The notes under the pieces: model-generated
Databases searched by the model: none
Seen by the model: only the letters and a program-made list of their open reading frames with translations
What the model was told of the DNA's origin: nothing
Part shown: positions 1-64,000 of the stretch, piece by piece
Layout of the letters: the number at the start of each line of letters is the position of its first letter
How positions within the stretch are numbered: the first letter of the stretch is position 1
From: a virus
Virus record (IMG/VR): IMGVR_UViG_3300020731_000015
Coordinates: 1-64,000 of that record
Direction: 5' to 3' (one strand)
Length of the DNA: 64,000 nucleotides
Made by a program: the position numbers and the translations under genes

Positions 1-3000
1 TTCCACGGCAATCAATACACCCTCGGTATGGGCGGAACAACACCAGACGGTCGTTCATATGAGAAGTTGGAAGCAAGGGCTAAGGAAATCGCTAAGGAAC
101 TCGGCTACGGCGATTATCCAAAGTTTGCTGAAAACCTCGTACGAGTCGCTGCCAATTCCAAAACCCTAGCGGATTACGCAGGAGTGACTGAATCTGGTCG
201 AGGACACCTCAAACTAGCCAATCTGGTCTTTGACCGTATTGGGAACAACGAACCACCAAAGGTTCTATCCCAGAGTGAGTTCGACAAATACCGAAGCAAA
301 CTCCCACCACTCTTTACCGGAATCTCTACGCACCGTTCACCAGCCGAAGACAAGATTGCCGACTTCGCCTATGGCAAGGGAGTCAAAATCGGGGCGGGTG
401 CTTTTGGTCGCGCTTGGTATTCGACCACCAACGCCGAGAACGCCCAATACTACGCTTCATCAGCCCACAATGGAGAAGTTGATGGGGGCGTTATGAAACT
501 CAAACTCCAAGCAGATTCCAAAGTCCTTGATTACAACAAGGCCGTAAAAGCCCTCAACAACGCAGAGAGTAAAAGCGCCGACATCCTCAAGAACATAGAT
601 GCCGTTGCTGAAATGCTTTCGGCGGGCAAGCCACAACTCAAGGACATAGCCGAGACAGCAGCACAAACGATTGTGGCTGGCGATGAAAACATACGTCTAG
701 CGATGATGGGCGTAGATGCCCTAACAGCCAAAGTAGAAGAGAACGGCAACTCCTATGTGATGATTCTCAACCGAGGCAAGTTAGTTATGAGCGACACCTA
801 CGACAAGGTATCGCCAAGCGGCCTAGAGTCAAAACCAATACCTGCCGAGCCAAGTGATGTAATCAAGGGCGATAAGCCCGGTCACGAGTTTCACGGGAAT
901 CAATGGGTAATTCACGGAACCGATGGGGCGATTCTTCAGCACCAACGAACCTTTAAGGAACTATGGGAAGCACGAGGGCAGTTCCAATGGAAAATCTATA
1001 GCCAAATCCGCGATAGGGCTAACGAATCAAGAGAAAGCAACCAGATGTCTTTTGAGGGAAATATAAAGATGCTGGTAGCGCACGACCTCACACAGAAACT
1101 AGGCACGAAGTTTGATGACCGCCTCGTTGATAGTGCAGAGGTTGACCAAGTAGGAACATTCAAGGAGTTTTTAGCAACTCTTGGCAAAAACGATTTTGTC
1201 AAAGTATCTAGCCCCGGAGAGTTTGGCGGCAAGACCTCATATGACGGATACATCACCCAAATAAAAACCGACTCATTTAGCAATAAAACGCCGGCACAGC
1301 AATACAAGGATTATGTAAAGGGTCTAAAGAACGGAACGAGCAGTCCGCTAGAGCCTATCTTCAGAGCAACCGACCCCGCCCTTACCGATGCCGTTAGACA
1401 AATGAGCGTATCTAGAATCCTCAACGAGTGGGCGCAAACATCAAACGATGGCAACCCAACCTCGCTCGCTATTCAGCAAGCCGTAGCCGACCAATTCGGG
1501 CTCGAGAACACGGCAAGTTGGAAAATGTTGCCAGAACTAAAGAAAGCCGTTTCTAGCGAATATGAGAAGAACGGTGACTTGTATCGTGCGCTCGCAAAAG
1601 CCCAATACAAGAACACCCAAGACACGCTCAAAAAAGAGGGAATCAAAGATGTCCAAGTCTTTCGTGGCTACAAGTTCGCTAAGGGCGAAGAACCAAAGTG
1701 GGCTAAGAAATACGGCCTAGCGAATGTCAGCACACGGCCACTTTCGTCATTCGCTTCAGACTTCGCACAAGCCGAGAAGTTCGCTTTCCAAGCACAAACG
1801 ATTTTTGTGCCGGGTGCGAAAGAAGAGTTCCAAAAAGAAGACCTTTCCAATATTCACGGTGCTGTTATCACGGGCATAGTTCCAGCCAACAAGGTATTCT
1901 CACTCCCCTCGACAGGATTCGGTTGCTACAAGGAAAACGAAGTCACATTGTTGGGCGATACCCAACAATGGCAAGTAATCACCTCACCCGACCAATGGAT
2001 GGAAGTCGCACCACGACCCAAAGACGAAGACTTCGAAAATATTACCGAGAACTCAATTATCAAGGGCGAATCGGCAGGACACCCGTTTCGAGGTAATCAA
2101 TGGGAAACAGGAGAGGGCGATTCACCAATCTCGTTTATCCAAAGGAACATCAAAGAGTTCTACGATGCGGGCGGAAAGATAACAGTTGTATCGGGCGATA
2201 GAACTTCCGCTATCCAAAAAGTCAATGACGAAATCACCAAACTAAAGAAAAAAGAATACGAGAGTATGCCGAAACGCCAACAGTTAGGTATAGACCTAAT
2301 GGGTGCGGCAGTTAAAGATGTAAAGGGGAAAATCTATGACGAAGACCCAGACATCAAGGAGTGTTATCTACTTGTTGCTAGAGACAAGGATAAGAACCTA
2401 GCGGCAGTAGTGAGCGTCAGCGTAAAGGAAACGGAAAAATACGGAAACTATGTTGATGTCGGCTATTTGGGCTCAACAGGGAAAGTGCCGGGCGCAGCAA
2501 CGGCTATAGAAGAGCAAATTGCACAAATCGCAAACGATAGAGGATTGCCAGTTCAATCCAAATACATACCTGACTCAAAGCCGTATCACCAACTATTAGG
2601 TCGGTCACTAGAACCCGACAACAAGTGGTCGAAGTGGAACGAAGAACAGGCCCGCCAAATTGCGGCCCTAGAAAATCCAAAGGCACGAGTTCTAAAGGGC
2701 GAATCAGAGGGGCATCAATTTCACGGAAACCAACGGACCACAGGCGAAGCCGGTCACGCCAACACCTCGGTTATGGAAGAGGGCGTAATAGGCGACCTAA
2801 CCAAACTCTTTGGCAAACCAGATGGTCGTATACTCGGCTCTATGACACAGATAGATAACGAAGACTGGCTCAAATACAACTCGTGGGATTTATACCGAGT
2901 AGGCAAACTCATAACCACCTTGCCAGACCTACTCTGGTCACTAGGGGTATCAAACGGCACAACCACCCAGCAACTCGACGCCGTAGAGAACTTTACTCAC

Positions 3001-3066
3001 CTACCAGTTTGGAACGCCGCGCCACAAACACTCAAAGACGAAGTATCTAACTTCCTAAAGGACTAG
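1..3066 (+). CDS. 5'-truncated tagged polyprotein: ART-like domain, R-S-E ADP-ribosyltransferase-like domain, GNAT-like domain, unknown C-terminal domain
   Basis: Frame is open from base 1 (FHGNQYTLGM...). GHxFxGNQ tags at 1-18 (partial), 865, 2062 and 2695 delimit the segments. Segment 1: GAGAFGRAWYSTT..AQYYA..GVDAL..YVMILNR. Segment 2: VFRG..LSSF..KENEV. Segment 3: YLGS..GAATA..PYHQLLG. Confidence 0.75.
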   Translation, partial: FHGNQYTLGMGGTTPDGRSYEKLEARAKEIAKELGYGDYPKFAENLVRVAANSKTLADYAGVTESGRGHLKLANLVFDRIGNNEPPKVLSQSEFDKYRSKLPPLFTGISTHRSPAEDKIADFAYGKGVKIGAGAFGRAWYSTTNAENAQYYASSAHNGEVDGGVMKLKLQADSKVLDYNKAVKALNNAESKSADILKNIDAVAEMLSAGKPQLKDIAETAAQTIVAGDENIRLAMMGVDALTAKVEENGNSYVMILNRGKLVMSDTYDKVSPSGLESKPIPAEPSDVIKGDKPGHEFHGNQWVIHGTDGAILQHQRTFKELWEARGQFQWKIYSQIRDRANESRESNQMSFEGNIKMLVAHDLTQKLGTKFDDRLVDSAEVDQVGTFKEFLATLGKNDFVKVSSPGEFGGKTSYDGYITQIKTDSFSNKTPAQQYKDYVKGLKNGTSSPLEPIFRATDPALTDAVRQMSVSRILNEWAQTSNDGNPTSLAIQQAVADQFGLENTASWKMLPELKKAVSSEYEKNGDLYRALAKAQYKNTQDTLKKEGIKDVQVFRGYKFAKGEEPKWAKKYGLANVSTRPLSSFASDFAQAEKFAFQAQTIFVPGAKEEFQKEDLSNIHGAVITGIVPANKVFSLPSTGFGCYKENEVTLLGDTQQWQVITSPDQWMEVAPRPKDEDFENITENSIIKGESAGHPFRGNQWETGEGDSPISFIQRNIKEFYDAGGKITVVSGDRTSAIQKVNDEITKLKKKEYESMPKRQQLGIDLMGAAVKDVKGKIYDEDPDIKECYLLVARDKDKNLAAVVSVSVKETEKYGNYVDVGYLGSTGKVPGAATAIEEQIAQIANDRGLPVQSKYIPDSKPYHQLLGRSLEPDNKWSKWNEEQARQIAALENPKARVLKGESEGHQFHGNQRTTGEAGHANTSVMEEGVIGDLTKLFGKPDGRILGSMTQIDNEDWLKYNSWDLYRVGKLITTLPDLLWSLGVSNGTTTQQLDAVENFTHLPVWNAAPQTLKDEVSNFLKD

Positions 3067-3073
3067 CCCAACT

Positions 3074-3574
3074 ATGGAAACCATAGAGCAAGCAATAGCC
3101 CTATGGCTACGAGTAATCAAAGGCGATACTCAAGGACACGAGTTTCGGGGCAACCAATACACAGAGGGGGGAGAACACACTTCCCAACCAGCCCAATACC
3201 TCGTATCGGCAATTAGCCGAGTTCTAGATAGATACAAGAAGAACGAAATCGGGGAAGAGGGCATAAAGCAATTCCTCGACAATCCCCAAACCCCCAAAGC
3301 AACGGCTATCGGCGTTCATAGGGGAATCATCTCGGCCCATAACCAAATCGCCAATCAAGTCATATTCGACGCCCCTCACAAAATCGCCGCTCAACGCCAC
3401 CAAGAAGCACTACTAGGGGCTCAACAAGTCATAAGGGCAATAGACACTAATCAACCAAAGGCCGCAATACAAAAATCCCTAGAGAACTATCTCTCCCTAG
3501 CCACCAAAGCAAACAAATCTTCCTATGAGGCAGATACCCTCTCACCCATAGAGGAAGACCTAACTAAACGCTAG
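3074..3574 (+). CDS. tagged putative head-cargo protein (W-leader plus GHEFRGNQY)
   Basis: METIEQAIALWLRVIK|GDTQGHEFRGNQY; helical His-containing remainder. Confidence 0.7.
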   Translation: METIEQAIALWLRVIKGDTQGHEFRGNQYTEGGEHTSQPAQYLVSAISRVLDRYKKNEIGEEGIKQFLDNPQTPKATAIGVHRGIISAHNQIANQVIFDAPHKIAAQRHQEALLGAQQVIRAIDTNQPKAAIQKSLENYLSLATKANKSSYEADTLSPIEEDLTKR

Positions 3575-3587
3575 TATCCTTATACCT

Positions 3588-3812
3588 ATGGATACAAAGA
3601 CCCAAGAACAACCAATCGCCTATACCAACAACGGAGTACTCCTATGCCTAAAGTGCGTAGAGCGCTTCGACCTCACTAATCCCCTAGAGCGAAACCCCGA
3701 AGATGAGTTTCTCCCTGTAGACAGAGAACTACTAAAGGCGAACGAAAGAATCTATGGGCGACCACTACGCTGCAACTCCCCTGTGTGCCAAGAGGCCATA
3801 GAAGCCTTATGA
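3588..3812 (+). CDS. small Cys-rich hypothetical protein
   Basis: CLKC...CNSPVC; stop overlaps the next start (ATGA). Confidence 0.55.
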   Translation: MDTKTQEQPIAYTNNGVLLCLKCVERFDLTNPLERNPEDEFLPVDRELLKANERIYGRPLRCNSPVCQEAIEAL

Positions 3813-4384
3813 CCGAGCAATACGACTTCCCAGAGCCAACCCCTATGGCAAAGAAAGCCGGGCGACCAGTCTTACTAAACGAAGACAAGATGAAAGCCAT
3901 AACGGATTTATTGGAGAGGGGCAATACCTATACCGCCTCGGCTAAGGCCGTAGGGATTAACCCAGCGACCCTTAGCCAATGGGTGCGCAAAGGCAAAGAA
4001 CTACAGATGTTATCTAGGGAGTTGGACACTACCGAACAACTATTCGTAGAGTTTTCTTTGGCAGTAGAAAAAGCAAGGGCAGTAGCAGAGGTAAGGGCAG
4101 TAGAGAAGATTAGACAAGCGGGCGATTCGTCTTGGCAAGCGGCGGCGTGGTATCTAGAACGAGCAAACCCTCAAGATTGGGGATTGGTGCGTAGGACAGA
4201 AATCACAGGGGCCGAGGGCGGGGCGATACAGATTGATGTGGAGTCGGTCAATCGCAAGTTAGAAGCCTTGATTGCGAATACGGTCATTGATGTAGAGGCC
4301 GTAGAGGCCTCGCTAGAGCCTCTAGAAAGCCCTACAGAGCCAGAGACACAGATAGACCCCCCATCTACCGATTTGGGCGAATAG
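3809..4384 (+). CDS. terS: terminase small subunit (HTH)
   Basis: GRP start, HTH (TASAKAVGINPATLSQW), WQAAAWYLERANPQDWG and EITGAEGGAIQI are typical of TerS; ATG at 3809 coupled to the upstream stop. Confidence 0.75.
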   Translation: MTEQYDFPEPTPMAKKAGRPVLLNEDKMKAITDLLERGNTYTASAKAVGINPATLSQWVRKGKELQMLSRELDTTEQLFVEFSLAVEKARAVAEVRAVEKIRQAGDSSWQAAAWYLERANPQDWGLVRRTEITGAEGGAIQIDVESVNRKLEALIANTVIDVEAVEASLEPLESPTEPETQIDPPSTDLGE

Positions 4385-4922
4385 AGGCCCCGGGTGGGCG
4401 TATAGGGGGGCGTAGGGGCGTGTGGGGTGCTTCGCCGTCAGTCCTCAACAACAATTCCTAGAATACTTGACAGGGGTTTAGTTATCTGCTAGGCGTGTGA
4501 CATACACGATGCCTGTGACACGGCAACGCGCGCTCGTCTTTCGTGGTCGGAGTGCTTAGGTGGCAGAAGACCCACCCCCGCCGATATTGCGGGTGGGGGG
4601 CCTATTTTCCACAGGGGGCATCCCACCCCACAATGGTTGACAAAGAATCCCTAACTACTAAACCCCCATACGCTACAAATTGTGGAGTGTTAAGACTGCA
4701 CTTTGGGGAGTGTGTATAGAGTGTGTATAGAGCGCACACACTCGCTACTTTGGAATCCGTGCACAAGCGCATACAGATAACGCTATCTGTGCACGGTTAG
4801 GTACAACGGCTACTTCTTGTAGTGGTTGTGGAGTTGGATAAGGGTATTTACAACGGCGCAGAGAGCGAGTAGGTAGGTCATACCCCTAGCGTGTCGCAAT
4901 ACCCCCAACGGCGCATACGCCC

Positions 4923-5387
4923 CTAGTCGGGTATAACCGTAAACCAATCATTCGGCAACGAGATGTGCGGGGCCATATCTTGCCAATCACCACGGTCTTT
5001 ACGCCCAGCCCAAATAACTTCTGGCTTTAGGTCTGGCGTGACCTCTAGGTAGATAACTACCGTCTTGCCACCTTTGGGATATGACTGAACTATGTAGAAC
5101 GGCTTACCCGATTCCTCGGAGAACTTCTTACCTGTGAGCCACTTAGAGAATGGGAATATCCAATCAGAGTAGAACCCTGTGCGTTCTTTCACCTCTAGCC
5201 ACGCTTCGATAGTTCGGTCGTTCTTTACTACGGCGAAATCTAACTCGTAGAAGATTGGGAGTTTCTTTAGCCCCACCGACTTCCACCCTTGCCGTGACCA
5301 ACCGAGGTGTCCGTTGAGAACACGGGCTAGGGCTATCTCGCCCTCTAGGTCTTGGGCTGCGGCGATTGTGTCATTACGGCGTGTCAT
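4923..5387 (-). CDS. PD-(D/E)XK nuclease-like protein
   Basis: LDFAV...WLEVKER motif. Confidence 0.55.
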   Translation of the reverse strand: MTRRNDTIAAAQDLEGEIALARVLNGHLGWSRQGWKSVGLKKLPIFYELDFAVVKNDRTIEAWLEVKERTGFYSDWIFPFSKWLTGKKFSEESGKPFYIVQSYPKGGKTVVIYLEVTPDLKPEVIWAGRKDRGDWQDMAPHISLPNDWFTVIPD

Positions 5388-5842
5388 TAGGGGTAGTCAA
5401 CTCTACTGCTCTTGGGTAGCCGAATCAAGAAAAGCCAAAAATAAAAAAATCGTTTTGAGAATCCCCCCAATTCCGGCGCACCCCCCTTAGAACCCCGCTT
5501 AGGTGACTGGGGTTTCCAAACTTCACTGTATAGTGAGAGGCCCCCGGGCTCAATAGGAACAGGCCCCCCTTGTTTCTCAAAGTAGTGGGGGCGGCATTTT
5601 TTTTACAAAGCGTGTGTGGAGATACTACACCCGTGTCTAGTTTGGAAAGGTAGTGCCAGATGGAATGCAAGATTTGTAATGGACCAGTAGTGCGTAATCG
5701 CTTCGTGGTGAAGAGTTGGACTCACGTTAATCCCATAGCGGACATCTCACACCGAGCCGTTCCAAAAGCGTTTGTCGTAGAGCGCGAAAAAGTGAGCGCC
5801 TAGCCCGACATAGGTAGTGGCGTTTAGCGTAGTATCTCTAGA

Positions 5843-6979
5843 GTGAAGTCTCTAATCCTCATAGGCGATGCTCGCAAACGCCTTACCGAAATCCCTAGTG
5901 GGTCGGTAAGAACTTGCGTGACTTCACCACCCTACTTTGGACTTAGGGATTACGGCACGGGTTCGTGGATTGGTGGCGATGAAGAGTGCGACCACAAGGT
6001 AGGCAGAGCCACTAGGGGCGGTCTATCGGGAAAGCAAGCGAGCAACTCTGGTTCCTTTGGTGATGAGGCCGTAGGGGAATGCCCTCATTGTGGGGCGAAG
6101 CGTGAAGACGAACAAATTGGTTTGGAAGATACGCCAGATGTTTATGTTGCAGCGATGGTTGAGTTGTTTCGTGAAGTTTGGAGAGTCCTTGCTGATGACG
6201 GAACTCTGTGGCTCAACATCGGAGACTCCTATGTGGGTGGCAAAGGGAAATCAAACCAAGAAGACCCAGAGAAGCAAGCCGAGAGAGTCGAGAGTGGCAA
6301 GAGTATCAATCAGGCCTATCACCAGATAGCGGGGCAAGGTAAGACTCGCCCAACTGATGACCGAGCCAAGATGCGTGAGGCTGGTCTAAAGCCTAAAGAC
6401 CTAATCGGTATCCCGTGGCGTTTGGCGTTTGCCCTACAAGCCGATGGTTGGTATTTGCGGTCGGACATTATTTGGGCCAAGCCCAACCCTATGCCAGAGA
6501 GCGTTCGTGACCGCCCGACTAAAAGCCACGAATACATTTTCCTACTAACCAAATCCCCCAAATACTTCTACGACCACGAAGCCATCAAGGAAGATGGTGT
6601 TATCCCTGCGGGAACGAAGTATGCCAAAGGTAGTGAGGAACGAGCCGCCCAACCGGGAGTCAATGCTCGCCCACCCGAATACAAAATTGCCGATGGCAAG
6701 AGGAACAAGCGAGATGTGTGGAACATCACCACCAAGCCGTTTAGGGGCGCGCACTTTGCGACTTTCCCAGAAGCCCTTGTAGAGCCTTGTGTCCTAGCCG
6801 GAAGCGAAGAGGGCGACACAATCCTTGACCCCTTTATTGGTTCGGGAACAGTAGCCGTAGTAGCCAATAGGTTTGGAAGAAACTTCGTGGGAACGGAACT
6901 AAATCCTGACTATGGTGAAATTGCCCGAAAGCGAATTATGGAAGCGGCCCCATTACTAAACGAAGTGGAGATTAGATGA
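5843..6979 (+). CDS. N4-cytosine/N6-adenine DNA methyltransferase (beta class)
   Basis: VTSPPY catalytic motif precedes the LDPFIGSGT SAM-binding motif; HFATFP. Confidence 0.92.
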   Translation: MKSLILIGDARKRLTEIPSGSVRTCVTSPPYFGLRDYGTGSWIGGDEECDHKVGRATRGGLSGKQASNSGSFGDEAVGECPHCGAKREDEQIGLEDTPDVYVAAMVELFREVWRVLADDGTLWLNIGDSYVGGKGKSNQEDPEKQAERVESGKSINQAYHQIAGQGKTRPTDDRAKMREAGLKPKDLIGIPWRLAFALQADGWYLRSDIIWAKPNPMPESVRDRPTKSHEYIFLLTKSPKYFYDHEAIKEDGVIPAGTKYAKGSEERAAQPGVNARPPEYKIADGKRNKRDVWNITTKPFRGAHFATFPEALVEPCVLAGSEEGDTILDPFIGSGTVAVVANRFGRNFVGTELNPDYGEIARKRIMEAAPLLNEVEIR

Positions 6980-7624
6980 CCAATCTTGACTGTCTCAACT
7001 GCGGAAAACCAATATCCCAAGCATACGCACCCCTAGATGGCTACTATTGGGTTCATCAGAACACCAACTCAACCGAGTGCCTAGTCGGGACAACCAAAGC
7101 AGAACCGAGGGAAAAATGAAATTAGTCAAAGAGTTTTCTGGCAAGAAGCGAGGGTATCGCTACGAGGGCTGGATAGAAGCAGCGATTGGCAACTTTGGAC
7201 TCGGCTTCAGCACCCATTCGTATCGAGGCAGGATTAGTCAAGGAACTAACCTCAATATTTCTTTTATCTTCCTAGACATACACATCGAGTTTTGGAAGCC
7301 ACGATGAGTGGCGATTTCTTTAAGGATTTCGACGACTTCGTTGATGAGAACGAAATCAAGGCAGACGAGATGGCTGCGGCTTTTGCGGCGTTCCTAAATA
7401 AAACGTCTGGCTGGGATGGAAAGTATGAGGAGGTGAAAAATGACGATTGATTTGATTGAGAAGACGGAACAAGTTGATGTGGAGACTTGCCACCACCAGT
7501 ATTGGAACCTTGTTCGACTGACTTGCTGTATGAGATGTGGCGAAACCCGATGATTTGGGCCGGAATCACTTTTTACACTCTCTCGGTTGTGTATCTTGAG
7601 TATCACACAATGAAAGAGTGGTGA

Positions 7625-7765
7625 ATGACACCGGCGGAACTCACGGAGATTAGAGAACGACACGCAAAGAAAGTCAATCAAACAAAAACTGGCTACTGCC
7701 GATTTTGTTATGATGATTTTCCCTGCGACGCAATCAAGTTATTACAAGTAGTAGAGGGAAACTAA
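7625..7765 (+). CDS. small protein of a paralogous H..CxxC..PCD family
   Basis: MTPAELTEIRERHAK..YCRFCYDDFPCDAIKLL; similar to 18238..18414; translationally coupled. Confidence 0.55.
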   Translation: MTPAELTEIRERHAKKVNQTKTGYCRFCYDDFPCDAIKLLQVVEGN

Positions 7766-8258
7766 TGACCTACGCACAAAGACAAGAGTTGAGACAGAAG
7801 TGTGAGGCGGCTTTCGCCAAGCACTCACCAGAGTCGGATACTTACCAATGGGCAAAAAGGGTTGTCAAAGTCCTTGACTACCTTGACACGATTGAGCCAG
7901 CCCCTAGTGCTGAAATACCTATCAACTGGTTGGGTGGGAAGTAATGGCTAGGCGTGGTTGGAAGCCCAATGTTTTGTTTTGTTAGAGAGCCGGGTTGTGA
8001 CGGTATTGACCGCCATAGTTATCGCCTTTCTAATTTTGTTGTTCTCCTATGCGACCCAAACCACGCCACTCAATACAACGACAACCACGACAACAACCAC
8101 TACGGTTCACCACACTCCCTTTGGCACAGAGCCAGAGGTTGAGAACGGCGACCACTAGAGCGCGGCGTAGTCGAGGATAAATCTAGTCATCTGGGTTTTT
8201 TAGGGCCTCGGCTACGCCAGCAACAAAATAAAAATTACGGGGTATTGTAAATATTCCT

Positions 8259-8381
8259 ATGACAGACATCCTCAACATTGACTTCACCAACGGCGCAGTA
8301 GCGAAGACCAAGGAGTTCACTCCTGAAGAGGCTCTCGCTTGCTCACTAGAGAACCCTGAATACTGCGAGGCTTGCCAGTAG
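8259..8381 (+). CDS. 40-aa peptide ending ACSLENPEYCEACQ
   Basis: Hand-translated ATG..TAG; C-terminus resembles the redox-active tail of class I RNR alpha subunits. Confidence 0.6.
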   Translation: MTDILNIDFTNGAVAKTKEFTPEEALACSLENPEYCEACQ

Positions 8382-9399
8382 TTATTGCGCCAGAGCGCAA
8401 TTTTTAGACCTCAAGGCCGAAGCGTATCTTTTATGGTACGCCCACGCCTATTCGGGTATTATTTGCTGATGATGCACAAAACAAACTTTAAGGTTGACCT
8501 TGAGGCAATCCGCAGGGAAACCGAAAAGTCAATGTCGCCAGAAGAACTCAAGTATGCGGACAACCTCTGGCAAGCGGCCCTCGATGTAATCGGTGGCGGG
8601 CGAAAAAGAAAATCTAACCGATAGCCTTGACGACAATACCCTACAAGGGTAGAGTGGTGAAATGACTATTGGAAAATACGCCGTCATTTTTGTACTCGGT
8701 TGGTTGACCGGCGCGGCCTCGGCCTTTATTGGGAAGAGGAAGTAATGAGCACGACACAGATGATTATCTCGTTGGTTTGTATCTGGGCTTTGGCTGGTAT
8801 GGCGATTACGAGTCGTCGCTAATGTCCATCACCAACCGACTTAGACGATTTGCGATTCGCCACCGAGCGCGCAAGGCTTCTATCCGTGCGTATCAAGACC
8901 GCCAAGAGTATCTCTACTCCCTTGAGGAAGCAATTGCCCGAAGCCTAAAATACAAAGGCTCTCGTGGCTAGATGCCAAACGACCTAACTTGCCCGATTTG
9001 TGGGGAAGCCCGGTCACTAGGCTCGGACTACTGCCCGACTTGTGGTGAAATAGATTTATGAGCGAAGGCATCAATCCAAATGAGTTGGAATACGCCGATA
9101 TCGTTGTTTCGCTATGGGCGATTGACGATGGTTTGGCGAAGATGGAACGCGCTCTACAAGGGATATCCGACTCTATCGAAGAGTTCCGCAAGAACCTAAA
9201 GGAAGACTGCTGAAGTGGCTCTACAGTTCTCTAATTGGCTCGTAGAACACGATGCGTATGTTGAGGGTGCGTTTGAGAAGCATTATGTCGTGGCTCACAA
9301 GGAAGACCACGCTCTTTCTATCGTTCGTTCCAAAGCCCCCAACCTTGATTGGGAAAGCGGCCGATTCACAATTCGTATCACTTGGCTAGGTGTGGTGAA

Positions 9400-10236
9400 G
9401 TGAGCGAGAAGCCACTCGTTCTTGTCCACCTACTCGCCAAGAACAAAGCAAAGACACTCTCGCTCTATTTGGAAACTATGGATGCGTGGGATTATCCCAA
9501 AGACCGAATCGTTCTCTATGTCAAGACGAACAATAACGAAGACGGCACGGGAGAACTGCTGAAAGACTGGCTAGAGCCTCGCCAAGCAAACTACAACCGT
9601 GTAATTTTCGAGGACAACGACATACCTCGCCCAATCAACGGCACGGCAAATCACGATTGGACAACCGAGCGACTCAATGTGTTGCGAGGGCTACGAGACA
9701 AGGGCTTGCGAGTAGCCACCGAGTATGGGTGCGATTTCTACTTCGTGAGTGATGTAGATAACTATTTGCTTCCCCAGACCCTTTCCAAACTAGTCGATGC
9801 TGATTTGCCCGTTATCGCCCCAATGCTTCACTTGGCGACAGACGGCACAGAGGTTTACGACAGCGACCATATAGCCTTGGCCGCCAACCCAGAGAACTAC
9901 TCAAACTTCGATATCAATGTTGTGGATACTGGTGATACTCGCAACGGCGAGTTCCAACACTTGTTTGAGTCACACTACTACCAAATCTTTAGGCGAGAAA
10001 CGACCGGAATCTTCCAAGTTCCGATTGTCCACTGCACCTACCTAATGCGCCGAGATGCTTTCACCAGAGCCTCGTTCCAAAATGGAGTTGATGGCTACGA
10101 CTACATAATCCTTGCCTACAACTTACGGACATCGGGAATCCCACAGTTCATAGACAACCGAGAGGTTTATGGGTGTCTCACTTTGGCGGAGAACGCCGAT
10201 GCTTGTAGGAAGTATTTAGAAGTTCACGCAAACTAA
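9400..10236 (+). CDS. GT-A fold glycosyltransferase (PLOD/procollagen galactosyltransferase-like)
   Basis: DYPKDRIVLYV..NNNEDGT, FVSDVDN (DxD), VIAPML, YSNF, VPIVHCTYL; GTG start at 9400. Confidence 0.75.
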   Translation: MSEKPLVLVHLLAKNKAKTLSLYLETMDAWDYPKDRIVLYVKTNNNEDGTGELLKDWLEPRQANYNRVIFEDNDIPRPINGTANHDWTTERLNVLRGLRDKGLRVATEYGCDFYFVSDVDNYLLPQTLSKLVDADLPVIAPMLHLATDGTEVYDSDHIALAANPENYSNFDINVVDTGDTRNGEFQHLFESHYYQIFRRETTGIFQVPIVHCTYLMRRDAFTRASFQNGVDGYDYIILAYNLRTSGIPQFIDNREVYGCLTLAENADACRKYLEVHAN

Positions 10237-10356
10237 CCCCTAGTTTCCAAACTAGGCGATAGCATTGACCCTATGAAGAACTTTATCCTTTTCGCAGAAG
10301 GCTTTGGGGTTGGCGTTGCGCTGATGCTCATTCTATCTTTCTTTCGCCACAGGTAA

Positions 10357-11307
10357 ATGAACTCCACAATCCAAAAACTCCTTGCTTTGCCAAAGGCACA
10401 GCGCGAGGCGATTCTCAACTCCTTATCGCCCGAAGAACTCTACGCAGTCACGCAGGCGATTGAGGCCGAGGCGACCAAAATCCAACGGCATTGGTATTGC
10501 CCCCGTGAAACTTGCGATGGTGAACCACACGCCGGATTCCACTGGTGCGACCATCCGATTGACTCCGAAAACCACAAATCTTTTTGCAAACACGCCCGAA
10601 CCAGCCAACGCCCACCGAAGCAAGACCCGATGAACCCTTGGACAGTTTGGATGTATATGGGCGGTAGAGGCACTGGGAAAACGAGAAGTGGTGCTGAATG
10701 GGTGCTTGACCTAGTTTGGAATCAGGGCTATCGCCGTATTGCCCTTATCGGTAGAACGCCAGCCGATGTGCGAGATGTAATGATTGGCGGAGACTCTGGG
10801 ATTATGAATTGCTCTTCGCCCCACCCGAAGCCTCTCCACGAGCCCACGAAACGCCGACTCCTATTCGCCAACGGTGCTGAATGCTTTACATACTCGGCAG
10901 CGGCCCCCGACCAATTGCGTGGTCCACAGCACGATGCCGCTTGGGGTGACGAGATTGCGGCGTGGAGTGATGCGTTCCGAGGCGATGCTTTGGACACTTC
11001 GTATAACAACTTGATGCTCGGTCTTCGTCTAGGCGAGAAGCCACAGGCTCTTTTCACCACAACCCCTAAGCGAGTCAAACTCGTAAAGGAGATTTTGGGT
11101 AGAAAAAACACGACTATCACAAACGGTACGACCTACGAAAACCTAAAGAACCTCGCCCCATCGTTCCGAGAGAGCGTTATTCAGGCGTATGAGGGAACTC
11201 GTATTGGTCAGCAGGAGTTGATGGGCGTGATGATGACTGATGTTGACGGTTCGCTATGGACTTTGGAAATGATTGATTCCTGTCGTGGACAGTTGGCTAT
11301 CGTATGA
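10357..11307 (+). CDS. terL: terminase large subunit, ATPase domain
   Basis: Walker A GGRGTGKT, LRGPQ, Walker B AAWGDE, coupling motif TTTP. Confidence 0.93.
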   Translation: MNSTIQKLLALPKAQREAILNSLSPEELYAVTQAIEAEATKIQRHWYCPRETCDGEPHAGFHWCDHPIDSENHKSFCKHARTSQRPPKQDPMNPWTVWMYMGGRGTGKTRSGAEWVLDLVWNQGYRRIALIGRTPADVRDVMIGGDSGIMNCSSPHPKPLHEPTKRRLLFANGAECFTYSAAAPDQLRGPQHDAAWGDEIAAWSDAFRGDALDTSYNNLMLGLRLGEKPQALFTTTPKRVKLVKEILGRKNTTITNGTTYENLKNLAPSFRESVIQAYEGTRIGQQELMGVMMTDVDGSLWTLEMIDSCRGQLAIV

Positions 11308-11933
11308 TTTCCGTAAGTGCTGATGACTTCCTACGAATCGTTGTAGGCGTTGACCCCGCTATGACGAGTGGCGAGAACTCTGACGAGACCGGGATTATCG
11401 TTGCCGCATCAGGGCCGCATCAGCCAGATACTTGTAGTTTGGAACATTGTAAAGTTCACGGCTACATCTTGGAAGATGCCACTATCCCTAGAGGGCAAAA
11501 GGCAACACCTGAAAAGTGGGCCACGAGAGTCGTAGAAGCCTTTGACGAGTGGAACGCTGGCGTTGTTGTTGTAGAAAGCAACGCTGGTCACGAACTCTTG
11601 GAAATGACCCTACGCACGATTCGCCCGACCTTGCCAGTATTGCGACCCAATGCGGGCGAGGGAAAGCGGGCTCGTGCTGAACCTATCGTGGCTCTTTACG
11701 AGCAGGGGCGAGTTCATCACTTAGGCGACCCAACACAGTTCGCTACTTTGGAAGAACAGATGACAACTTGGGTTCCTGAAGCGGGCAAGCACAATTCACC
11801 AGACCGGCTTGATGCCCTTGTATGGGCATTGACCGAACTCAACCTGTCTGGGCGTAAGCCACGCAGGGCTTTGCCTGATGTTATGCCTATAGATATGCCC
11901 CAGCCTAATGTGTGGCGAGGTATGAGCCTCTAA
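11304..11933 (+). CDS. terL: terminase large subunit, RNase H-like nuclease domain (separate ORF)
   Basis: IVVGVDPA..DETGI, VVESNAG, KRARAEP, SPDRLDALVWA. Confidence 0.9.
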   Translation: MISVSADDFLRIVVGVDPAMTSGENSDETGIIVAASGPHQPDTCSLEHCKVHGYILEDATIPRGQKATPEKWATRVVEAFDEWNAGVVVVESNAGHELLEMTLRTIRPTLPVLRPNAGEGKRARAEPIVALYEQGRVHHLGDPTQFATLEEQMTTWVPEAGKHNSPDRLDALVWALTELNLSGRKPRRALPDVMPIDMPQPNVWRGMSL

Positions 11934-12172
11934 ACGAGCGCGTAGTGAGCCTGTGTGCCGTTTCCTGACCATCTAGACCAGACTTGGGAGTATCCGACTA
12001 TCCGAATCTTTCCGTCGCTCTCAAGGCGGTCTAGAAGCCAAGTTAGGCTCGGCTCAAAGATGTTTGTATCGCTGCTGATTTCCTCAACCGACAATCCGTT
12101 GGGATTACGCTCTAGGTCGTTCAGAATCTTCTCTTGATTCGCTATGACCCACTCTGATTGGAGAGTATTCAT
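11930..12172 (-). CDS. winged-helix DNA-binding protein
   Basis: LSVEEISS..LTWLLDRLESDGKI. Confidence 0.5.
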   Translation of the reverse strand: MNTLQSEWVIANQEKILNDLERNPNGLSVEEISSDTNIFEPSLTWLLDRLESDGKIRIVGYSQVWSRWSGNGTQAHYALV

Positions 12173-12576
12173 AGTGGATTCCCATCAAAGTCCGTGACGG
12201 TAATTCTCAAGTAATCCTCGATATTGAGATTGGGAACGGTCACGCTCTCTTCGTAGGCGAGAAGCGTAGCGAGTTGCTCGTCTGTCAGACCAAGCGTTTC
12301 ACCACCGAGGTTCGCGCCACCTGTGAAGATAACATTTCCGACCATAACATCAGTTGGGCCGTAGTTCTCTACCCAAAGGGCGGTAGCCATAGGGTTCTGA
12401 ACAATCTCGCCAGCGTATTTACCCTCTTCGTTGACCCACATATCTATACCGAGCGATGGCAGGTGGACACGCTCAATAAATCCGCCTACGGCTTCGCTCA
12501 AAACATCTAGAGATGTCGCTTTGCTGAAATCAACAACTTCACGCTTGTTATCGGTAGATACCTTTAGGGCTTTCAT
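12169..12576 (-). CDS. DUF3846-like phage protein
   Basis: AVGGFIE..MWVNEEGK..NPMAT..DVMVGNVIFTG. Confidence 0.75.
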   Translation of the reverse strand: MKALKVSTDNKREVVDFSKATSLDVLSEAVGGFIERVHLPSLGIDMWVNEEGKYAGEIVQNPMATALWVENYGPTDVMVGNVIFTGGANLGGETLGLTDEQLATLLAYEESVTVPNLNIEDYLRITVTDFDGNPL

Positions 12577-12833
12577 TAGTTGCCCTGCTTTACGAAAGTG
12601 AGCGCGTAGGTGGCAAATCGCTTGCGGGCTAGTGCCGTGTTTTCGATTCCGTGAAAGACCTCTTTGAGAGCCGGGTCGCCGTTGCTGAAATCAAAATCCA
12701 TAGCGAGGGTCACGCCAGTCTCATCAAGATAAAGTTCCCCACGAAGCGTTGAGCCATCGCTACGAACGACCGATGACTCTAAGCACTTGATACCGGGAAC
12801 CCATACTGGTTCGGTAATTGTTGTGTTTGGCAT
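12576..12833 (-). CDS. hypothetical protein
   Basis: AAAGGAGA RBS; coupled to the downstream gene. Confidence 0.55.
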   Translation of the reverse strand: MPNTTITEPVWVPGIKCLESSVVRSDGSTLRGELYLDETGVTLAMDFDFSNGDPALKEVFHGIENTALARKRFATYALTFVKQGN

Positions 12834-13251
12834 TTGTATCTCCTTTATTTGCCTAACCCTAGTTTAGTGTCTAGGAACACCTCAAAGCAAGGGCTATTCG
12901 CCGCCCTCTATCTTCTCTACAAAGAAACGGAGTTTGCCCGCCTCTAGAGAATCAACAACCATTTTGTTTAGTTGGTTTGTAGCGTTTTGTAGATTGGCAT
13001 TGACCTCATCATTTAGGCGAGTGGTCTTATCCAGCAGCAAGGCCGCTTGCTCGGAGTAGTCAGCGAGACTAATTTCCCCATCTAGATACTTCTTGAGCAA
13101 GACCGCCCCAAGTGATGAGTGAGTCGCTAGGTTCTCGTGCTTTTTATCCTTTGCTCGTTGCTGAAATGAATACTCAACGGTCGCTACGAGATAGCCGAGT
13201 TTCTCGGCCTGATGCTCGATAGAGCCAAAGGTGGAAGAGTCGAACGAGTCG

Positions 13252-13578
13252 CTACTCACCGGCACTTTCGCCCTCTTCTGCCATACCAACGACACTCTCA
13301 AGGTCTTCTACATACTCCTTGATTCGTTGCTCTAGGAACTTCAGCACGAAGTTAAACGAGTTGATAGCCCCGAACCTCTGTTGCCCCTCGGCGGTGTCTG
13401 TCGTGCCACCTGAAGTGACAACGGCATTGTGCTCGTCAGTCAGGTTATTGATATTGGCTACCAAGACATTGTGAATGAACATCAACTCTGCCCCAACCGC
13501 CGCTTCCTTGCTAGGCATAGCCTTAGCGGTTTCGGAGTTGGGGTAGGTGATATTCTCGTTAGTGGGTGCGTCGCTCAT
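13252..13578 (-). CDS. hypothetical protein
   Basis: ORF within the leftward operon with overlapping stop/start. Confidence 0.5.
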   Translation of the reverse strand: MSDAPTNENITYPNSETAKAMPSKEAAVGAELMFIHNVLVANINNLTDEHNAVVTSGGTTDTAEGQQRFGAINSFNFVLKFLEQRIKEYVEDLESVVGMAEEGESAGE

Positions 13579-13961
13579 TCTTTGAGGCTATCGGCTTTGG
13601 GTAGAACGGTCAAGTTCGCCGGTTCCTTGTGGACTCCGAAAGCCCGGTTAAATAGTTCGTGGATGTCCATAGCCTCAACCTCGGCTGGTGAATCCTCGTC
13701 ATCTGACTCGTAGTGAGCGCAAGTGTCATCGTGTTGCCAAGCGTAGAACTCCGTGTTGGGAGTGTTGCCGAGCCAACGGTCATCTTCGGGGGTCTTCGCC
13801 CAGTCCGCATAACTCTCGCAGCAATTCTCGTAGGCAACCAAGACCTCTGCTGAAACGGTCTTGTCGCTAGAACTAAGCAAGTAGTTGTAGTTCCAAGTGG
13901 ATGGGTCGGTGTCGCTCTCAACTTCGAGAACAACCACATACTTCTTCTTATTGGTATCCAT
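13575..13961 (-). CDS. hypothetical protein
   Basis: AAAGGAGA RBS downstream of a GGGTTTAGT-associated promoter. Confidence 0.55.
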   Translation of the reverse strand: MDTNKKKYVVVLEVESDTDPSTWNYNYLLSSSDKTVSAEVLVAYENCCESYADWAKTPEDDRWLGNTPNTEFYAWQHDDTCAHYESDDEDSPAEVEAMDIHELFNRAFGVHKEPANLTVLPKADSLKE

Positions 13962-13998
13962 AGGTATCTCCTTTACTAAACCCTACTCTACTAGTGTA

Positions 13999-14934
13999 TC
14001 AGGCCGCTGTGACAGTCGAGCGGATTTCCTCGCCTAGAACGACAGAATCCCCGTTATCAAAGGAAAGTGTCACGGGTCCGATTTCCTCGGCCAACTTCGT
14101 AAGGCGATTGGTGATTTCTCTTTCTAGTTCGCCCAAGAACTTCTTGTAGATAGTCAAGATAATTCGCCGGGAAGACTGAATCGCTTGCTCGAAGTCTGTT
14201 TCGATTAGGCAACCGTTGGGAAGCAACCGACTGATGTAGTCGTTGTTAGGGGTGCTGAAATGCTGGGCGGCCTTACTAAAAATTGTGTAGCGATGTGAGC
14301 CCAACTTGACCTTGTAGCGGGTATCCATTTCGCCGTTATTTCCAAATTGGATAAACGGAGTAATCGTCAACAAAGTAATGTCCATTCGAGGAACGCCAAC
14401 GAGGACTAACTCGCCGCTAGTAGATGGCTCGACCACTACCCCTTGCTGATTTATTTTCTCAATGTGCCAAACAATTTTGTTGTAGTCAGCCACGAGGGTA
14501 TCAACGCTTTCCGTAGGGAACACTCCGTATCCGCCACTACTACCAGTCATAAGCCGAAGGGCGGGGAGAATCGTGCTATTGACCCGATTGGCGCGAAAAG
14601 ATGCGATTGCTTCTTCCATATCTTTTAAGAACCGAGTCAGGGCTCGCTTTACAACTGGTGAAGCGTTCTGCTTTTCTCTAAAGGCATCTTCTTTGGCTGC
14701 CACGACATCATCAACGAGCAAGAAAGTATTACCGCCCCGATAGAACTGGTCGCAGTCGTAGTCAAGAACATCAGCAACGGTGTATCCGCTACCAGCGGGC
14801 ATACAAACCTTGATTGGGGGCAAAACCCCAGAGGCTTCATCTCGCTCGGCCTTTTGCCGACCATACGCCGTAATCTGTCTGATTATTGGGTTTAGGTCTT
14901 TTGTGATTTGGATTCCCTTTGGAAAATTAGTCAT
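13999..14934 (-). CDS. hypothetical protein
   Basis: Long ORF; start at MTNFPKG with a GGAG RBS. Confidence 0.6.
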   Translation of the reverse strand: MTNFPKGIQITKDLNPIIRQITAYGRQKAERDEASGVLPPIKVCMPAGSGYTVADVLDYDCDQFYRGGNTFLLVDDVVAAKEDAFREKQNASPVVKRALTRFLKDMEEAIASFRANRVNSTILPALRLMTGSSGGYGVFPTESVDTLVADYNKIVWHIEKINQQGVVVEPSTSGELVLVGVPRMDITLLTITPFIQFGNNGEMDTRYKVKLGSHRYTIFSKAAQHFSTPNNDYISRLLPNGCLIETDFEQAIQSSRRIILTIYKKFLGELEREITNRLTKLAEEIGPVTLSFDNGDSVVLGEEIRSTVTAA

Positions 14935-15253
14935 TGTTCTCAATCTCCTTTTGGTGAAATGACTCGTAAAAATCTCTGGCTTCTGTGAGCACATCAGGCA
15001 AGGGCTTGCCAGTCACGCTCAACCTAATAACGCCATACTCGGCTAGACCGATAAGGAACTCTTCTTCGGTTAGGTCGGGGTCAATGATTACTCCATACTG
15101 AACCCACACCCGATAGGCGATTCCCCGCTTGGGATACTTGGCGTCGGCGGGCGAATACGAACGCTCACCGATAATCGCTAGAACATCGAAAGCCGATGGG
15201 GCAGTGATAGTTTCACCACCCCATACGACTTTCCAAGTGGCTTCCTTACGCAT
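14927..15253 (-). CDS. hypothetical protein of the amidoligase operon
   Basis: Coupled to the GATase gene. Confidence 0.55.
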   Translation of the reverse strand: MRKEATWKVVWGGETITAPSAFDVLAIIGERSYSPADAKYPKRGIAYRVWVQYGVIIDPDLTEEEFLIGLAEYGVIRLSVTGKPLPDVLTEARDFYESFHQKEIENND

Positions 15254-15981
15254 TAGGCAATCGCTTTCAGACTCTCGCCAATCTTGCGAACATCAAGAAT
15301 ATTGCCGTTGCGGATTCGCATATAGGTATAAGGCTTGATATTTTCTATCCACTCCAACTTCACGCCAGCATCCTCGCAAGCGTTCACTAGCAAGGGGATA
15401 GTGGAAGCGAATACCAACGAACCCTTTGGGGTCACGCCGATAGCAAGTGGTGAATCGGTCACACGGGCAAGGTGTAGGTCACGCTTATCCTTGGCATCGA
15501 ACCACGCTAAGGCGGCCCGACCCTTGAGAGACTTCAGAACCTTGTTAGGGGCGTGAACCGTGTTGGCAAGCAAGGCAAACGCCGCTTCGCTATCCACTTC
15601 ACCATAACGCTCGCAGCGTAGGGTGTCGAAGATTGCGTTGTCATTCGCCAAGTGTCCGTTGTGAACCCCCACGACCCGGCCCGAAACAATCGGGTGGTTG
15701 TTGAGGTTGTCCTGTGGTGAACCCTGCGTAGCGTAGCGAGTGTGAAGGATAGCCCTACGAGTATCCGTAGGCATCTCCGCCAAGTATGGCTCAAACTCCC
15801 AAGCGGGGACAGGGGCCTTACTAACAGCGATAGAAGCCTTTTTGTTGCCGTCCTTGAATACCCACGCCGCACCGGTGGCGTGTTCACCACGCTCAACGAT
15901 TTGATTTAGTAGGCACTCGGATAGAAGTTGGGCATCTATCTTTTCGTTTTGCGTGAAGCAAAATCCAGCAATTCCACACAT
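15253..15981 (-). CDS. class II glutamine amidotransferase (Ntn hydrolase)
   Basis: MCGIAG N-terminal Cys, RGEHATG, HTRYATQG, NNHP, HNG, DSE. Confidence 0.9.
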   Translation of the reverse strand: MCGIAGFCFTQNEKIDAQLLSECLLNQIVERGEHATGAAWVFKDGNKKASIAVSKAPVPAWEFEPYLAEMPTDTRRAILHTRYATQGSPQDNLNNHPIVSGRVVGVHNGHLANDNAIFDTLRCERYGEVDSEAAFALLANTVHAPNKVLKSLKGRAALAWFDAKDKRDLHLARVTDSPLAIGVTPKGSLVFASTIPLLVNACEDAGVKLEWIENIKPYTYMRIRNGNILDVRKIGESLKAIA

Positions 15982-15992
15982 TGTTATCTCCT

Positions 15993-17090
15993 TTAGTTAG
16001 ATGTTGCTCGTGCGCGGGCTTCGTCACGGCTACGCTCTAAGCGCTCGGCGCGACGGGTGAGGAAAGTGCGAGTCTCCGAGTGGAGTGGCAAGCCGTTCAG
16101 CAATCCGTCAAGGGAAGTGAGGTCGGTTGCCGTGTCCATAGTGACTGACTTCTCAACCATAGCCATAAGGAACTTGACCCACGAAGTCACCTTTTCGCCG
16201 TTGAGCGTTCCTTGGTGCTGACGGAACTCAACGGTTCCATACTTGGCGTAGGAAGCAAGGTTGACAGCGTGGTAGCGGTCGTAGTGGCTAAGCGTTGGGC
16301 GCAAGCGGCGAGTGTCGCTCGCACTATCAGCGTTCTCAAACGCCACCACAGTATTGCTATTGCGAGTGTAGCGGTCCATCGGCTGGCAGTAGATATTGGT
16401 CCAACGACTACGAGCAATCAACTTGTTGATGTGCTCTTGGTTGGCCGAGTAGAGGTCAAGGGTCTTGACAATCTGCTTCCCGGTCAAACCGTCCATACCG
16501 ATATGAATGTGTAAGCCACAAGTTTTGTCGGTCTTACCACCGGCGTTCTGTAGGGCGTTGACCGCTTTGGCAGCGAGAACCAATCCCTCTTCACCTCGTA
16601 GGACTGGCGAAACCAATTCCATACCACGACCAAGACCCGTGCCACGACCGTTAACGCTCTGGTCGTAAACCAACTTCCAACCGCTAACGGTGTTAGTCGA
16701 GACATCGTGGTTGTAGCCAACATAAGGGGCGGTGATTCCGATAGCGGCGAGAGCGGCCGTTGCTTCGGTAGGTGTGATACCGAAGAACTCCGCTTCGAAA
16801 CCGAAAGTGCGGTTCGAGGGAAGCATAGGGAACTCACCGTTAGCCACCGAGTAGTCGGTAGTGGTGCTGTTGCCAAGTGCCATACGGCGGGCTACCGCAC
16901 GAACGGCCTCGGCTGCTGATTGTGCCTTTGGATTGCCGAGCGCGTCAACATAACCGAGTTGGCGGGCAATCTCAATGTATGACACTCCGTTTTGGCGAAG
17001 CGTGTAGGCCGCTTCTTGGCGCAAGCGAGTTGCTGCGCGTGAGCGGTCAATGTTCGACCAGTTGTAATTGTTAGGCCGGTTCTGTGGCAT
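15993..17090 (-). CDS. putative amidoligase (Amidoligase_2 / COOH-NH2 ligase) with N-terminal HTH
   Basis: RTFGFEAEF, MELVSPVL, CGLHIHIG, RYHAVNL, GTVEFRQHQGT. Confidence 0.88.
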   Translation of the reverse strand: MPQNRPNNYNWSNIDRSRAATRLRQEAAYTLRQNGVSYIEIARQLGYVDALGNPKAQSAAEAVRAVARRMALGNSTTTDYSVANGEFPMLPSNRTFGFEAEFFGITPTEATAALAAIGITAPYVGYNHDVSTNTVSGWKLVYDQSVNGRGTGLGRGMELVSPVLRGEEGLVLAAKAVNALQNAGGKTDKTCGLHIHIGMDGLTGKQIVKTLDLYSANQEHINKLIARSRWTNIYCQPMDRYTRNSNTVVAFENADSASDTRRLRPTLSHYDRYHAVNLASYAKYGTVEFRQHQGTLNGEKVTSWVKFLMAMVEKSVTMDTATDLTSLDGLLNGLPLHSETRTFLTRRAERLERSRDEARARATSN

Positions 17091-17292
17091 CGGTGTCTCC
17101 TTTTTCCTTTTGTTTATCCGACAACTAAACCTTACTATAGTTTGGAAACCAATGTCAAGTCAATTTGGAAAAAACTTCTAAAGCCTTGTAAATAAAGGGT
17201 TTTGGGGCTTTACCAACTTTTCCAAACAATCCTTGACCCCCGAACCCCACTCTAGTATTATGGATTCTGTCGGATACAACAAAGGAGACACT

Positions 17293-17580
17293 ATGCGACA
17301 GGTATCACCAAACAAAAGGAAGCGCGGCAACGAGTGGACTAGCACGATTTGGGGCTGGTCGGCGTTCTTGGGCTTCTTGGAATTGCGAATTGCGATGCAC
17401 TTCTACAAGTCAATCAACCTCAACACCTTTGGTGCTGAAGCCCGGCTCGCAGTTGTGTATGGCGGGCTCACGGCTCTGACGGCAATCGTTATCGCCGGGA
17501 TTTGCTCGGAGGTTCGTATCGTTCGCCGCCGTGCCGAGCAAAAGATTTTGGCGAAAGCCAACAAAACTTTAATCAAGTAG
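17293..17580 (+). CDS. membrane protein
   Basis: Two hydrophobic segments; AAAGGAGACACTATG RBS. Confidence 0.55.
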   Translation: MRQVSPNKRKRGNEWTSTIWGWSAFLGFLELRIAMHFYKSINLNTFGAEARLAVVYGGLTALTAIVIAGICSEVRIVRRRAEQKILAKANKTLIK

Positions 17581-17620
17581 GTATCACCTAGTAGCCCCCT
17601 ACATACTAGAGTGGGGGGCT

Positions 17621-18238
17621 ATGGGTGGACCCACAAAAGGCATAGCATCATTTGAGGAACGGCAGGCTACCGAAGCCCGCGCGTTGCCTATTATCAGGCG
17701 ATACATCAACTCGCTTGACTTCACCCTCGACCTAGAAGATGTAGATGTCGAAACGCAAAAATCTGACGACATAGATTTCTATTGGATTCGCTCTAACAAG
17801 GGCAAACACGAAACAATCACTATTGAGGTCAAAGCGGATACGAAAATAGCCGGGAGTGGGAACTTTGCTTTCGAGACAATCAGCAACGAGATAAAGTTCA
17901 CGCAAGGTTGCTTTATGCGAAGCAAGGCCGACTACTTCTACTACTTCGCTCTCGAAACTAATGAACTTTGGATTTTCCCGCTTGATGTAGTTCGCCAGTG
18001 GTTTATTCGTGAGATGAGTAGCCGACCCAATCGCTTTCCACAATTTAGGACTCATACACGGATTGCTTACAATAAGTTCTACACGGCTCGTGGCTACCTA
18101 GTTCCTATCGTAGAACTCCAACAGGCCTTTGGAACGGAACTTCGGTATCGTGACCTAAGTGCGTTCGCAACCGTGCCATCACCAAAAGAAACGATTATGT
18201 CCGTATTCGGCTCTAGTGCGAAAGTAGTCGAGGAATAA
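17621..18238 (+). CDS. PD-(D/E)XK nuclease-like protein
   Basis: DIDF..TIEVKAD..SGNFAFE..SKADY. Confidence 0.65.
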   Translation: MGGPTKGIASFEERQATEARALPIIRRYINSLDFTLDLEDVDVETQKSDDIDFYWIRSNKGKHETITIEVKADTKIAGSGNFAFETISNEIKFTQGCFMRSKADYFYYFALETNELWIFPLDVVRQWFIREMSSRPNRFPQFRTHTRIAYNKFYTARGYLVPIVELQQAFGTELRYRDLSAFATVPSPKETIMSVFGSSAKVVEE

Positions 18239-18414
18239 TGACCCCATCACAGCGCCGACACTATCGGGCGAAGCACACACCACGTTGGAACGAACAAACG
18301 CCTAGAGGCGAATACCAATGCTTAGAGTGCGAAAAGCAATACCCTTGCGACGTTGCCGAGTTGTTGGACTACCTAGACATCGTTGAGCCACTACCGAAAG
18401 TAGTCGAGGAATAA
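18238..18414 (+). CDS. 58-aa H..CxxC..PCD family protein flanked by 23-bp direct repeats
   Basis: YQCLECEKQYPCDVAELLDYLD; CGAAAGTAGTCGAGGAATAATGA at 18219 and 18395. Confidence 0.6.
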   Translation: MTPSQRRHYRAKHTPRWNEQTPRGEYQCLECEKQYPCDVAELLDYLDIVEPLPKVVEE

Positions 18415-19001
18415 TGAAACTCTCCGAACTACAGGAACTCGCTCTAATCACCACTCTCTATCCTTGGGAGAACGAAGCGGCTATCGCCGTAGGCAAGGGC
18501 AGAACCCAGCAAAATCTAACCAAGAGCAATCGCCACTCCTACGATGAATCAAAGTTGATGGCGGATAACGAGTTGGCGAATATCCACTCGGCCGCTGCTG
18601 AAATCGGTTCGTTCCGTTTGATAGGCGGATATTGCTTTAATGGAATCTGGCTCAAGGAAGACCACGCCAAGTATCGGGAACTACCTGACGGCTTGCTAGG
18701 TGCTACCGAGGTGGAAATCAAGTGGCGTAGGAACGCCCATTCAATGCCGGTTGACCTAAAGGACTCCGAGCGCAACCGACTAGTTCTATGGGCCGAGAGT
18801 CGCATAGCGGGCTGTGTCTGCGAGGTATGTGCTGATTACCCACCGCGCCCGGCCACGAAAGTTCGCCTACTAGGTGGGGGCTGGGCTCGAGAACTCTACC
18901 CACTCGGAACGGCATACAACGGCGACCCAAAGCGAGTAAAAGTCTCCGTTAACGAACTAACCCCTATCTCACTACTTCTTTCTAACGAGGTGAAAGTATG
19001 A
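18414..19001 (+). CDS. hypothetical protein, possible restriction-endonuclease fold
   Basis: AAAE..PDG..VEIKW. Confidence 0.45.
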   Translation: MKLSELQELALITTLYPWENEAAIAVGKGRTQQNLTKSNRHSYDESKLMADNELANIHSAAAEIGSFRLIGGYCFNGIWLKEDHAKYRELPDGLLGATEVEIKWRRNAHSMPVDLKDSERNRLVLWAESRIAGCVCEVCADYPPRPATKVRLLGGGWARELYPLGTAYNGDPKRVKVSVNELTPISLLLSNEVKV

Positions 19002-20104
19002 AACTCTCCCTAGCGATGATTGTCCGGGATAACGAAAGTGTCTTGGGCCAGACTTTGGAATCAATCCAGTCCTTTGTTGATGAAATCATTATCGTTGACA
19101 CGGGCTCACTAGACAATACGAAAGCCGTTGCTGAATCGTATGGGGCAAAGGTCTATGACTTCGAGTGGATAGACGACTTCGCCGCAGCAAGAAACTTCTC
19201 GTTCGAGAAAGCCACGAATGATTGGGTTATGTGGCTAGATAGTGGTGATATCGTTCCGCCCAACTCCGCCAAGATAATTATCTCGGAGTTTAAGAACAAC
19301 CCTTTCTTCAATAATCCAAATACGGATGCTGAGGGCGCGATGTTCCGTATGAATCGCCTAATCACTGACGAGGGCGAAGTAATCAGTTGGTATATGATTT
19401 GCCGAATCGCTCGCAAATCAGCAGGGGCTAAGTGGGTAGAGCCAATCCACGAAACACTAGCGACCGACAACAATCGCTTCTACGGAATCGACACGGCCTA
19501 TGTAAATGACCCGCTCGCTATCCATCAGGGCGTATCAGACCGAAACCTCAATATCTTGCTACGCCTACGCGCTCGAGAAGAGGTATCCACCCGAACCCAT
19601 TACTACTTGGGCCAAGAACTCGTAGCCCATCAGCGACTTGACGAGGCTATCCCAGAGTTCCTATCGGTTTTGGAAAAGCAGGACTACACCTACCAACGCT
19701 ATGTCTCACTAATGAACCTAGCGATGATTTACTTCGCCAAGCAGGACTTCGGCAAGTATGTGGAGTATCTCCTACAGGCGGCGTTCTTCGATTCTTCCAA
19801 ACCTGATGCCTTTATCAACTTAGGTGATGTGTTCTTTAACAACAGCGACTGGCTCAAGGCTATGCCGTTCTACAAAGCCACTATCGGTATGAAGCCGATT
19901 AGCGATGGCTCGCAAGCCAACGAACACTTCTACGGCTACTACCCGCACGGCAAGTTGGGCTTCTGTTATCTCGGCTTAGGTGATAACAAGCAAGCGCTCT
20001 ACCACTTTAAGGAAGCGGCCCGAACCTCGGCGGGGGAAATCAAAGATAAGTATATGAAACTCGTTAGAGATTTCACCTTAGAGAGAAAGAACAAAAAGAA
20101 ATGA
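18998..20104 (+). CDS. GT2 glycosyltransferase with TPR repeats
   Basis: LSLAMIVRDN..VDTGSLDNT..DDFAAARN..WLDSGD; C-terminal TPR-like helices. Confidence 0.88.
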   Translation: MKLSLAMIVRDNESVLGQTLESIQSFVDEIIIVDTGSLDNTKAVAESYGAKVYDFEWIDDFAAARNFSFEKATNDWVMWLDSGDIVPPNSAKIIISEFKNNPFFNNPNTDAEGAMFRMNRLITDEGEVISWYMICRIARKSAGAKWVEPIHETLATDNNRFYGIDTAYVNDPLAIHQGVSDRNLNILLRLRAREEVSTRTHYYLGQELVAHQRLDEAIPEFLSVLEKQDYTYQRYVSLMNLAMIYFAKQDFGKYVEYLLQAAFFDSSKPDAFINLGDVFFNNSDWLKAMPFYKATIGMKPISDGSQANEHFYGYYPHGKLGFCYLGLGDNKQALYHFKEAARTSAGEIKDKYMKLVRDFTLERKNKKK

Positions 20105-20535
20105 GACTTTTACTAGAGGTAGATAAGAATGTCGGCAAGATTCGACTGGCTCGTGCCAACGAAGAGGGCTTCTTAGTTAGTCAGCGCGATATCGCCACTA
20201 TCGAGAACTCCGATACAGATGCGAACCGAGTAGCGGCACTCAAGGTAGCGAAAGTCTATGGCTGGGCTCAAGCCGATGAGTGGGGAACTAACGAAGACGG
20301 AACTATCAATTGGTGCTATGTAGAACCGACCCCAATCAAGATTTCGTTTGTCGGTGCTGATATCCCAAACGAACTCGCACTTGCCTACGCTAAGGCCGCC
20401 GATTACAAGGTCACATCAGTTATTGACCGAGAGCCGTTGCCTGACGAGGGCAAGATTGCCTTTACCTTTACGATTAACGAACCGCACGGCTGGTCATACG
20501 AGTCGTTCACAACCAACGAACCTTTCGATGTATAA
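20101..20535 (+). CDS. hypothetical protein
   Basis: Coupled ORF. Confidence 0.5.
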   Translation: MRLLLEVDKNVGKIRLARANEEGFLVSQRDIATIENSDTDANRVAALKVAKVYGWAQADEWGTNEDGTINWCYVEPTPIKISFVGADIPNELALAYAKAADYKVTSVIDREPLPDEGKIAFTFTINEPHGWSYESFTTNEPFDV

Positions 20536-21022
20536 CATCTACGAAAGGGCTATGCGGGATTGTTTTGTCACCGCACTCCAATCGCCAGACCGTGCGACCC
20601 AGAACGCTTCGGTGCTGATACGCAACGACTGGATTCTTCGCCCGACCTACGCCTACAACGACTTCCCAAAGGGCCTTAGAACGCCCCCAGAGCGCCTAGA
20701 ACCCCCGACTAAGTATCTCTATACCGAACACGCCGAGAGGAACTCTCTCTACGCCGCAGCGAGGGCTGGTATCAGCACGGCGGGCTTGACGATGGTGGCT
20801 ATCTGGGCTTCCTGTGCGGATTGTGCTCGAGGGATTATCCAAAGTGGAGTCACGACTCTGGTTCGCTACAAGATTGATACCCCCGAACGCTGGGGGGAAT
20901 CTATCGAGGCTGGTGAAACAATGCTTCGGGAAGCGGGCGTGGAAATAGTAGGGATTTCCAAACTATTTCCTGATGTAAAACCCCTTCTTCGTAGTGGGGA
21001 ATACTGGATACCAAATAAATAA
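20528..21022 (+). CDS. dCMP deaminase
   Basis: SPD..Q, HAERN, CADCARGIIQSGV zinc-deaminase motifs. Confidence 0.85.
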   Translation: MYNIYERAMRDCFVTALQSPDRATQNASVLIRNDWILRPTYAYNDFPKGLRTPPERLEPPTKYLYTEHAERNSLYAAARAGISTAGLTMVAIWASCADCARGIIQSGVTTLVRYKIDTPERWGESIEAGETMLREAGVEIVGISKLFPDVKPLLRSGEYWIPNK

Positions 21023-21348
21023 TCCTTGCTTTGTCACTCAACCCTGCTATAGTGGGTATATGGCATATAAAACCATAAGAGAGATTGATGACGCAGACCT
21101 TGAGGGCGTAGTGGCTTGCTACTGCGGTTGCAAGTACTGGGAGAACTTACGCTGTATTTCTTGCGGCGACCGAGTTGAGCCCGAACTGCTGATTCAACTA
21201 AAGGAGACAATGTAATGAGCAACAAAGAGGAAATCATCAAGGGTCTTGAGAAGTTCCGCCCGCTTGAGTTGGGCGACGACCCTATGGCTTGGCGACAGAG
21301 CGATACTCTCGACCGAGTAATCGCCTATCTGAACGAGGTGCTGAACTA

Positions 21349-21648
21349 ATGTCAGACCTTATGATTCAGGCCGACCCGCCCGCCTCTAAGCGAGGCCGTA
21401 AGCCGAGTGCCAAAGTCGGGGTTCGCCGTGAGCAACTTCACCAAAACCCCGGCACTTGGTTCCTATGGCAAAACGATGCCAAGAACCCCTCATACTCTCG
21501 CAAGACAGCGTGGCAACTTTTGGAACTAAAGCAGGGCGACAAAATCAAGATGAAGCAAATCCCCTACGAGTTCCGTTCAATAAAGAACGAGAACGACTCG
21601 TGCTACACCCTGTATGTACGATACATTCCAACGAAAGGGCAACAATGA
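21349..21648 (+). CDS. hypothetical protein
   Basis: GAGG RBS; basic N-terminus. Confidence 0.5.
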   Translation: MSDLMIQADPPASKRGRKPSAKVGVRREQLHQNPGTWFLWQNDAKNPSYSRKTAWQLLELKQGDKIKMKQIPYEFRSIKNENDSCYTLYVRYIPTKGQQ

Positions 21649-22256
21649 TTGTTTGGATAGACACCGAAACCACAGGGCTTGACTACAAGAAAGAAGCATT
21701 GTTGGAAATCGCCGTGCTGATTACCGATGACGAACTCAATGAGGTCGGCTCATACTCCACGATTATCAAGACCCCTAAGCGTAAGTTGCGCCGTATGGAC
21801 AACTATGTGACAGAGATGCACAATCGTTCGGGCTTGCTTGACGACCTCGAGCACTTCGGCGGTCGTAATATCAAGGTTGCTGAAATGGAAATCTTGGCAC
21901 TCCTTGACCAGCACGGTCTAGGCAAGGGCTTGCTACTCGGCGGCAATAGCGTTCACTTTGACCGCCGTATGCTTGAGACTCGTATGCCACGCCTTATGGC
22001 TCGATTCACTCATCAGAACCTTGATGTGTCATCTATCGGGCTCACAATCAAGCGTTGGGCTCCGCACGTCTACGATTTGGTGAAACTAGAGAGCAAGGGG
22101 CGCGAACACGCCAACCCCCACCGGGCGTTATCCGACTTGATTGACTGCGTTCATTCGCTTAGGCGATACCGCCACTTGACCTTTACAACGGCTTCAGAAG
22201 AGTATCTGATTGCCACTAGAGGCTATGCCGAAGACACAACAGGAGAGGTGAACTAA
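21645..22256 (+). CDS. orn: oligoribonuclease (DEDDh)
   Basis: VWIDTETTGLD, MHNRSGL, GNSVHFDR, LDVSS, HRALSD. Confidence 0.9.
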   Translation: MIVWIDTETTGLDYKKEALLEIAVLITDDELNEVGSYSTIIKTPKRKLRRMDNYVTEMHNRSGLLDDLEHFGGRNIKVAEMEILALLDQHGLGKGLLLGGNSVHFDRRMLETRMPRLMARFTHQNLDVSSIGLTIKRWAPHVYDLVKLESKGREHANPHRALSDLIDCVHSLRRYRHLTFTTASEEYLIATRGYAEDTTGEVN

Positions 22257-22537
22257 TGGACCCGAATGAATTGGACAAACTTTACAAGAAGCGTGAAAAG
22301 GACACCCTACGCGCTATTCGACAGACTCGCTGGCGTCGTAAGACCACCGCTCAAAAGTTTGCCGATATTTGGCTACGGATTATCGGCTGGGCTATGTTTA
22401 CCGCTTGCGCAACGGTGCTTCTCGGAATCCTCGTAATCTTTGCGGCTGATTCCAAAATCCCCCTAGTCTCAAAACTTCTAGTCGGCTTGATTATCGTGAT
22501 ACTCGGTGTCTCGGTCTGGGCTCTAGAGAACCAATAG
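22256..22537 (+). CDS. membrane protein
   Basis: Two TM-like segments. Confidence 0.55.
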   Translation: MDPNELDKLYKKREKDTLRAIRQTRWRRKTTAQKFADIWLRIIGWAMFTACATVLLGILVIFAADSKIPLVSKLLVGLIIVILGVSVWALENQ

Positions 22538-22799
22538 AAAGGAACACAATGGGAAGAAAAATTGATGAGGCGTTCTATCGCCTAAGCGTAGAGGCCAATC
22601 ACCACATACGCCTATCACAAACAAAGCAGGAAGACTACGAAAACGGTTTCGCACAGGGATTCGTAGAGGCTCTCCGTATCGTTGGGAATATTAGGAATCA
22701 AAAGGTTCCGACCAAGACACGAAACTTGTTCCCAGAGGGAATGCTTATCGTTCGCCACACGGACACGAAGCCTCGCCGTTTCAGCAAAAAGAAGTAGGC

Positions 22800-23210
22800 G
22801 TGTCAAAGCGAGTGCCTAAATACAGAGCCAAAGTTCCCGGCGTATTCCAAACGGATTTCGATATCCGAGCGGATAAGACTACGGATTATTGGTTCTGTTA
22901 TGGCGGCAACACTTTCGTAGGCACATACACATACCGGGGCAAGACCCTAGATATCTATTGCTGTGGTGAAATGCGTATGACCCACAAGGGCGATATCTGG
23001 CGATACTCCGATGACATAAACATCAGACCCAAGAATGATACGAAGTTGGCCGAACTAATCCAAAGCGGTCAAATCCAGCAAGATAATAACTGCTGGTTCG
23101 AGGTCTTCTACCAAGATGACGAAGAGTGGGGCGATGACACAACTAACATCATTGGCGGGAGCCTAGATGAAGTTATGTCATACGCCCACAAACTTCTATC
23201 GGCGGGCTGA
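22800..23210 (+). CDS. hypothetical protein
   Basis: ORF in the rightward operon. Confidence 0.5.
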   Translation: MSKRVPKYRAKVPGVFQTDFDIRADKTTDYWFCYGGNTFVGTYTYRGKTLDIYCCGEMRMTHKGDIWRYSDDINIRPKNDTKLAELIQSGQIQQDNNCWFEVFYQDDEEWGDDTTNIIGGSLDEVMSYAHKLLSAG

Positions 23211-23507
23211 TTCCTCACCCTTGAGGGCATCAATCGCTGTGCTTATCCAAGCGTTGCGTGGGCGATAGTTGGCATCGGCCTGAATCTTGCCGAGGACGCG
23301 GTCGATTGCTTCCTGCCAAGAGTCGCCGTTCTTTCCCACTTTGGTAGTGGTGCGACCCTTTGCGAGCGAGAGGAAGAAAGCCATCTGCTTGTCGCTGGCG
23401 GGCTTGTCGGCAATCTTGCGCTGTGCTTCAGCACGGCGAGTTAGTCGCTGCTCGACTTCCCACTCGTAGCGAAGTTCCGCGCTTTTGTCTGCCTTTGTAT
23501 AACTCAT
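23196..23507 (-). CDS. hypothetical protein
   Basis: AAGGAGACACTATG RBS with GGGTTTAGT promoter motif; ASDKQ motif shared with 29978. Confidence 0.6.
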   Translation of the reverse strand: MSYTKADKSAELRYEWEVEQRLTRRAEAQRKIADKPASDKQMAFFLSLAKGRTTTKVGKNGDSWQEAIDRVLGKIQADANYRPRNAWISTAIDALKGEESARR

Positions 23508-23824
23508 AGTGTCTCCTTATCACTAAACCCTACTCTATTACTTTACCAAAGGGGTGTGACATTAGCAAGGACCGCCCAAACCCCTTGTTATTGTTGGGCT
23601 ATGGAACCCGACCTATTTGACGAGCAATCATTTCTGACCCAATTCAGCAAAGAGGAAATCCGCTTCGGAATTGACCAGTTCGCAGAAGTCAAACTCGGTA
23701 TGACCGGGGAAGTATTTATTTCCAAAGTTCGTGCTGGCGAGCCCGTTCACCAACTCCATAAAAAAGCCCAAGAGGTAGCAAATCTGGTATCCCTGTTGGA
23801 TAACTAGCGTGTAGTGTTCTACCT

Positions 23825-24142
23825 ATGAACCGACTCACTATCAGAGAGCGACTCGCCCTTTGGTTGGTAAGGAAACGCCCGATTGATGACGGATTCTTAC
23901 CCGATGGCTTACAGATGCGCATCGCCAAAGACGAGGCTCTGATTTCTGCCGTTAGCCTTGCCGTGATTCAGCAAGGTCTTCTACACAATCTAGTTATGTC
24001 TCTCAACGAGATGGGGATTGTGATAGCGACCGACAGCGATATTCACGAAGAGATGACTCGGTTGGTGGAATCGCTACACGCTTCGCAAAATGTGATGGCA
24101 GAAGTAGCCGGAATAAAAGACCTCAAGACGGAGACAGTATGA
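23825..24142 (+). CDS. hypothetical protein
   Basis: ORF coupled to 24139. Confidence 0.5.
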   Translation: MNRLTIRERLALWLVRKRPIDDGFLPDGLQMRIAKDEALISAVSLAVIQQGLLHNLVMSLNEMGIVIATDSDIHEEMTRLVESLHASQNVMAEVAGIKDLKTETV

Positions 24143-24462
24143 CAGACGAAAACGCAACCACACCAGACCCCAACGAGGCTACTAAAACCAATTTGGATTT
24201 CGAGGGCCTCGACCCCGGCAAGATTGCGGTCAAGTTAGGTCTTGAGCAAGTTCTTCGCATCCACGAGATTGAGCGCACAATGCTTTCGCGCGCTATCCAA
24301 GTAATCCACGAATTGACCAAGCAGAGTGCTGAAGAGATTATCGCCAAGTTGTCAAAGGGTCTAAACGGAGAATATGACGAGGCCGTAGAAACGGCTAAGA
24401 CCGCAACCCAAGTTGCCAAGTTGTATATCCCGCAGAAGAAGATTATCAACCCGGGTCTTTAG
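24139..24462 (+). CDS. hypothetical protein
   Basis: GGAG RBS; helical. Confidence 0.5.
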   Translation: MTDENATTPDPNEATKTNLDFEGLDPGKIAVKLGLEQVLRIHEIERTMLSRAIQVIHELTKQSAEEIIAKLSKGLNGEYDEAVETAKTATQVAKLYIPQKKIINPGL

Positions 24463-24851
24463 TTTTCCTTTAGCCACTCTTCGGGGATAGTCAAATCCTT
24501 TGGAACAACGCCACATACGACTGGAACCGAACTCTTGCTGAAATGGGTGGCCGCTGCGCCATAGAACGCCGAGATAACGGCGTAGTAATCAATACCCGTT
24601 TCATTACTAAAGGCAGTGCAAAGGAATTGGAAGTAAGCGATAGTCTCGCTCTCGTTTGGGTCAAGGGTTTCGCCCGCCTCTTCCAAACTATTTTTCATAG
24701 CCTTACGCATATAGATATCTAGAACCGAAAGATTCGGGGTTTCCCTAGTTTCTTTGGCGAAGAAAGCGGCGAGGCTTCCGAGTGCGATACCCGCAGCAAA
24801 CGAATCAACGAGTGCGGATTCTTCTGGTGAAAACTGAAGTTCGTCTGACAT
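24459..24851 (-). CDS. hypothetical protein
   Basis: Coupled leftward ORF. Confidence 0.5.
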   Translation of the reverse strand: MSDELQFSPEESALVDSFAAGIALGSLAAFFAKETRETPNLSVLDIYMRKAMKNSLEEAGETLDPNESETIAYFQFLCTAFSNETGIDYYAVISAFYGAAATHFSKSSVPVVCGVVPKDLTIPEEWLKEN

Positions 24852-25318
24852 TACTTGATAATCACAAAGTAGTGAGGAACTGGCTTCTTAGCCTTAGCCG
24901 TGAGGCCTGTTCCCAACTTGTTCCGACCTCTTGGCTTCGTGGCAAGTGCCTTACGGAGTGGCGTAGGTGGAGAGTATTTGCTGAAAGTGCTTGTCCAAAG
25001 GTCTTGCTCTTCCTCGACCGTTGAGCCGAAAGCCTCAATCAGTTCATCAAACCGTTCGTTGATAGAGAAGTCATCTTCATACTCAAAGTTTTCAGCAAAG
25101 CCGTCTAGGAGAGCCATAAACTCGGCATCTTCGCTCAACTCGTTCATACGAGCATCACCGAAGAGGTAGTAAGGCAAGTCTTCGGGGGTGCAATCAAAGA
25201 AGTCGAACCACTCGACATCTTTCATACCCCGAACTTGGTTCATATCCATACCGAATTGACTAGAGCAATAGTCGTAATCTTCTTCGTTCATAAATTGTGA
25301 AAACTGATTCTTTGGCAT
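24851..25318 (-). CDS. acidic hypothetical protein
   Basis: Coupled to the GGCT stop (TAATG). Confidence 0.5.
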   Translation of the reverse strand: MPKNQFSQFMNEEDYDYCSSQFGMDMNQVRGMKDVEWFDFFDCTPEDLPYYLFGDARMNELSEDAEFMALLDGFAENFEYEDDFSINERFDELIEAFGSTVEEEQDLWTSTFSKYSPPTPLRKALATKPRGRNKLGTGLTAKAKKPVPHYFVIIK

Positions 25319-25755
25319 TATCGCCACCACTCTTTCCTCTCGACCGAACACCAGTCGTTGTTCGGAACTTCATCTCCGACTTCATATTGCCAAGTGCAAA
25401 CGGTAGCCTCTAGCAACTCGCCGCTAGGAGTCTCCACACTTGCCTCATTAATTGTGTAGCCCGCACCCGACTCCATTCGCAACATAGCGATTGTGTCATC
25501 GTTGAGGGTGAGTTCATACAATTCACCTACGGCCTTGTCAGCGATAGACCCACTCCACCGAAGAACCGGGTAAGAGCGATGACCACGCTGGTAGTAAAGT
25601 TTCGCCCCCTTGATTACAATCGGGCCGAGGTCATTAATAATTGACTGCTCAATCCAGTTGTGTAAGGGCTCGCCTTTGCGTAGCGTTCCGTAGGCAACGA
25701 ACAGGATTGTTTCCTGCGTTGGTGCTGATTCTTTTTCTTGTTGGTCTAATGACAT
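25318..25755 (-). CDS. gamma-glutamylcyclotransferase (AIG2-like)
   Basis: FVAYGTLRKG, YP, VGELY, E..AGY. Confidence 0.8.
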   Translation of the reverse strand: MSLDQQEKESAPTQETILFVAYGTLRKGEPLHNWIEQSIINDLGPIVIKGAKLYYQRGHRSYPVLRWSGSIADKAVGELYELTLNDDTIAMLRMESGAGYTINEASVETPSGELLEATVCTWQYEVGDEVPNNDWCSVERKEWWR

Positions 25756-25806
25756 AACCCTAGTTTAGTCGGCGGCCACAACCAAAGTCAAGAATGCTCT
25801 GAATAC

Positions 25807-25835
25807 TTGACTAGGGTTTAGTTTGGAACTATAAT
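25807..25835 (+). promoter_or_regulatory. sigma70/SigA-type promoter
   Basis: TTGACT-N17-TATAAT; spacer contains AGGGTTTAGT. Confidence 0.75.
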
Positions 25836-26630
25836 CTATTCATCAGACAAAGGAGACAAGATGACTGATTTCACCAACCACGAAACCGAAGAAGAGATGG
25901 CCGTGCGACTTGGCTTTGACAAGTTCAATGCTTTGCTTGCCGGGCAATACAAAGACGAGGAATAATGTTCTTCGCTTCTATTGCGCTGTTCGTCACGGTC
26001 GTTGCCGTTCTAGCGGGATACGACAAGTAGGTTCTTGACAAGAGTGGTGCGCTCGCACTAGTGTCTCCGACAACATCAACAAAAGGAGAACAACTATGGG
26101 TAGCCCCACAGATAATGTCGTCGTATTTTCGCTTCCGCCGAATAACGACCCCTACAAACTTTATGTAGGAAAGGGCGACCAACGAGTTGCCGATATGGTC
26201 CACCTTTGGACCGCGCCGGGTGCGCCAGAGTTCACGCCAGAATTGGTTGCTGAAATCGAAGACCACCTTTTCACGAAGCACAACATTGTTGTTGTATCCC
26301 CTTGGGAGTCTGAAGAGATTGAGTATCGCGTCGCCTATTACGACCACGCCTAGTGACTGTCGTAAGGCGAACCATCTATCGCCGTATCAACCCCAATAGA
26401 AGTATTGGTGGAGTGGCAGATGGCTACCTCGTAGAACGATACAAGGGAGTATTAGCGGGGCGCATCACGCCGCTCGGCTACATACCCACCGACAAAGAAG
26501 ACTTTGCTGAAATGCTTTATGAGAACAACAACTTGACCCCCTCTGGCTCTTGGTCGGAAACAAAGGTTGAGGGATTACAAAAGATTCGTTGCGTTATTAG
26601 CAGCGACTTTTCCCAAGACTAGGAGAACTG

Positions 26631-27071
26631 GTGGCTAAATACACCAATGATGATATTCGTAATTGGTCAGAAAAAAGGAGTTGCGTAGGAATCGGCCCAA
26701 GTGCTTTCTATCCAATTAGGGAACAAGAAATCTCTATAGATATTCTCCAACTCTGTGATACTTGCCCTGTAAACGAGAAGTGTGCTGAACAAGCAATAGC
26801 GACCGAAGAGCCATCTGGCTATTGGGGTGGATTAAATATGAGCGAGCGCAATCGCATTATGGCGGCGCGTAGACACTTAGCAGCGAACCCAAACTTCGAG
26901 CCCGAAGAACCACCGTGCCGAAACAAAATCAAGGTGCGTGGAACTGGATTTAAGTTGCACATCGACTTAGGTGAAGTTCCGTGTAGAGCGTGTCGCATTG
27001 TTTATAGAGAAAAGCAAATCGCTAAACGAGCATCTATTCAGAAATCACTTTTGGCGAAGATGGCGAATTAG
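26631..27071 (+). CDS. whiB: WhiB family transcription factor with C-terminal Cys/His extension
   Basis: C..CDTCPV..C..GYWGG. Confidence 0.8.
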   Translation: MAKYTNDDIRNWSEKRSCVGIGPSAFYPIREQEISIDILQLCDTCPVNEKCAEQAIATEEPSGYWGGLNMSERNRIMAARRHLAANPNFEPEEPPCRNKIKVRGTGFKLHIDLGEVPCRACRIVYREKQIAKRASIQKSLLAKMAN

Positions 27072-27103
27072 GATTTTCCAAACCTCATTGTAAATTGTGA
27101 GGT

Positions 27104-28186
27104 ATGGCGCACCCCTTAAAACACTTATCTGTATTTGTCGTATGGCTACTGTTATCAGCATCGCTAGTTATGGGGTTTGGAGATACTGCCTATGGCACTC
27201 CAAGTGTCTGTGCCAAAGCGAATTGGGTGAGCATTATCGATGTCTCATCAAACAATGTTCACCCGATTGGCTGGGGCAAACTCCTAGTCGCTGGCGTGGC
27301 TGGTGCTTACATCAAAAACTCCGATGGCTACCACTACATCAACCCTTATTGGGCTGCTGATACCAAAGCCGCTACCAAAGCCGGTATCCCTTACGGCAAC
27401 TACTACTTCGCCCAACCTAAGACCACCGACCCCACCCTTGCAGCCAACTTTTTCGTCAAGAGTGGTGGGGCGAGCGGTCAGTTGCCACCGGCCCTAGACC
27501 TTGAGGTTGAGGGTAAATCACCAGCAGCGACCGCACAATGGGCCGTCACTTGGCTCAACCGAGTTCGCTACCTAACCAATCGCACCCCAATCATCTACAC
27601 GGGGGCTTTCCAGCCTTGGTCATCATCTCTGCTATTCAAGGGTTGGACCCTCTGGCTTCCGGCCTATCCGCTCGGCTACAAAAAGGTCACGAGTGTCTGC
27701 ACCCTGCCCCTGCCCGTTCTCCCTGCCGCTTGGCGTGGCGTTGGCTGGTCTATGTGGCAATACACGAGCGTTGCCCGACTCCTCGGCACGAAGAACCCAA
27801 ATGATGTGAGCGTGGCTGTGGCCGCTTGGTTCGCTCGTTGGACTGGTGCTGGTGTTCAGCCCCCACAACCCGGCATAAACAAAATACCAACCCCGCTTTA
27901 CACGAGTGGTTCGTATGGTGTGAAAGTTGTAGCGATTCAGAAAGTCTTGATTACTGCTGGCCTGCTTCCCGCTGGCTCTGCTGATGGCTACTTTGGAAGA
28001 ACCACGAAAATTGCCCTTGAGAAGTGGCAAAAGACTATTGGCGTACAGGCTGATGGTGAATGGTCCGCCGCAACCCAAACCGCAAGTTCGTTCTATCTAA
28101 GCCACGGCTTTACACTTACCCAAGCAACAAATATGGCGGCTATGGGTGCTGTCCTTAAGGCGAATCAATACAAGGTGGTCTTCTAA
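27104..28186 (+). CDS. GH25 muramidase with peptidoglycan-binding domain (endolysin-like) and N-terminal signal/TM
   Basis: IDVS, YIK, YYFA, LPPALDLE, IIYTG, MWQYTS; ADGYFGRTT..WQK..ADG PG-binding motif. Confidence 0.88.
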   Translation: MAHPLKHLSVFVVWLLLSASLVMGFGDTAYGTPSVCAKANWVSIIDVSSNNVHPIGWGKLLVAGVAGAYIKNSDGYHYINPYWAADTKAATKAGIPYGNYYFAQPKTTDPTLAANFFVKSGGASGQLPPALDLEVEGKSPAATAQWAVTWLNRVRYLTNRTPIIYTGAFQPWSSSLLFKGWTLWLPAYPLGYKKVTSVCTLPLPVLPAAWRGVGWSMWQYTSVARLLGTKNPNDVSVAVAAWFARWTGAGVQPPQPGINKIPTPLYTSGSYGVKVVAIQKVLITAGLLPAGSADGYFGRTTKIALEKWQKTIGVQADGEWSAATQTASSFYLSHGFTLTQATNMAAMGAVLKANQYKVVF

Positions 28187-28503
28187 TGTTCGGTCTAGTA
28201 GTCAATCAGAACACATACAACATTTGGCAAACGGTTCTTGCCTTTGTGCTGATGTCTGGCGCGCTCATTGGCGGGTTTTCCAAACTAAACAAGAACCTTG
28301 CCAAGAAAGAAGACATTGACAAACTCCGTGAGCAGTTGGCCGAGGTCAAAGAGGGCAACACAAAAGAAAACACTCGGATTATCGCAATCGTTGAGGATAT
28401 CAAGGAAGATATCCAAAATAGCGAACGCCGCCTAGACCGACACATTGACTTAGGCGGTCACGGAAAAGTCAAGCGAAACCACTTAGACGGTGCTGATGAG
28501 TAA
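28186..28503 (+). CDS. membrane protein with coiled coil (holin/lysis-associated candidate)
   Basis: One TM followed by coiled coil and RLDRH; directly after the endolysin. Confidence 0.5.
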   Translation: MFGLVVNQNTYNIWQTVLAFVLMSGALIGGFSKLNKNLAKKEDIDKLREQLAEVKEGNTKENTRIIAIVEDIKEDIQNSERRLDRHIDLGGHGKVKRNHLDGADE

Positions 28504-28939
28504 TCACGAGCCCACGCCCGTCCATATCCAAAAGGTCACGCACAACTACGCAATCCGCTTCCCTGAACACGAAGCGCGCGAAGATGACCCAAACTATGTA
28601 GATTTCAACCACATCCGCCGAGAGTGGCAGAAAGACCCCGTGAAGTGGCAGTGCCACATTGGAATCGTTCGTGGTGATTTCTCCGAGTGCTCGCTAGACA
28701 AGCCCCTAGAACTCCACCACGCCCACATCGAGTTCGCCATTATGAACTCCGTTGACCTTGGTTGGCTAGAACGCCAATACCCGGGCGTATCCGACCCCGA
28801 CAAGTTGGGTGCTTGGGTTGAGAGTGCTGAAAACCTATTGGTCCTATGCGAGTTCCACCACCGAGGTCACGCCGGTATCCACGTTGCCTCTTCGAGTGAC
28901 TATGAGGGATTAAAATTCGTGCGTAATCTGATAGTCTAA
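28496..28939 (+). CDS. HNH-like protein
   Basis: C..C..LELHHAHIE..NLLVLCEFHHRG..GIH. Confidence 0.6.
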   Translation: MSNHEPTPVHIQKVTHNYAIRFPEHEAREDDPNYVDFNHIRREWQKDPVKWQCHIGIVRGDFSECSLDKPLELHHAHIEFAIMNSVDLGWLERQYPGVSDPDKLGAWVESAENLLVLCEFHHRGHAGIHVASSSDYEGLKFVRNLIV

Positions 28940-28971
28940 CGAAATGACCAGAGGAATACGAGTCGTAGGGT

Positions 28972-29130
28972 GTTCACCACATAAACGGTGATAGGGCAGA
29001 CAACAGAATAGAAAACCTAGAACTTTGGGTAGTATCTCAACCAGCGGGTAAACGCCCAGCGGATTTAGTTGCGTATGCGAAAGAGATTCTCAACACATAT
29101 AGCGAAGAGGTCGAGAGAGGTATCATATGA
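28972..29130 (+). pseudogene. truncated HNH homing endonuclease remnant
   Basis: VHHINGDRADNRIENLELW..QPAG; in-frame TAG at 28966 and no in-frame start. Confidence 0.7.
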
Positions 29131-29510
29131 AAATTGCCCTAATCACATTCTTCTGTTTTATCTTTTCCAATATCGCCTCTACGCTGATGGTTCAGGCCGA
29201 GAGCCGCAACCGAGCAATCTTGAGCGGTATGTTCGAGGCTATCTACGCCCTATTTTGGATTTACGCCGCCAAGTATGCGCTCTCAACATCACCAATCGAA
29301 ATCGGTGCTTTGATTGGTGGCAACTTTCTTGGTGCGGTCGTGGGAGTCAAGTTTGGCGAGAAGTGGGTAGCCGACCACGATGATTTGGAAACCAAGCAGC
29401 GACTTGCTGAAACGGAAGCGGCACTCTTGCTCGCACATCAGTCCCTAGAAGAACTCAACGATGAAGTTGAGATGCACCACGAACTAGACGAAGAGAACCA
29501 CACCCACTAA
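29127..29510 (+). CDS. membrane protein
   Basis: Three hydrophobic helices; His/acidic tail. Confidence 0.6.
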   Translation: MKIALITFFCFIFSNIASTLMVQAESRNRAILSGMFEAIYALFWIYAAKYALSTSPIEIGALIGGNFLGAVVGVKFGEKWVADHDDLETKQRLAETEAALLLAHQSLEELNDEVEMHHELDEENHTH

Positions 29511-29517
29511 AGCAAAA

Positions 29518-29539
29518 AGCCCACCCAATCGGGCGGGCT
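29518..29539. terminator. hairpin between convergent genes
   Basis: AGCCCACCC-AATC-GGGCGGGCT preceded by an A run (U-tail on the minus strand). Confidence 0.55.
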
Positions 29540-29558
29540 AAGTGCTGATTTGGAAAAT

Positions 29559-29792
29559 CTACTTCGTTTTGGTGTCCTCAACAAAAATGAAGCCAGCGTC
29601 GTTGCCCTCTTCGTCTGAACTTGGAATCAAAGCCTTGCCGTTGTCCAAGAAGATGACGAAAGGAACTGCGCCGAAGCGTGAATCCCAACCGTAGGCTTCG
29701 GTTTCAGCATCAGTGAGCGGGCGAACATTTGTAATCTTCGCCCCCACGAGTGAGCCGAACTCTGCCTTGATGTATTCCTGTGATGTAGCCAT
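29559..29792 (-). CDS. hypothetical protein
   Basis: AAAGGAGACA RBS; DEEGNDAG motif. Confidence 0.6.
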   Translation of the reverse strand: MATSQEYIKAEFGSLVGAKITNVRPLTDAETEAYGWDSRFGAVPFVIFLDNGKALIPSSDEEGNDAGFIFVEDTKTK

Positions 29793-29823
29793 CTATGTCT
29801 CCTTTGTAAATACCTACATAAAT

Positions 29824-29852
29824 ATCTTACACCAATACTAAACCCTAGTCAA
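29824..29852 (-). promoter_or_regulatory. sigma70/SigA-type promoter
   Basis: TTGACT-N17-TAAGAT on the minus strand; spacer contains AGGGTTTAGT. Confidence 0.7.
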
Positions 29853-29977
29853 GTATCTAGATTATCCTTGTAAATCAGCCAAAATCGGGCGGATTCTCAA
29901 GAAATCTAGGGAAATCCTTGCTTATGTCACTACACCCCTGTATAGTGGATTATGTAGAAACAAGTAAAGGAGACACT

Positions 29978-30595
29978 ATGACTACAACGATGAATGAAGT
30001 AAAGGCGACTGACAAGCAGATTGCCTACATCAACGACTTGCTCAACTCACGAGTTGCGCCAGCCGAACTACAGGCGTTGACTATCGACTTGCTTTCCCGC
30101 GCGGATGCGAGCCAAGTCATCGAGACTCTCTTGGCTTCACCACGCAAGTCTGTCTCTGGCCGCACCGAGAACACGAATGTTCTCCCCAACACCGCACCAA
30201 TCAACAAGATTCCAGTTGGCATCTACACGGTAGAACACGGTGACGGAACCCACACCACCCTCAAGTTCAGCGAAGAGGCTTGGGCCGACAACAAGATTAT
30301 CGTTGCCGTTCTCACCGGCCCTAACAACGAACTAAACTACACCAAGTTCGGTTTCTTGACCGAGCAAGGCGTAAAGAAGTGGGCGAGCAAGCAAGTGAGC
30401 GAGAAGACCCTCGCTGCTGTTCAGTATCTCTTGACCGGTGGCGTTGACAAGGCTCGTGAGACTTTCCTCGCACAAGCCGAGGCTCACGCTTTCGAGTCGG
30501 GCAACTGCTTGGCTTGCCTCAAGACCTTGACTGTCCCCGCCTCACGGCACAGGGGTTTGGGTCCAGTATGCGCGAAGCGATTGGGGGTGCTGTAA
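29978..30595 (+). CDS. DUF6011-like protein
   Basis: CLACLKTLTVPASRHRGLGPVCA C-terminal motif. Confidence 0.7.
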   Translation: MTTTMNEVKATDKQIAYINDLLNSRVAPAELQALTIDLLSRADASQVIETLLASPRKSVSGRTENTNVLPNTAPINKIPVGIYTVEHGDGTHTTLKFSEEAWADNKIIVAVLTGPNNELNYTKFGFLTEQGVKKWASKQVSEKTLAAVQYLLTGGVDKARETFLAQAEAHAFESGNCLACLKTLTVPASRHRGLGPVCAKRLGVL

Positions 30596-30865
30596 TGAGT
30601 AGCGGATACTCCGTAATAGTTATGGGTAGGTATGCTCAATTAGTGCCTGCCTATGACTACCAAGTTGTTCGTATCGTTGATGGCTCTATTGCCGCAACCG
30701 TAGATGAATCGTTCACCCCGGTTGGACCAATAGACGGACTTGAGCAATACAAGTATCTAGACGAAAGACTAGAACAGATAGGCTTCGAGCGCGTAGGTGA
30801 TTTCCAAGCGTTCGGCCCATACGACAAGTCATACATTTGCCAAATCAAGAAGAAAGAAGAGAGCG

Positions 30866-31453
30866 ATGCCTAATTGGTGCTACAACATCGTTGGAATTAC
30901 TGGCGACAAGGAAAAGATAGAAGCCTTGCGTGACAAACTCGGCAAGCCCTACGAGATTAAGGGAGAAACCGTAGAATCACCATTCTCTTTTTGGAACATA
31001 GTCGCACCGACCGACCTCGTGGCTTACAACGAGGTCGTAGGATTCCCCGGTCGTGAGATGAATGACGAACTCGGTTGGTATGGGTGGAACATCAAGAATT
31101 GGGGTTGTAAATGGGACGCGATAGATGCCACCCTTGAGGAACTCCCACAAATCGATGGGCGTATCCACCTCTCGTATCACTTCCAAACTCCTTGGAGTCC
31201 ACCAGAGAAGATTATGGAATGGCTATTTCAGCACGGCAAGGAAAACGGCTTTACCGTCTATTGGCACTACGAGGAAGAACAAGGCTGGGGCGGAGAAAGA
31301 GAACTCCGAGATGGTGAACTCACCGAAGAGACTTGGGATATTCCAAGTAGCCACGCCGAGTATGTGGCGAGGAATCAGGAGTGCTTCTGTGAGTGGGCCG
31401 CACCTGAAGTTGCCTTTCCCGACTGTCCAAAGCCCGAAGAAGCCAACGCCTAA
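30866..31453 (+). CDS. DUF1281/Api92-like ferredoxin-fold protein
   Basis: MPNWCYN, WYGWNIKNWGCKWD, FQTPWSPP. Confidence 0.75.
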   Translation: MPNWCYNIVGITGDKEKIEALRDKLGKPYEIKGETVESPFSFWNIVAPTDLVAYNEVVGFPGREMNDELGWYGWNIKNWGCKWDAIDATLEELPQIDGRIHLSYHFQTPWSPPEKIMEWLFQHGKENGFTVYWHYEEEQGWGGERELRDGELTEETWDIPSSHAEYVARNQECFCEWAAPEVAFPDCPKPEEANA

Positions 31454-31519
31454 CTGGATTTGGGCCTCGCTAGAGGCTAGGCTTACGCCATAGATTTGTA
31501 ATAGTTATAAAGGAGAGAA

Positions 31520-31873
31520 GTGCTTACTCAAGGTGAAGTTCAGGAACGGATTGAGAAGTTAGAGGAACACATTGAGGCATTGACAGACGAGATTCGGGCC
31601 GCTGGTCACGACGCTGCGATTGCTGAAACTGATTACGAAACGGCTTACGCCCAACAACGATTGCTCGCACGATTTAATGCGAACGAAGAGGGTAAGAAAA
31701 TAACCGCCCCCGCCGTTGATGACACTGCTGTTGTAGCAACTAGCGAACTTCGACGCGCGGCGTTGCTTGCTCGCAACAACCTATCCACCTTGCGTGAGGC
31801 TCTAGCGGCCGCCAAAACTAATATGGACGGGCTAAGAACTCTTGCGGCTTCTCACCGAAGCGTTGCCCCATAA
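31520..31873 (+). CDS. coiled-coil hypothetical protein
   Basis: AAGGAG RBS; helical. Confidence 0.55.
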   Translation: MLTQGEVQERIEKLEEHIEALTDEIRAAGHDAAIAETDYETAYAQQRLLARFNANEEGKKITAPAVDDTAVVATSELRRAALLARNNLSTLREALAAAKTNMDGLRTLAASHRSVAP

Positions 31874-32223
31874 ATAACTTGCTTTCGGCGGTAGTTTTTC
31901 CAAACTAGCGTGTTATCGTCAGTGGTGAAGACCACTATGGAAAAGCCACCAATAACCGAGCAAGATATCAAGTTAATTGCCTTAGAAGAGGGTCTTCGCT
32001 CGGCTATCACTTTGGATAACCTACGCTTGGATATGCTGAATCGAGCCGTTCAATGGCTTGAGGAAGAAACTGGTTTGGAAACCTACGAAATCCGGCAAGA
32101 AATAATTTCCCAAAAGGCTGGACAAGTGAAGCGCTCTCTTGATACAATTAAAGCCGTTCGTCATTTACTTCAAGATGATGGGCGAAACTAAACGCATTAC
32201 CTATTAGAGAGAGAGGACTTTCA

Positions 32224-32664
32224 ATGTCCAACGGTGCAAACACCACAGTAGTAGGCAACCTAGTTGCTGACCCAGAAATCAAGTTCTTCACGAGCGGAGA
32301 TGCTTACTGCAACATCACAGTTGCCGTATCCAGCCGCAAGAAGGACGACGCAGGAAACTGGGTTGACGGAGAAGTGTCATATTTTGACGCAACTCTTGTT
32401 GGCTCGCTTGCTGAAAACTTTGTCAACTCGTTGTCAAAGGGAACTCGTGTCTTCGTGACCGGAACCCAGACTCAACGCCATTGGGAAGACAAGGACGGCA
32501 ACAAGCGCAGTTCCTACGGCATCAAGGTTGACTCGGCAGGCCCAGACCTTCGTTGGTCAACTGCTTCTGTCACAAAGGTCGTTCGTGGCGAGGGTGGTGC
32601 TTCCAAGCCCGCTTCAGCACCGGCCGCCACTGCCCAGAGTTCCTTTGACGAGGAGCCCTTTTAA
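32224..32664 (+). CDS. ssb: single-stranded DNA-binding protein
   Basis: VVGNLVADPE, LAEN..SLSKGTRV, acidic tail FDEEPF. Confidence 0.95.
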   Translation: MSNGANTTVVGNLVADPEIKFFTSGDAYCNITVAVSSRKKDDAGNWVDGEVSYFDATLVGSLAENFVNSLSKGTRVFVTGTQTQRHWEDKDGNKRSSYGIKVDSAGPDLRWSTASVTKVVRGEGGASKPASAPAATAQSSFDEEPF

Positions 32665-32889
32665 GGCACAAGGTTGATGGCGGATTCCGTTTGGGAAGCC
32701 TCGGCTGACCCTAAGAACCGCTAATCAAAGAGTTTCCCCTAGACCTAGCGAGTTTCTGGTTTTACCCCTTTTTACCAGAGAACAAGCGAACACACGAAGC
32801 CTTTTGTCTCCTCTTGGCGAGTGAACCGGTCTAGGGGATTTCTCACATAAAAAGTCAATTTCACAACATTTCAGCAAAAAGATGCTGTA

Positions 32890-33318
32890 GTGTTTCCAAA
32901 CGTGACCTTTCCAAACCACGGCGACAATAAAGAAGACGAGTTCGGCTTTACGCCCGACTTCGACTTCCCTGAAACGCCGATTTACCTTGAGTTTGATTTA
33001 TTCAAGGCTTTCTTTGGGTCAGTTTGGAAACAAGATGCTTTATGTAAGACCCCTAACGCCGAGCACTTGGATAAGTTCTATCCCGAAGCCGGGGTTCACG
33101 GTGGGAATCACCTCGCCGCGCCGAGAAAACTTTGTTTGGAATGCCCGGTCCGATACGAGTGTTTGGAAGAGGGAATCGATGAGCCTTTCGGAGTTTGGGG
33201 CGGACATTCGCCAAGTCAACGACGCCGGATTAGTTCAATGCTGAAAAAGGGTAGTAGCCTTATAGAAGCAAGCCAATTTATAGACCAACGGAGTAGAGAT
33301 GCCCGACGACCAGAGTAA
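32890..33318 (+). CDS. whiB: WhiB family transcription factor
   Basis: WKQDALC..FYPE..CLECPVRYECL..GVWGG. Confidence 0.85.
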   Translation: MFPNVTFPNHGDNKEDEFGFTPDFDFPETPIYLEFDLFKAFFGSVWKQDALCKTPNAEHLDKFYPEAGVHGGNHLAAPRKLCLECPVRYECLEEGIDEPFGVWGGHSPSQRRRISSMLKKGSSLIEASQFIDQRSRDARRPE

Positions 33319-34912
33319 GGTAAATAATTACGCCGAACTCGGTGCTTCCGGTCTTTGGCGCACCGGTGGATTCGTCATTGACGATATCCTTCCTCAACTC
33401 CGAGGAAAACAAGCCCTTACTGCTTACCGTGATATGTCGGAGAACGACCCAATCGTGGGTGCGATGCTGTTCGCTATTGAGCGCATTATTCTCCAAGTTG
33501 ACTGGCGTGTTGACCCTTACGATGATGCGACTGGCACAACACCAACTGATGAAGACCGTGCGATAGCGTTGTTTGTCCAAGAGTGTATGGATGATATGAG
33601 TCACTCGTGGCACGAGTTTATGATTGCAATTCTTTCGTTCTTGCCTTACGGCTTTTCTTTCTTCGAGATTGTTTACAAACAGCGCAAGGGGCCGAATCAG
33701 AAAGACCCATCACAGCGCTCTAAGTTCTCCGACAACAAAATCGGTTGGCGAAAGATTGTTATGCGCGCGCAAGACTCCTTGTGGCAGTGGCAATTCGATG
33801 AGAGCGGCGGAATCAAAGCGTTCATTCAGCGCGACCCCACTACTGGTCGCCTCAATGTAATCCCGATTGAAAAGGGTTTGCTGTTCCGCACGACTTCGGC
33901 TCGTGGAAACCCAGAGGGTCGTTCTATTCTTCGCAACGCCTTTAAGTCTTGGTATTACAAGCGTCGTATCGAAGAGTTCGAGGCGGTCGGAGTAGAGCGT
34001 GACCTCGCTGGTTTGCCAGTCGCTTATGTTCCCGCCGAGTGGCTAAGTTCCAACGCCACCCCTGCTGAAAAGATGGCACTACAAGCGATGCAGCAAATCG
34101 TTCGTAATGTCAAGCGCAACGAAACAGAGGGAATCGTTCTCCCTACCTTGTTTGATGAGAACGGCAAGCAACTAATCGACTTTAAGTTGCTGAATAGCGG
34201 TGGAAACCGTCAGTTCAATACCGACCAGATTATTTCTCGCTACAACCAGCAAATCTCAATGACCGTCTTGGCTGACTTCATTATGTTGGGTCACGAGAGC
34301 GTGGGCTCGTTCTCACTAGGAACTTCCAAAGTAGAACTCTTTATGGCCGCCGTTGAGTCGTGGGTTCGCCTAATTGCTGAAGTTATCAATAGCCACGCTA
34401 TTCCTCGCCTAATGAACCTAAACGGATTCGACACCGAGCGTTGCCCCACCCTTTCTTATGGTCAGGTCACAGCCGTTGACCTACAGGAACTCGGCGGATT
34501 CTTGGGAACCCTTACCCAGAACAAGTTGATTACACCAGACAACAACTTGGAAGACTTCCTGCGAGAACTCGCTGGTCTGCCCGATTTTATGTCACAGCCA
34601 GATGGTATGGCCCAAAACCTACGCTACGGCGATGGTGGTCAGTTCGCTCAAGACCAAATTATGCAAGGGAAACACCCCTTTATTGGCGTAAAGGGCGACT
34701 CTTCAGGTGGCGACGACTCAACTGACGGACCAGTTCAGAACCCACAGGGCGGGGTCAACGACCAATCGGGCGGTAGCGGAATCCAATCGGAAATCAGCAG
34801 CCACGGCTATCCCGGTGAGACTGGACAAGTTCCACCATCGGCTAAGGGCAAGACCAAAGACGACAAGGGTATGAACGGCCCTCTAACCAACAATCAAGGC
34901 CCGACTTCGTAA
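33299..34912 (+). CDS. portal protein (Mu gp29/DUF935-like)
   Basis: YRDM..DP, LPYGFSFFEIVY, NPEGRSILR, GVERDLAGLP; position before the protease. Confidence 0.85.
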   Translation: MPDDQSKVNNYAELGASGLWRTGGFVIDDILPQLRGKQALTAYRDMSENDPIVGAMLFAIERIILQVDWRVDPYDDATGTTPTDEDRAIALFVQECMDDMSHSWHEFMIAILSFLPYGFSFFEIVYKQRKGPNQKDPSQRSKFSDNKIGWRKIVMRAQDSLWQWQFDESGGIKAFIQRDPTTGRLNVIPIEKGLLFRTTSARGNPEGRSILRNAFKSWYYKRRIEEFEAVGVERDLAGLPVAYVPAEWLSSNATPAEKMALQAMQQIVRNVKRNETEGIVLPTLFDENGKQLIDFKLLNSGGNRQFNTDQIISRYNQQISMTVLADFIMLGHESVGSFSLGTSKVELFMAAVESWVRLIAEVINSHAIPRLMNLNGFDTERCPTLSYGQVTAVDLQELGGFLGTLTQNKLITPDNNLEDFLRELAGLPDFMSQPDGMAQNLRYGDGGQFAQDQIMQGKHPFIGVKGDSSGGDDSTDGPVQNPQGGVNDQSGGSGIQSEISSHGYPGETGQVPPSAKGKTKDDKGMNGPLTNNQGPTS

Positions 34913-35016
34913 TGAAGCGAATTATGTTTATCAGTCCTAAGTTTGCTAAGAAGCGCAAAAGCGTATTGCGAGTTCAATCACCACTCAAGGCCGCTAGGCG
35001 ACCACGCTCTAACTAA
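34912..35016 (+). CDS. 34-aa highly basic peptide
   Basis: MKRIMFISPKFAKKRKSVLRVQSPLKAARRPRSN, coupled to the portal stop. Confidence 0.4.
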   Translation: MKRIMFISPKFAKKRKSVLRVQSPLKAARRPRSN

Positions 35017-35046
35017 ACAGAGATTTGGAAAGAGTGGGGTAAAGTA

Positions 35047-36951
35047 ATGAACGAACTAACCACAAGGGAGTCGGCCGTGTCACAAGTGAGCATCTTTGAT
35101 GTAGTTGCTGATGTCGCTTTGGGCGACATTATTAAGAACCAGAACCTAAACGCAGATGTGCGTGAGGGTGCTGCCGACCTCTTACGAGAGGGCTACCTCA
35201 CCGCAGATGTTATGGCTGTTTCTAAGGGCGAGGGCGAAATGTCCGTTGTTCTTATTCCCAACGAGGAAGTCAAAGACGAGTCGCCAATTTGGAAAAAGTT
35301 GGCTGGCAAGGTATTTGGCGAAACCGAACTTTCGGCTGGTGCTGAACAGCGTTTGATTTCTCGCAATATCGCTAAGGGCTTGGCTTCCGTGTCACACCCC
35401 TTTGTTAAGAGCGCCAATGCCTTTGGCGGCGTTCACGCTTGCGTAGTCTGTGGCTCAACCGCCGAGACTGATGTATGTGAGCCGCTAGACAAGGCCGTAG
35501 GCTTCCCATTCTCCTTTGCCCCTAGCCCCGTAGAGCCAACTGCTGATATGAACGATGATGGCGCGGTCCAAGTCCAACTCGACCCACAGACAGTTGCCTC
35601 AATTATCGGTGCGGTTCAGACTCCCGACAACACCGATAACTCATCAAGCGAGAGCGAGAGTTCATCTTCATCAAGTAGCAGTAGTAGTTCCTCATCATCT
35701 TCTAGTAGCAGCGACTCCACCGAGGAATCATCTTCCTCAAGCAGTTCCTCTTCCTCATCATCAAGCAGTAGCAGTAGCGACAGCGAATACTCAAGTGCTG
35801 ATGACTCATCAAGTAGTTCCTCTAGTTCGAGTAGTTCCTCATCTTCCTCAAGTTCGAGCAGTTCGTCTTCTTCGTCTAGCGATGATGCGATTCTTGGCGA
35901 CAGTTGGAAAGACGGCCTTGACCCTTGGCAGGTAGAACTTGCTGAAAGCCTTGACGAAATCGTTGAGGATATCGGTCGTATCCCTACTACCGAGGCTAAC
36001 TACACCGACGTCTCTCCATACCAAGCATCCGGCCAGAACTGTAAGAACTGTATTGCTTACGATGGCGGTTGTGACTGGGTAGCCGTTCAGCCAGCCGAGG
36101 GCGGATGGTGCAAGTTCAATATTGTTCCAGTCCTTATCAAGTCTTCTGCTGAAACCGAAGCCTTTATGAAGAACCCATCGGTTTCCAAAGTAGAGAGTAT
36201 GGCTTACGGCGACTTGCCAGAGGACTCAAGCGATTCAGAAGACGAATCCTCAAACCCTTTTGGAATGAGCATTAACGCCGATGGCACTTACGGCGCGCCC
36301 ATTACCGACCCCAACTCTGCCCCTAGCCGTGACTCACTCGCTAGTGGCCCGATGCTGAAATCGCAGCCAAGTTCGGGCTCGGTTCACGTTGACTCAACTT
36401 CTTGGAACGGCAAATACGAGCCAGAGATGCCAGAGAATATGACTATTCTTGACGAGCAGATGCCAGAGCCACTCAACGAGTTTGGTGAAGTCGCAGAAGA
36501 CGAAGACGACAGTATTCCCGGCACTATCCGTAAGGATGCCGACCTGCGCTACACGCTCGGCCCTTGGTATGTTCCATACTCATCAGATGCACACGGCGAA
36601 TGGACCGACCCATCAGAACTTCAGCAAGCCCTTTGGGGTTATGTCCGTTCAGGCGACCGTGATATCCGACTCCAACACAATGTAGATATCGTTGCTGGTG
36701 AGTGGGTAGAGGCTATGACTTGGCCTTACGAAGTGACCTTGCCAATGGTTCAGGCCGGGACTGGTGCTGTTTCCAATACTAAGTTCCCCGCTGGAACCGT
36801 TTTCCTCGGCGTTCTTTGGAAGCCTTGGGCTTGGGAATTGGTGAAGCAAGGAAAGATTGGTGGCTACTCAATGGGTGGCACAGGCGCGGGCGTAGAAGTT
36901 GATATGCCAGCCCCAACCGATATTCCGACTTTCCCTGCTGTTAACAACTAA
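35047..36951 (+). CDS. prohead/maturation serine protease precursor (XkdF-like C-terminal domain) with poly-Ser tract and HiPIP-like domain
   Basis: C-terminal YTLGPWYVP..DAHGEW..LQH..WELVKQGKIGGYSMGG; follows the portal. Confidence 0.8.
   Translation: MNELTTRESAVSQVSIFDVVADVALGDIIKNQNLNADVREGAADLLREGYLTADVMAVSKGEGEMSVVLIPNEEVKDESPIWKKLAGKVFGETELSAGAEQRLISRNIAKGLASVSHPFVKSANAFGGVHACVVCGSTAETDVCEPLDKAVGFPFSFAPSPVEPTADMNDDGAVQVQLDPQTVASIIGAVQTPDNTDNSSSESESSSSSSSSSSSSSSSSSSDSTEESSSSSSSSSSSSSSSSSDSEYSSADDSSSSSSSSSSSSSSSSSSSSSSSSSDDAILGDSWKDGLDPWQVELAESLDEIVEDIGRIPTTEANYTDVSPYQASGQNCKNCIAYDGGCDWVAVQPAEGGWCKFNIVPVLIKSSAETEAFMKNPSVSKVESMAYGDLPEDSSDSEDESSNPFGMSINADGTYGAPITDPNSAPSRDSLASGPMLKSQPSSGSVHVDSTSWNGKYEPEMPENMTILDEQMPEPLNEFGEVAEDEDDSIPGTIRKDADLRYTLGPWYVPYSSDAHGEWTDPSELQQALWGYVRSGDRDIRLQHNVDIVAGEWVEAMTWPYEVTLPMVQAGTGAVSNTKFPAGTVFLGVLWKPWAWELVKQGKIGGYSMGGTGAGVEVDMPAPTDIPTFPAVNN
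35641..35880 (+). repeat. poly-serine low-complexity tract
   Basis: Roughly 80 codons, almost all Ser, using mixed TCN/AGY codons. Confidence 0.9.
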
Positions 36952-37027
36952 TCCCCCTATCTACGACTAGGGTTTTCCAAAGTAGGGGATAGTATCTACC
37001 CAGAAACTTCCCCACTTGGAGGCCGCC

Positions 37028-39343
37028 GTGTCAGAAAACATCTTCTCGCAGATTGAGTCTTGGATTCGCATCGTTAAAGATGCCAACGAGTCGCTCGCAA
37101 CGGTTATGCGACACGACCAAGACCACGACAATTGGCACAGAATGCACGGTGACGCACCTTGCACTTCAGAGGCAGACTGCGCAGCAAAGCGCGCCAAATA
37201 CGCAGAGGTGAAAGACGAGCAGGCAGTCACTAAGGGAGACTTGCCGGGCCACGAGTTCCACGGGAACCAGTACGAGGCTGGAGAGGGCGGTGGTGGAAAT
37301 CTCACCCCCTCTGGGCACCGTCCGTTGAACGAGATTGCTCGTGACATCGAAAAGGTTTGGAATGCGAACAGCAAGAATGGCGTTCACTATACCGCCAAAC
37401 CATACCTAGACGCACTAAAGCAACTCCACGACATCAAAGACAACTATATGTTTGACAGTGCCAAGAGCGTTGTCAACTACTTGCTCTCCAATATGGGAAC
37501 TTTCCGTGGTGAAGGCGCCCCCGAATTAAAAAACGAATTAAAAGCACTGGTCAAACAATACACCGCAGGTAGTGGTGGCGGGAAGACCGCTCAAATCACT
37601 AGTGACTCAAAAACCAAGCCGACCGCAAGCGGCCCAGCAGCAAACCTCGCTAGGACTCACACGAGTATCAACAACGCACTAAAGGCTGCGGTATCAGCAA
37701 ACGGCGACCTCAAAGACTTGATTAGTACTTCTAAGTCATCAAAGACACGGGGCTACTACGGAACCGTTGGTGATGACGACCTTATGTGGGGAACACACCT
37801 AGACCTCAAGGACGCCCACGAAAAGTTGGCCGCCTTGCACACACGCGCCGCAACACAGGCAACCAAAGTTGGCGACACGGAACTAGCAAACGCTCATATT
37901 CAGGCGGCCAATGCTCACCGTTTGGCTGCTGAAACGGCAAACGACCGCCGTAATCGTGGTGGCGACACCACCCCTAGCCAAGCAGAAGTCAAGGAAGCGC
38001 AAGACACCGCTAGAAAGAGCGCTCGTGCTATTTCGGCCTCGCAGAAAATCCTAGATGGCTCGAAGACCGCTCAAATCACCAGCGATTCGCAAACTAGAAG
38101 CGGAACATCCAATGTAAAGTTTGGACCATCTGAAACAAGCAAGATGCGTAGCGAGGCTGCTCGCCTTTCCAACCAAGTTCTTCACAAAGAAGACGCAGAG
38201 ACAGATGCGCACGTTGCTCACATCGAACTCGCTAATAGCCACGCTAACGCCGCTAGGAGTGCTAGGGAAGATGGGCTAAACAAATTAGCCAACGCTCACC
38301 AGAACGCTGCGAACGCTCACGCTAATGCTGCTGTTGCCACTACTTTGGGTGGCGACAACTACCCCAAACTCGCTCAAGCCGCTGGTGTTGCGACTGCTAA
38401 GGCCGACAACATCAACTACGAGCGCCCTATCAATGACGGAATTGCTGGTGGCATTATCGCTAGTGACTCGCAGACCAAGCCAAGCACAAGTGGCTTGGCT
38501 GACCGTGCTAACGACTTGGCAGAAAACGCCGAGCGAATGGAGCCAGAAGAGGTCGCCCAAGAACACGATGAAATCGCACAGGGCCACAAGGATGCCGCTA
38601 GCGATGCTAAGGCGGCCCTAGACACTTTTAAGGCAGAAAACGAAAAGAATCCAGTTGTTTCAGCAGACAAGCACATCGCTGACCTGCAAAACGAGATTGA
38701 CGCACACAAGCAAGCGGCCGAAGAGCACGAAATGGCCGCCGATAGCCAAAGAGCCTCTGCGGGAAATAACTATGAATATCAAGAAGCCGCTCAAGGTGCT
38801 ACTGACTCGGCTGCTGATGCTTCGGTTAGGGCCACTAAAGCATCGGATATTGCTAGTGGAACTATTACTAAGGCCGACCAAATGGGCCACGAGTTCCGAG
38901 GCAACCAATATTCACAAGGACAAGGTGGCGGTTCAGCACCAGCGCGCCGTGTAGATGAGGGTCGTTGGAATCCCGGCGACTGGAATCCCGGCGACCACCC
39001 GGTTTTGCCACTACACCCCGACTTCCCCGAACACCGAGTAGGAAGCCCATTCCAAACTAATCAGTGGGAGCCGCCAATACACAGAACGCCGGATGCGCCC
39101 TACACCACTAGGCCAACTATTTCACCAGACGGCCATCAAGAACCCGAAGCAGGCAATCCTTTCCGCTCTAACCAATGGCACCCAGATGGAACTCGCCTAC
39201 ACGGAATGCCAGAAATCACACAACCAGAACAAGGGCCATCTACTCATCAAGAGGGTGGCGTGGGAAACCGATTCAACCCCACTAGCCCAAGCAAAGTTCT
39301 AGATTACTTGCGCTCCAAGTATAGAGCCCGTGACAATGGCTAA
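37028..39343 (+). CDS. tagged polyprotein (W-leader, 2 tags, His/Ala helical modules)
   Basis: IFSQIESWIRIVK leader; tags at 37232 and 38870; TAQITSDS repeats. Confidence 0.75.
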   Translation: MSENIFSQIESWIRIVKDANESLATVMRHDQDHDNWHRMHGDAPCTSEADCAAKRAKYAEVKDEQAVTKGDLPGHEFHGNQYEAGEGGGGNLTPSGHRPLNEIARDIEKVWNANSKNGVHYTAKPYLDALKQLHDIKDNYMFDSAKSVVNYLLSNMGTFRGEGAPELKNELKALVKQYTAGSGGGKTAQITSDSKTKPTASGPAANLARTHTSINNALKAAVSANGDLKDLISTSKSSKTRGYYGTVGDDDLMWGTHLDLKDAHEKLAALHTRAATQATKVGDTELANAHIQAANAHRLAAETANDRRNRGGDTTPSQAEVKEAQDTARKSARAISASQKILDGSKTAQITSDSQTRSGTSNVKFGPSETSKMRSEAARLSNQVLHKEDAETDAHVAHIELANSHANAARSAREDGLNKLANAHQNAANAHANAAVATTLGGDNYPKLAQAAGVATAKADNINYERPINDGIAGGIIASDSQTKPSTSGLADRANDLAENAERMEPEEVAQEHDEIAQGHKDAASDAKAALDTFKAENEKNPVVSADKHIADLQNEIDAHKQAAEEHEMAADSQRASAGNNYEYQEAAQGATDSAADASVRATKASDIASGTITKADQMGHEFRGNQYSQGQGGGSAPARRVDEGRWNPGDWNPGDHPVLPLHPDFPEHRVGSPFQTNQWEPPIHRTPDAPYTTRPTISPDGHQEPEAGNPFRSNQWHPDGTRLHGMPEITQPEQGPSTHQEGGVGNRFNPTSPSKVLDYLRSKYRARDNG

Positions 39344-40487
39344 TGACTTCTTTGCTGAAATAGAGGCGTGGGTTCGTATTGCTAAGGCAAAGCCCGACTA
39401 CACCGAGTTGATTTCAGACCGCAAAGGCGAGCCTGACAACCAGAAGTTATACGACCAAGTAAAGGCCGATGCCCAGAAGAAGTTTGATGTCTATCCATCA
39501 GCAGTGGCAAACGGCTGGGTCGTTCAGGAATACAAGCGTCGTGGCGGAACATACTCCAAGCCAGTAGCCAAAGGCGACTTACCGGGTCACGAGTTTCGAG
39601 GAAACCAATATGCGTCGGCTGGCGGAACGGCACAAATCACTAGCGAATCACAGACCGCACCACTAAACGCTGCTAGTGCTGCGAAAGACCTCGCTACTAA
39701 GGCAAACGACCTTTACGAGAAGAACCAGATTGACAAGTTCGACAAGACTATGCCCGCTAGTGTCGCTTCCAAGATTGGAAAAGACCATTGGGATATGGCT
39801 ATCGAACACCAAAAAGAAGCAGAGCGTTTGTCAAACGAAGACGAGACTCACCTCAACTCTGAAATCGGTCACGCCGACGCTTCTGATGAGCACTACAACG
39901 CCGCTAAACGGTGGGGCGTAGTTGCCGATATGCTGAATGGCACATACGGCCCAAGTCAACTCAATGTTGATAGCGCTATCGCTGCGGCCAAAGAAGCATC
40001 TGGCTCTGCTACTGATGCCTCTTCTAACATTATCCCAGAAGCGGCTCACGAAGACACTATTGCTCAAAACGGCGGTCCAAATGTCGCTAAGCCACTATAC
40101 GGTTTTAGTGTCAAAAACGCAGGAAACATCAAGAGCGATGTCGAGGCGAGTTATATCGCTTCTGCCCTCCACGAACACCTAGTAATAGGTGCTGGACACC
40201 CAGACGACACAGAAGTTCGCACCCCAGCGGATTACAAAGTGGGTGCGAGTCAGCACTATCAGTTGGCCCAGTATTACGCAGGGAAAGCACAAAGCGGCCC
40301 ACAGAAAGCCGAATACCAAAAGGCTGCTGATGCTCACATTGCTGCGTATAAAGCCTGTGAAAAAGCGGCTAGTGCTGGAACGAAAGAGCCATCAAAGGCA
40401 AGCGTGGCTGCCGTTGCTGACACAGCGAGGGTTGCCGATAGGGCATCGTTTAATCTGGGCGAAACCTATATGAACAATAGAAAGTAA
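39336..40487 (+). CDS. tagged polyprotein (W-leader, small PSA..YKRRGG domain, tag, His/Ala modules)
   Basis: DFFAEIEAWVRIAK; tag at 39570. Confidence 0.75.
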   Translation: MANDFFAEIEAWVRIAKAKPDYTELISDRKGEPDNQKLYDQVKADAQKKFDVYPSAVANGWVVQEYKRRGGTYSKPVAKGDLPGHEFRGNQYASAGGTAQITSESQTAPLNAASAAKDLATKANDLYEKNQIDKFDKTMPASVASKIGKDHWDMAIEHQKEAERLSNEDETHLNSEIGHADASDEHYNAAKRWGVVADMLNGTYGPSQLNVDSAIAAAKEASGSATDASSNIIPEAAHEDTIAQNGGPNVAKPLYGFSVKNAGNIKSDVEASYIASALHEHLVIGAGHPDDTEVRTPADYKVGASQHYQLAQYYAGKAQSGPQKAEYQKAADAHIAAYKACEKAASAGTKEPSKASVAAVADTARVADRASFNLGETYMNNRK

Positions 40488-40491
40488 AACA

Positions 40492-41841
40492 ATGGCTAGG
40501 GATTTCTTTGCTGAAGTAGAATCGTGGATTCGTGTTGCCAAGGGCGATGTGGTTGGCCACGAGTTTCACGGGAACCAGTATCAGTCGGCTAGCGAAACGA
40601 CACAAATCACTAGTGAATCGCAGACTAGCCCCGCTAGCCGTGCTTCGGAAATCGCTGCTAGGGCTAACGCACTAGTTGATGGTATCTGGCACGACCCGGG
40701 TTCACCAGTATTACGAGATGAACACTCTGAAATAGCAGATGAACACTTTGCGGAAGCCAATAGAGTTCGTTCTACCAACCCAGCGTTGGCTGACGCCCAC
40801 GTAGAGGCCGGCAACGCTCACGAGGATGCCCACAACGCTCACTCAATGGCACACACTTACATTAGTGATGAGAACGATGACCGTGCTGAAGCCGCAACTA
40901 GTAGGGCTATTCGGGCTAGTAGGAATGTCGAAGCACTAGCCAACGGAACTGCCACCGCCCCAAGTGCTACTCCAACACCTACCCCAAACCCCAATAAGTT
41001 CTCGCACCCTTATCAGACTCAATACAGCGCGCCAAACTACCTAGCGCAAGCGGCCAAGAATGTTGCTGATAGGCATCTAGATGTTGCGGTCGCTGGCGAT
41101 AAGCCAGAAGACCTAAACGCCCTTGCTGACGAGCACCAAAAAATTGCCGAGGGTCTTCGTGATGTCGCTGACCAGAAAGCGATTGCTGCTAGAACTGCCC
41201 AGACACAGGCGGCATCATTGGGCCGCCAAGACCCTGATGAGGGTGAGAAACTCGGAACCGGGCGTGAAGCAACGGAACGACCAGCCAACGTGACTGCTGA
41301 ATCATTAGCCGACAAGTATTCCCCAGCAGGCGCATCGAACTCGGATGCGAACCGTAATCGGATTGCCGGTATGACTTCTAGCCGTTTGGAAGACCTAAAG
41401 TTGGCCTCAAACTCGATGTCCAAACTTGCTGATATGAGTCACGGCTACGCATCTAGCCGAGTTCGTGGCGAATTGGGAAGTATCCGAGAGGCTATCCAAA
41501 GCCGAATCACAGACCTCAAGAACGAGGCAAAGGCCGGTGGCTCTAAGTTCGTTCAGGGTCAAGGAAACCAGCCAACTCGCACTTCTGCTGATTACAAGAA
41601 CCTGATTTCCAAACTAACTAGTGCTTCTAAGTCCGTTTCTGAACTACGCAACGCTATTCGTAGCACGAATCTCCAAAGCACGAACCACTACTACCACTCT
41701 GGTCAATTTGCCAAAGATGCCCCAGCCGTAGCCGATAAGGTGGCGGACGCTACACAGGCCTACAACGATTTCTATCGTGGAACTGATGGCAAGGATACGG
41801 GCTACTTCGCAAATGACCGATTTAAGAAGTCGGTTGGCTGA
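40492..41841 (+). CDS. tagged putative head-cargo protein
   Basis: DFFAEVESWIRVAK|GDVVGHEFHGNQY (40540). Confidence 0.75.
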   Translation: MARDFFAEVESWIRVAKGDVVGHEFHGNQYQSASETTQITSESQTSPASRASEIAARANALVDGIWHDPGSPVLRDEHSEIADEHFAEANRVRSTNPALADAHVEAGNAHEDAHNAHSMAHTYISDENDDRAEAATSRAIRASRNVEALANGTATAPSATPTPTPNPNKFSHPYQTQYSAPNYLAQAAKNVADRHLDVAVAGDKPEDLNALADEHQKIAEGLRDVADQKAIAARTAQTQAASLGRQDPDEGEKLGTGREATERPANVTAESLADKYSPAGASNSDANRNRIAGMTSSRLEDLKLASNSMSKLADMSHGYASSRVRGELGSIREAIQSRITDLKNEAKAGGSKFVQGQGNQPTRTSADYKNLISKLTSASKSVSELRNAIRSTNLQSTNHYYHSGQFAKDAPAVADKVADATQAYNDFYRGTDGKDTGYFANDRFKKSVG

Positions 41842-41871
41842 AAAATCACAACCCTGTGAAAGAATAGAACT

Positions 41872-43092
41872 ATGGAAAACTTTGCTGCTGAAATCGAATC
41901 TTGGGTCCGAATCGCTAAGGGCGGGCCGGGCTCGGGAGATACCCCCGGTCACGAGTTCAATGGAAACCAATACACCGACGCGAGTGGTGCTATCGCGGGC
42001 ATTTCCAAACTTCGTGGGCTTTCAGGAGAACTCAAGTCAATAGTTGATGAACTAAATGGCAAGTTTTACCCACAGGGATTTACGCTGCGAGCCAAACCAG
42101 CAGATAAGTACGACAAAGACAGAATGTATGGGGAAAACTCATATAGTTCTTTTGCGCGCTATGTCACCCCAGAGAAACTAAAAGAAACACAGAGCAAACT
42201 TGAGGGGTTGGCCGACCAAGTGGATTCTCTAGTTGCTGGAGTTCGCCGTTCAGCAGCCGTTCACTCGGACACATCACCCACGATAGACAAGTTTGGTGGA
42301 GGCGAGTGGAAACTCGGACAAGACGAAGTTGGTAAGCACTTTTTAGAAGCCTCTAAGTCGCTTGAGGCTTTATCAGACAACTTGCGTGGTGCGGCATCCA
42401 TAATGAGCCACTCGGCAAACAAGGCGGTTTCAGTCAAATCACCTCGCCCAATGGCGGATGATGGCTATCCTGCTTTCGGCTCTTCCGAACCAAAAGCCTT
42501 TGACGCCGTTAAAGGCGAGGATGTTCTATCAACGAAGTTGGCGATTTCACGCTATTCGGGTCACGAAAGCAGTTTGGGAGAACAAGTTGATGCGATTTCC
42601 AAACTCTTTGACAAGTCGGAACTATCGCTTTCTCGTGCGGCTATCGCTATAGCGAAAGACCCCTCAAAAGAACCTAACGAGGCAAAGGCCGCTTCTGATT
42701 CAGCCAAGTTCGAGTCGAAGTCAAAGGAGTACACTGCTTCTGCTGATGCTATGGAAAAAGACATTGAGGCTAAGTACGATATGGTCAAAAAAGACTATGA
42801 CCTCGATGAAGACGGTAGGCCTATTCGTTATGGCCCCCAACACTCGGAAGAACTAGATGAATACGAAGAGGCAAAAGACAAGCAAGATGTCGTTCTCTCA
42901 CGCGCCAAAGTAGCGGCGGTATCGGCTAGTAATGCCTACTCTGTAATGGCTCACTTTGCTTCGCAGCGTGGCGACACCGAAGCCGCCAAGCAAGCGCAAG
43001 AAAAAGCCAGCGAAATGCTGAAAGTGGCGCGCTATAGCGAATCTCGCTGGCCAGATGCGGTCAATCATTACGATGACTACGATGGCGAATAA
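41872..43092 (+). CDS. tagged putative head-cargo protein
   Basis: NFAAEIESWVRIAK|GGPGSGDTPGHEFNGNQY (41917). Confidence 0.75.
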   Translation: MENFAAEIESWVRIAKGGPGSGDTPGHEFNGNQYTDASGAIAGISKLRGLSGELKSIVDELNGKFYPQGFTLRAKPADKYDKDRMYGENSYSSFARYVTPEKLKETQSKLEGLADQVDSLVAGVRRSAAVHSDTSPTIDKFGGGEWKLGQDEVGKHFLEASKSLEALSDNLRGAASIMSHSANKAVSVKSPRPMADDGYPAFGSSEPKAFDAVKGEDVLSTKLAISRYSGHESSLGEQVDAISKLFDKSELSLSRAAIAIAKDPSKEPNEAKAASDSAKFESKSKEYTASADAMEKDIEAKYDMVKKDYDLDEDGRPIRYGPQHSEELDEYEEAKDKQDVVLSRAKVAAVSASNAYSVMAHFASQRGDTEAAKQAQEKASEMLKVARYSESRWPDAVNHYDDYDGE

Positions 43093-43098
43093 CAACAA

Positions 43099-45396
43099 AT
43101 GTCATCTATCCAAGATGTCCGAAAGTTCCTTGTTAGAGAACGGTTTGTGGTCCTCAAGGGCGACTATGTTGGCCACCCCTTTCGTGGAAACCAATACTCC
43201 GACTTAGGCTCTGCTGAACACCTACAAGAAGCGAATAGAGCCGCTAGAGAAACGGATTCGCTCAAAAGAGAGGGCCGTCGTAGGTATGGTCGTTCTCACG
43301 GATATTCCCTTGATGGCGACCTAGCAAAAGCATCGCTCGATGCCCTTGACCACGCGGCATCAGCAAAAGCCAAAGTAGGCGTTCTTAAAACAACAATATC
43401 TGAACTAGAAGAAAAGATTAAGAGAAACGGTGGCGACCCCAAAACTCCGATAGACGGATTCCACGACTCCGTTGAGGTGCGACAACTCAAAGACAACTTA
43501 CAGCGTTCCCAAGAACAGTTAAGCCATATAACTAGCGGGAATATGAAGTTTCGTATTTCTTGGAACAAATCACTAACTAGCGAGCAAATGAGCAAGCAGG
43601 CCGCATCCGCGCTGAATCGTGGATACAAGGAAGTTCTCAACAAATTATCTTCGATGCCCGGCGTGACTATGCCGAAAGCCAAGTCGCTTCTTGACAACAA
43701 GAACAACCCTCGCCCAGAGGCTCTAAAGGTTCTTCAGAACGATGTCAAGCAGATAGACTCAATCGCCAAGAAAGATGCCAAAACAGCGCAAGACGAAAGT
43801 GCGAGCCCAGAAGATAGGTATAACGCAACTGTCGGCTTGCGAAACTCATCGAAGAACGCCCTCTCTGCCCACACCTTTCTTGAGCAAGTCTATCGGATTA
43901 GTGGAGACACTACTAACCAAGATGCTGAAGCAAAAATCGTTGAGAAAGCAAAAGCGTCTATTGGGAAAGCGGACGAACATTACACAAATAATTTCGCTCA
44001 AATAACACTTTCATACGCCAAAGAGAGCATCGATAAGGCTAGTAAGACGATTGACCTAAGTGGAGTCAACCTATTCAGCATCAGCCCGGAACAGAAACAA
44101 ACGATTTCCGATGCAAAAAGTCTTTACTCGAACGCCTACAGAATACTTAGTGATGCCAGACTAGGCAATACTGATGAGGCTAGGTTGGCAAGAGACAATT
44201 CTCAACAAGCAAACGCACTCCTAAATACCGCTAGGTCTAACGAACTAAAAGCAACCCTAGACGGGTCAATGAAGAACATAGGTAAGGCAACTGCTGATAA
44301 GAGCGCCTATGAGAACACCCAAAAGGCCGAGCGCGATTATCGCACTTTCCAATCGGCGGTTGGCGAGGCTAAGTCGAATTGGAACGGCCTATTATCTAAC
44401 TACGGTGGTGCTTCATCACCAGAGTTAAATGCAAAAGCACAGAGCAACGCTATCGGATTAGCGAACCAACTAGAACTCGTACAAAAGACCGCTGGTTTGG
44501 CTATCGGTAAGGAATACCTAAAAACGGCTAGTGACTCCCTAAAGTTCGTTCGTGAAAACCTCGGAAACACAGACCCAGCCGTGGCGGAAAAGGCCGACAA
44601 ACTTATTACCGAAGCATCAAGTGCAGCCAATACAGCAAGAGGGCTATTCTCAAAAGAATCTCGCTACTATTCATCAAGCGCACCAGCGACAAGTGGTTTG
44701 GAAAACGAGTGGAATCAGGCATCTAGGTTTGAGAAAGAATGCACCGCCTACTCCAATGCTGTTCGTGGAACATCTCTTTTGGAAAAAGGTCTAGCGGAAA
44801 CAAGGAGTATGCCCGAAAAGGTGGATATGAGTGACATCGGCCAAGATGACCCCAATAGTTATGTATCCCTAAAGGCTAAAGCCGCGGGAACTTTGGATGA
44901 CTCGTTCGGCTACCTAACGCGCGGAGTTGAAGCAATCGACAAATCAGACCTTTTCAGCAAAGACGAAAAACAAGAACTTATTGGCAAACTTAAGGACCAA
45001 GCCACCCAAGCGGGTAAGGAACTTGCCGATATCAACTTTAAGTTCTATAGAGATGGTCTTGACTCTATGGTTGTCAACGGTAGTAAGGAATTGGAAAAAT
45101 CCAAAGACACCGATGACGATAACCCTATGTATGCCTCTACTAAGGCAGAAAAACTATTGGTGCAGGCTACCTATCTTGCTGATTCTATAGAAAACAGTAT
45201 CGCTCACAAGGAACTTAGTGGTTCGCTACTAGTTGGTCACTTCCAAGACAAGACCCCGCTACAACTCAATTCCGAGCAAGTAAAGCAACTCAAGGAAACC
45301 CTCGCCAAGCATAGTGTTGCTGAAATCCAGCAAAAAGCCGATGAAGCGAAGCAGGGCCAGCGCGCTTTCTATCGCCTACGCCAATACGCCCTGTAA
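43099..45396 (+). CDS. tagged long alpha-helical protein
   Basis: VVLK|GDYVGHPFRGNQY (43156); Ala/Lys/Ser-rich helical body. Confidence 0.72.
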   Translation: MSSIQDVRKFLVRERFVVLKGDYVGHPFRGNQYSDLGSAEHLQEANRAARETDSLKREGRRRYGRSHGYSLDGDLAKASLDALDHAASAKAKVGVLKTTISELEEKIKRNGGDPKTPIDGFHDSVEVRQLKDNLQRSQEQLSHITSGNMKFRISWNKSLTSEQMSKQAASALNRGYKEVLNKLSSMPGVTMPKAKSLLDNKNNPRPEALKVLQNDVKQIDSIAKKDAKTAQDESASPEDRYNATVGLRNSSKNALSAHTFLEQVYRISGDTTNQDAEAKIVEKAKASIGKADEHYTNNFAQITLSYAKESIDKASKTIDLSGVNLFSISPEQKQTISDAKSLYSNAYRILSDARLGNTDEARLARDNSQQANALLNTARSNELKATLDGSMKNIGKATADKSAYENTQKAERDYRTFQSAVGEAKSNWNGLLSNYGGASSPELNAKAQSNAIGLANQLELVQKTAGLAIGKEYLKTASDSLKFVRENLGNTDPAVAEKADKLITEASSAANTARGLFSKESRYYSSSAPATSGLENEWNQASRFEKECTAYSNAVRGTSLLEKGLAETRSMPEKVDMSDIGQDDPNSYVSLKAKAAGTLDDSFGYLTRGVEAIDKSDLFSKDEKQELIGKLKDQATQAGKELADINFKFYRDGLDSMVVNGSKELEKSKDTDDDNPMYASTKAEKLLVQATYLADSIENSIAHKELSGSLLVGHFQDKTPLQLNSEQVKQLKETLAKHSVAEIQQKADEAKQGQRAFYRLRQYAL

Positions 45397-45444
45397 TTTA
45401 TCAACTGTGGTCTATTATCTATAACGAACGCAAGGGAGTTGCCT

Positions 45445-46866
45445 ATGTCTGATGAAATCCTCAACGCCGCATCCGAATGGATTGGCTCTGTGAACAAGGG
45501 TCTTTACGGCGCACTCTTTAACGAGTCGCTCACCTTTGGTCAGGACAATGCCGCTAAGGCCGAGTCACTCTACGCAGTTGCCCTCACTGCTGAAATGGCT
45601 GGCGACAAGGCTAAGGCGACTAACGCCCTTATGACTGCTTCGCAACTCCACCTCACTTCTGCCGACTACTACTTACGCGCCTCTTCTTACGGAACGATTG
45701 AGCGCACCCAACTACTCGCCCTCTCACAAGAACAAAATGCACTCGCACAAAAGGCGATTGAGGCCGTTCATCTTCTTGAGAACACTCCTGCTGAATCAAC
45801 TACCGATGCTGGTCTTGATGGCGTGACCGTTGATGAGGCCGACACTTACCCTATTGATACTGCGAACAACCTAGATGCCCGTGACCACGCACCCGACCTG
45901 CCAGATATGTATAAGTCAGTTGGCGGGTTTGCTGAAATCGCAGAAGACGGCGTAGAGGTTTGGAACTTCGACATCGCAAAGGGTGACACACCCGGCCACG
46001 AGTTCCGTGGAAATCAATACACCGAGGGAACTGGAAAACTATCTGGCCGTGCTGATGATGTTGCCGATAGAGCAAATGACGAGGGTGCTAGCAAGTCAAT
46101 CGCTGCGGAACACAAGAGCATCGCTGAAGGACACAAGAGTATCGCTATGGAACTCGCTGACCAAGCAGCCGAAATGCCACTAACGCAAGCGGAAAAACCA
46201 CTTGTGGCAAAAGCCGCTATTGACAACTTCAAGGCTTTTATTGCTCACGCTAACGCCGCAGACGCACACGAAGAAGCGGCAAAAGCACTTGCGAACGACC
46301 CACACTCGGAGAGTGCGCTAGATGCTGAGGAAGCAGCACAGCGCACTAGCGATGATGCCGCAACTGCGAGCGCCGAGGCTCACGGGGGAACCTCGATTGC
46401 GGCCAATGCTGAAAAGGTTGCCCCAACAAGCACTAGTGGCACGACTACCCAAATCACTAGCGAGGCTCGTAGCAACCCCTCAAGCGTTAAGTACATCAAG
46501 CCAGTCAACCTTACGGCCGCTAACACCTTGCGTGAAAGGGCCGCAAGTCTCGCTTTGGAAACAGGGCGCACCGTGCCAAACCAAGCCTTCGTGCAAGAAC
46601 ACACTCAAATCGCTAAGGAACACACGAAACTTGCAAAGGCAAATGACAAGGCTGGAAATAGCGATATTGCCGAGGCCCACCGAGATGCCGCTCACGCACA
46701 CGAGGTTGCCGCTGCTTTTACTAAGGATGCTATTGGGGTTTCACCAGACGGAACCGACCAAAAGGCTATTGATGCCGAGCAGAAGAGCCAAGAGGCCTTT
46801 ACCGCTAGTGGTGAGGCCGCTCGTCTTGAGAGAGCCAATATTTTCCCCGACACTAGTTCTTACTGA
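45445..46866 (+). CDS. tagged polyprotein with His/Ala modules
   Basis: ILNAASEWIGSVNK leader; tag at 45979. Confidence 0.72.
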   Translation: MSDEILNAASEWIGSVNKGLYGALFNESLTFGQDNAAKAESLYAVALTAEMAGDKAKATNALMTASQLHLTSADYYLRASSYGTIERTQLLALSQEQNALAQKAIEAVHLLENTPAESTTDAGLDGVTVDEADTYPIDTANNLDARDHAPDLPDMYKSVGGFAEIAEDGVEVWNFDIAKGDTPGHEFRGNQYTEGTGKLSGRADDVADRANDEGASKSIAAEHKSIAEGHKSIAMELADQAAEMPLTQAEKPLVAKAAIDNFKAFIAHANAADAHEEAAKALANDPHSESALDAEEAAQRTSDDAATASAEAHGGTSIAANAEKVAPTSTSGTTTQITSEARSNPSSVKYIKPVNLTAANTLRERAASLALETGRTVPNQAFVQEHTQIAKEHTKLAKANDKAGNSDIAEAHRDAAHAHEVAAAFTKDAIGVSPDGTDQKAIDAEQKSQEAFTASGEAARLERANIFPDTSSY

Positions 46867-46879
46867 TACTAGAAAATCC

Positions 46880-47092
46880 GTGCGAAACCCCTTTGAGATA
46901 GAGGAACTCCTAAAATCCCCGCTTTACAAGCAGGTAGTTGACGGAGTGGTGAAACAGCCTCGCTATGTGCCTTTGGCCGAGCAACGCAAACACCCACAGG
47001 ATTTCGGCTGGCTAGATGATGCCGTGCCAGATAACTATGTATTCCCAGAGGAAGACTCCGAAGACCCTATGGGCGAATCACCTCTAGGGTAG
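46880..47092 (+). CDS. small acidic protein
   Basis: GTG start; PFEIEELLK|S leader-like N-terminus. Confidence 0.45.
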   Translation: MRNPFEIEELLKSPLYKQVVDGVVKQPRYVPLAEQRKHPQDFGWLDDAVPDNYVFPEEDSEDPMGESPLG

Positions 47093-47156
47093 GTAAGCAA
47101 TAGCGATTTGGAAATCGTAGTGTAGCCTTTCTCGTAGAGCGAAAGGAACTCCTTTT

Positions 47157-49148
47157 ATGAATATTGGCGACCGATTCAAGCCGGTTTACACCCCACGCAA
47201 CCAAGCATCTATTGATGCCGAGATTGCCAGCAAGCAGATTGCTAAGACTGCTCGTAGTGAGGTTGAGGCTATGTCAGCACTAGACAACGCTAACTTCCGT
47301 CTTCGTAAGGCTACAGAGTCTTTGAGCGAAGCACAGGTGGCTTACTTTGCCGCCGTTGAGAAGTCAGCAAGCAACGCTACTGAACTCCGTGCTGCCTACA
47401 ACAACGCACTTGCCGGATTCCGTGACAGCGAGAAAATCGCCGCTGTCGCTGCTGATGAGGTTCGCAAGGCTAAGGCCGCTCTCGCAGGTCTTCGCAAGAA
47501 GGCTTCTATGGAAGATGACTATGAGGATGACTCATCAGACGATGACTCATCAGAGTACGATGAGGATGAGAAGAAGAAGTCTTTTGGTGGCTCTAGCGAC
47601 CAAGAAGATGCTGCTGATGCTATGGCTGGCGATGACCCAGAGGGCGCAGTAAAGGTTCTTGACTCACTTGCCGACACCCACGAGCGCCTCGCAGGTATGG
47701 CTCGTAAGACTGGCAATATGGATGCTCACTCGGCTCACGCTGCTGAAGCCGGTCGCATTCGCTCAAAGATTGTTTCTCTTCGTGGCAAGGCCAACAACAA
47801 GGAAGTTGTAAAGTCTGCTTCAGATTTCATCACTAAGCGTGAGTTCTCTGACACCAAGCGCGCTCAACTCGCTGATTTGCTTGAAGACTGGAAAGTTTCT
47901 AAGGCTGCAATGTTGATTGTTTGCCCATCTTGTATGGGTGACGGTGGCTCGTGCTGTGAAAACGGAATGATTAGCCCCGATGACCTTTCAGACCACGTTC
48001 AGTTGGCAGACGAGATGCCAGTTGCTATGAGTGCTTTCAGCACCTCTTCGCTTCTGACCCGTGACTTCCAAAAGTCGGCCGCTTACCAAGAGTATGTCTT
48101 GGCTAAGGGTGATGTTGATGGTCACGAGTTCCACGGAAACCAGTACACCGCAGGTGGTGGCGGAAAGACTGCTCAAGTCGCTAGCAACTCGCAGACCGCA
48201 CCAAAGACCGATGCCGAGCGTTTGGGTAATGTCCCGGGCGCTAGCAAGGCACTACTCACTCAAGATGCGATAGACAAGTTCCAAAGTGGCAAGATTGACC
48301 ACAAGGCTTTGGCAAATGCTCACGATGCTCTTGCTGCTGCCCACCTTTCTGCCGCTAAAGAGGCACGGCTAGTTGGTGACAAGAAAGGTATCGCCCTCCA
48401 CATCGCCGCCGCCAACGCTCACCTTTCTGCCGCTACTGCCCACCTAACTGCAGACGGAGAGGGCTACGAGCCCTATGTTGACAAAAACGGTAATGAGGTC
48501 AAGACCGAGGGTATGTCATACGGCGAACTAGCCAACTTGCCAACCGCTTCAGACCGACTTTCAGCAAACGCCGCTGATGCTTCTAAGGCCGCAGACAAGC
48601 ACGATGTAGAGATGGAGCAGGAAACCGCTCAAATCACTAGCGAAGCCCGCACCGTTCCAATCAAGCCCGGCCAAGCCGCACAGACCCGTGACCCCAACTG
48701 GAACCCACGCACTAGTGGCGCGTTGATAAATATGCCAAAGGCGGGAACCCAAAAGGGTTTTAACACCATCGTTGGTGGCTACGAAAAGAACATTCCAGTT
48801 CAACTTGGACTCGCTAAGCAAGCAGAGGAAGAATCAAAGAAAGCCGTTGCTGATGGCGACCTTGAGACTGCCACTGCGAAGATGGAAGAGGCTGTGAAGG
48901 CTTATGAGGCCGCCGCCGGAAACGCTCGTGGAATCTTTATGATGCACGAGAAGTTCCAAGGTCAGGTCAAGCAGGCAAACCCTGAAGACCCAAAGGTAGC
49001 CGCTTTCCGTGAACAGGCTCGTTCTATTCGTGCTAACGAAAAGGCTTCGGCACAGGAAAAGGCTGCTGAACTTGGAAAGAAGTTTAAGGAACAAGAGGCC
49101 GCCAAAATCGCCGCTGCTAAGGATGCCCAGAAAATCGTAGGCGAGTAA
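47157..49148 (+). CDS. tagged polyprotein with many hydrophobic-x-K sites, Cys cluster and His/Ala modules
   Basis: AAGGA RBS; tag at 48105; CPSC..CC motif. Confidence 0.75.
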   Translation: MNIGDRFKPVYTPRNQASIDAEIASKQIAKTARSEVEAMSALDNANFRLRKATESLSEAQVAYFAAVEKSASNATELRAAYNNALAGFRDSEKIAAVAADEVRKAKAALAGLRKKASMEDDYEDDSSDDDSSEYDEDEKKKSFGGSSDQEDAADAMAGDDPEGAVKVLDSLADTHERLAGMARKTGNMDAHSAHAAEAGRIRSKIVSLRGKANNKEVVKSASDFITKREFSDTKRAQLADLLEDWKVSKAAMLIVCPSCMGDGGSCCENGMISPDDLSDHVQLADEMPVAMSAFSTSSLLTRDFQKSAAYQEYVLAKGDVDGHEFHGNQYTAGGGGKTAQVASNSQTAPKTDAERLGNVPGASKALLTQDAIDKFQSGKIDHKALANAHDALAAAHLSAAKEARLVGDKKGIALHIAAANAHLSAATAHLTADGEGYEPYVDKNGNEVKTEGMSYGELANLPTASDRLSANAADASKAADKHDVEMEQETAQITSEARTVPIKPGQAAQTRDPNWNPRTSGALINMPKAGTQKGFNTIVGGYEKNIPVQLGLAKQAEEESKKAVADGDLETATAKMEEAVKAYEAAAGNARGIFMMHEKFQGQVKQANPEDPKVAAFREQARSIRANEKASAQEKAAELGKKFKEQEAAKIAAAKDAQKIVGE

Positions 49149-49174
49149 GAGCCTTAGTGTTCTAAGGTTTACTC

Positions 49175-51460
49175 GTGAACTACAAAGATATTCTCTCTAT
49201 CCTTAAGGCTGGCGTTGCTGGTCAATCTGGTGATAAAGACGGTCACGACTTTCGTGGCAATCAATGGACTGTTATGGGCCCTTGGGGTCAACCAGTTCCA
49301 CGACCCCGTGACCCAGCGACTAACAAGCCCCTAAAGGGCGCAGCGTTGGCTGCTGAATTGGCACGACTCTATCCGAGCCCGAACACGCCTATTCCAAACG
49401 CCCCTAAAACGACTGCCAAACCAGCCCCACCAAAGGTATCTGGCTCGACCCCTAAATCACCAAAAGCCCCCAAAGCACCAAAGGCTACGCCAGCACTCGC
49501 ACCAACCCCTACACCGGTCGCTACAACCCCTACAACGCCCCCTAAGCCCGTTGATGAAGCACCAAAGGCCGAAGCCCCAAAGGTAGAGGAAGTCAAGCCA
49601 GAAGAGCCTAAAAAGGTCGAGGATAACCGAGTTATCACGGAAGAGGGTCAGAAGTCTATTCAGGAACGAATTGCCGATGCTGAAAAGTGGGAACCCAAAA
49701 CTGATTTGGAAAAGCGGGCTTCCGAAGCCGCCTCGAAAATCGCCGCCGCAATCCTCGTTCCAAAAGAACGCCGACCCCTATTCGTAAAGAATCTCACTAC
49801 GGTTCTCACCCAGCCAAAGGCTTTTAGAGATGCCGTTGCACAAGCCAAAACCGTAGAAGTCAACGACCGTGTTAGAGACAACGCAGCGATGCTGAAAATG
49901 ATTGGCTTTACGGGTCTTCCAAAGGTCGTATCGGAAGCAGAGTTTAAGGCCACACCCGGCAAGGTCGCCTACTCTGGTCTTTCGTACACTCGGAGTTCTA
50001 CCCAAACACTTCAGCAGAAGTTAGCGACGCTTTACAACGGGGAGTTCCCACGCTACGGCGGTCCTATGTTCGGTGCGGCGTTCTACACATCCGAGAGCAA
50101 AGATGTGCCGGTTTCATACGCCCAAAAGAATGGGGCTAGTGGAACAAATACCTGTATCTTTCGCAACAAGTTAGTTGACCCCAACAATGTCTATAACGCA
50201 TCTGGCAACGGCCCAATGATTAAATTGGATGTCTTATCAGCAACGGCTAGGGAAGACCACGGCAAGTATTCGGCTATGGACCACCCTGACTACAATCTCC
50301 GAGAAATTATGTCGGATGCTGGATACACCGATGACGAAATCAACCGAATTGATGGCAAGGGAAGCCAGCAAGGTATCTTTAGTGGAGACAACAACTGTAA
50401 GAGTATCGGCCCAGCCCTAGCGGGATACGATGCGCTGAAAGATACCCACCACAACTACACAATGGTTCTAAATCGTGGGGCTATGGTCCTACCTGACACC
50501 TACGCAACCAATATCCAACATCAAGGTTCGTTTGGGCCAGAGGGAGCAGCAAATGTGTCTGACAATGTTCCTGTGGATTCGGCTTACGCAATCTCCGTGC
50601 CTACGCCAAAAGCACCCGAAGATGATGAGCAAGATGTCGCTAAAGGTGAATCTGACGGACACCCTTATCGTGGCAACCAATATGGGCCGGGCAAGAGTGA
50701 TGGCACTCCTGAAAAGCCAAAGCCACTACCCGGGTCTGAAGAAGAAACGGAAGAAGTAGTAAAGAAACTCACCGAGGATATGAAGTTGCCTCCTGCTGTT
50801 ATCCGTATGGGTATCCAAGTAGCCCGACCACTTCTCGCAGAAGCCGCTAAATACGAACCGGCTATCACCAAAGCGATTTCTCAATCCGTAAAAGAGAGTG
50901 GCGGAACTCGAAAGCGCGCTCAATCTGCCGTAAAGTCACTCTCTAGTGCTACCGAAAAGGCGGTTAGGGATACCGCCGATTCTGTCCAAAAGGGCTTGAC
51001 TGCTGAAATCACATCTAACTCCCTTTCCAAAGAAGCCGGAGAAATCCACGACCTCGTTCGCTATACGGTTATCTGGCCACAAAAGGAAATAGCAAGCGGC
51101 GCGAACAAGATGATACAGAGCCTCGCCAATAAGGGCTTCGTTCCATACAAAGACGAGAACGGCACGGAGATGGTGAAAAACTACTTCCACGATAGGCCGG
51201 GAAACTCATACCGAGGCATCAATGCCAACTTCGTTGACCCCAAGAGTGGAATGGTCTTTGAGGTTCAGTTCCACACACTCCAAAGCCTTGATACTGCTGA
51301 AAAGATGCACAAAATATATGACAGTATTCGCAAACTAGATAAGACCGACCCAGTTTACGAAAAGGGGCAGGAAAAGATGCGAGCGGGCTTCGCACAGGTA
51401 AAAATCCCACCGGGAATTGACTCGGTTGGAAATGTCTGGTTCAAGAAGGCTATAATTTAG
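49175..51460 (+). CDS. tagged polyprotein: ART-like domain plus RelA/SpoT-like (small alarmone synthetase) domain
   Basis: Tags at 49205 and 50642; GLPKVVS..FGAAFY..GYDAL..MVLNR; KSLSSATEK..HDLVRYT..YRGIN..FEVQFHT. Confidence 0.8.
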   Translation: MNYKDILSILKAGVAGQSGDKDGHDFRGNQWTVMGPWGQPVPRPRDPATNKPLKGAALAAELARLYPSPNTPIPNAPKTTAKPAPPKVSGSTPKSPKAPKAPKATPALAPTPTPVATTPTTPPKPVDEAPKAEAPKVEEVKPEEPKKVEDNRVITEEGQKSIQERIADAEKWEPKTDLEKRASEAASKIAAAILVPKERRPLFVKNLTTVLTQPKAFRDAVAQAKTVEVNDRVRDNAAMLKMIGFTGLPKVVSEAEFKATPGKVAYSGLSYTRSSTQTLQQKLATLYNGEFPRYGGPMFGAAFYTSESKDVPVSYAQKNGASGTNTCIFRNKLVDPNNVYNASGNGPMIKLDVLSATAREDHGKYSAMDHPDYNLREIMSDAGYTDDEINRIDGKGSQQGIFSGDNNCKSIGPALAGYDALKDTHHNYTMVLNRGAMVLPDTYATNIQHQGSFGPEGAANVSDNVPVDSAYAISVPTPKAPEDDEQDVAKGESDGHPYRGNQYGPGKSDGTPEKPKPLPGSEEETEEVVKKLTEDMKLPPAVIRMGIQVARPLLAEAAKYEPAITKAISQSVKESGGTRKRAQSAVKSLSSATEKAVRDTADSVQKGLTAEITSNSLSKEAGEIHDLVRYTVIWPQKEIASGANKMIQSLANKGFVPYKDENGTEMVKNYFHDRPGNSYRGINANFVDPKSGMVFEVQFHTLQSLDTAEKMHKIYDSIRKLDKTDPVYEKGQEKMRAGFAQVKIPPGIDSVGNVWFKKAII

Positions 51461-51462
51461 GT

Positions 51463-51678
51463 ATGGATTGGATTTACTACGAACGCCGATACAAAGACGG
51501 CTCTTTGGCCGCTGGGTATCGCTATGACAACGAGCATCGTGGTGAAATCCTTACGGCTAACGGCTGGCAACACTCCGACAACTTCTTCCACAAACTAATC
51601 ACGGGCGACAACGCCCTACGCCAATTAGAGGGAATCCCCGGTTGGGCCTATAACGAACAGGGAAACTTGATTCAGTAG
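51463..51678 (+). CDS. small untagged protein, candidate immunity/antitoxin for the upstream synthetase
   Basis: 71 aa, starts 2 nt after the synthetase stop, carries neither tag nor W-leader. Confidence 0.5.
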   Translation: MDWIYYERRYKDGSLAAGYRYDNEHRGEILTANGWQHSDNFFHKLITGDNALRQLEGIPGWAYNEQGNLIQ

Positions 51679-51716
51679 GGTAAAGTATCGGGAATCCTAG
51701 TTTGGAAAGGCCCGTT

Positions 51717-52604
51717 ATGACTTCGGACATCAATGCTGAAATCTTGGCGTGGGTCCGACTAGCAAAGGCTGGCGATACCAAAGGTCACGCTTTTCACGGC
51801 AATCAGTATCAAGAGGGCGAGAGTGGTGGCGAAGCCCCAGCCCGACAGGTAGATTCGAGTCGCTATCAGGCAAATGGTCGCTACGGAACTGCTGAAACCA
51901 CCGAATCAATCAAGCCGACAGTTGCCGAAAAGCCAAAGCCCGCCGAACTTCCAAACCACGACACCCGCATAAAGAGCGACCCAGCCGATACCTCTCCAAA
52001 AGGCATAAAGAATTGGGCTCGAGAAATCCACTTCGCGCTCACTCGTGGCGAGCAACCCATTATCTCCGCCCAGCACTTCCCCGCCTTGATTGCTGAAATG
52101 GCCCGAACGAACTCAAAGGGCAACGACATAACCAACATCCGTATTGACGGAACTCGCCTTATGGGATTAGACGGAAAGGGCTACTCTCGCAGCAAAATGC
52201 CCCAAATTGACGAGAGCGAACGCCCCCAATTCCTAAAGGATATTGAGAAGTCAGACGGAATCACCGTAAAGCCAATGTCCGTTGACCCCACGACCCTAAA
52301 GCCAATCCAAAAGGAAATCAACGGCGACAAGTCTGGGGCGATTATGAAGAAGAACCCAGATGGTATTCCCGACAATATGCGAATCTTGGTTTCCAAAGAT
52401 GGTTATGTAGTGGATGGACACCACACTTGGGCCGCTGCCGTTGCGCTGAAATTGGCAGGAAAGTCGGCTCAATTCCCGGTCTATCAACTCTCCTGTGACT
52501 GGAAGAAAGCGATGGATGTCGGCCTCGCTTGGGATAAGGAACACAATGTTCCCCTACAAGGATTTGATACCAAGCCACCGGTTTTATCAAAATCCGTGAA
52601 ATAA
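51717..52604 (+). CDS. tagged ParB/Srx-fold protein
   Basis: INAEILAWVRLAK leader; tag at 51765; LKPIQKEI..ILVSKDGYVVDGHHTWAA. Confidence 0.78.
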   Translation: MTSDINAEILAWVRLAKAGDTKGHAFHGNQYQEGESGGEAPARQVDSSRYQANGRYGTAETTESIKPTVAEKPKPAELPNHDTRIKSDPADTSPKGIKNWAREIHFALTRGEQPIISAQHFPALIAEMARTNSKGNDITNIRIDGTRLMGLDGKGYSRSKMPQIDESERPQFLKDIEKSDGITVKPMSVDPTTLKPIQKEINGDKSGAIMKKNPDGIPDNMRILVSKDGYVVDGHHTWAAAVALKLAGKSAQFPVYQLSCDWKKAMDVGLAWDKEHNVPLQGFDTKPPVLSKSVK

Positions 52605-52611
52605 TAGGATT

Positions 52612-53019
52612 ATGACGAACGCATCAGATTTCAGCAGAGGCAATTTGCTTGGCCCAGATGGGGTTTATCGTGAGTTCATCAAGGGTGATTTCTCTGGCCA
52701 CGTCTTTCGTGGCAACCAGCACTCGGTCGGTGGCGTAGGTCACTTCGACCCTTGGCGCGCAACCCTAATGACTATCTGTGCTTCGGGCCACCAGAACACC
52801 ATCGGCGTTCCCCCAACTTGGATTGAGCGTGATGCTCAAGGTAAGCCAACTGGTCAGTTCACGGCGGGAACCCAGAGCCGTATGTGCGCTACTTGTTCCA
52901 AACCTCTACCTAACCGTTGGAAGTTGATAAACGGACAGAAGTTTATTCAGCCCGACAAGCAACCCGTGACGAGCGCAAACCAATGGCTTTACGGTGGAGT
53001 AAAGAACTATGTCAAGTAG
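52612..53019 (+). CDS. tagged small Zn-ribbon protein
   Basis: FIK|GDFSGHVFRGNQH (52681); CASGH..CATC. Confidence 0.65.
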   Translation: MTNASDFSRGNLLGPDGVYREFIKGDFSGHVFRGNQHSVGGVGHFDPWRATLMTICASGHQNTIGVPPTWIERDAQGKPTGQFTAGTQSRMCATCSKPLPNRWKLINGQKFIQPDKQPVTSANQWLYGGVKNYVK

Positions 53020-56000
53020 TTTGGAAAAGCAAGTCTTCCAGCCGAACTTCGTAAAGTTCACCAACACGGAAATCGTTGACCGCAACCCTATTTCTGGCAC
53101 GACTTTCTTTGGAAACCAGAACAACGGCTTCCAACTCGTTAAGTTTGCTGATGGCTCTAACGGAGTTGAGAAGCGACTCAAGCATTGGGTCGGGAACAAG
53201 ACTGGTCGCCTCTATCGTGGCGAACTTCTCGGTGCGCAGGAATACCTAGCGGCTCGTGTGGGCGAAGTAATGAACGCCCCTATCCGTGACTGCCACTTCA
53301 CTAGCAAAGACGCACAGAGTATCGTTATGCCGTTTATTGATGGGCGCTCTGGTGCTGAAATGAACGATAAGGATATCCCCGACACTCCACAAGGAGTAGC
53401 CCTACGACTATTTGACTACCTAGTAGCCAACGCAGACCGACGCCCCAAGAATATTATGTTTGCTGATAACGGAAACATAGTGGGTATTGACCACGCCCTT
53501 TGTAATTTCCGGCCTCGTGAGCCTAAGCCAGAGTTGATTACTATCCTTTGGAACGGCGGAGTCACCCTAAGTAGTTTGGAAATCCTAAAGCCAAAACTGC
53601 TTGCTCTCGGTGGTTTGTTTTCCCAAATGGGTATGACAGAAAAGTTTGGAAACCTAATCGGCAACCTCGACCGATTGATTGCGGCTTTCACCAAAATCCA
53701 AAATATCGCGGTGGCTAAGGCCGCCTTTGACTCACAGACCCCACCACAAGCCGTTCAACAAGCAGCGAAACAGGCTTTGGAGTGGATAGCAGACGGCAAG
53801 GCTGGTAGGAACTTTACCTCGGTAGGTCGTAAAAGGGCTTCAGACCTCGCTCACGGACACCCAGTATCCCTAGAAACCCTAAAGCGTATGAAAGCCTACT
53901 TTGATAGGCACGGCGTTGATAAGCAGACCCCACATTGGAACGAGCCAAGCCCCGGCAAGGTGGCGTGGTATGCGTGGGGTGGAGATGCTGGCTACTCGTG
54001 GGCTAAGAAGATGGTCGCTCGTGCTGAAAAGGCCGCAGAAGCGGTCCGTAAAGATGCCGACACCGATAGGAAAAAAGCGGACGCGAAACTAAAGGAAGCA
54101 GAAGCACTAGCGGCAGAAGCCTTTGATTTTCGCCGTAGGGAACACTTTGAGTCGGCCGCCAACGCTCACGCCAATGCCTCACGCTTATTCTTTGAGGCTT
54201 CCAAACTCTACGGAAATGACGAGAATGGTGATGCCGTAAGCGCACTCGCTAGGGGAAACTCGGAGAAAGACCTAGCCGAATCCGCCCGATTTACAGACCA
54301 GATGGGCGAACAACACAGTCCTGCTGAAATCCACGATGGAACTTGGGTGGATGGGGGTGCTTGGGCTGGCGGAACCGACCCGGTGGAAAAGGGAGATGTC
54401 GTAGGACACGAGTTCCACGGGAATCAATGGACCGGAGATGAATACGACTTCAATAAGGATTCTTACGACCACAATGCTTGGGGTTCGCCACTCAAGTATG
54501 ACTCTTGGACAGGGGCAACGACCGAAGACAAGTCAGAAAAAGTTGGTGATTATGTCTTTAATTCTAGGTTGCCTAGTAGCGAATACATCGCTTATATGAA
54601 GTCGCACTTTTCATACAACAACATACCAACGCCAGACAAACTAACCACTAACTGGAAAGATGAAATGGCGAAAGCACGGAGTAAGTATGTCGTTAGTGAT
54701 GTATGGGCTACGAAAATAAACGACAAATTGCGAAAAGACAAAGCACTTAGCCCCAAGCAACAAACGGAGTTTGAGGCCGTAAAGAAATGGGCCGAGTCAG
54801 AAACGATTATCAAACCGGTATCGCTATACCGAGTGTCTATCTTGCCTGATGCTGTTTTGGACAAACTGCAGCCCGGAACTTCCTACTTGGAAAAAGGATT
54901 CCAATCCACTTCCATATCACCATCAGATATGATTAATTACGGAGTATCCCGAAGATTGGGTGGGGATACCCATACGGCTATTAGCGGCAATAGGGTTTAT
55001 TTTAGGCTCAACGCACCAAAGGGAACGAAAGCCGTTGACGCTTACTCGGAAGAAGTGGTATTGCCACCCAACACGCAAGTTTCAGTCACTAGCCGAGCAA
55101 CCGACAAGATGGGTAATACCTACATCACGGCAGATATCAATAATAGCACGGAAGTCAAAAAGGGCGACTCGCCCGGTCACGAGTTTCACGGCAATCAGTA
55201 CGAGGCAGGTATCGTTTCCAAACTAGATGCTGGCGAGAGCCCCGAAATCGCTTCTGCTGATTTGCCCGGTCTGGTTTCTGGCATCCACGACTTAGGTTCT
55301 CGTGGTCACGGATACGACATTACGAACCTAAAAGTTGATGGAGAAAAGCCTTTCCAAACTGACCACGATGCTGATTTGCTTCGTGAGCATATGCCCCAAA
55401 TACTCCCAAGCCAACGAGCAGAGTTCCTCAAGGATATTCAGAGCGAATACGGAATTGTAAGCAAGGCAGAAGAGGTCAACCCCAAAACCCTAAAGCCCTC
55501 ACAAACAGAGATTGATGGTTGGAAGACGGGTGGCGTTTATAAGGAGTTTGCTGAAAAGGGCATACCCGCCGAGCGCGCTCCACTCGTTTCTAGCGACAAC
55601 TACATTATTGACGGACACCACTATTGGTCGGCGGCAATCGCCCTAAAAGCCGCAAACCCCGACTACAAACTCCCTATTCGCCGTTTATCCTGCGACCTAG
55701 ACACGGCACTAAAGGTTGCTAACCAATGGCACGACAAGGTTGGCAACCCACGCCTATCGCTGGGCGATACCCAAGTTTCCAAATCAGGAGTAGCCGGACA
55801 ATCTGGTGATAAAGAGGGCCACGCCTTTAGAGGCAACCAATGGTGGATGATGGGGCCAGACGGAGTTCCAGTTCCACGCCCTCGAGCACCTAAAACCGAT
55901 ACGGGAGACAAGACACCAGCGGCCCCTAAAGCCCCAAGGGTATCAACCCCACGCGCTCCAAAAGCCACGCCAACTGCTGAAACGCCTAAGCCTATCTACC

Positions 56001-57256
56001 AAGAAGACCTCAAAGTTCCATACGGCAAGGGAGTTATTCCGCCGGGCTGGAAGAAAACTGGCACGACTTCGGTAGTTATCCCGTCTAGAGATTGGAGTAA
56101 GCCGCCGAAGATAGTTAATTGCACAACCTTTTCTTCAGCAAAGGGCAACACCGCTATTATCGGCACAAGAGCGCGTGGGTGGAAGATAGGCGACCGATAC
56201 ACCAATACCGTCTTGATGACGATTGACAGATTTGCTACGGGAAAGCAAGTTGAGTTTGTTCACACTCTAAGACAAGGCGCGAACACCCTTGCTTCTGTCT
56301 CTTTGGGAAATCCAAACTCCCTAATGATTGGCCGCTATGGAATTATTGGTAGAGACTTAAAGGCGGGCATAGAAAAGTATCGCCCCAACTACCAAACAGA
56401 TGATACGACACCAGAGGCAATCAAGGCTCAAGCCGATTGGGATTCCCTAAAGGATACGGCAGTCGCACAGGCAAAGGGTGAAATCAACACCCAAGAGGGT
56501 CGTGATGCTTTGGATAAGGTCGAGGCAACGCTTCAGGCTACTGATAATTCCAATTTGGCTAAGGGCTTTACGATTGACAAGTTGGGCCGAACTTGGAACA
56601 CGGGCGACCTATTTATGTCCTCCCAACGCCGTATTGAGTCAACGATTATCCACGAACTAGGCCACTCCAACTTCTTTAGTGATGGCAAAAAAATAACCGA
56701 TGTAATCCCAGAACTCCAAAAGTCTTTGGGTAGCAAAGTAGACCTTTCTAAAGAAAACGAGAGCGGCAAAAGGGGTTTCGTAAGAAACATCAAGACCCCC
56801 GCCCTCAATTTCGGTGGAAAGACAATAGTTCCTAGAGGTGAAGTTAAAGACTTTCTAGATAAACACGAGCCCGGCATCTACCCTCTCTCGTTGGATACAA
56901 CGAAAGCCCTCAAAGCGATTGGTGGAACCAAATACGGAACGAGCAGTCTCCAAGAGTTAGGTGCTGAATCGTTCGCCCAATTCCAACTAGGGATAACCCA
57001 ATCGCCCATAACCCAAGCCTTTGCTACCTCTCTCGGCTGGCAACAGGCTGGAACTACGGTAGCCAAGTCTGGTAGCGTTGCTGATATGAGTCAATCCCAA
57101 TCCCCCAATGTTTACTACTCGCCAGAGTTCGGTGGGGAAGTCGCACGGGTATTCCTAGAGGATTCCCTTGATGGCCCACGCCTTGTGGTTGGTGATTCGG
57201 TGGAAAACTACGGCCACCCAGACCAGACTGACGACTCGACTGAAGACGAGGAATAA
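53009..57256 (+). CDS. polyvalent polyprotein: HipA/PI3-4-kinase-like, conserved AW..WGG domain, VIP2-like ART, ParB/Srx, zincin metallopeptidase
   Basis: FDYLVANADRRPKNIM..IDH; AWYAWGGDAG; LYR..GFQSTS..EEVVLP; IIDGHHYW; HELGH..ELGAESF; tags at 54389, 55160 and 55781. Confidence 0.82.
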   Translation: MSSSLEKQVFQPNFVKFTNTEIVDRNPISGTTFFGNQNNGFQLVKFADGSNGVEKRLKHWVGNKTGRLYRGELLGAQEYLAARVGEVMNAPIRDCHFTSKDAQSIVMPFIDGRSGAEMNDKDIPDTPQGVALRLFDYLVANADRRPKNIMFADNGNIVGIDHALCNFRPREPKPELITILWNGGVTLSSLEILKPKLLALGGLFSQMGMTEKFGNLIGNLDRLIAAFTKIQNIAVAKAAFDSQTPPQAVQQAAKQALEWIADGKAGRNFTSVGRKRASDLAHGHPVSLETLKRMKAYFDRHGVDKQTPHWNEPSPGKVAWYAWGGDAGYSWAKKMVARAEKAAEAVRKDADTDRKKADAKLKEAEALAAEAFDFRRREHFESAANAHANASRLFFEASKLYGNDENGDAVSALARGNSEKDLAESARFTDQMGEQHSPAEIHDGTWVDGGAWAGGTDPVEKGDVVGHEFHGNQWTGDEYDFNKDSYDHNAWGSPLKYDSWTGATTEDKSEKVGDYVFNSRLPSSEYIAYMKSHFSYNNIPTPDKLTTNWKDEMAKARSKYVVSDVWATKINDKLRKDKALSPKQQTEFEAVKKWAESETIIKPVSLYRVSILPDAVLDKLQPGTSYLEKGFQSTSISPSDMINYGVSRRLGGDTHTAISGNRVYFRLNAPKGTKAVDAYSEEVVLPPNTQVSVTSRATDKMGNTYITADINNSTEVKKGDSPGHEFHGNQYEAGIVSKLDAGESPEIASADLPGLVSGIHDLGSRGHGYDITNLKVDGEKPFQTDHDADLLREHMPQILPSQRAEFLKDIQSEYGIVSKAEEVNPKTLKPSQTEIDGWKTGGVYKEFAEKGIPAERAPLVSSDNYIIDGHHYWSAAIALKAANPDYKLPIRRLSCDLDTALKVANQWHDKVGNPRLSLGDTQVSKSGVAGQSGDKEGHAFRGNQWWMMGPDGVPVPRPRAPKTDTGDKTPAAPKAPRVSTPRAPKATPTAETPKPIYQEDLKVPYGKGVIPPGWKKTGTTSVVIPSRDWSKPPKIVNCTTFSSAKGNTAIIGTRARGWKIGDRYTNTVLMTIDRFATGKQVEFVHTLRQGANTLASVSLGNPNSLMIGRYGIIGRDLKAGIEKYRPNYQTDDTTPEAIKAQADWDSLKDTAVAQAKGEINTQEGRDALDKVEATLQATDNSNLAKGFTIDKLGRTWNTGDLFMSSQRRIESTIIHELGHSNFFSDGKKITDVIPELQKSLGSKVDLSKENESGKRGFVRNIKTPALNFGGKTIVPRGEVKDFLDKHEPGIYPLSLDTTKALKAIGGTKYGTSSLQELGAESFAQFQLGITQSPITQAFATSLGWQQAGTTVAKSGSVADMSQSQSPNVYYSPEFGGEVARVFLEDSLDGPRLVVGDSVENYGHPDQTDDSTEDEE

Positions 57257-57406
57257 GAAACCCCCCAACCGAAGTCAGGGGGTTTCAGCGACTAGGCAGT
57301 ATCCGGTTCCGAAAGCGACATCCGGCTAGGCTTGCGGACCGGTGGCTCTCGCCACGCAGCGTTCAAGGTTCGCCCCGTGTCCGTCCTTTCAGCGGCGGAT
57401 ACTACA
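57250..57406 (-). ncRNA. putative structured non-coding RNA
   Basis: Own promoter (TTGACA 57441-57436, N17, TAGTAT), 10-bp closing stem GTAGTATCCG/CGGATACTGC, GTGGC-GAGA-GCCAC hairpin, downstream terminator, no ORF. Confidence 0.65.
57257..57286. terminator. intrinsic terminator hairpin
   Basis: GAAACCCCC...GGGGGTTTC right after the polyprotein stop; T-rich tail on the minus strand. Confidence 0.7.
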
Positions 57407-57578
57407 TAAGTAATACTATACCCCTATCTAGTGTTTGTCAAGTCTTTATCCCCACTATTTTCGGGCTCTCCAACGGCATAAATCCTTGTAAATAAAGGGA
57501 TTTCAGCAGTTGCTTGCTTCGGATACCCCAACCGACTAGGATGGTTAAAACCCCCAATGGGCGACCAAAGGAGGCGTT

Positions 57579-58172
57579 GTGACAAGCAACCCTGTAGTAA
57601 TGCGCAGTGTTATTCGTAGTATCTGGCAAGACTTATGTGATGGTGTCGAAGAGATGGGCGCGAAAGCGGCCTCGGCGGTGGCTCTAGGGCTAGCGATTAT
57701 CTTCGCCGTGAGCGGGCTACAACCGATAGCCCAAGCAAGCACCCCAACTAGGGCAATCACCCCTATAGTCGTAAACGCTAAAGCGGTGTCTAGCCCCTAT
57801 GCCAACTTCCCCAAACTAATCAACTATGAGATTGGTGATTCCAAGTGGCGAACTTGGACTTGGGATAAGACCGCCTATAGGCCGTCTTTGGTTGACCCCA
57901 CACGAGCCCTACCGCTCAAGGCCCAAGTCACCTTTGCCTGTATCCGATACGCCGAAAGCCGTAATCACCCCAACGATACGAACCAGCAATCGGGTGCAGA
58001 GGGCCTTTACCAATTCCTGCCCTACCTATGGCAATATGGGGCAAAAGCCCTCGGTATCAAGGCCGTTAGTGCCAATAACGCCACCCCCGAACAGCAGAGT
58101 GCCGTAGCCGTTTGGTATTACAAACGAAACGCTGGCTTCTACCCCGAATGGGTGGATGGCTGCACGGGCTAA
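57579..58172 (+). CDS. secreted lytic transglycosylase (Rpf/lysozyme-like)
   Basis: Signal/TM segment; CIRYAES..SGAEGLYQF..W..ATPEQQ. Confidence 0.75.
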   Translation: MTSNPVVMRSVIRSIWQDLCDGVEEMGAKAASAVALGLAIIFAVSGLQPIAQASTPTRAITPIVVNAKAVSSPYANFPKLINYEIGDSKWRTWTWDKTAYRPSLVDPTRALPLKAQVTFACIRYAESRNHPNDTNQQSGAEGLYQFLPYLWQYGAKALGIKAVSANNATPEQQSAVAVWYYKRNAGFYPEWVDGCTG

Positions 58173-58312
58173 GTCGAAAGTCGCTATAGTGGATGCCGAA
58201 AGGCGTTCCTTTCCAAATCATCAGTATCAGCAAAAAGTCCTCACGAAAGGTTCGTGGGGATTTTTTGTTTATTGGCTTGATTTGCCCCACCACATCAGTT
58301 ATCATTAGTCCT

Positions 58313-59071
58313 ATGGCTAACGAAACCAAACAGATGACTGCGGTTTCACTATTTGCGGGCGTGGGCGGTTTCGACTTAGCACTAGAGCGCAACGGAGTGA
58401 ATGTCGTAGCGGCAGTAGAAATTGACAAACACGCACAAGCAGTGTTGGCAAAGCAGTTCCCAAATACAAAACTATTCAACGATGTCACGGAGGTATCGGG
58501 TGAGCAACTTATTTCAGCAGGATTTGACCCAAGAAACGGAATCCTTGTCGGTGGATTCCCCTGCCAAGACCTTTCCGTTGCCGGAAGACGTGCAGGGCTG
58601 GCTGGAAAGAGAAGCGGCCTCTTCTACGAAGTCGCGCGCATCATCGAAGAACTCCAACCGGAGTGGTTCGTCCTCGAAAATGTCCCCGGCCTTTTATCAA
58701 GTCAGCAGGGAGCAGATATGGGAGCAGTTGTCGGAACGCTGGTTGACCTCGGGTACGGCGTCAGTTGGCGGGTGTTGGATGCTCAATACTTCGGAGTTCC
58801 CCAGCGGCGGCGTCGTGTCTTCATCGTTGGCCGACGTTCTGGAGACTGGAGAAGTACCGCAAAAGTATTATTTGAGCGCGAAAGCGTGTGCGGGGATTCT
58901 GACCAGAGCCGAGCGACGGGGGAAGAAACTACCCGAACCGCTTTTACAAGCATTGAAAGCACAAGCGGCGGATTACAAGCCGGAGTAGCAAAGGGGGGAG
59001 TGTCCGTCACAGATGAGAACACGACCAACCCTTTTACAAGTCAGGATTTGCTGAATACTCAACAGGTGTAG
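58313..59071 (+). CDS. C5 cytosine DNA methyltransferase, N-terminal part (motifs I-VIII)
   Basis: SLFAGVGG, GGFPCQDLS, ENVPG, QRRRRVF; no motif IX/X before the stop. Confidence 0.9.
   Translation: MANETKQMTAVSLFAGVGGFDLALERNGVNVVAAVEIDKHAQAVLAKQFPNTKLFNDVTEVSGEQLISAGFDPRNGILVGGFPCQDLSVAGRRAGLAGKRSGLFYEVARIIEELQPEWFVLENVPGLLSSQQGADMGAVVGTLVDLGYGVSWRVLDAQYFGVPQRRRRVFIVGRRSGDWRSTAKVLFERESVCGDSDQSRATGEETTRTAFTSIESTSGGLQAGVAKGGVSVTDENTTNPFTSQDLLNTQQV
58422..58988 (+). CDS. alternative-frame MTase accessory polypeptide (M.EcoHK31I beta-like); start uncertain
   Basis: Entirely overlaps the MTase in another frame; SSLADVLE..VPQKYYLSAKACAGILTRAERRGKKLP..L..AL. Confidence 0.6.
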   Translation: MTNTHKQCWQSSSQIQNYSTMSRRYRVSNLFQQDLTQETESLSVDSPAKTFPLPEDVQGWLEREAASSTKSRASSKNSNRSGSSSKMSPAFYQVSREQIWEQLSERWLTSGTASVGGCWMLNTSEFPSGGVVSSSLADVLETGEVPQKYYLSAKACAGILTRAERRGKKLPEPLLQALKAQAADYKPE

Positions 59072-59361
59072 GCACACTACGCGCCTCATCTTCGCAAGAA
59101 GACCACATTCTTGTTGAGCAAATCGGCTTTTCCGGTAGCAACTTTAACGGTTATGCTGAAACGCCCCAAATGGCTACCCTCGTGGCGACCGATAGCAAGA
59201 GAAGCGACAAGGTAGTTGTAGAGCGCCGAGTCAACTCTATGTATGGTGAAAAGATTGCCCCTACCCTCACGGCAAGTGGCAACGACTACATCGGGCTAGG
59301 CGTTCCTATGGTTTCCGTTGATACGCAAGAGCCAGTATTCGGTGCTTTTGAGGAACTATGA
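59017..59361 (+). CDS. MTase variable-region (TRD-like) segment in the -1 frame
   Basis: FYKSGFAEY..VGTLRAS..IAPTLTAS; frame open from 59017, first ATG at 59170. Confidence 0.5.
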   Translation, partial: EHDQPFYKSGFAEYSTGVGTLRASSSQEDHILVEQIGFSGSNFNGYAETPQMATLVATDSKRSDKVVVERRVNSMYGEKIAPTLTASGNDYIGLGVPMVSVDTQEPVFGAFEEL

Positions 59362-60410
59362 GCGAGAACGACCCAATCGTTATCCCAATCCAAGACGGTC
59401 GGGGTATGAATCAGAAGCAAAACGGATTTGGAGTTGGTGAAGAGGGCGACCCTGCTTACACACTCACAGCCGTTGGCGGTGCTTCGGTAGCCGTTGCCTT
59501 TGATGAATACAACTTCTCGATTAGCGATACTCACCACACACTTCGGGCCGGAACTCCACAATCCACTGGCGTTATCCAGCCTGTCGTATTTGAGCCGGGT
59601 GCTATGAGCCGTATTGAGGGTCACGACCCTGCTGAAATAGCCCCAACCCTACGAGCCCATATGGGAGACAATCAGTTGGCACTCTTTTACGAAGAAGAAC
59701 TACCAGCAACCCCTACGGGGAATCTAACCCCTTGGCCAGAGATGGGTCAGCCAAATATGGTTTATCGCACCGATACCGTGACTAGGACAGTCGATAACAA
59801 TCGCCACCTAATCCTCACGCAAGCGGGGCAAGAAACGCCAACTGCTGAAAACAATTCAGAGACAGGTTGCCTAACCCCTTGGCCCGAAATGCCCCAGCCC
59901 TACAGAGTTTACGGAACAGAAACGGTGACAAGAACTGTGGACAACAACCGACACAACATACTTACGACTATTCCTATTGACATCAGAAACGCAACACGAC
60001 CACCAGACGGAGAACAAGGTATGGGTATTGGCGACAACGGCGACCCCTCAACAACAATCACCACAGGCCGAGTGCCGGGTGTATTCGCAGAGGGCGAGGA
60101 ATCATTCTCGGTCTATGAGAACCAGCGTTCAGAGGTTCGTGAGCAAACGGTATTTAACGCCCTAACGCTCGGTGGCGGAAAGCCCGGTCAGGGATACCCC
60201 ACAATCAGAACTCGCTCGGTAGTTCGCCGCCTCACTCCTATCGAGTGCGAGCGCCTACAGGGATTCCCAGACGACCACACGCTTCTCCGTGCTGATGGCA
60301 AGGAACAAGCCAATGTCCATCGCTACAAGCAGATGGGTAATGCCGTTGCTGTTCCTGTTGTTGAGTGGGTAATCGCCGGAATCGTTGAGGTTCACAACAA
60401 AGATGAGTGA
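59358..60410 (+). CDS. C5 MTase C-terminal module 1 (multiple TRD-like repeats plus motifs IX/X)
   Basis: PAYTLT, APTLRA; RRLTPIECERLQGFP..RYKQMGNAVAVPVV. Confidence 0.8.
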   Translation: MSENDPIVIPIQDGRGMNQKQNGFGVGEEGDPAYTLTAVGGASVAVAFDEYNFSISDTHHTLRAGTPQSTGVIQPVVFEPGAMSRIEGHDPAEIAPTLRAHMGDNQLALFYEEELPATPTGNLTPWPEMGQPNMVYRTDTVTRTVDNNRHLILTQAGQETPTAENNSETGCLTPWPEMPQPYRVYGTETVTRTVDNNRHNILTTIPIDIRNATRPPDGEQGMGIGDNGDPSTTITTGRVPGVFAEGEESFSVYENQRSEVREQTVFNALTLGGGKPGQGYPTIRTRSVVRRLTPIECERLQGFPDDHTLLRADGKEQANVHRYKQMGNAVAVPVVEWVIAGIVEVHNKDE

Positions 60411-60804
60411 GAATAAAGACGAAATGGTGATGCCGACCCTATTGGCTGGTATGGGCGATTCTGCCGTAGGAACGACCCAAGATGCCTACATACTCAAGTA
60501 TCTTGCCTATTCGATTAGGGAAGATGCCAAAGCAAATACCTTTAGCGCCACACCCGTAGATGTTGCTGGCACTATTTCAGCACATCAACCAAGCGTTCAG
60601 AGCCACCACGCTCAAGTGTTCGCTATCCACCCAAAGCCACGCCGTCTTCTACCCGAAGAGTGCGAGCAACTACAAGGCTTCCCTATCGGGTGGACAGACA
60701 ACGGCCAAATTGACCGATACCGATTTAAGCAAATGGGCAACGCAGTCGCCGTGCCAGTCGTTGATTGGGTCATCAAAGGAATCGTAGATGTCCACAACCG
60801 ATAA
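60403..60804 (+). CDS. C5 MTase C-terminal module 2
   Basis: RRLLPEECEQLQGFP..RFKQMGNAVAVPVV. Confidence 0.8.
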   Translation: MSENKDEMVMPTLLAGMGDSAVGTTQDAYILKYLAYSIREDAKANTFSATPVDVAGTISAHQPSVQSHHAQVFAIHPKPRRLLPEECEQLQGFPIGWTDNGQIDRYRFKQMGNAVAVPVVDWVIKGIVDVHNR

Positions 60805-61195
60805 CGACAGTCTTTATGTGACCAATCGTAGGACTGGCGCTGTAGATGAACACAAGGGCGTTTCACCAACCTTGTTGGCGTTTATGGGAACCGGTGGCGG
60901 AAATGTTCCAATTCTCGGCGGCCAACACCCACACGCAGCCGTAGGAGAGGGCGTTTCACCAACTCTTACTGCCGCTTCAGGTGGCGGTGGCGGTCACACG
61001 CCAGTAATCGCTAGTGAACTATCGGTTCGCCGTTTGACACCAGAAGAGTGCGAAGCCCTACAAGGTTTTCCTCGTGGCTGGACAGAAATCAACTCCACCA
61101 CCAACCGATACAAGGAAATGGGAAATGCCGTAGCCGTGCCTGTGGTGAATTGGATTATTGAGGGAATCGTAAAGGTTCACAATGAGCGTAAGTAG
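60788..61195 (+). CDS. C5 MTase C-terminal module 3
   Basis: SPTLLAFMGTGGGNVP; RRLTPEECEALQGFP..RYKEMGNAVAVPVV. Confidence 0.8.
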   Translation: MSTTDNDSLYVTNRRTGAVDEHKGVSPTLLAFMGTGGGNVPILGGQHPHAAVGEGVSPTLTAASGGGGGHTPVIASELSVRRLTPEECEALQGFPRGWTEINSTTNRYKEMGNAVAVPVVNWIIEGIVKVHNERK

Positions 61196-61501
61196 GAAAG
61201 TGGCGTTCTGGTCTGGTAGCGGCTTCTTTATCGAAACCTTTGCCGATGGTGATGGTGCGTTCAGACTAGTAATTCACACCCCAGACTTTGATACGCTAGA
61301 ACAGGCTCAAAAGGCCGAGACTTATTTCCAAAACCTAGTGATGAAGAGAACCAATGGCTAAATGCGCAGGACACAAGTGGATGCTGAACTTGAGTATGAA
61401 CCCCAATGTTTTCTGCTCTCTTTGCTATGTCCAATTTAAGCCAGAGAACCAGCAGATTCCTTATTACGGAGTAGTTCCAAACAAGTTTAAGGACAACCAA
61501 A

Positions 61502-61855
61502 ATGGCTAGGGGCGATAAGCGTAGTTTGGAAAAACTTGCCGATGCGCTCGAGAAGCAAGCAGAGAACTCTTCGATTATGGCAAAGAGTCTCCAAGTAGCC
61601 AGTATCTCCAACCGTGCGCTAGCGGAGTCTTATGCTGAAATGGAAGCCGAGCGAGACCATTATCGGATGGCGTTTAACCTAGCCGTTGGGCGTTTGGCGG
61701 CCTATACCCCTAACATTCCGTCACAGGCTCTCGTAGAGGGAATCTTGGGCGAAGCGTTTGCTGAAATCACGAACAGGCGTTCGGAAACTGTGCTATCCTC
61801 TTTAGATGACTTACCAGACACGAAACTACCTCACGCCAGAGGAATCCCACAATAG
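61502..61855 (+). CDS. hypothetical protein
   Basis: AAGGA RBS; helical. Confidence 0.5.
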   Translation: MARGDKRSLEKLADALEKQAENSSIMAKSLQVASISNRALAESYAEMEAERDHYRMAFNLAVGRLAAYTPNIPSQALVEGILGEAFAEITNRRSETVLSSLDDLPDTKLPHARGIPQ

Positions 61856-62210
61856 AGATGAGAAAGTAGTCCAATACATCATTTGGTATTGGGAGAAGTA
61901 TGGCTTTCCACCCTCAATCCGTTCTATTGGCAAGGCCGTAGGAATCCCCGGTCCGGCTACCACTCACGAAGTCATCAACCGACTAGTTCGCCAGAAGCGA
62001 ATCGTTCGTGACCCCGTAAACCACAAAATCCGTATCGTAAATAACGGAAAGAAAGAAACCTGCGTTCACGACTGGCGAGTGAAAAAGATAGTCAAGGGCA
62101 TAGCCAAACTCATCTGTGCCGACTGTCGGCACACGACCGAGGCGGAATACGCCCCAGACGAAGACACGCCGTTAAAGGATTTGCTGAAATACCCCGGCAA
62201 AATCAACTAG
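61806..62210 (+). CDS. LexA-like DNA-binding domain protein with C-terminal Zn finger
   Basis: YGFPPSIRSIGKAVGI..TTHEVINRL; CVHDW..CADC; no LexA peptidase domain. Confidence 0.7.
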   Translation: MTYQTRNYLTPEESHNRDEKVVQYIIWYWEKYGFPPSIRSIGKAVGIPGPATTHEVINRLVRQKRIVRDPVNHKIRIVNNGKKETCVHDWRVKKIVKGIAKLICADCRHTTEAEYAPDEDTPLKDLLKYPGKIN

Positions 62211-62234
62211 GGTAGAAGCACACAAGGAGTAATA

Positions 62235-62501
62235 ATGATTCTCAATTGGGAAGAACTAGATTTCAATCAAATCCGCGCCAAGAACGGCCCATACGAGTTC
62301 GTTCTTTGGACACCCGAAGACGAGGGCAAACTATCGGAACTTCGTATTATTCGTCGGGAGAACACGGGCGGAATGATTACGCCTATCCAAGACTTCTCAC
62401 TCTTCGTTCGCAACCAAGAGGGCGGCAAGGAAGTTGCTGAAGCGATTATGGCTGTATTCCAAACTGTCTCGGAATACAACGAGTTCACCCCACTCCAATA
62501 A
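62235..62501 (+). CDS. hypothetical protein
   Basis: AAGGAG RBS. Confidence 0.55.
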   Translation: MILNWEELDFNQIRAKNGPYEFVLWTPEDEGKLSELRIIRRENTGGMITPIQDFSLFVRNQEGGKEVAEAIMAVFQTVSEYNEFTPLQ

Positions 62502-62559
62502 GACCCTCAATCACAGGGGCATCCAAGTTCTGTGACACCCATTGAGTAAGATAGAACCT

Positions 62560-63375
62560 ATGGAATCCACACCAGTCTCGCTCGGCCCTAAGCCATACGG
62601 CGTATCACCAAGCCGAGTAAATCAGATTGAGACTTGCCCTCGCCAATACCAATACTCCACTATCCAACGCTTGCCCGAGCGCAAGAAGATGGAGACATAC
62701 CGAGGAACGGTATTCCACGCAATCCTCGAAGAGATGTTCAATCGAACTGCTGAAACGCCAGAAGAGCGAACCCTTGACTACACCCTTGCCTTGATGCGAG
62801 AGATTTTTCGTGGGCTCGTGACCCAAGAGTTTGCTGAAGAGATGGGAATAGACGAACAGGGTATCCAAGTGTTCGGTCGTGACCTAGCCAAATACATACG
62901 CACCTACTTCACTATGGAAGACCCAACCCAAGTGGTAAACGAGGGTATAGAGATAGAGATGAAAGCGGATATGGGCGGATGGATTCTCAAGGGAATCCTC
63001 GACCGCCTAGACCGAGATGACAAGGGCAACCTAATTATCGTGGACTACAAGACGGGCAAAGTGCCGGGCGACAAATACAAAGCATCAGCACTTCTGCCAG
63101 CCAAAATCTATGCCTACCTCTGTGAGACAGTTCTAGGTGAGCGGCCTACGGAAATCCGATTGCTCTATGTCCAGTTTGGAAAAACCCTCGTAGTAGAAGT
63201 GACCGATGAAGATGTCACCTACGCCGAGAAGCGAGTTCGTGAGGCTTGGGCCAAGATTGAGAATTGGTATGACCTACAGTTCTTCCCGCCAGTTCCAAAC
63301 AACTTGTGCGAGAAATGGTGTTCCTTTAAGGAAATCTGTCCTGTCTTCGCCGTTCCTGAATATTCTCCTTTCTAA
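62560..63375 (+). CDS. RecB/Cas4-family PD-(D/E)XK exonuclease
   Basis: SPS..CP, GTVFHAILE, GILDRLD..IVDYKTG, C-terminal C..WC..CP. Confidence 0.88.
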   Translation: MESTPVSLGPKPYGVSPSRVNQIETCPRQYQYSTIQRLPERKKMETYRGTVFHAILEEMFNRTAETPEERTLDYTLALMREIFRGLVTQEFAEEMGIDEQGIQVFGRDLAKYIRTYFTMEDPTQVVNEGIEIEMKADMGGWILKGILDRLDRDDKGNLIIVDYKTGKVPGDKYKASALLPAKIYAYLCETVLGERPTEIRLLYVQFGKTLVVEVTDEDVTYAEKRVREAWAKIENWYDLQFFPPVPNNLCEKWCSFKEICPVFAVPEYSPF

Positions 63376-63519
63376 GTAATAATCCCCTTTTCAGCACTTG
63401 TTTGCGAGTAGAAACACGCCCCTAAGAGTTCAACCCTTGACGATTTGGAAAATGCCTCTACGCTTTTCATTGTCAAGACCTTTGGTATTCGCTAAAGGTG
63501 AAAGTTCTTAGGAGAAGAT

Positions 63520-64000
63520 GTGGCACGAAAGTTAGTGCGACTCGCTATCAAGGAGACGTCGGGCGTTGACCGTCCGGCCCACCTACACGATGGTTGGGCT
63601 GTAATGAAGTCTGCCTCTCAATCCGACGTGACCGCCGTTCTTGACGAACTGCGCCCTGAAATCCCTTCCGTGATGGAAGCGGTTGAGGGGACCCCAGCCG
63701 AAGTTGAGAAATCAACGGAAGCAACGGTAGAGGCGACCGCCTCTGCTGAAATTATCCAGACTCCACAGGAGGACACTATGAGCGAACTGCTCAAGGCAAC
63801 CCCAGAGGTTGTAGTAATCCCAGAGGCTGCGAGCGAGGAAGAGATTATCAAGGCGATGCCCGCCGTTATCAAGAAAATGCTTGATGACTCAAAGGCTGCT
63901 GCTGAAGAGGCTCTTCTAAAGGCTGCTGCGAACGAGCGCGCCCTTATCAACGAGCGTGAAGCCCGTGCTGATGAGGCCGCTGTAATCAAGGCTGCCGAAT
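63520..64000 (+). CDS. probable capsid scaffolding protein (3'-truncated; not in the ORF track)
   Basis: AGGAG RBS plus GTG; MARKLVRLAIKETSGVDRPAHLHDGWAVMKS; Ala/Glu-rich with repeated VEK|S, LLK|A, IIK|A, VIK|A. Confidence 0.65.
   Translation, partial: MARKLVRLAIKETSGVDRPAHLHDGWAVMKSASQSDVTAVLDELRPEIPSVMEAVEGTPAEVEKSTEATVEATASAEIIQTPQEDTMSELLKATPEVVVIPEAASEEEIIKAMPAVIKKMLDDSKAAAEEALLKAAANERALINEREARADEAAVIKAAE

What the first reader, a model, noticed from the sequence alone, without database searches (positions are those of the whole stretch)
1..57256. Putative peptide-tagged capsid-cargo system: 20 copies of K|GDxxGHxF(H/R)GNQ(Y/W) in 13 ORFs, each heading a different domain
Seen: the tag occurs at 1 (partial), 865, 2062, 2695, 3119, 37232, 38870, 39570, 40540, 41917, 43156, 45979, 48105, 49205, 50642, 51765, 52681, 54389, 55160 and 55781. 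Codons vary at synonymous positions, so conservation is at the protein level. Every complete copy follows hydrophobic-x-K (VIK, IIK, VLK, VTK, VAK, IAK, LAK, VEK) and sits at a boundary between unrelated domains. The main cluster starts right after the portal and XkdF-like protease genes. Established: T4 internal proteins use a short, protease-removed capsid-targeting sequence, and MuF-fused or polyvalent phage proteins carry ART, RelA/SpoT, ParB, GNAT and zincin domains. Inference: the prohead protease cuts these polyproteins after K, releasing about 20 proteins with a common N-terminal GDxxGHxFxGNQ tag. The tag could dock them in the head or route them into the host at ejection. No MuF domain is recognisable in the window, so this may be a MuF-independent, short-tag delivery system for an effector arsenal.
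Basis: partly seen in the sequence, partly recalled or inferred. Interest (0 to 1): 0.96.

Follow-up and report, generated by a model that had tools for sequence, protein, structure and literature searches.

The report
Header tag on phage head cargo
A freshwater phage puts the same 13-residue peptide in front of about 20 unrelated protein modules encoded next to its head genes; comparison with other phages suggests that the head protease cuts just before each tag, but no cut has been measured.

Summary
All 20 copies of (h-x-K)-GDxxGHxF(H/R)GNQ(Y/W) sit in 13 plus-strand ORFs at the stated places, and conservation is at the protein level.

The window is part of a 75-kb contig of an uncultured lake phage of about 125 kb. 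The main block of tags starts right after the portal gene and the XkdF-type protease gene.

The tag is widespread. It matches 2,133 protein representatives, with up to 9 copies per protein. It lies in head-gene blocks of complete phage genomes. No Pfam model, solved structure or searchable paper holds it. This scan had already met the same tag on other DNA (e1-5991013 and others).

New here:
- The residue just before GD is constant within a phage and switches with the head-protease family. It is K in 22 contigs (13 with XkdF, none with another protease). It is L or A in 11 contigs (none with XkdF, all with Mu-gpI-like or DUF2213 proteases).
- Positions P3 and P1 differ between these classes, while the tag core does not.
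- One lineage starts its genes directly with M-GD.

Best reading: these are cargo polyproteins cut by the head protease before each tag, and the tag core is a separate N-terminal header whose reader is unknown. Cleavage, packaging and injection are all untested. MuF-independence is not general.

The parts
33299..34912 (+). Portal protein (Portal_Mu type). Its disordered C-terminal tail holds a V-K|G-D site without a tag core.
   Evidence: Pfam PF06074, E=8e-35; sequence; 51-52% identical to portals of Arthrobacter phages Kovu and Waltz.
35047..36951 (+). Head maturation protease ORF. It has a long N-terminal region with a poly-Ser tract and an XkdF-type (Peptidase_S78_2) domain at residues 496-614. 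A nearly invariant I-x-K lies just before the domain.
   Evidence: Pfam PF14550, E=1e-7; alignment A3 of 10 XkdF domains from tag-bearing phages.
1..3066 (+). Polyvalent ORF cut by the contig start. Tags at 1 (partial), 865, 2062 and 2695.
3074..3574 (+). Single-module gene: 16-aa leader (ends W-L-R-V-I-K), tag at 3119, 150-aa module.
37016..39343 (+). Leader, 50-aa spacer, tag at 37232, 546-aa module, tag at 38870 (A-D form), 156-aa module.
   Evidence: phrog_13953
39330..40487 (+). Leader, DUF5872-like mini-domain (residues 35-78), tag at 39570, 304-aa module.
40492..41841 (+). Leader (17 aa), tag at 40540, 432-aa module.
41872..43092 (+). Leader, K, a GGPGS spacer, tag at 41917 (core from 41935), 385-aa module.
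43099..45396 (+). Leader (20 aa), tag at 43156, 745-aa module of unknown family.
45439..46866 (+). 181-aa untagged first module, tag at 45979, 294-aa module.
47157..49148 (+). 317-aa untagged first module, tag at 48105, 346-aa module.
49175..51460 (+). Second type of leader (I-L-K-A-G-V-A-G-Q-S), tag at 49205, 472-aa module, tag at 50642, RelA/SpoT-type (small alarmone synthetase-like) module.
   Evidence: PDB 8vx3, E=2e-10; Foldseek TM 0.75-0.78. In the AF2 model both tags lie in stretches with pLDDT below 35.
51702..52604 (+). Leader, K-A, tag at 51765, 277-aa module (phrog_2859). This module is paralogous to 55163-55804.
52612..53019 (+). Leader (24 aa), tag at 52681, 111-aa module.
53009..57256 (+). 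1415-aa polyvalent ORF. It has a 461-aa untagged first module and tags at 54389, 55160 and 55781. There are weak ART and PI3/PI4-kinase-like matches.

Best explanation
The 13 ORFs encode proteins that are loaded into the procapsid. These are polyvalent-type effector enzymes plus modules of unknown function.

Each junction has two separable parts:
(1) A short P-side site, hydrophobic-x-K. It is read by the phage's own XkdF-type head maturation protease, which cuts between K and G.
(2) The tag core, GDxxGHxF(H/R)GNQ(Y/W), followed by a Gly/Ser-rich linker. After the cut it becomes the free N-terminus of the released module.

Stand-alone genes carry a third element, a leader of about 17 residues predicted to be helical (E-I-x-x-W-h-R-h-A-K). 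It is probably the part that brings the precursor into the procapsid, as the capsid targeting sequence (CTS) does for T4 internal proteins, and is then cut off at its terminal K.

The tag core does not change with the protease family. It is therefore read by something else or acts on its own, most plausibly as a handle for keeping or ejecting the released modules.

Shown here: the anatomy, the spread of the tag, its linkage to head genes, the co-variation of P3/P1 with protease family, and predicted disorder of the tags.

Inferred: the cut, the loading and the delivery.
For: (a) Position. In 194 tag-bearing database proteins, 190 have more than 60 residues after the last tag. In 88 the first tag lies within residues 6-40. 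Spacing is domain-sized, with a median of 214 aa.

(b) P1 within and between phages. In the IMG/VR loci the residue before GD is constant within a contig but differs between contigs: K 229, L 17, A 15, N 7, R 5, S 5, V 4, D 4, M 3.

(c) Protease typing of 41 contigs that could be classed.
- K contigs: 13 of 22 have XkdF and 0 have another protease.
- L/A contigs: 0 of 11 have XkdF; 6 have Mu-like_Pro and 5 have DUF2213.
- Fisher p=4e-7, not corrected for phylogeny.
- No ClpP was found. There was no Peptidase_S78 match above the family cut-off, only one sub-threshold hit in G001.

(d) Over 891 distinct tag contexts, K and L/A classes differ at P1 (JSD 0.95) and P3 (0.46; V/I versus R/K). Every position from P1' to P14' has JSD of 0.10 or less.

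(e) In an h-x-E|GD lineage (L279), the capsid-domain match of the major capsid protein (MCP) begins right after L-Q-E at residues 62-64.

(f) In L083, three genes start ATG-GGN-GAY (M-GD) behind Shine-Dalgarno-like sites. By the known specificity of methionine aminopeptidase this gives the same G-D N-terminus.

(g) A nearly invariant I-x-K precedes the XkdF domain. In G002 the protease domain is followed by L-A-K|GD plus a tag.

(h) In portals of G009 and G024 the tags sit between the portal and fused modules, where no targeting signal is needed.

(i) In complete genomes the tags lie in the portal-to-protease block.

(j) AF2 places both tags of ORF 49175 in low-confidence linkers between folded modules, and predicts the leader as a helix, though at low confidence.
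Against: - No cleavage, packaging or ejection has been measured for any tagged protein. No cultured phage carrying the tag was identified.
- The co-variation rests on perhaps three to five independent lineages, so shared descent could produce part of it.
- Nine K-class contigs show no protease. All but one of them are less than 70% complete.
- For the D, N, S, V and M classes no protease was found.
- This phage's capsid protein has no propeptide, so no known cut site in the same phage can be compared.
- h-x-K-[GA]-[DE] sites outside tags number 17, against about 12 expected by chance for all such sites.
- In four copies the K is displaced, so the exact scissile bond there is uncertain.
Confidence: 0.55

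Rival explanations
1. The whole 16-residue motif is only an extended protease recognition and cleavage cassette. The core makes the junction accessible and is bound on the prime side by the protease. It has no role after the cut.
For: The tag always sits at junctions and after leaders. It is predicted to be disordered. XkdF, Mu gpI-like and DUF2213 proteases may share a fold, and so possibly a prime-side groove (from general knowledge, not tested here).
Against: The core does not vary across protease families, while P1 and P3 switch. The putative capsid-protein cut site in L279 has no tag. Genes in L083 begin with the tag and have nothing to cut off.
Confidence: 0.2
2. The tag is not cut at all. 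It is a short linear docking motif in flexible linkers that binds a head component (portal, scaffold, capsid interior) or DNA. The polyproteins stay intact, and the lineage-specific residues before it reflect descent.
For: The tag is disordered, short and highly conserved, like a binding motif. Some polyvalent proteins, such as N4 vRNAP, are known to be packaged uncut (PMC5512222). In 8 contigs of other P1 classes no protease was found.
Against: Within a protein only P1 and P3 are conserved, while the other upstream residues vary. P1 partitions perfectly with protease family wherever a protease was found. The M-GD genes and the header-only position suit a free N-terminus.
Confidence: 0.13
3. 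The motif processes itself, for example by Asn- or His-assisted peptide-bond cleavage as in some capsid proteins, without the head protease.
For: G, H, G-N-Q and a nearly invariant D are conserved in a flexible stretch. The core is the same whatever the protease.
Against: There is no folded context to hold a catalytic geometry. The P1/P3 co-variation with protease family would be left unexplained. No similarity to any known self-cleaving module was found in Pfam or PDB.
Confidence: 0.04
4. The tags are mainly recombination junctions that let modules be swapped between genes and phages.
For: Modules are shuffled among relatives. Contigs from three lake metatranscriptome runs carry an in-frame 375-nt shorter variant that ends exactly at the 38870 tag. 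Other contigs diverge from the window at the tags at 37236 and 40537/40577.
Against: Tags are only 64% identical in DNA, and half of the identical residues use different codons, which is too little for homologous exchange. Selection is clearly on the peptide. Shuffling at tags may be a consequence of their position, not their function.
Confidence: 0.04

Closest known systems
Phage-type polyvalent proteins (Iyer, Burroughs, Anand, de Souza, Aravind 2017, PMC5512222)
   Same: They are strings of unrelated enzyme modules encoded beside portal and head genes, and are presumed to be packaged and injected. Relatives of these ORFs carry ART, ART-PolyVal, ParB, NUDIX, 2H phosphoesterase, GNAT and MuF domains.
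   Different: That paper proposes processing by zincin-like metallopeptidases carried in the proteins. It does not mention this motif. Here no zincin domain was detected, and the junctions carry one conserved tag whose upstream residue tracks the head protease.
Capsid targeting sequence (CTS) of T4 internal proteins and Alt, removed by the gp21 prohead protease (general knowledge; review PMC9026906 was listed but not read)
   Same: A short N-terminal leader ends at the head protease's consensus cut site, and the cargo is injected with the DNA. The leader E-I-x-x-W-h-R-h-A-K found here fits that role.
   Different: The protease family differs (XkdF-type rather than S77) and the cut is after Lys rather than Glu. 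The sites are internal as well as N-terminal. A conserved 13-residue tag remains on the product. T4 has nothing like it.
Extensive head-protein processing in phiKZ-like phages such as SPN3US (PMC10052503, PMC5694885; abstracts only)
   Same: Many packaged and ejected proteins are cut by one prohead protease during head maturation.
   Different: The protease family differs. From general knowledge, the cut there is after Glu at a three-residue consensus, and no conserved header remains on the products.
MuF polymorphic toxins of temperate phages (Jamet et al. 2017, PMC5576092)
   Same: A head-associated carrier bears variable toxin modules, including RelA/SpoT-type pyrophosphokinases. The RSH-like module 50645-51457 matches the C-terminal part of a 'head morphogenesis' PHROG.
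   Different: This contig has no MuF domain. That paper contains none of the junction or cleavage terms searched for. Here most carriers are short leaders, not MuF.
Encapsulin cargo-loading peptides (general knowledge)
   Same: A short conserved disordered peptide marks unrelated cargo for an HK97-fold shell.
   Different: Those peptides are usually C-terminal, are not cut, and have an unrelated sequence. No binding of this tag to a shell protein has been shown.

Membership tests
Phage-type polyvalent proteins (Iyer et al. 2017) | Two or more unrelated domains in one phage polypeptide | tested here: met
   Seven ORFs hold 2-4 modules of 100 aa or more. Only 2 of the module pairs are homologous.
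Phage-type polyvalent proteins (Iyer et al. 2017) | Effector-type enzyme domains (ART, RelA/SpoT, ParB and the like) | tested here: met
   An RSH/small alarmone synthetase fold is found at 50645-51457. The ART match is below the cut-off. Most modules match no family.
Phage-type polyvalent proteins (Iyer et al. 2017) | Encoded next to head-morphogenesis genes | tested here: met
   The block starts 65 bp after the protease ORF. The same layout is seen in the complete genomes G035, G019 and G002.
Phage-type polyvalent proteins (Iyer et al. 2017) | Zincin-like metallopeptidase domain proposed to process the protein | tested here: not met
   No peptidase family was found in any of the 13 ORFs by Pfam or PHROGs. 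A diverged domain could have been missed.
T4-type CTS cargo | Short N-terminal leader ending at the head protease's cut-site consensus | tested here: inconclusive
   Leaders of 16-24 aa ending in h-x-K are present on 10 ORFs. That K is the protease's site is inferred from co-variation.
T4-type CTS cargo | S77 (gp21-type) protease cutting after Glu | tested here: not met
   The protease is XkdF-type and the site ends in Lys.
T4-type CTS cargo | Cargo is present in virions and injected | not testable with these tools
   The phage is uncultured and no proteome is available.
MuF polymorphic toxins | N-terminal MuF (PF04233) domain | tested here: not met
   There is no match in the whole contig at E up to 10. 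The contig is about 60% complete.
Encapsulin-type cargo-loading peptide | C-terminal, uncut targeting peptide that binds the shell interior | tested here: not met
   The tag is N-terminal to its module in 190 of 194 proteins. Binding was not tested.

The most novel reading that the evidence does not exclude
The invariant core GDxxGHxF(H/R)GNQ(Y/W) is a universal N-terminal export header. Once the head protease, or Met removal, exposes it, a machine common to very different phages reads it to thread each released module out of the capsid into the host. That machine could be the portal or tail channel, the packaged DNA, or a host factor. This would be a protein-ejection signal comparable to a secretion signal, shared by phages with at least three head-protease families.
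Probability: 0.25. Interest if true: 0.9.

Novelty: new variant of a known kind. Interest (0 to 1): 0.72.

Why it matters
How phages choose, load, release and inject accessory proteins is understood for only a few model phages. A single short tag shared by more than 2,000 protein families would have several uses. It would be a sequence handle for finding virion-delivered effectors, including anti-defence enzymes and toxins, in metagenomes. It would give a predicted cut-site code for three poorly studied head-protease families. It might also serve as a portable signal for loading foreign proteins into phage heads. The P1/P3 switch gives a concrete prediction that can be tested at the bench.

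Tried and rejected
- Complex prediction of the XkdF domain (A3) with the tag peptide (A2) gave no answer (score 0.00). This is neither support nor evidence against.
The neighbourhoods of the E-class and E-F-class proteins could therefore not be read. Only L279 was recovered, through the search for related loci.
- megablast of the head block and tblastn of a 42-aa tag against 50,697 phage records found nothing, so no cultured carrier was identified.
- The closest isolates by portal (Arthrobacter phage Kovu and its kin) have no tag.
- The Protein Atlas gave no usable hit for two modules. PDB sequence searches found nothing for four large ORFs.
- The portal family is not universal among tag-bearing phages. 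DUF2213-class contigs lack Portal_Mu, so 'the portal reads the tag' gained no support.
- In the scan of prokaryote genomes, 51 stretches matched the DNA pattern but only 16 of the 52 matches in them are real tags. My own estimate of the chance expectation is about 35. The tag is therefore rare in cellular assemblies.
- No protease was found in the 13.6-kb E-class contig.
- Parts of the cargo block without cover in the RNA-run contigs say nothing.
Full report
WHAT IS THERE

The window is bases 1-64000 of a 75,270-bp IMG/VR viral contig that CheckV rates about 60% complete. A complete relative with terminal repeats is 121 kb (G035).

The DNA recurs at 60% or more of sampled words in 13 lake or freshwater metagenome runs other than the likely source. 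These span 2012 to 2023, and 12 of the runs name separate studies. Near-identical contigs of six lake metatranscriptome libraries also hold parts of the cargo block. DNA carry-over cannot be excluded.

All 20 tags are present: 19 complete copies plus one cut by the contig start. They lie in 13 plus-strand ORFs. A degenerate DNA pattern for the core hits 18 times forward, never in reverse and never in the backwards control.

G-H, G-N-Q are invariant. The first G and the F are nearly so. Tag pairs are 65% identical in protein and 64% in DNA, and half of the identical residues use different codons. Selection therefore acts on the peptide.

After removing the tags, only 2 pairs among 25 modules are homologous.

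ANATOMY

The main block (37016-57256) starts 65 bp after an ORF whose C-terminus is an XkdF-type serine protease domain. That ORF follows a Mu-type portal. Scaffold-like, decoration-like and capsid genes lie at contig positions 63.5-65.8 kb. The capsid protein has no propeptide.

Three elements can be told apart:
- The core GDxxGHxF(H/R)GNQ(Y/W), followed by a linker enriched in Gly, Ser, Thr, Ala and Pro (47% against a 38% background).
- A hydrophobic-x-K site directly before the core in 15 copies. In four copies it lies 1-7 residues upstream, so it is separable from the core.
- On ORFs whose first module is tagged, a leader of 16-24 residues. In six ORFs it reads (F)-x-x-E-I-E-x-W-h-R-h-x-K. 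A second leader type reads I-L-K-A-G-V-A-G-Q-S. The same leaders recur at the N-termini of many database proteins.

An AF2 model of ORF 49175-51460 predicts the leader as a helix, though at low confidence. It puts both tags in stretches with pLDDT below 35, between two folded modules.

The second module of that ORF has a small alarmone synthetase (RelA/SpoT) fold, close to an exported Streptomyces enzyme and to the T6SS effector Tas1. An ART match and a PI3/PI4-kinase-like match are below the cut-offs. Most modules match nothing.

HOW WIDESPREAD

- A profile of the tag finds 2,133 of 1.84 billion protein representatives at E of 1e-3 or better. Of these, 461 reach 1e-10. There are up to 9 tags per protein.
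- The hits carry ART, ART-PolyVal, ParB, MuF, NUDIX, 2H phosphoesterase, GNAT, topoisomerase I, PARP and DUF3626 domains.
- The same pattern in 185,579 prokaryote genomes gave 51 stretches. Only 16 of the 52 matches in them are real tags, which is close to my own estimate of chance for the rest.
- In three complete genomes, most or all tags lie in the portal-to-protease block.
- No Pfam model matches any of the 19 tags at E up to 10. No PDB chain matches the profile.
- Text searches for the motif strings found no relevant paper. The polyvalent-protein paper does not contain the motif. The MuF-toxin paper contains none of the junction terms searched for.
- This scan had noted the same tag on other genomes (e1-5991013 and others).

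IS IT A CUT SITE?

The tag is a header. In 194 tag-bearing proteins, 190 have more than 60 residues after the last tag. In 88 the first tag lies within residues 6-40. Spacing is domain-sized.

The residue before GD is constant within a contig and differs between contigs. Distinct signatures exist:
- h-x-K
- [RK]-x-[LA]
- h-E-[FL]
- h-x-E
- F-x-H

| Class | Contigs | XkdF | Mu-like_Pro | DUF2213 |
|---|---|---|---|---|
| K | 22 | 13 | 0 | 0 |
| L/A | 11 | 0 | 6 | 5 |

- The 9 K contigs without a protease are mostly short fragments.
- Fisher p is 4e-7, without correction for shared descent. This is the main caveat.
- ClpP was absent throughout. There was no Peptidase_S78 match above the family cut-off, only one sub-threshold hit in G001.

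Over 891 distinct contexts, the two classes differ at P1 (JSD 0.95) and at P3 (0.46; V/I against R/K). They do not differ anywhere from P1' to P14' (0.10 or less).

Four further observations point the same way:
- In an h-x-E lineage, the capsid-domain match begins right after L-Q-E.
- A nearly invariant I-x-K precedes the XkdF domain. In G002 a tag follows the protease domain.
- In G009 the DUF2213 protease ORF itself has a leader plus tag.
- In L083, three genes start M-G-D directly behind ribosome-binding-like sites. Met removal before Gly is well established, and it would give the same free G-D end.

WHAT THE CORE DOES

The core does not change with the protease family. The putative capsid cut site lacks it. 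It also stands between portals and their fused modules, where no targeting signal is needed.

The core is therefore unlikely to be merely the protease's recognition site or the loading signal. The leader is the better candidate for loading. The core most likely acts on the released module, in retention or ejection. Its reader is unknown. The portal family is not shared by all tag-bearing phages.

VERDICT

- The cut after K is the best-supported step, but it rests on comparison only.
- 'MuF-independent' does not hold in general: 9 of 17 other tag-bearing contigs have MuF.
- Docking and injection are untested.

The theme is known: packaged polyvalent effectors, and CTS-like leaders removed by a head protease. 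The tag, its spread and the protease-linked switch of P3 and P1 are, as far as these searches reach, undescribed.

Tools that failed or gave nothing are listed under Tried and rejected.

Noticed in passing
window 38485-38868: Contigs from three lake metatranscriptome runs carry a variant that skips 382 nt and has 7 other letters in their place. The net change is -375 nt, which is in frame. The variant ends 2 nt before the K codon of the tag at 38870. Other contigs diverge from the window exactly at the tags at 37236 and 40537/40577. This suggests module swapping at tags between strains.
   Followed up: partly
window 35047-36951, residues about 199-280: The N-terminal region of the protease ORF holds very long poly-Ser tracts and an acidic, disordered stretch of about 490 residues before the XkdF domain. 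Its function is unknown.
   Followed up: no
window 34660-34700 (portal residues about 457-470): The portal's disordered C-terminal tail contains H-P-F-I-G-V-K|G-D-S-S-G-G. This is a K|GD site with an H-P-F remnant but no G-N-Q core. It may be a cut site that removes the tail.
   Followed up: no
window 58193-59071 and 59358-60410: A C-5 cytosine DNA methylase appears split. Profile positions 1-167 are in one ORF and positions 269-322 are at the end of the next ORF, about 290 bp downstream. It may be an insertion, a split gene or two different methylases.
   Followed up: no
window 39432-39563 (ORF 39330, residues 35-78): A DUF5872-like mini-domain lies between leader and tag. It is 54-63% identical to small hypothetical proteins of Roseobacter phages CRP-207 and CRP-2, phage C72C1 and Synechococcus phage S-BM3.
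   Followed up: partly
L009:12901-13401 and L009:13433-19270 (contig 68901-69401 and 69433-75270): A phage peptide deformylase gene is followed by a tail-fibre-like ORF of more than 1,946 aa with collagen-like repeats. That ORF runs off the contig end.
   Followed up: no
L185:12363-14621 (G009) and L189 (G002): In other phages the head protease itself is tagged. The DUF2213 protease ORF has a leader plus tag at residue 62. An XkdF domain is followed directly by L-A-K|GD plus a tag.
   Followed up: partly
L181:8360-10795 (G024) and G029 19292-21841: Two complete 24-29 kb phages with terminal repeats carry their only tags in C-terminal extensions of the Mu-type portal, next to a Mu gpI-like protease. 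This is the smallest tag-bearing system seen.
   Followed up: partly
L199-L278: Relatives of the enzyme domains of the tagged protein P0039 occur in about 75 other viral contigs without any tag. The tag is therefore an add-on of particular phage lineages, not a feature of the enzyme families.
   Followed up: no

What the first reader, a model, noticed from the sequence alone, without database searches (positions are those of the whole stretch)
37028..51770. Second shared signal: N-terminal amphipathic W-leader (F-x-A-E-I-E-x-W-V-R-I-A-K)
Seen: IFSQIESWIRIVK (37028), DFFAEIEAWVRIAK (39336), DFFAEVESWIRVAK (40492), NFAAEIESWVRIAK (41872), ILNAASEWIGSVNK (45445), INAEILAWVRLAK (51717), and IEQAIALWLRVIK at 3074. 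An internal LADLLEDWKVSK occurs in 47157. The leader occurs once per ORF and ends in the putative cleavage K, whereas the GH tag can repeat. Inference: a two-tier code, with a removable leader recruiting the precursor to the prohead/scaffold and the retained GH tag acting after maturation. A second leader type (SDFSRGNLL in 52612, SAFSTSSLL within 47157) may be an alternative.
Basis: partly seen in the sequence, partly recalled or inferred. Interest (0 to 1): 0.85.

Follow-up and report, generated by a model that had tools for sequence, protein, structure and literature searches.

The report
Shared leader peptide on phage cargo
Seven otherwise unrelated proteins encoded next to the head-assembly genes of an uncultured lake phage begin with the same 15-residue helix, conserved across dozens of related phages, which most likely labels them for loading into the capsid, although no experiment has tested this.

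Summary
A scoring matrix built only from 35 leaders of other phages finds six sites in this 75-kb genome, scoring 16-35 bits against a shuffle maximum of 15.6. All six lie 2-4 residues after a start codon of a GH-tagged gene. The site at 45445 is a divergent seventh. The internal LADLLEDWKVSK is not supported.

I found 53 distinct N-terminal leaders in related uncultured freshwater phages, which probably infect Actinobacteria. The consensus is [LIF]-[DN]-[AS]-E-I-x-x-W-[LVI]-x-x-A-K-G, with W at residue 10-13.

Selection acts on the peptide, not the DNA. The leader sits on unrelated cargo. It is absent when the same module lies inside a polyprotein, and it can be exchanged for a second leader class on orthologous cargo. 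AlphaFold2 places it on a disordered tether.

The best reading is a capsid-targeting or propeptide label, working like the T4 capsid-targeting sequence or the P1 DarB signal but not homologous to either. Its receptor and its removal after K are inferred, not shown.

The "two-tier code" is only partly supported. Of tagged proteins, 71% lack this leader. Of leader proteins, 28% lack the tag. Six of 30 leaders in database proteins are internal.

This scan had already seen the GH tag on other DNA (e1-5889517), but not the W-leader.

The parts
3074..3121 (+). W-leader METIEQAIALWLRVIK of the 166-aa ORF 3074-3574, followed directly by a GH tag
   Evidence: 19.5 bits with the matrix built from other phages; translation checked
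37028..37078 (+). W-leader (V)SENIFSQIESWIRIVK of the ~771-aa ORF ending at 39343. The GTG start has GGAGG 6 nt upstream. The first GH tag lies about 60 residues downstream.
   Evidence: 16.2 bits
39336..39386 (+). W-leader MANDFFAEIEAWVRIAK of the ORF ending at 40487. It is followed by a DUF5872-like segment and then a GH tag at 39585.
   Evidence: 29.5 bits; Pfam DUF5872 at residues 35-78
40492..40542 (+). W-leader MARDFFAEVESWIRVAK of the 449-aa ORF 40492-41841, followed directly by a GH tag
   Evidence: 28.3 bits
41872..41919 (+). W-leader MENFAAEIESWVRIAK of the 406-aa ORF 41872-43092, followed by G-G-P-G-S-G and then a GH tag
   Evidence: 27.2 bits
45445..45498 (+). Divergent W-leader MSDEILNAASEWIGSVNK of the ORF ending at 46866
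   Evidence: Under 5 bits with the cross-validated matrix. The orthologue in L003 keeps M-T-D-N-V-L-N-A-A-T-E-W-I. AGGGAG lies upstream of the ATG.
51717..51767 (+). W-leader MTSDINAEILAWVRLAK of the 295-aa ParB/Srx-like cargo protein 51717-52604
   Evidence: 34.8 bits. Eight orthologues keep the leader and two carry the class-2 leader instead. AlphaFold2 models a helix at residues 4-18 on a disordered tether.
52612..52683 (+). Class-2 leader MTNASDFSRGNLLGPDGVYREFIK of the 135-aa ORF 52612-53019, followed by a GH tag
   Evidence: About 25 related N-termini in other phages
33299..34912 (+). Portal protein (Mu type)
   Evidence: Pfam PF06074, E = 8e-35; matches to PDB portal chains, E = 3e-76
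35047..36951 (+). 634-aa prohead protease precursor. It has a clade-specific N-terminal extension, a poly-Ser tract and a C-terminal XkdF-type (S78_2) protease domain.
   Evidence: PF14550 at residues 496-614; alignment A3
37016..57256 (+). Cargo gene block of eleven ORFs carrying 15 of the genome's 19 GH tags. It includes a MuF-like module (49175-51460) and a 1415-aa polyvalent protein with a weak match to an ADP-ribosyltransferase domain (53009-57256).
63520..64000 (+). Start of the 265-aa scaffold-like protein, which runs to 64317 in the genome. A 165-aa protein (64317-64814) and the major capsid protein (64834-65835) follow, both outside the window.
   Evidence: phrog_13547, phrog_673 and phrog_1005

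Best explanation
The W-leader is a modular address peptide for virion cargo. It is a short amphipathic helix at the extreme N-terminus of proteins that are co-assembled into the procapsid of this freshwater phage, which probably infects Actinobacteria.

The likely mechanism is as follows. The whole precursor, a single module or a polyprotein, is recruited through this helix to a component of the assembling head. The receptor is unknown; the scaffold, the capsid protein, the portal and the protease extension all remain candidates. The leader is probably then cut off after its A-K, before G, A, D or S, by the XkdF-type prohead protease. The GH tags mark the individual modules.

Shown here:
- the peptide, its position and its conservation
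- that it is modular and independent of the cargo domain
- that it is confined to the cargo-bearing phage clade

Inferred only:
- that these proteins are packaged
- that the leader binds a head component
- that it is removed
For: 1. Statistics and position. Six sites score above every shuffle, all 2-4 residues after a start codon. Relatives hold 53 distinct N-terminal leaders. In 43 of the 45 aligned in A4, W sits at residue 10-13.
2. Conservation. E(-4), I(-3), W, A(+4), K(+5) and G(+6) persist in phages whose protease is only 43-55% identical.
3. Peptide-level selection. Only 44% of identical residues use the same codon.
4. Specificity. A strict DNA pattern run over 2.9 million viral contigs gave 23 stretches, about 20 of them in phages with GH tags. 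The sister clade (L034-L037) and Arthrobacter phage Edmundo have a related protease, scaffold and capsid protein but no cargo block, no tags and no leaders.
5. One leader per polypeptide. The MuF-like module and the phrog_2859 (ParB/Srx-like) module occur as leader-tag-module ORFs in some phages and as internal tag-module units without a leader in polyproteins of others.
6. Interchangeable leaders. Orthologues of the 51717 protein carry either the W-leader or the class-2 leader.
7. Flexible tether. AlphaFold2 gives a helix at 4-18, disorder at 17-83 and a confident domain at 88-289.
8. Internal copies. Five of the six internal leaders in database proteins follow a K-S junction (hydrophobic-x-K-S in four of them), and the sixth follows a Met. 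Each internal leader is therefore bounded by junction-like motifs on both sides.
9. Precedent. The first 10 residues of T4 IPIII target proteins into the head and are removed by gp21 (PMC9026906). The N-terminal 30 residues of P1 DarB are sufficient to direct a reporter to the capsid (PMC9024508).
Against: - No proteomic, structural or genetic data exist for any member, and no cultured relative carries the leader.
- The leader cannot be the only loading signal. Of 134 tagged ORFs, 95 lack it, including the large proteins at 47157, 53009 and 28-3066 in this window.
- Internal copies (6 of 30) show that a free N-terminus is not strictly needed.
- K at the last position occurs in about two thirds of leaders (27 of 42 unique leaders; 31 of the 45 aligned). 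The cut site is therefore not a firm rule.
- The cleavage specificity of XkdF-type proteases is not known to me.
Confidence: 0.5

Rival explanations
1. The leader has no targeting role. It is the N-terminal form of the junction that precedes every GH tag, providing the residues upstream of the cut so that the protease can recognise and trim the first tag of a polypeptide. Loading would then be done by the GH tag or by something else.
For: The leader ends in hydrophobic-A-K-G, the same pattern that precedes internal tags (hydrophobic-x-K-G-D). Of the leader ORFs, 39 of 54 carry a tag, often directly after the leader. Tagged proteins without a leader are common.
Against: Upstream of internal tags only the hydrophobic-x-K pattern is conserved, whereas the leader keeps E-I-x-x-W over 10 more residues in distant phages. 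Fifteen leader ORFs have no canonical tag, and in several others the first tag lies 60-170 residues downstream.
Confidence: 0.2
2. The leader is retained in the mature protein and acts at or after ejection. It could be an amphipathic helix that leads the cargo out through the portal and tail, or takes it to the host membrane or a host target.
For: It has the amphipathic-helix pattern: hydrophobic positions -7, -3, 0, +1 and +4, with a mean helical moment of 0.38 against 0.26 for shuffled residues. It sits on a long disordered tether. It resembles a portal helix weakly.
Against: The helical moment is below the 95th percentile of shuffles, 0.49. The net charge is slightly negative and there is no long hydrophobic core, which is unlike membrane-active peptides. 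The portal resemblance is at chance level. Internal copies exist.
Confidence: 0.12
3. The leader is a docking helix for a phage-encoded hub that is specific to this clade, such as the N-terminal extension of the protease precursor. Cargo would then ride into the head on the protease. This is a special case of targeting, with a named receptor.
For: The protease extension (residues 1-470) occurs in the same clade as the leaders and tags and is absent from the sister clade. The extension itself contains an invariant helix-A-K-G-...-H-P-F element.
Against: Co-occurrence within one clade is weak evidence. The capsid protein (75-94% identical) and the scaffold (60-88%) are more conserved than the protease (43-78%), which fits the leader's conservation better.
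Confidence: 0.1
4. The similarity is inherited from gene duplication or recombination at gene starts and has no function of its own.
For: Several cargo genes in the block share other motifs and may be partly paralogous (note e1-6080120).
Against: The sequences downstream of the leader are unrelated: a zinc ribbon, DUF5872, a MuF-like module, a ParB-like module and others. The leader is conserved across phages at protein level while its codons vary. It is lost exactly when a module becomes internal.
Confidence: 0.03

Closest known systems
Capsid targeting sequence (CTS) of phage T4 internal proteins IPI-III and Alt, removed by the prohead protease gp21 (Mullaney and Black 1996, as reviewed in PMC9026906)
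   Same: A short N-terminal peptide shared by otherwise unrelated head-internal proteins. It ends at a conserved junction and the cargo set varies between related phages. T4 Alt is an ADP-ribosyltransferase, and the 1415-aa polyvalent protein here has a below-threshold match to an ADP-ribosyltransferase domain.
   Different: There is no sequence similarity. The leader here is about 15 residues with an invariant W, and ends in A-K-G rather than L/I-x-E. The protease is XkdF/S78_2-type, not gp21 (S77), and the phage is not T4-like. A second motif, the 16-residue GH tag, heads each module. Some leaders are internal. Nothing has been tested experimentally.
N-terminal packaging signal of phage P1 DarB (first 30 residues sufficient for capsid localisation; PMC9024508)
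   Same: An N-terminal signal on a large anti-defence-type cargo protein. P1's head also holds DdrB, which has a ParB-like domain according to PMC5512222. The 51717 cargo here has a weak ParB-N/Srx fold match.
   Different: I know of no shared motif. In P1 the signal is described for one protein and depends on helper proteins (Hdf, DarA, DdrA, Ulx). Here one leader is reused on many proteins.
Phage polyvalent proteins (Iyer, Burroughs, Anand, de Souza, Aravind 2017; PMC5512222)
   Same: Long multi-domain effector proteins encoded beside portal and head genes and predicted to be packaged. The domain types include ART, ParB-like, metallopeptidase and MuF.
   Different: A term search of that paper found no occurrence of "linker" and no mention of a shared N-terminal leader or junction tag among the passages returned. 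It proposes processing by the proteins' own metallopeptidase domains.
Encapsulin cargo-loading peptides
   Same: A short peptide on a flexible tether that loads diverse cargo into an HK97-fold shell (from my own knowledge).
   Different: Those peptides are usually C-terminal, Gly/Ser-rich and extended rather than helical. They bind the shell protein directly and are not removed. There is no sequence likeness.

Membership tests
T4-type capsid targeting sequence | Short peptide at the extreme N-terminus of otherwise unrelated head-internal proteins | tested here: met
   Position and unrelated downstream domains. That these proteins sit inside the head is inferred only.
T4-type capsid targeting sequence | Ends in the gp21 cleavage motif (L/I-x-E) and resembles the IPIII propeptide | tested here: not met
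   The leader ends in A-K-G and has no L/I-x-E. Its consensus [LIF]-[DN]-[AS]-E-I-x-x-W-[LVI]-x-x-A-K-G is unlike the T4 propeptide.
T4-type capsid targeting sequence | Works with a T4-type head core (gp21 protease, gp22 scaffold) | tested here: not met
   The protease domain matches PF14550 (XkdF, S78_2). The portal is Mu-type and the capsid protein is phrog_1005.
T4-type capsid targeting sequence | Sufficient to load a foreign protein into the capsid, and removed during maturation | not testable with these tools
   This needs reporter fusions and virion proteomics.
P1 DarB-type packaging signal | Sequence relation to the DarB N-terminus and dependence on Hdf/DarA helper proteins | not tested
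   No homologue of the Dar proteins turned up in the Pfam or PHROG scans of this block. No dedicated search was made.
Phage polyvalent proteins | Several unrelated effector domains in one polypeptide, encoded beside portal and head genes | tested here: met
   The 1415-aa ORF 53009-57256 has a weak, below-threshold Pfam match to an ADP-ribosyltransferase domain (22.3 bits against a cutoff of 23.4) and two matches to phrog_2859, with three GH tags. Database relatives reach 3461 aa with up to 9 tags. This feature applies to the cargo proteins, not to the leader.
Sec or Tat signal peptide | Basic N-region followed by a hydrophobic core of 10 or more residues, or a twin-arginine motif | tested here: not met
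   The leader has a net charge of about -0.8, alternating polar and hydrophobic residues, no long hydrophobic run and no R-R motif.
Encapsulin cargo-loading peptide | C-terminal (rarely N-terminal) Gly/Ser-rich extended peptide of the type G-S-L-x-I-G-S-L-K-G | tested here: not met
   The leader is N-terminal, predicted helical and has a different consensus. The encapsulin motif is recalled from memory.

The most novel reading that the evidence does not exclude
These uncultured freshwater actinophages may use a compact protein-packaging grammar not described for any phage. In this reading, interchangeable N-terminal leader helices (the W class, the N-P-F-S-T-E-x-L-L class and a third class) address a whole precursor to the procapsid. 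A 16-residue GH tag heads each module, and short K-G or K-S junctions allow modules and leaders to be cut apart. Arbitrary enzymes can then be shuffled between single genes and polyproteins and still be delivered with the DNA. The system would be a natural, programmable cargo-loading scheme in an HK97-fold capsid with an XkdF-type protease, evolved independently of the T4 CTS.
Probability: 0.35. Interest if true: 0.75.

Novelty: new variant of a known kind. Interest (0 to 1): 0.6.

Why it matters
If the leader is a loading signal, it extends the capsid-targeting principle in three ways. So far that principle has been shown only for T4 and P1. This case would add an unrelated and environmentally abundant phage lineage with a different protease family.

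It also explains how a phage can carry more than 7,000 residues' worth of variable effector genes as exchangeable cassettes. It gives a short, defined peptide that could be tested for loading foreign proteins into capsids.

Finally, it offers a simple sequence handle (leader plus tag) for finding injected effectors, likely anti-defence or host-takeover enzymes, in metagenomes. The profile search found over a thousand protein clusters carrying the tag, and 26 of the best 150 also carry the leader.

Tried and rejected
- Co-folding of the leader segment (alignment A4) with the capsid protein (A1) and the scaffold (A2) gave no answer: score 0.00, below the mark, and the controls were not run. This is no evidence either way. 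Only one job was available, so the portal, the protease and oligomeric states were not tried.
- AlphaFold2 of the whole protease precursor gave a mean pLDDT of 41, unusable for defining a receptor domain.
- Searches of cultured phage genomes for the block, the leader-plus-tag segment or a multi-tag protein found nothing beyond DUF5872 or the ART-like domain.
- A PDB sequence search with the leader-plus-tag profile gave only a chance match to Kaede.
- A literature search for the tag letters gave nothing relevant. The polyvalent-protein paper does not describe the leader or the tag. I found no paper on HK97 or XkdF cleavage specificity in the library. My recollection that HK97 gp4 cuts after a Lys is therefore unverified.
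- I tested whether the leader copies a piece of a head protein, an idea from earlier scan notes on T4-like phages. The scaffold, capsid protein, protease and MuF-like protein score 2 bits or less. The portal helix 348-361 scores 8.9 bits against a null maximum of 8.7, and shares 7 of 13 identities. Chance gives 0.3 such windows per proteome, and an unrelated protein scores the same. I rejected this as evidence and kept it only as a note.
- I tested for general enrichment of hydrophobic-x-K-[GSA] in head and cargo proteins. It is not significant overall (p = 0.13), though 8 of the scaffold's 15 lysines lie in that context.
- I considered a DNA-level repeat or recombination site at gene starts. 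I rejected it because codons differ at conserved residues.


Full report
**Context**

The window is the first 64 kb of a single 75,270-bp contig. It is a tailed-phage genome. The identified genes are:
- terminase large subunit, 10357-11307
- WhiB-type regulator, 26631-27071 (PF02467, 52.8 bits)
- GH25 lysin, 27104-28186
- SSB
- Mu-type portal, 33299-34912
- a 634-aa protein whose C-terminal 140 residues are an XkdF-type (Peptidase_S78_2) prohead protease, 35047-36951
- a scaffold-like protein (63520-64317), a 165-aa protein and the major capsid protein (64834-65835) further on

Three results point to a freshwater phage of Actinobacteria. WhiB is present. The nearest cultured relatives of the protease domain are Arthrobacter and Microbacterium phages. 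One homologue comes from a record labelled Micrococcales. The DNA of 37016-43092 is held by freshwater and lake metagenomes from 19 studies, and partly by six lake metatranscriptomes.

Eleven ORFs lie between the protease and the methylase genes. Together with 28-3066 and 3074-3574 they carry 19 copies of the motif hydrophobic-x-K-G-D/E-x-x-G-H-x-F-x-G-N-Q-Y/W, the GH tag. All copies are on the + strand.

**The observation**

For an unbiased test I built a 14-column matrix from 35 distinct leaders of other phages, leaving out this phage and its near-identical contigs, and scanned all six frames of the genome.

Six sites score 16.2-34.8 bits. The best of 100 shuffled genomes scored 15.6 bits, with 0.14 hits of 10 bits or more per shuffle. 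All six begin 2-4 residues after a start codon. Several of these starts have a Shine-Dalgarno-like motif upstream, for example GGAGG before the GTG at 37028.

The site at 45445 is a divergent member that only its orthologues reveal. The internal LADLLEDWKVSK in the 47157 ORF is not supported.

**Spread and anatomy**

I fetched loci around relatives of the protease, of the kinase-like start of the 1415-aa protein and of the capsid protein. They yielded 53 distinct N-terminal leaders. The consensus is [LIF]-[DN]-[AS]-E-I-x-x-W-[LVI]-x-x-A-K-G. Among the 42 unique leaders counted:
- W is invariant
- E(-4) and I(-3) occur in 36 of 42
- A(+4) occurs in 35 of 42
- K(+5) occurs in 27 of 42
- G(+6) occurs in 22 of 42

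W lies at residue 10-13 in 43 of the 45 sequences aligned in A4. Residue 2 is usually S, T, A or P.

The hydrophobic positions (-7, -3, 0, +1, +4) fall on one face of a helix. The mean helical moment is 0.38, against 0.26 for shuffled residues, so the effect is modest.

The conserved residues persist in phages whose protease is only 43-55% identical. At identical residues only 44% of codons agree. Selection therefore acts on the peptide and not on a DNA repeat.

A strict back-translated pattern was run over 2.9 million viral contigs. It returned 23 stretches, about 20 of them in phages that carry GH tags in the stretch fetched.

A sister clade has a related protease domain, scaffold (about 37% identical) and capsid protein (about 60% identical). 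So does Arthrobacter phage Edmundo. Neither has a cargo block, tags, leaders or the long N-terminal extension of the protease.

**What the comparisons say about function**

1. The leader belongs to the polypeptide, not the module. I split tagged proteins at their tags and clustered the modules. The MuF-like module is internal in ORF 49175 here but forms a leader-tag-module ORF in L043 and L044. The phrog_2859 module is a leader ORF at 51717 and an internal module of the 1415-aa protein in this same genome.
2. Leader classes are interchangeable. Eight orthologues of the 51717 protein carry the W-leader. Two carry the second class, M-x-D-F-[ST]-T-x-x-L-L. That class has about 25 members in the relatives. 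A third pattern occurs at 43099 and 49175: a hydrophobic heptad-like peptide ending in L-K-G.
3. Leader and tag are separable. Among distinct ORFs in the loci, 39 have both, 15 have the leader only and 95 have the tag only.
4. The leader sits on a tether. AlphaFold2 of the 295-aa protein with 20 homologues gives three regions:
   - a helix at residues 4-18, at low confidence
   - disorder from 17 to 83, which includes the tag
   - a confident domain from 88 to 289, with a weak ParB-N/sulfiredoxin fold match
5. The tag is widespread. A profile of leader plus tag, searched against 1.84 billion representative proteins, found 1115 proteins at E of 0.001 or better. Many are polyproteins, with up to 9 tags and up to 3461 residues.
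6. Internal leaders have junctions on both sides. In the best 150 of those proteins there are 30 leaders: 24 at the N-terminus and 6 internal. Five of the six internal ones directly follow a K-S junction (hydrophobic-x-K-S in four of them), and the sixth follows a Met. An internal leader is thus bounded by a K-S junction upstream and, in five of the six, by A-K-G downstream.
7. The tag logo is well defined. From 547 tags it reads hydrophobic-x-K(67%)-G(98%)-D(87%)-x-x-G-H-x-F-[HR]-G-N-Q-[WY]-T.

**Most likely mechanism**

These features are what one expects of a cargo-address propeptide. The peptide is short, conserved and independent of the cargo domain. It lies at the start of precursors encoded beside the portal and protease, is used once per precursor, can be swapped between classes, sits on a flexible tether and ends at a conserved junction.

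Two precedents are experimentally established:
- The first 10 residues of T4 IPIII target proteins to the scaffolding core and are removed by gp21 (PMC9026906).
- The N-terminal 30 residues of P1 DarB suffice to send a reporter into the capsid (PMC9024508).

I therefore commit to this reading at about 0.5: the leader recruits the precursor into the procapsid and is probably cut off after K. The receptor is open.

Conservation ranks the candidates as follows: capsid protein 75-94% identical, scaffold 60-88%, protease 43-78%. This favours the capsid protein or the scaffold. The clade-specific protease extension is the candidate suggested by co-occurrence.

Removal after K is inferred from four observations:
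- the A-K-G ending of the leader
- the K-S junction before internal leaders
- eight hydrophobic-x-K-[SA] sites among the scaffold's 15 lysines
- an invariant I-x-K directly before the protease domain

It is weakened by two others:
- K is absent from about a third of leaders and tags
- the motif is not enriched in the head and cargo set overall (p = 0.13)

The zincin-type peptidase that earlier notes place in the 1415-aa protein is an alternative processing enzyme, as proposed for polyvalent proteins (PMC5512222).

The "two-tier code" is partly supported. Two separable signals with different grammar do exist. But the W-leader is one of at least three N-terminal classes. Most tagged proteins lack it, some leader proteins lack the tag, and neither removal nor binding has been shown.

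**Comparison with known systems, and novelty**

The leader works like the T4 CTS but is not a member of that family. There is no sequence likeness, the junction differs, the protease family differs and the phage type differs. I found no description of it. The cultured-phage and PDB searches were empty, and neither the leader nor the tag turned up in the polyvalent-protein paper.

Within this scan, the GH tag had already been followed up on another genome (e1-5889517), and CTS-like leaders have been reported repeatedly in T4-like phages. The W-leader had been noted only on this same genome. I class it as a new variant of a known kind.

**Limits**

Everything rests on sequence comparison of uncultured phages. 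The single co-folding job gave no answer, and the protease precursor could not be modelled.

Noticed in passing
window 35335-35418 (protease precursor residues 97-124): An invariant stretch in all 14 relatives, A-E-Q-R-L-I-S-R-N-I-A-K-G-L-A-S-V-x-H-P-F-x-K-S-x-N, looks like a degenerate copy of "helix + A-K-G + H-x-F". The protease precursor may itself carry a leader/tag-like element. An invariant I-x-K496 sits directly before the XkdF domain.
   Followed up: partly
window 35640-35890 (protease precursor residues about 200-280): A tract of roughly 80 residues, almost entirely Ser, links the N-terminal extension to the rest of the precursor. It is present but of variable length in all relatives.
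   Followed up: no
window 34340-34381 (portal residues 348-361): The portal helix FMAAVESWVRLIAE, just after the G-S-F-S-L-G-T-S-K loop, resembles the leaders. It has 7 of 13 identities and is the best non-leader matrix score in the genome. The score is at the level of chance: 8.9 bits against a null maximum of 8.7, with 0.3 such windows expected per proteome.
   Followed up: yes
L040 6043-11871 (genome 69442-75270), continuing into window 1-3066: A 1943-codon collagen-repeat ORF (PF01391, 13 stretches) runs off the contig end in frame with ORF 28-3066, which holds three GH tags. If the genome is circular, this is a protein of about 2955 aa made of a collagen-like region and tagged C-terminal modules.
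   Followed up: partly
proteins P0162-P0170 (homologues of window 51717-52601): More distant homologues join their domains with a different short motif, H-D-Q-x-[ST]-H-G-x-W-A, instead of the GH tag. This may be an analogous junction label in another phage lineage.
   Followed up: no
L019 and L008 (relatives; protease 46-51% identical): In these phages most junctions read K-G-G-P-G-S-G without G-H-x-F-x-G-N-Q, yet the W-leader is kept. The leader therefore outlives the canonical tag.
   Followed up: partly
window 63520-63610 (scaffold residues 1-30): The scaffold's N-terminus, K-E-T-S-G-V-D-x-P-A-H-L-x-x-G-W-x-V-M-K-S, is invariant across both clades. It resembles the V-E-V-D-x-P-A end of the protease domain, as if it were a remnant of a protease-scaffold fusion.
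   Followed up: no
window 48030-48119 (47157 ORF residues 292-321): An internal class-2-like peptide, M-S-A-F-S-T-S-S-L-L...V-L-A-K-G-D, lies directly before the only GH tag of this ORF and is preceded by a Met. It looks like the fossil start of a gene that became fused.
   Followed up: no

What the first reader, a model, noticed from the sequence alone, without database searches (positions are those of the whole stretch)
58313..61195. Modular C5 methyltransferase: one catalytic N-half with three alternative TRD plus motif IX/X subunits
Seen: 58313..59071 has motifs I-VIII only. Three overlapping downstream ORFs (59358, 60403, 60788) each end in RRL(T/L)PxECExLQGFP..KxMGNAVAVPVV..GIVxVHN but have different upstream variable regions; module 1 has an internal duplication (LTPWPEM..TRTVDNNRH twice). 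Established: two-chain C5 MTases exist (M.AquI, M.EcoHK31I), and Bacillus phage multispecific MTases carry several TRDs in one chain. Inference: multispecificity achieved by subunit exchange in trans.
Basis: partly seen in the sequence, partly recalled or inferred. Interest (0 to 1): 0.82.

Follow-up and report, generated by a model that had tools for sequence, protein, structure and literature searches.

The report
One methylase core, several swappable tails
An uncultivated phage encodes one catalytic half of a DNA cytosine methyltransferase followed by three separate "closing" halves (four in a 99%-identical strain) that are all under selection and carry different DNA-reading modules, so one core probably takes alternative partners to mark many sequences and escape host restriction, although neither assembly nor methylation has been shown.

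Summary
58313-59071 holds C5-methyltransferase motifs I-VIII only. The ORFs at 59358, 60403 and 60788 each hold a different variable region plus motifs IX-X.

It is not an artefact. The same ordered array is present in three other assemblies. Each module is under purifying selection (dN/dS 0.08-0.19). Among about 155 related viral loci, a separate N-half gene plus one IX-X gene is the norm (135 loci), and the multi-module array is confined to this clade.

New here:
- A 99%-identical contig has a fourth module inserted precisely between modules 1 and 2.
- Single recognition units come and go between relatives, and they recur in other phages' C-subunits and single-chain enzymes.
- The N-half continues into three more recognition units only after a -1 shift at C_CCT_TTT. 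Two relatives have this stretch in frame.
- A conserved 162-codon gene is nested in the +1 frame.

Best reading (0.6): an M.AquI-like split enzyme whose one alpha chain pairs with alternative beta chains, giving broad anti-restriction methylation. This is a new variant of known kinds. Pairing and specificities are untested.

This scan reported the same layout before on other DNA (e1-5889524, e1-5713047, e1-5707989). I found no paper describing it.

The parts
58277..58305 (+). Promoter-like site TTGATT-17-TATCAT ending 7 nt before the N-half ATG. The transcript may be leaderless. Tentative.
   Evidence: a consensus scan, with no more sites than in shuffles. One search shows no Shine-Dalgarno sequence before 58313.
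58313..59071 (+). Catalytic N-half (alpha core, 252 aa), with motifs I-VIII only. The zero frame stops 12 codons after the slippery site.
   Evidence: PF00145 positions 1-167, E 1.8e-57. Aligns to M.HhaI residues 13-172, E 1e-27. Thousands of 240-290-aa homologues.
58500..58988 (+). Nested +1-frame gene (GTG start, GGAGG 6 nt upstream, 162 aa). Its conserved helical tail carries the motifs SLADVLE, KYYLS and RRGKKLP. Function unknown. Probably an accessory chain.
   Evidence: Kept in Mycobacterium phage Dove and in at least 73 of 161 loci. It has 275 database homologues, some free-standing. dS of the N-half falls to 0.25 where it overlaps this ORF, against 0.6 before it and 1.3-2.0 in neighbouring genes. 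Only residues 110-157 fold confidently.
59029..59035 (+). Slippery heptamer C_CCT_TTT in phase with the N-half. Candidate -1 ribosomal frameshift site.
   Evidence: L006 and L007 have one more base here and read through in frame. The same out-of-frame tail is seen in P0005, P0006 and P0007 and in L166.
59045..59124 (+). Predicted stem-loop starting 9 nt after the heptamer. Possible frameshift stimulator.
   Evidence: Minimum free energy -26.1 kcal/mol, z -2.7 against shuffles.
59035..59361 (+). Extension of the N-half in the -1 frame (108 codons), with three TL-type recognition units at 59074, 59176 and 59263. There is no ATG before 59170.
   Evidence: It is in frame with the N-half in L006, L007 and P0008. 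dN/dS is 0.16 overall, and 0.15-0.20 for the 45 codons before the ATG. In 150 of 156 split loci there is no such gap.
59358..60410 (+). Module 1 (beta chain 1, 350 aa). It has five TL-type units, two copies of the LTPWPEM...DNNRH unit, then motifs IX (60225) and X (60336).
   Evidence: PF00145 positions 269-322. dN/dS 0.10. Orthologous triple with support 93. One unit, absent from L006 and L007, recurs in the 512-aa single-chain enzyme of L020.
59724..59966 (+). Internal tandem duplication inside module 1 (two 96-nt copies, 147 nt apart).
   Evidence: family D2 (71% identity). Both copies are kept in L006 and L007.
60390..60395 (+). GTTCAC junction. In the 99%-identical contig L166 a 332-nt fourth module (MX, 114 aa) follows this point.
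   Evidence: The flanking repeat is only 53/72 identical, so this is not an assembly collapse.
60403..60804 (+). Module 2 (beta chain 2, 133 aa). It has one TL unit, the AYSIREDAKANTFSATP unit, and motifs IX (60640) and X (60736).
   Evidence: PF00145 positions 252-322. dN/dS 0.08-0.09. Orthologous triple with support 96. There are 129 metagenome relatives of this recognition region, in split C-subunits and in fused enzymes.
60788..61195 (+). Module 3 (beta chain 3, 135 aa). It has two GVSPTL units (one in L006 and L007), and motifs IX (61028) and X (61121).
   Evidence: PF00145 positions 271-323. Aligns to M.HhaI residues 235-317, including both recognition loops. dN/dS 0.18-0.19. Orthologous triple with support 91.

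Best explanation
This is one operon for a multi-chain, multispecific DNA cytosine-5 methyltransferase.

The alpha chain (58313-59071) carries the AdoMet-binding and catalytic motifs I-VIII. On its own it is an incomplete enzyme. Each downstream gene (modules 1, 2 and 3, plus a fourth in a sibling strain) supplies motifs IX and X, which close the catalytic domain. Each also supplies its own set of short TL-type recognition units, which are homologous to the two DNA-recognition loops of M.HhaI.

Inferred mechanism:
- As in M.AquI, alpha and one beta chain associate non-covalently.
- There is only one alpha, so the beta chains are alternative partners. The infected cell would then hold three or four enzymes with different target sets.
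- Together these would methylate the phage DNA against many restriction systems.
- A -1 ribosomal frameshift at C_CCT_TTT probably makes a second, longer alpha isoform with three recognition units of its own.
- The nested +1 gene probably gives a further accessory chain.
- Recognition units and whole modules are gained, lost and exchanged between phages as cassettes.

Shown here: the anatomy, its conservation, selection on every piece, and the cassette indels.

Inferred: association, exchange, different specificities, frameshifting and the anti-restriction role.
For: 1. Complementary halves. The N-half matches PF00145 positions 1-167 and M.HhaI residues 13-172. The modules match PF00145 positions 252/270-322. 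Module 3 aligns to M.HhaI residues 235-317.

2. Only one N-half lies in the 75-kb record, and one in each of the two relatives' records.

3. The split is the family norm. 135 of about 155 viral loci have an N-half ORF plus one separate IX-X ORF, and 10 are fused. The fused L132 enzyme is 85-88% identical to the N-halves of split loci. Cultured Mycobacterium phage Dove has the two-gene form.

4. The array is conserved in order in L006, L007 and L166. M1, M2 and M3 form orthologous triples with support 93, 96 and 91.

5. dN/dS is 0.10 (M1), 0.08-0.09 (M2) and 0.18-0.19 (M3) against L006/L007. It is 0.14-0.17 for the unsaturated L006-L007 pair.

6. The variable regions differ apart from a 10-residue core. 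Each recurs elsewhere as a working part of sole C-subunits or of single-chain enzymes.

7. Cassette dynamics. A fourth module sits in a 99%-identical genome with a clean junction. There are also unit-sized indels in M1, M2, M3 and the N-half.

8. Overlapping starts and stops, with Shine-Dalgarno-like sites, fit coupled translation.

9. Precedent: M.AquI has I-VIII plus part of the variable region on one chain, and the rest plus IX-X on the other (PMC3404938).
Against: - No direct evidence of association, activity or target sequences.
- The records are about 60% complete, so another N-half elsewhere in the genome cannot be excluded.
- Single-chain multispecific enzymes manage several recognition domains with one IX-X, so why this clade needs several IX-X chains is unexplained.
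- Module 3 folded alone gives a confident model only for the IX and X helices, which says nothing about pairing.
- Module 2 of L006 lacks its first unit, so not every unit is indispensable.
- dS against the window is near saturation. The ratios lean on the closer L006-L007 pair for precision.
Confidence: 0.6

Rival explanations
1. Only one pair works. The N-half (with its extension) and module 1 make the enzyme. Modules 2 and 3 are conserved for another role, for example as competitive regulators of the alpha chain, or as partners of an N-half encoded in the unsequenced part of the genome.
For: - Module 1 abuts the N-half extension, as the single C-subunit does in 150 of 156 split loci.
- The records are only 56-60% complete.
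- Modules 2 and 3 are sister duplicates.
Against: - Modules 2 and 3 keep all motif IX-X residues.
- They are the usual size of sole C-subunits, 105-260 aa.
- Module 2's recognition region is the sole C-subunit in other phages, e.g. L169.
- dN/dS for module 2 is lower than for module 1, while module 3's is somewhat higher.
Confidence: 0.15
2. Cassette store. The extra modules mainly serve as donors for recombination that rewrites the expressed C-subunit, like silent cassettes. They are not simultaneously used subunits.
For: - Conserved 79-nt and 26-nt repeats at the module ends.
- A clean module indel at a GTTCAC junction.
- Unit-level indels between relatives.
Against: - Each module has its own start codon, a ribosome-binding-like site and a coupled overlap.
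- Each is under protein-level purifying selection, which silent cassettes would not need to this degree.
- The repeats are only 73-76% identical, which is poor for frequent homologous exchange.
Confidence: 0.08
3. Larger assembly. Several beta chains bind an alpha oligomer at once, forming one large complex, rather than alternative heterodimers.
For: Nothing direct. The nested +1 gene and the two alpha isoforms hint at more than two chains.
Against: In solved C5 enzymes one catalytic domain has one place for motifs IX-X. This follows from the M.HhaI alignment and from established structural knowledge.
Confidence: 0.05
4. Decay or artefact. This is a frameshifted full-length gene followed by leftover C-terminal fragments, or a misassembled repeat.
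For: The N-half needs a frame change to reach its extension. The modules share repeats.
Against: - Four independent assemblies show the array.
- Every piece, including the out-of-frame extension, is under purifying selection.
- The same frame change is seen in several lineages that are 70-88% identical.
- The repeats are too diverged (74%) for an assembly collapse.
Confidence: 0.02

Closest known systems
M.AquI (two-chain C5 methyltransferase, CYCGRG; as described in PMC3404938)
   Same: The larger chain has motifs I-VIII plus part of the variable region. The smaller chain has the rest of the variable region plus motifs IX-X. The genes are adjacent.
   Different: M.AquI has one beta chain and one specificity. 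Here there are three or four different beta genes behind one alpha, several recognition units per chain, a frameshift-dependent alpha extension and a nested gene.
Multispecific C5 methyltransferases of Bacillus phages (M.SPRI, M.Phi3TI, M.H2I, M.(phi)BssHII; titles in the reference list of PMC8936443, details from my own knowledge)
   Same: They are phage-encoded and not linked to a nuclease. They carry several short target-recognising domains in tandem between motifs VIII and IX. The units carry a TL core and are gained or lost as cassettes.
   Different: Those are single polypeptides with one IX-X. Here the recognition units are spread over an alpha extension and several separate IX-X chains.
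M.EcoHK31I (alpha plus beta, with beta encoded in another frame inside alpha; PMC2836561, PMC3404938)
   Same: A second polypeptide is encoded in an alternative frame inside the catalytic gene.
   Different: The EcoHK31I beta chain is motif IX. The nested ORF here has no motif IX, and the IX-X parts are downstream genes. The split logic is therefore different.
Two-gene methyltransferase of cluster-J-like mycobacteriophages (Dove gp107/gp108, annotated 'DNA methyltransferase' twice)
   Same: It has the same family of N-half (72% DNA identity over 426 nt), a separate 116-aa IX-X gene and the same nested +1 ORF.
   Different: It has a single C-subunit.
Type I restriction-modification loci with several alternative hsdS genes (from my own knowledge)
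   Same: One catalytic component is retargeted by alternative specificity subunits.
   Different: These are unrelated proteins that methylate adenine. Their variants usually arise by site-specific inversion. This is an analogy only.

Membership tests
C5 DNA methyltransferase (PF00145) | Motifs I (FxGxGG), IV (PCQ with the catalytic Cys), VI (ENV) and VIII (QxRxR) on the catalytic part | tested here: met
   58352, 58559, 58676, 58802. E 1.8e-57.
C5 DNA methyltransferase (PF00145) | Motifs IX and X present | tested here: met
   Present three times, each on a separate ORF. Absent from the N-half ORF.
C5 DNA methyltransferase (PF00145) | Transfers methyl to C5 of cytosine in DNA | not testable with these tools
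   Needs expression and 5mC mapping.
M.AquI-type two-chain C5 methyltransferase | Chain 1 has I-VIII plus part of the variable region. Chain 2 has the rest of the variable region plus IX-X. | tested here: met
   Definition from PMC3404938.
M.AquI-type two-chain C5 methyltransferase | Both chains are needed and sufficient for activity | not testable with these tools
   Indirect support only: the two-gene form prevails in 135 loci, and fused close relatives exist.
M.AquI-type two-chain C5 methyltransferase | A single beta chain | tested here: not met
   Three beta genes here and four in L166.
Multispecific phage C5 methyltransferases (SPR type) | Several tandem target-recognising domains between motifs VIII and IX | tested here: met
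   TL-type units: 3 in the extension, 5 in M1, 1 in M2, 2 in M3. There are unit-sized indels between relatives. One unit aligns to both M.HhaI recognition loops.
Multispecific phage C5 methyltransferases (SPR type) | All domains on one polypeptide with one IX-X | tested here: not met
Multispecific phage C5 methyltransferases (SPR type) | Each domain confers its own target sequence | not testable with these tools
   Needs methylome mapping.
M.EcoHK31I-type | A nested alternative-frame ORF supplies motif IX | tested here: not met
   The nested ORF 58500-58988 has no PF00145 match and no PDB sequence match.

The most novel reading that the evidence does not exclude
A combinatorial methyltransferase kit. 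There are two alpha isoforms, set by a -1 ribosomal frameshift whose default state is reversed in sister lineages. There are also three or four exchangeable beta chains and a nested third chain. Together these give roughly a dozen target specificities from 3 kb of DNA. Whole beta genes and single recognition units are traded between phages as cassettes. This would be a modular anti-restriction system with no described counterpart among C5 enzymes.
Probability: 0.35. Interest if true: 0.8.

Novelty: new variant of a known kind. Interest (0 to 1): 0.62.

Why it matters
If one catalytic chain really takes alternative closing chains, this is a new way for a phage to widen its methylation repertoire against restriction. 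It would also be a natural system for studying how C5 enzyme halves recognise each other. That question matters for the split methyltransferases engineered for targeted methylation (PMC3404938, PMC2836561).

The data also show that separate N-half and IX-X genes are the normal state of a very large phage methyltransferase family. Annotation pipelines tend to label such genes as fragments or twice as 'DNA methyltransferase'.

The hypothesis can be tested directly with four small genes and 5mC mapping.

Tried and rejected
I therefore could not fetch the DNA of P0005, P0006 and P0007, the other lineages with the shifted N-half. Their shared out-of-frame tail is argued from protein sequences only.
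- A close-relative scan with the window's own N-half found nothing. Scans with P0006 and P0007 worked.
- A scan for more copies of the extension found only the two known contigs.
- Assembly collapse as the cause of the missing fourth module is rejected, because the repeats are 53/72 identical.
- I considered that the nested +1 protein replaces the M.HhaI 173-234 segment. This has no support. There is no PDB sequence match. Only a 50-residue helical tail folds confidently. The best structural Z was 4.6, with unrelated helical proteins.
- Module 3 folded alone had mean pLDDT 58, with only the IX and X helices confident. I did not search with it.
- GenBank phages: 261 records match module 3, each at a single place, so no array was seen at that sensitivity.
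- Host: one 44% hit in a Bdellovibrionota MAG contig, which is uninformative.
- The Tet_JBP search of the genome found nothing, but the control also failed, so it is uninformative.
- The heptamer CCCTTTT is not rare in the window: 16 copies against 12 expected. Only its place and phase count.
- Literature searches found no description of the layout. PMC457134 and PMC1171429 are not held.
Full report
**What is there.** The window is the first 64 kb of a 75,270-base IMG/VR virus record. On the + strand, 58313-59071 encodes 252 residues that match the C5 methyltransferase family PF00145 over profile positions 1-167 only (E 1.8e-57). The same residues match M.HhaI residues 13-172. Motifs I, IV (PCQ), VI (ENV) and VIII lie at 58352, 58559, 58676 and 58802.

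Three ORFs follow, at 59358-60410, 60403-60804 and 60788-61195. Each matches only profile positions about 252/270-322, that is motifs IX-X. Their ends are a real repeat family, 79 nt in three copies at 73-76% identity. Module 1 contains a 96-nt tandem duplication. The whole record has one N-half and three IX-X matches.

**It is not an artefact or a wreck.** Scans of IMG/VR with two close homologues of the N-half gave 160 loci. A script that looks for motifs IV-VI and IX-X in the three forward frames classified them:
- 135 loci have an N-half ORF (about 205-300 aa) plus one separate IX-X ORF (105-260 aa).
- 10 loci are fused single chains.
- 10 loci are cut off or lack an IX-X match.
- Only two contigs (L006 and L007) carry three IX-X ORFs like the window.

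The split is therefore the normal state of this very large family, and the array is a speciality of this clade. Cultured Mycobacterium phage Dove has the two-gene form, both genes annotated 'DNA methyltransferase'. The fused enzyme of L132 is 85-88% identical to the N-halves of split loci, so fused and split forms interconvert between close relatives.

**Conservation and selection.** In L006 and L007 (about 80% protein identity to the window) the three modules are intact and in the same order. In a tree of 122 IX-X ends, M1, M2 and M3 each form an orthologous triple (support 93, 96 and 91), and M2 and M3 are sisters (85). The tree is a quick one on 58 columns, so it is weak elsewhere.

Nei-Gojobori dN/dS against L006/L007:

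| Piece | dN/dS vs L006/L007 |
|---|---|
| M1 | 0.10 |
| M2 | 0.08-0.09 |
| M3 | 0.18-0.19 |

dS for these comparisons is 1.3-1.8, which is near saturation. For the closer L006-L007 pair (dS 0.2-0.4) the ratios are 0.14-0.17. All three modules are therefore maintained as proteins.

**The modules differ and behave as cassettes.** Outside IX-X, the modules and the N-half extension share only a 10-residue xPTLxA core. Module 3 aligns to M.HhaI residues 235-317, so one TL unit of about 32 residues covers both recognition loops of that enzyme.

Relatives differ by clean unit-sized indels:
- M1 of the window has two units that L006 and L007 lack.
- M3 has two GVSPTL units, against one in the relatives.
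- M2 of L006 lacks its first unit.
- The N-half of L006 and L007 has a unit that the window lacks.

One of the window-only M1 units recurs at about 70% identity inside the 512-aa single-chain enzyme of L020. The recognition region of M2 has 129 relatives in metagenome contigs, found both as sole C-subunits and inside fused enzymes.

Most telling is contig L166 (125 kb). It is 99.5% identical to the window up to the end of M1 and 98.3% identical after it. It carries a fourth module of 114 residues exactly between M1 and M2. The junction lies right after GTTCAC (window 60390-60395). The flanking repeat is only 53/72 identical, so this is a true indel and not an assembly collapse. The recognition region of this fourth module recurs at 66% identity in two other phages' C-subunits.

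**Two further layers.**

*The extension and the frameshift.* The 287 nt between the N-half stop and M1 are coding in the -1 frame. They hold 108 codons with three more TL units and no ATG before 59170. In L006, L007 and P0008 this stretch is in frame with the N-half. The window and L166 have one base fewer at C_CCT_TTT (59029-59035). The proteins P0005, P0006 and P0007 end in the same out-of-frame tail.

The extension is under purifying selection, dN/dS 0.16. The value is 0.15-0.20 for the 45 codons that lie before any ATG. A stem-loop of -26 kcal/mol (z -2.7) starts 9 nt downstream of the heptamer. In 150 of 156 split loci no such gap exists.

I read this as a probable programmed -1 frameshift giving a short and a long alpha isoform. 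In L006 and L007 the same heptamer is kept, and a slip there would end the protein at PFF followed by a stop. Both lineages could therefore make both isoforms, with opposite defaults. This part is inference.

*The nested gene.* A 162-codon ORF in the +1 frame (58500-58988, GTG start with GGAGG upstream) lies inside the N-half gene. The evidence that it is a real gene:
- It is conserved in phage Dove and in at least 73 of 161 loci.
- It has free-standing relatives.
- It depresses synonymous divergence of the N-half to 0.25 where the two overlap.

Only its last 50 residues fold confidently, as three helices, and they match nothing solved. It does not carry motif IX, so it is not an M.EcoHK31I-type beta chain.

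**Mechanism.** The best reading is an M.AquI-like heterodimeric enzyme (definition in PMC3404938) in which one alpha chain can be closed by any of three or four beta chains. Each beta chain brings its own recognition units. Overlapping stops and starts suggest coupled translation. Association, exchange, distinct specificities and the anti-restriction role are inferred, not shown.

Three points remain open. The records are about 60% complete, so a second N-half cannot be excluded. Why several IX-X chains are needed is unexplained, given that single-chain multispecific enzymes cope with one. Module 3 folded alone gave a confident model only for the IX and X helices.

**Novelty.** Two-chain C5 enzymes and single-chain multispecific phage enzymes are known. 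I found no paper describing one catalytic chain with several alternative IX-X chains. Among 261 GenBank phage records that match module 3, none has more than one match.

Within this scan the same layout was already reported. One report is on a relative of this genome (e1-5889524). Two are on giant phages (e1-5713047, e1-5707989). The nested gene was reported on another phage (e1-6073041).

I file this as a new variant of a known kind. What this report adds is the four-module sibling strain, the unit-level cassette exchange with single-chain enzymes, and the selection evidence for the frameshift-dependent extension.

Noticed in passing
window 58500-58988: Conserved +1-frame gene nested in the N-half gene. 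It has a strong Shine-Dalgarno sequence and a GTG start. Synonymous divergence of the host gene is halved where the two overlap. Some database proteins fuse this tail directly behind motifs IV-VI (P0169, P0193, P0226).
   Followed up: partly
window 59029-59124: In-phase C_CCT_TTT heptamer plus a downstream stem-loop. The in-frame or out-of-frame state differs even between 91%-identical relatives (P0006 versus L006).
   Followed up: partly
window 58277-58313: A promoter-like -10 element ends 7 nt before the N-half ATG, and there is no Shine-Dalgarno sequence. The operon may start with a leaderless mRNA.
   Followed up: no
L166 4830-5174: The fourth module in the 99%-identical 125-kb contig has Ser instead of Cys in motif IX (the sequence reads LESERLQGFP) and a KTLDTA-type unit. 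Its relatives are in L203 and L198.
   Followed up: partly
L001 3812-4930 (Mycobacterium phage Dove): A cultured phage carries the two-gene split methyltransferase and the nested +1 ORF (3984-4463), which is not annotated. An HNH endonuclease gene follows directly.
   Followed up: partly
window 53009-57256 and 57579-58172: Upstream are a 1415-aa multidomain protein with repeated HEFHGNQ tags and a 197-aa protein with a weak transglycosylase-like match (E 2.6e-4).
   Followed up: no
window 60855-60870 and 60948-60963: An exact 16-nt repeat marks the recent duplication of the GVSPTL unit in module 3. L006 and L007 have a single unit.
   Followed up: yes
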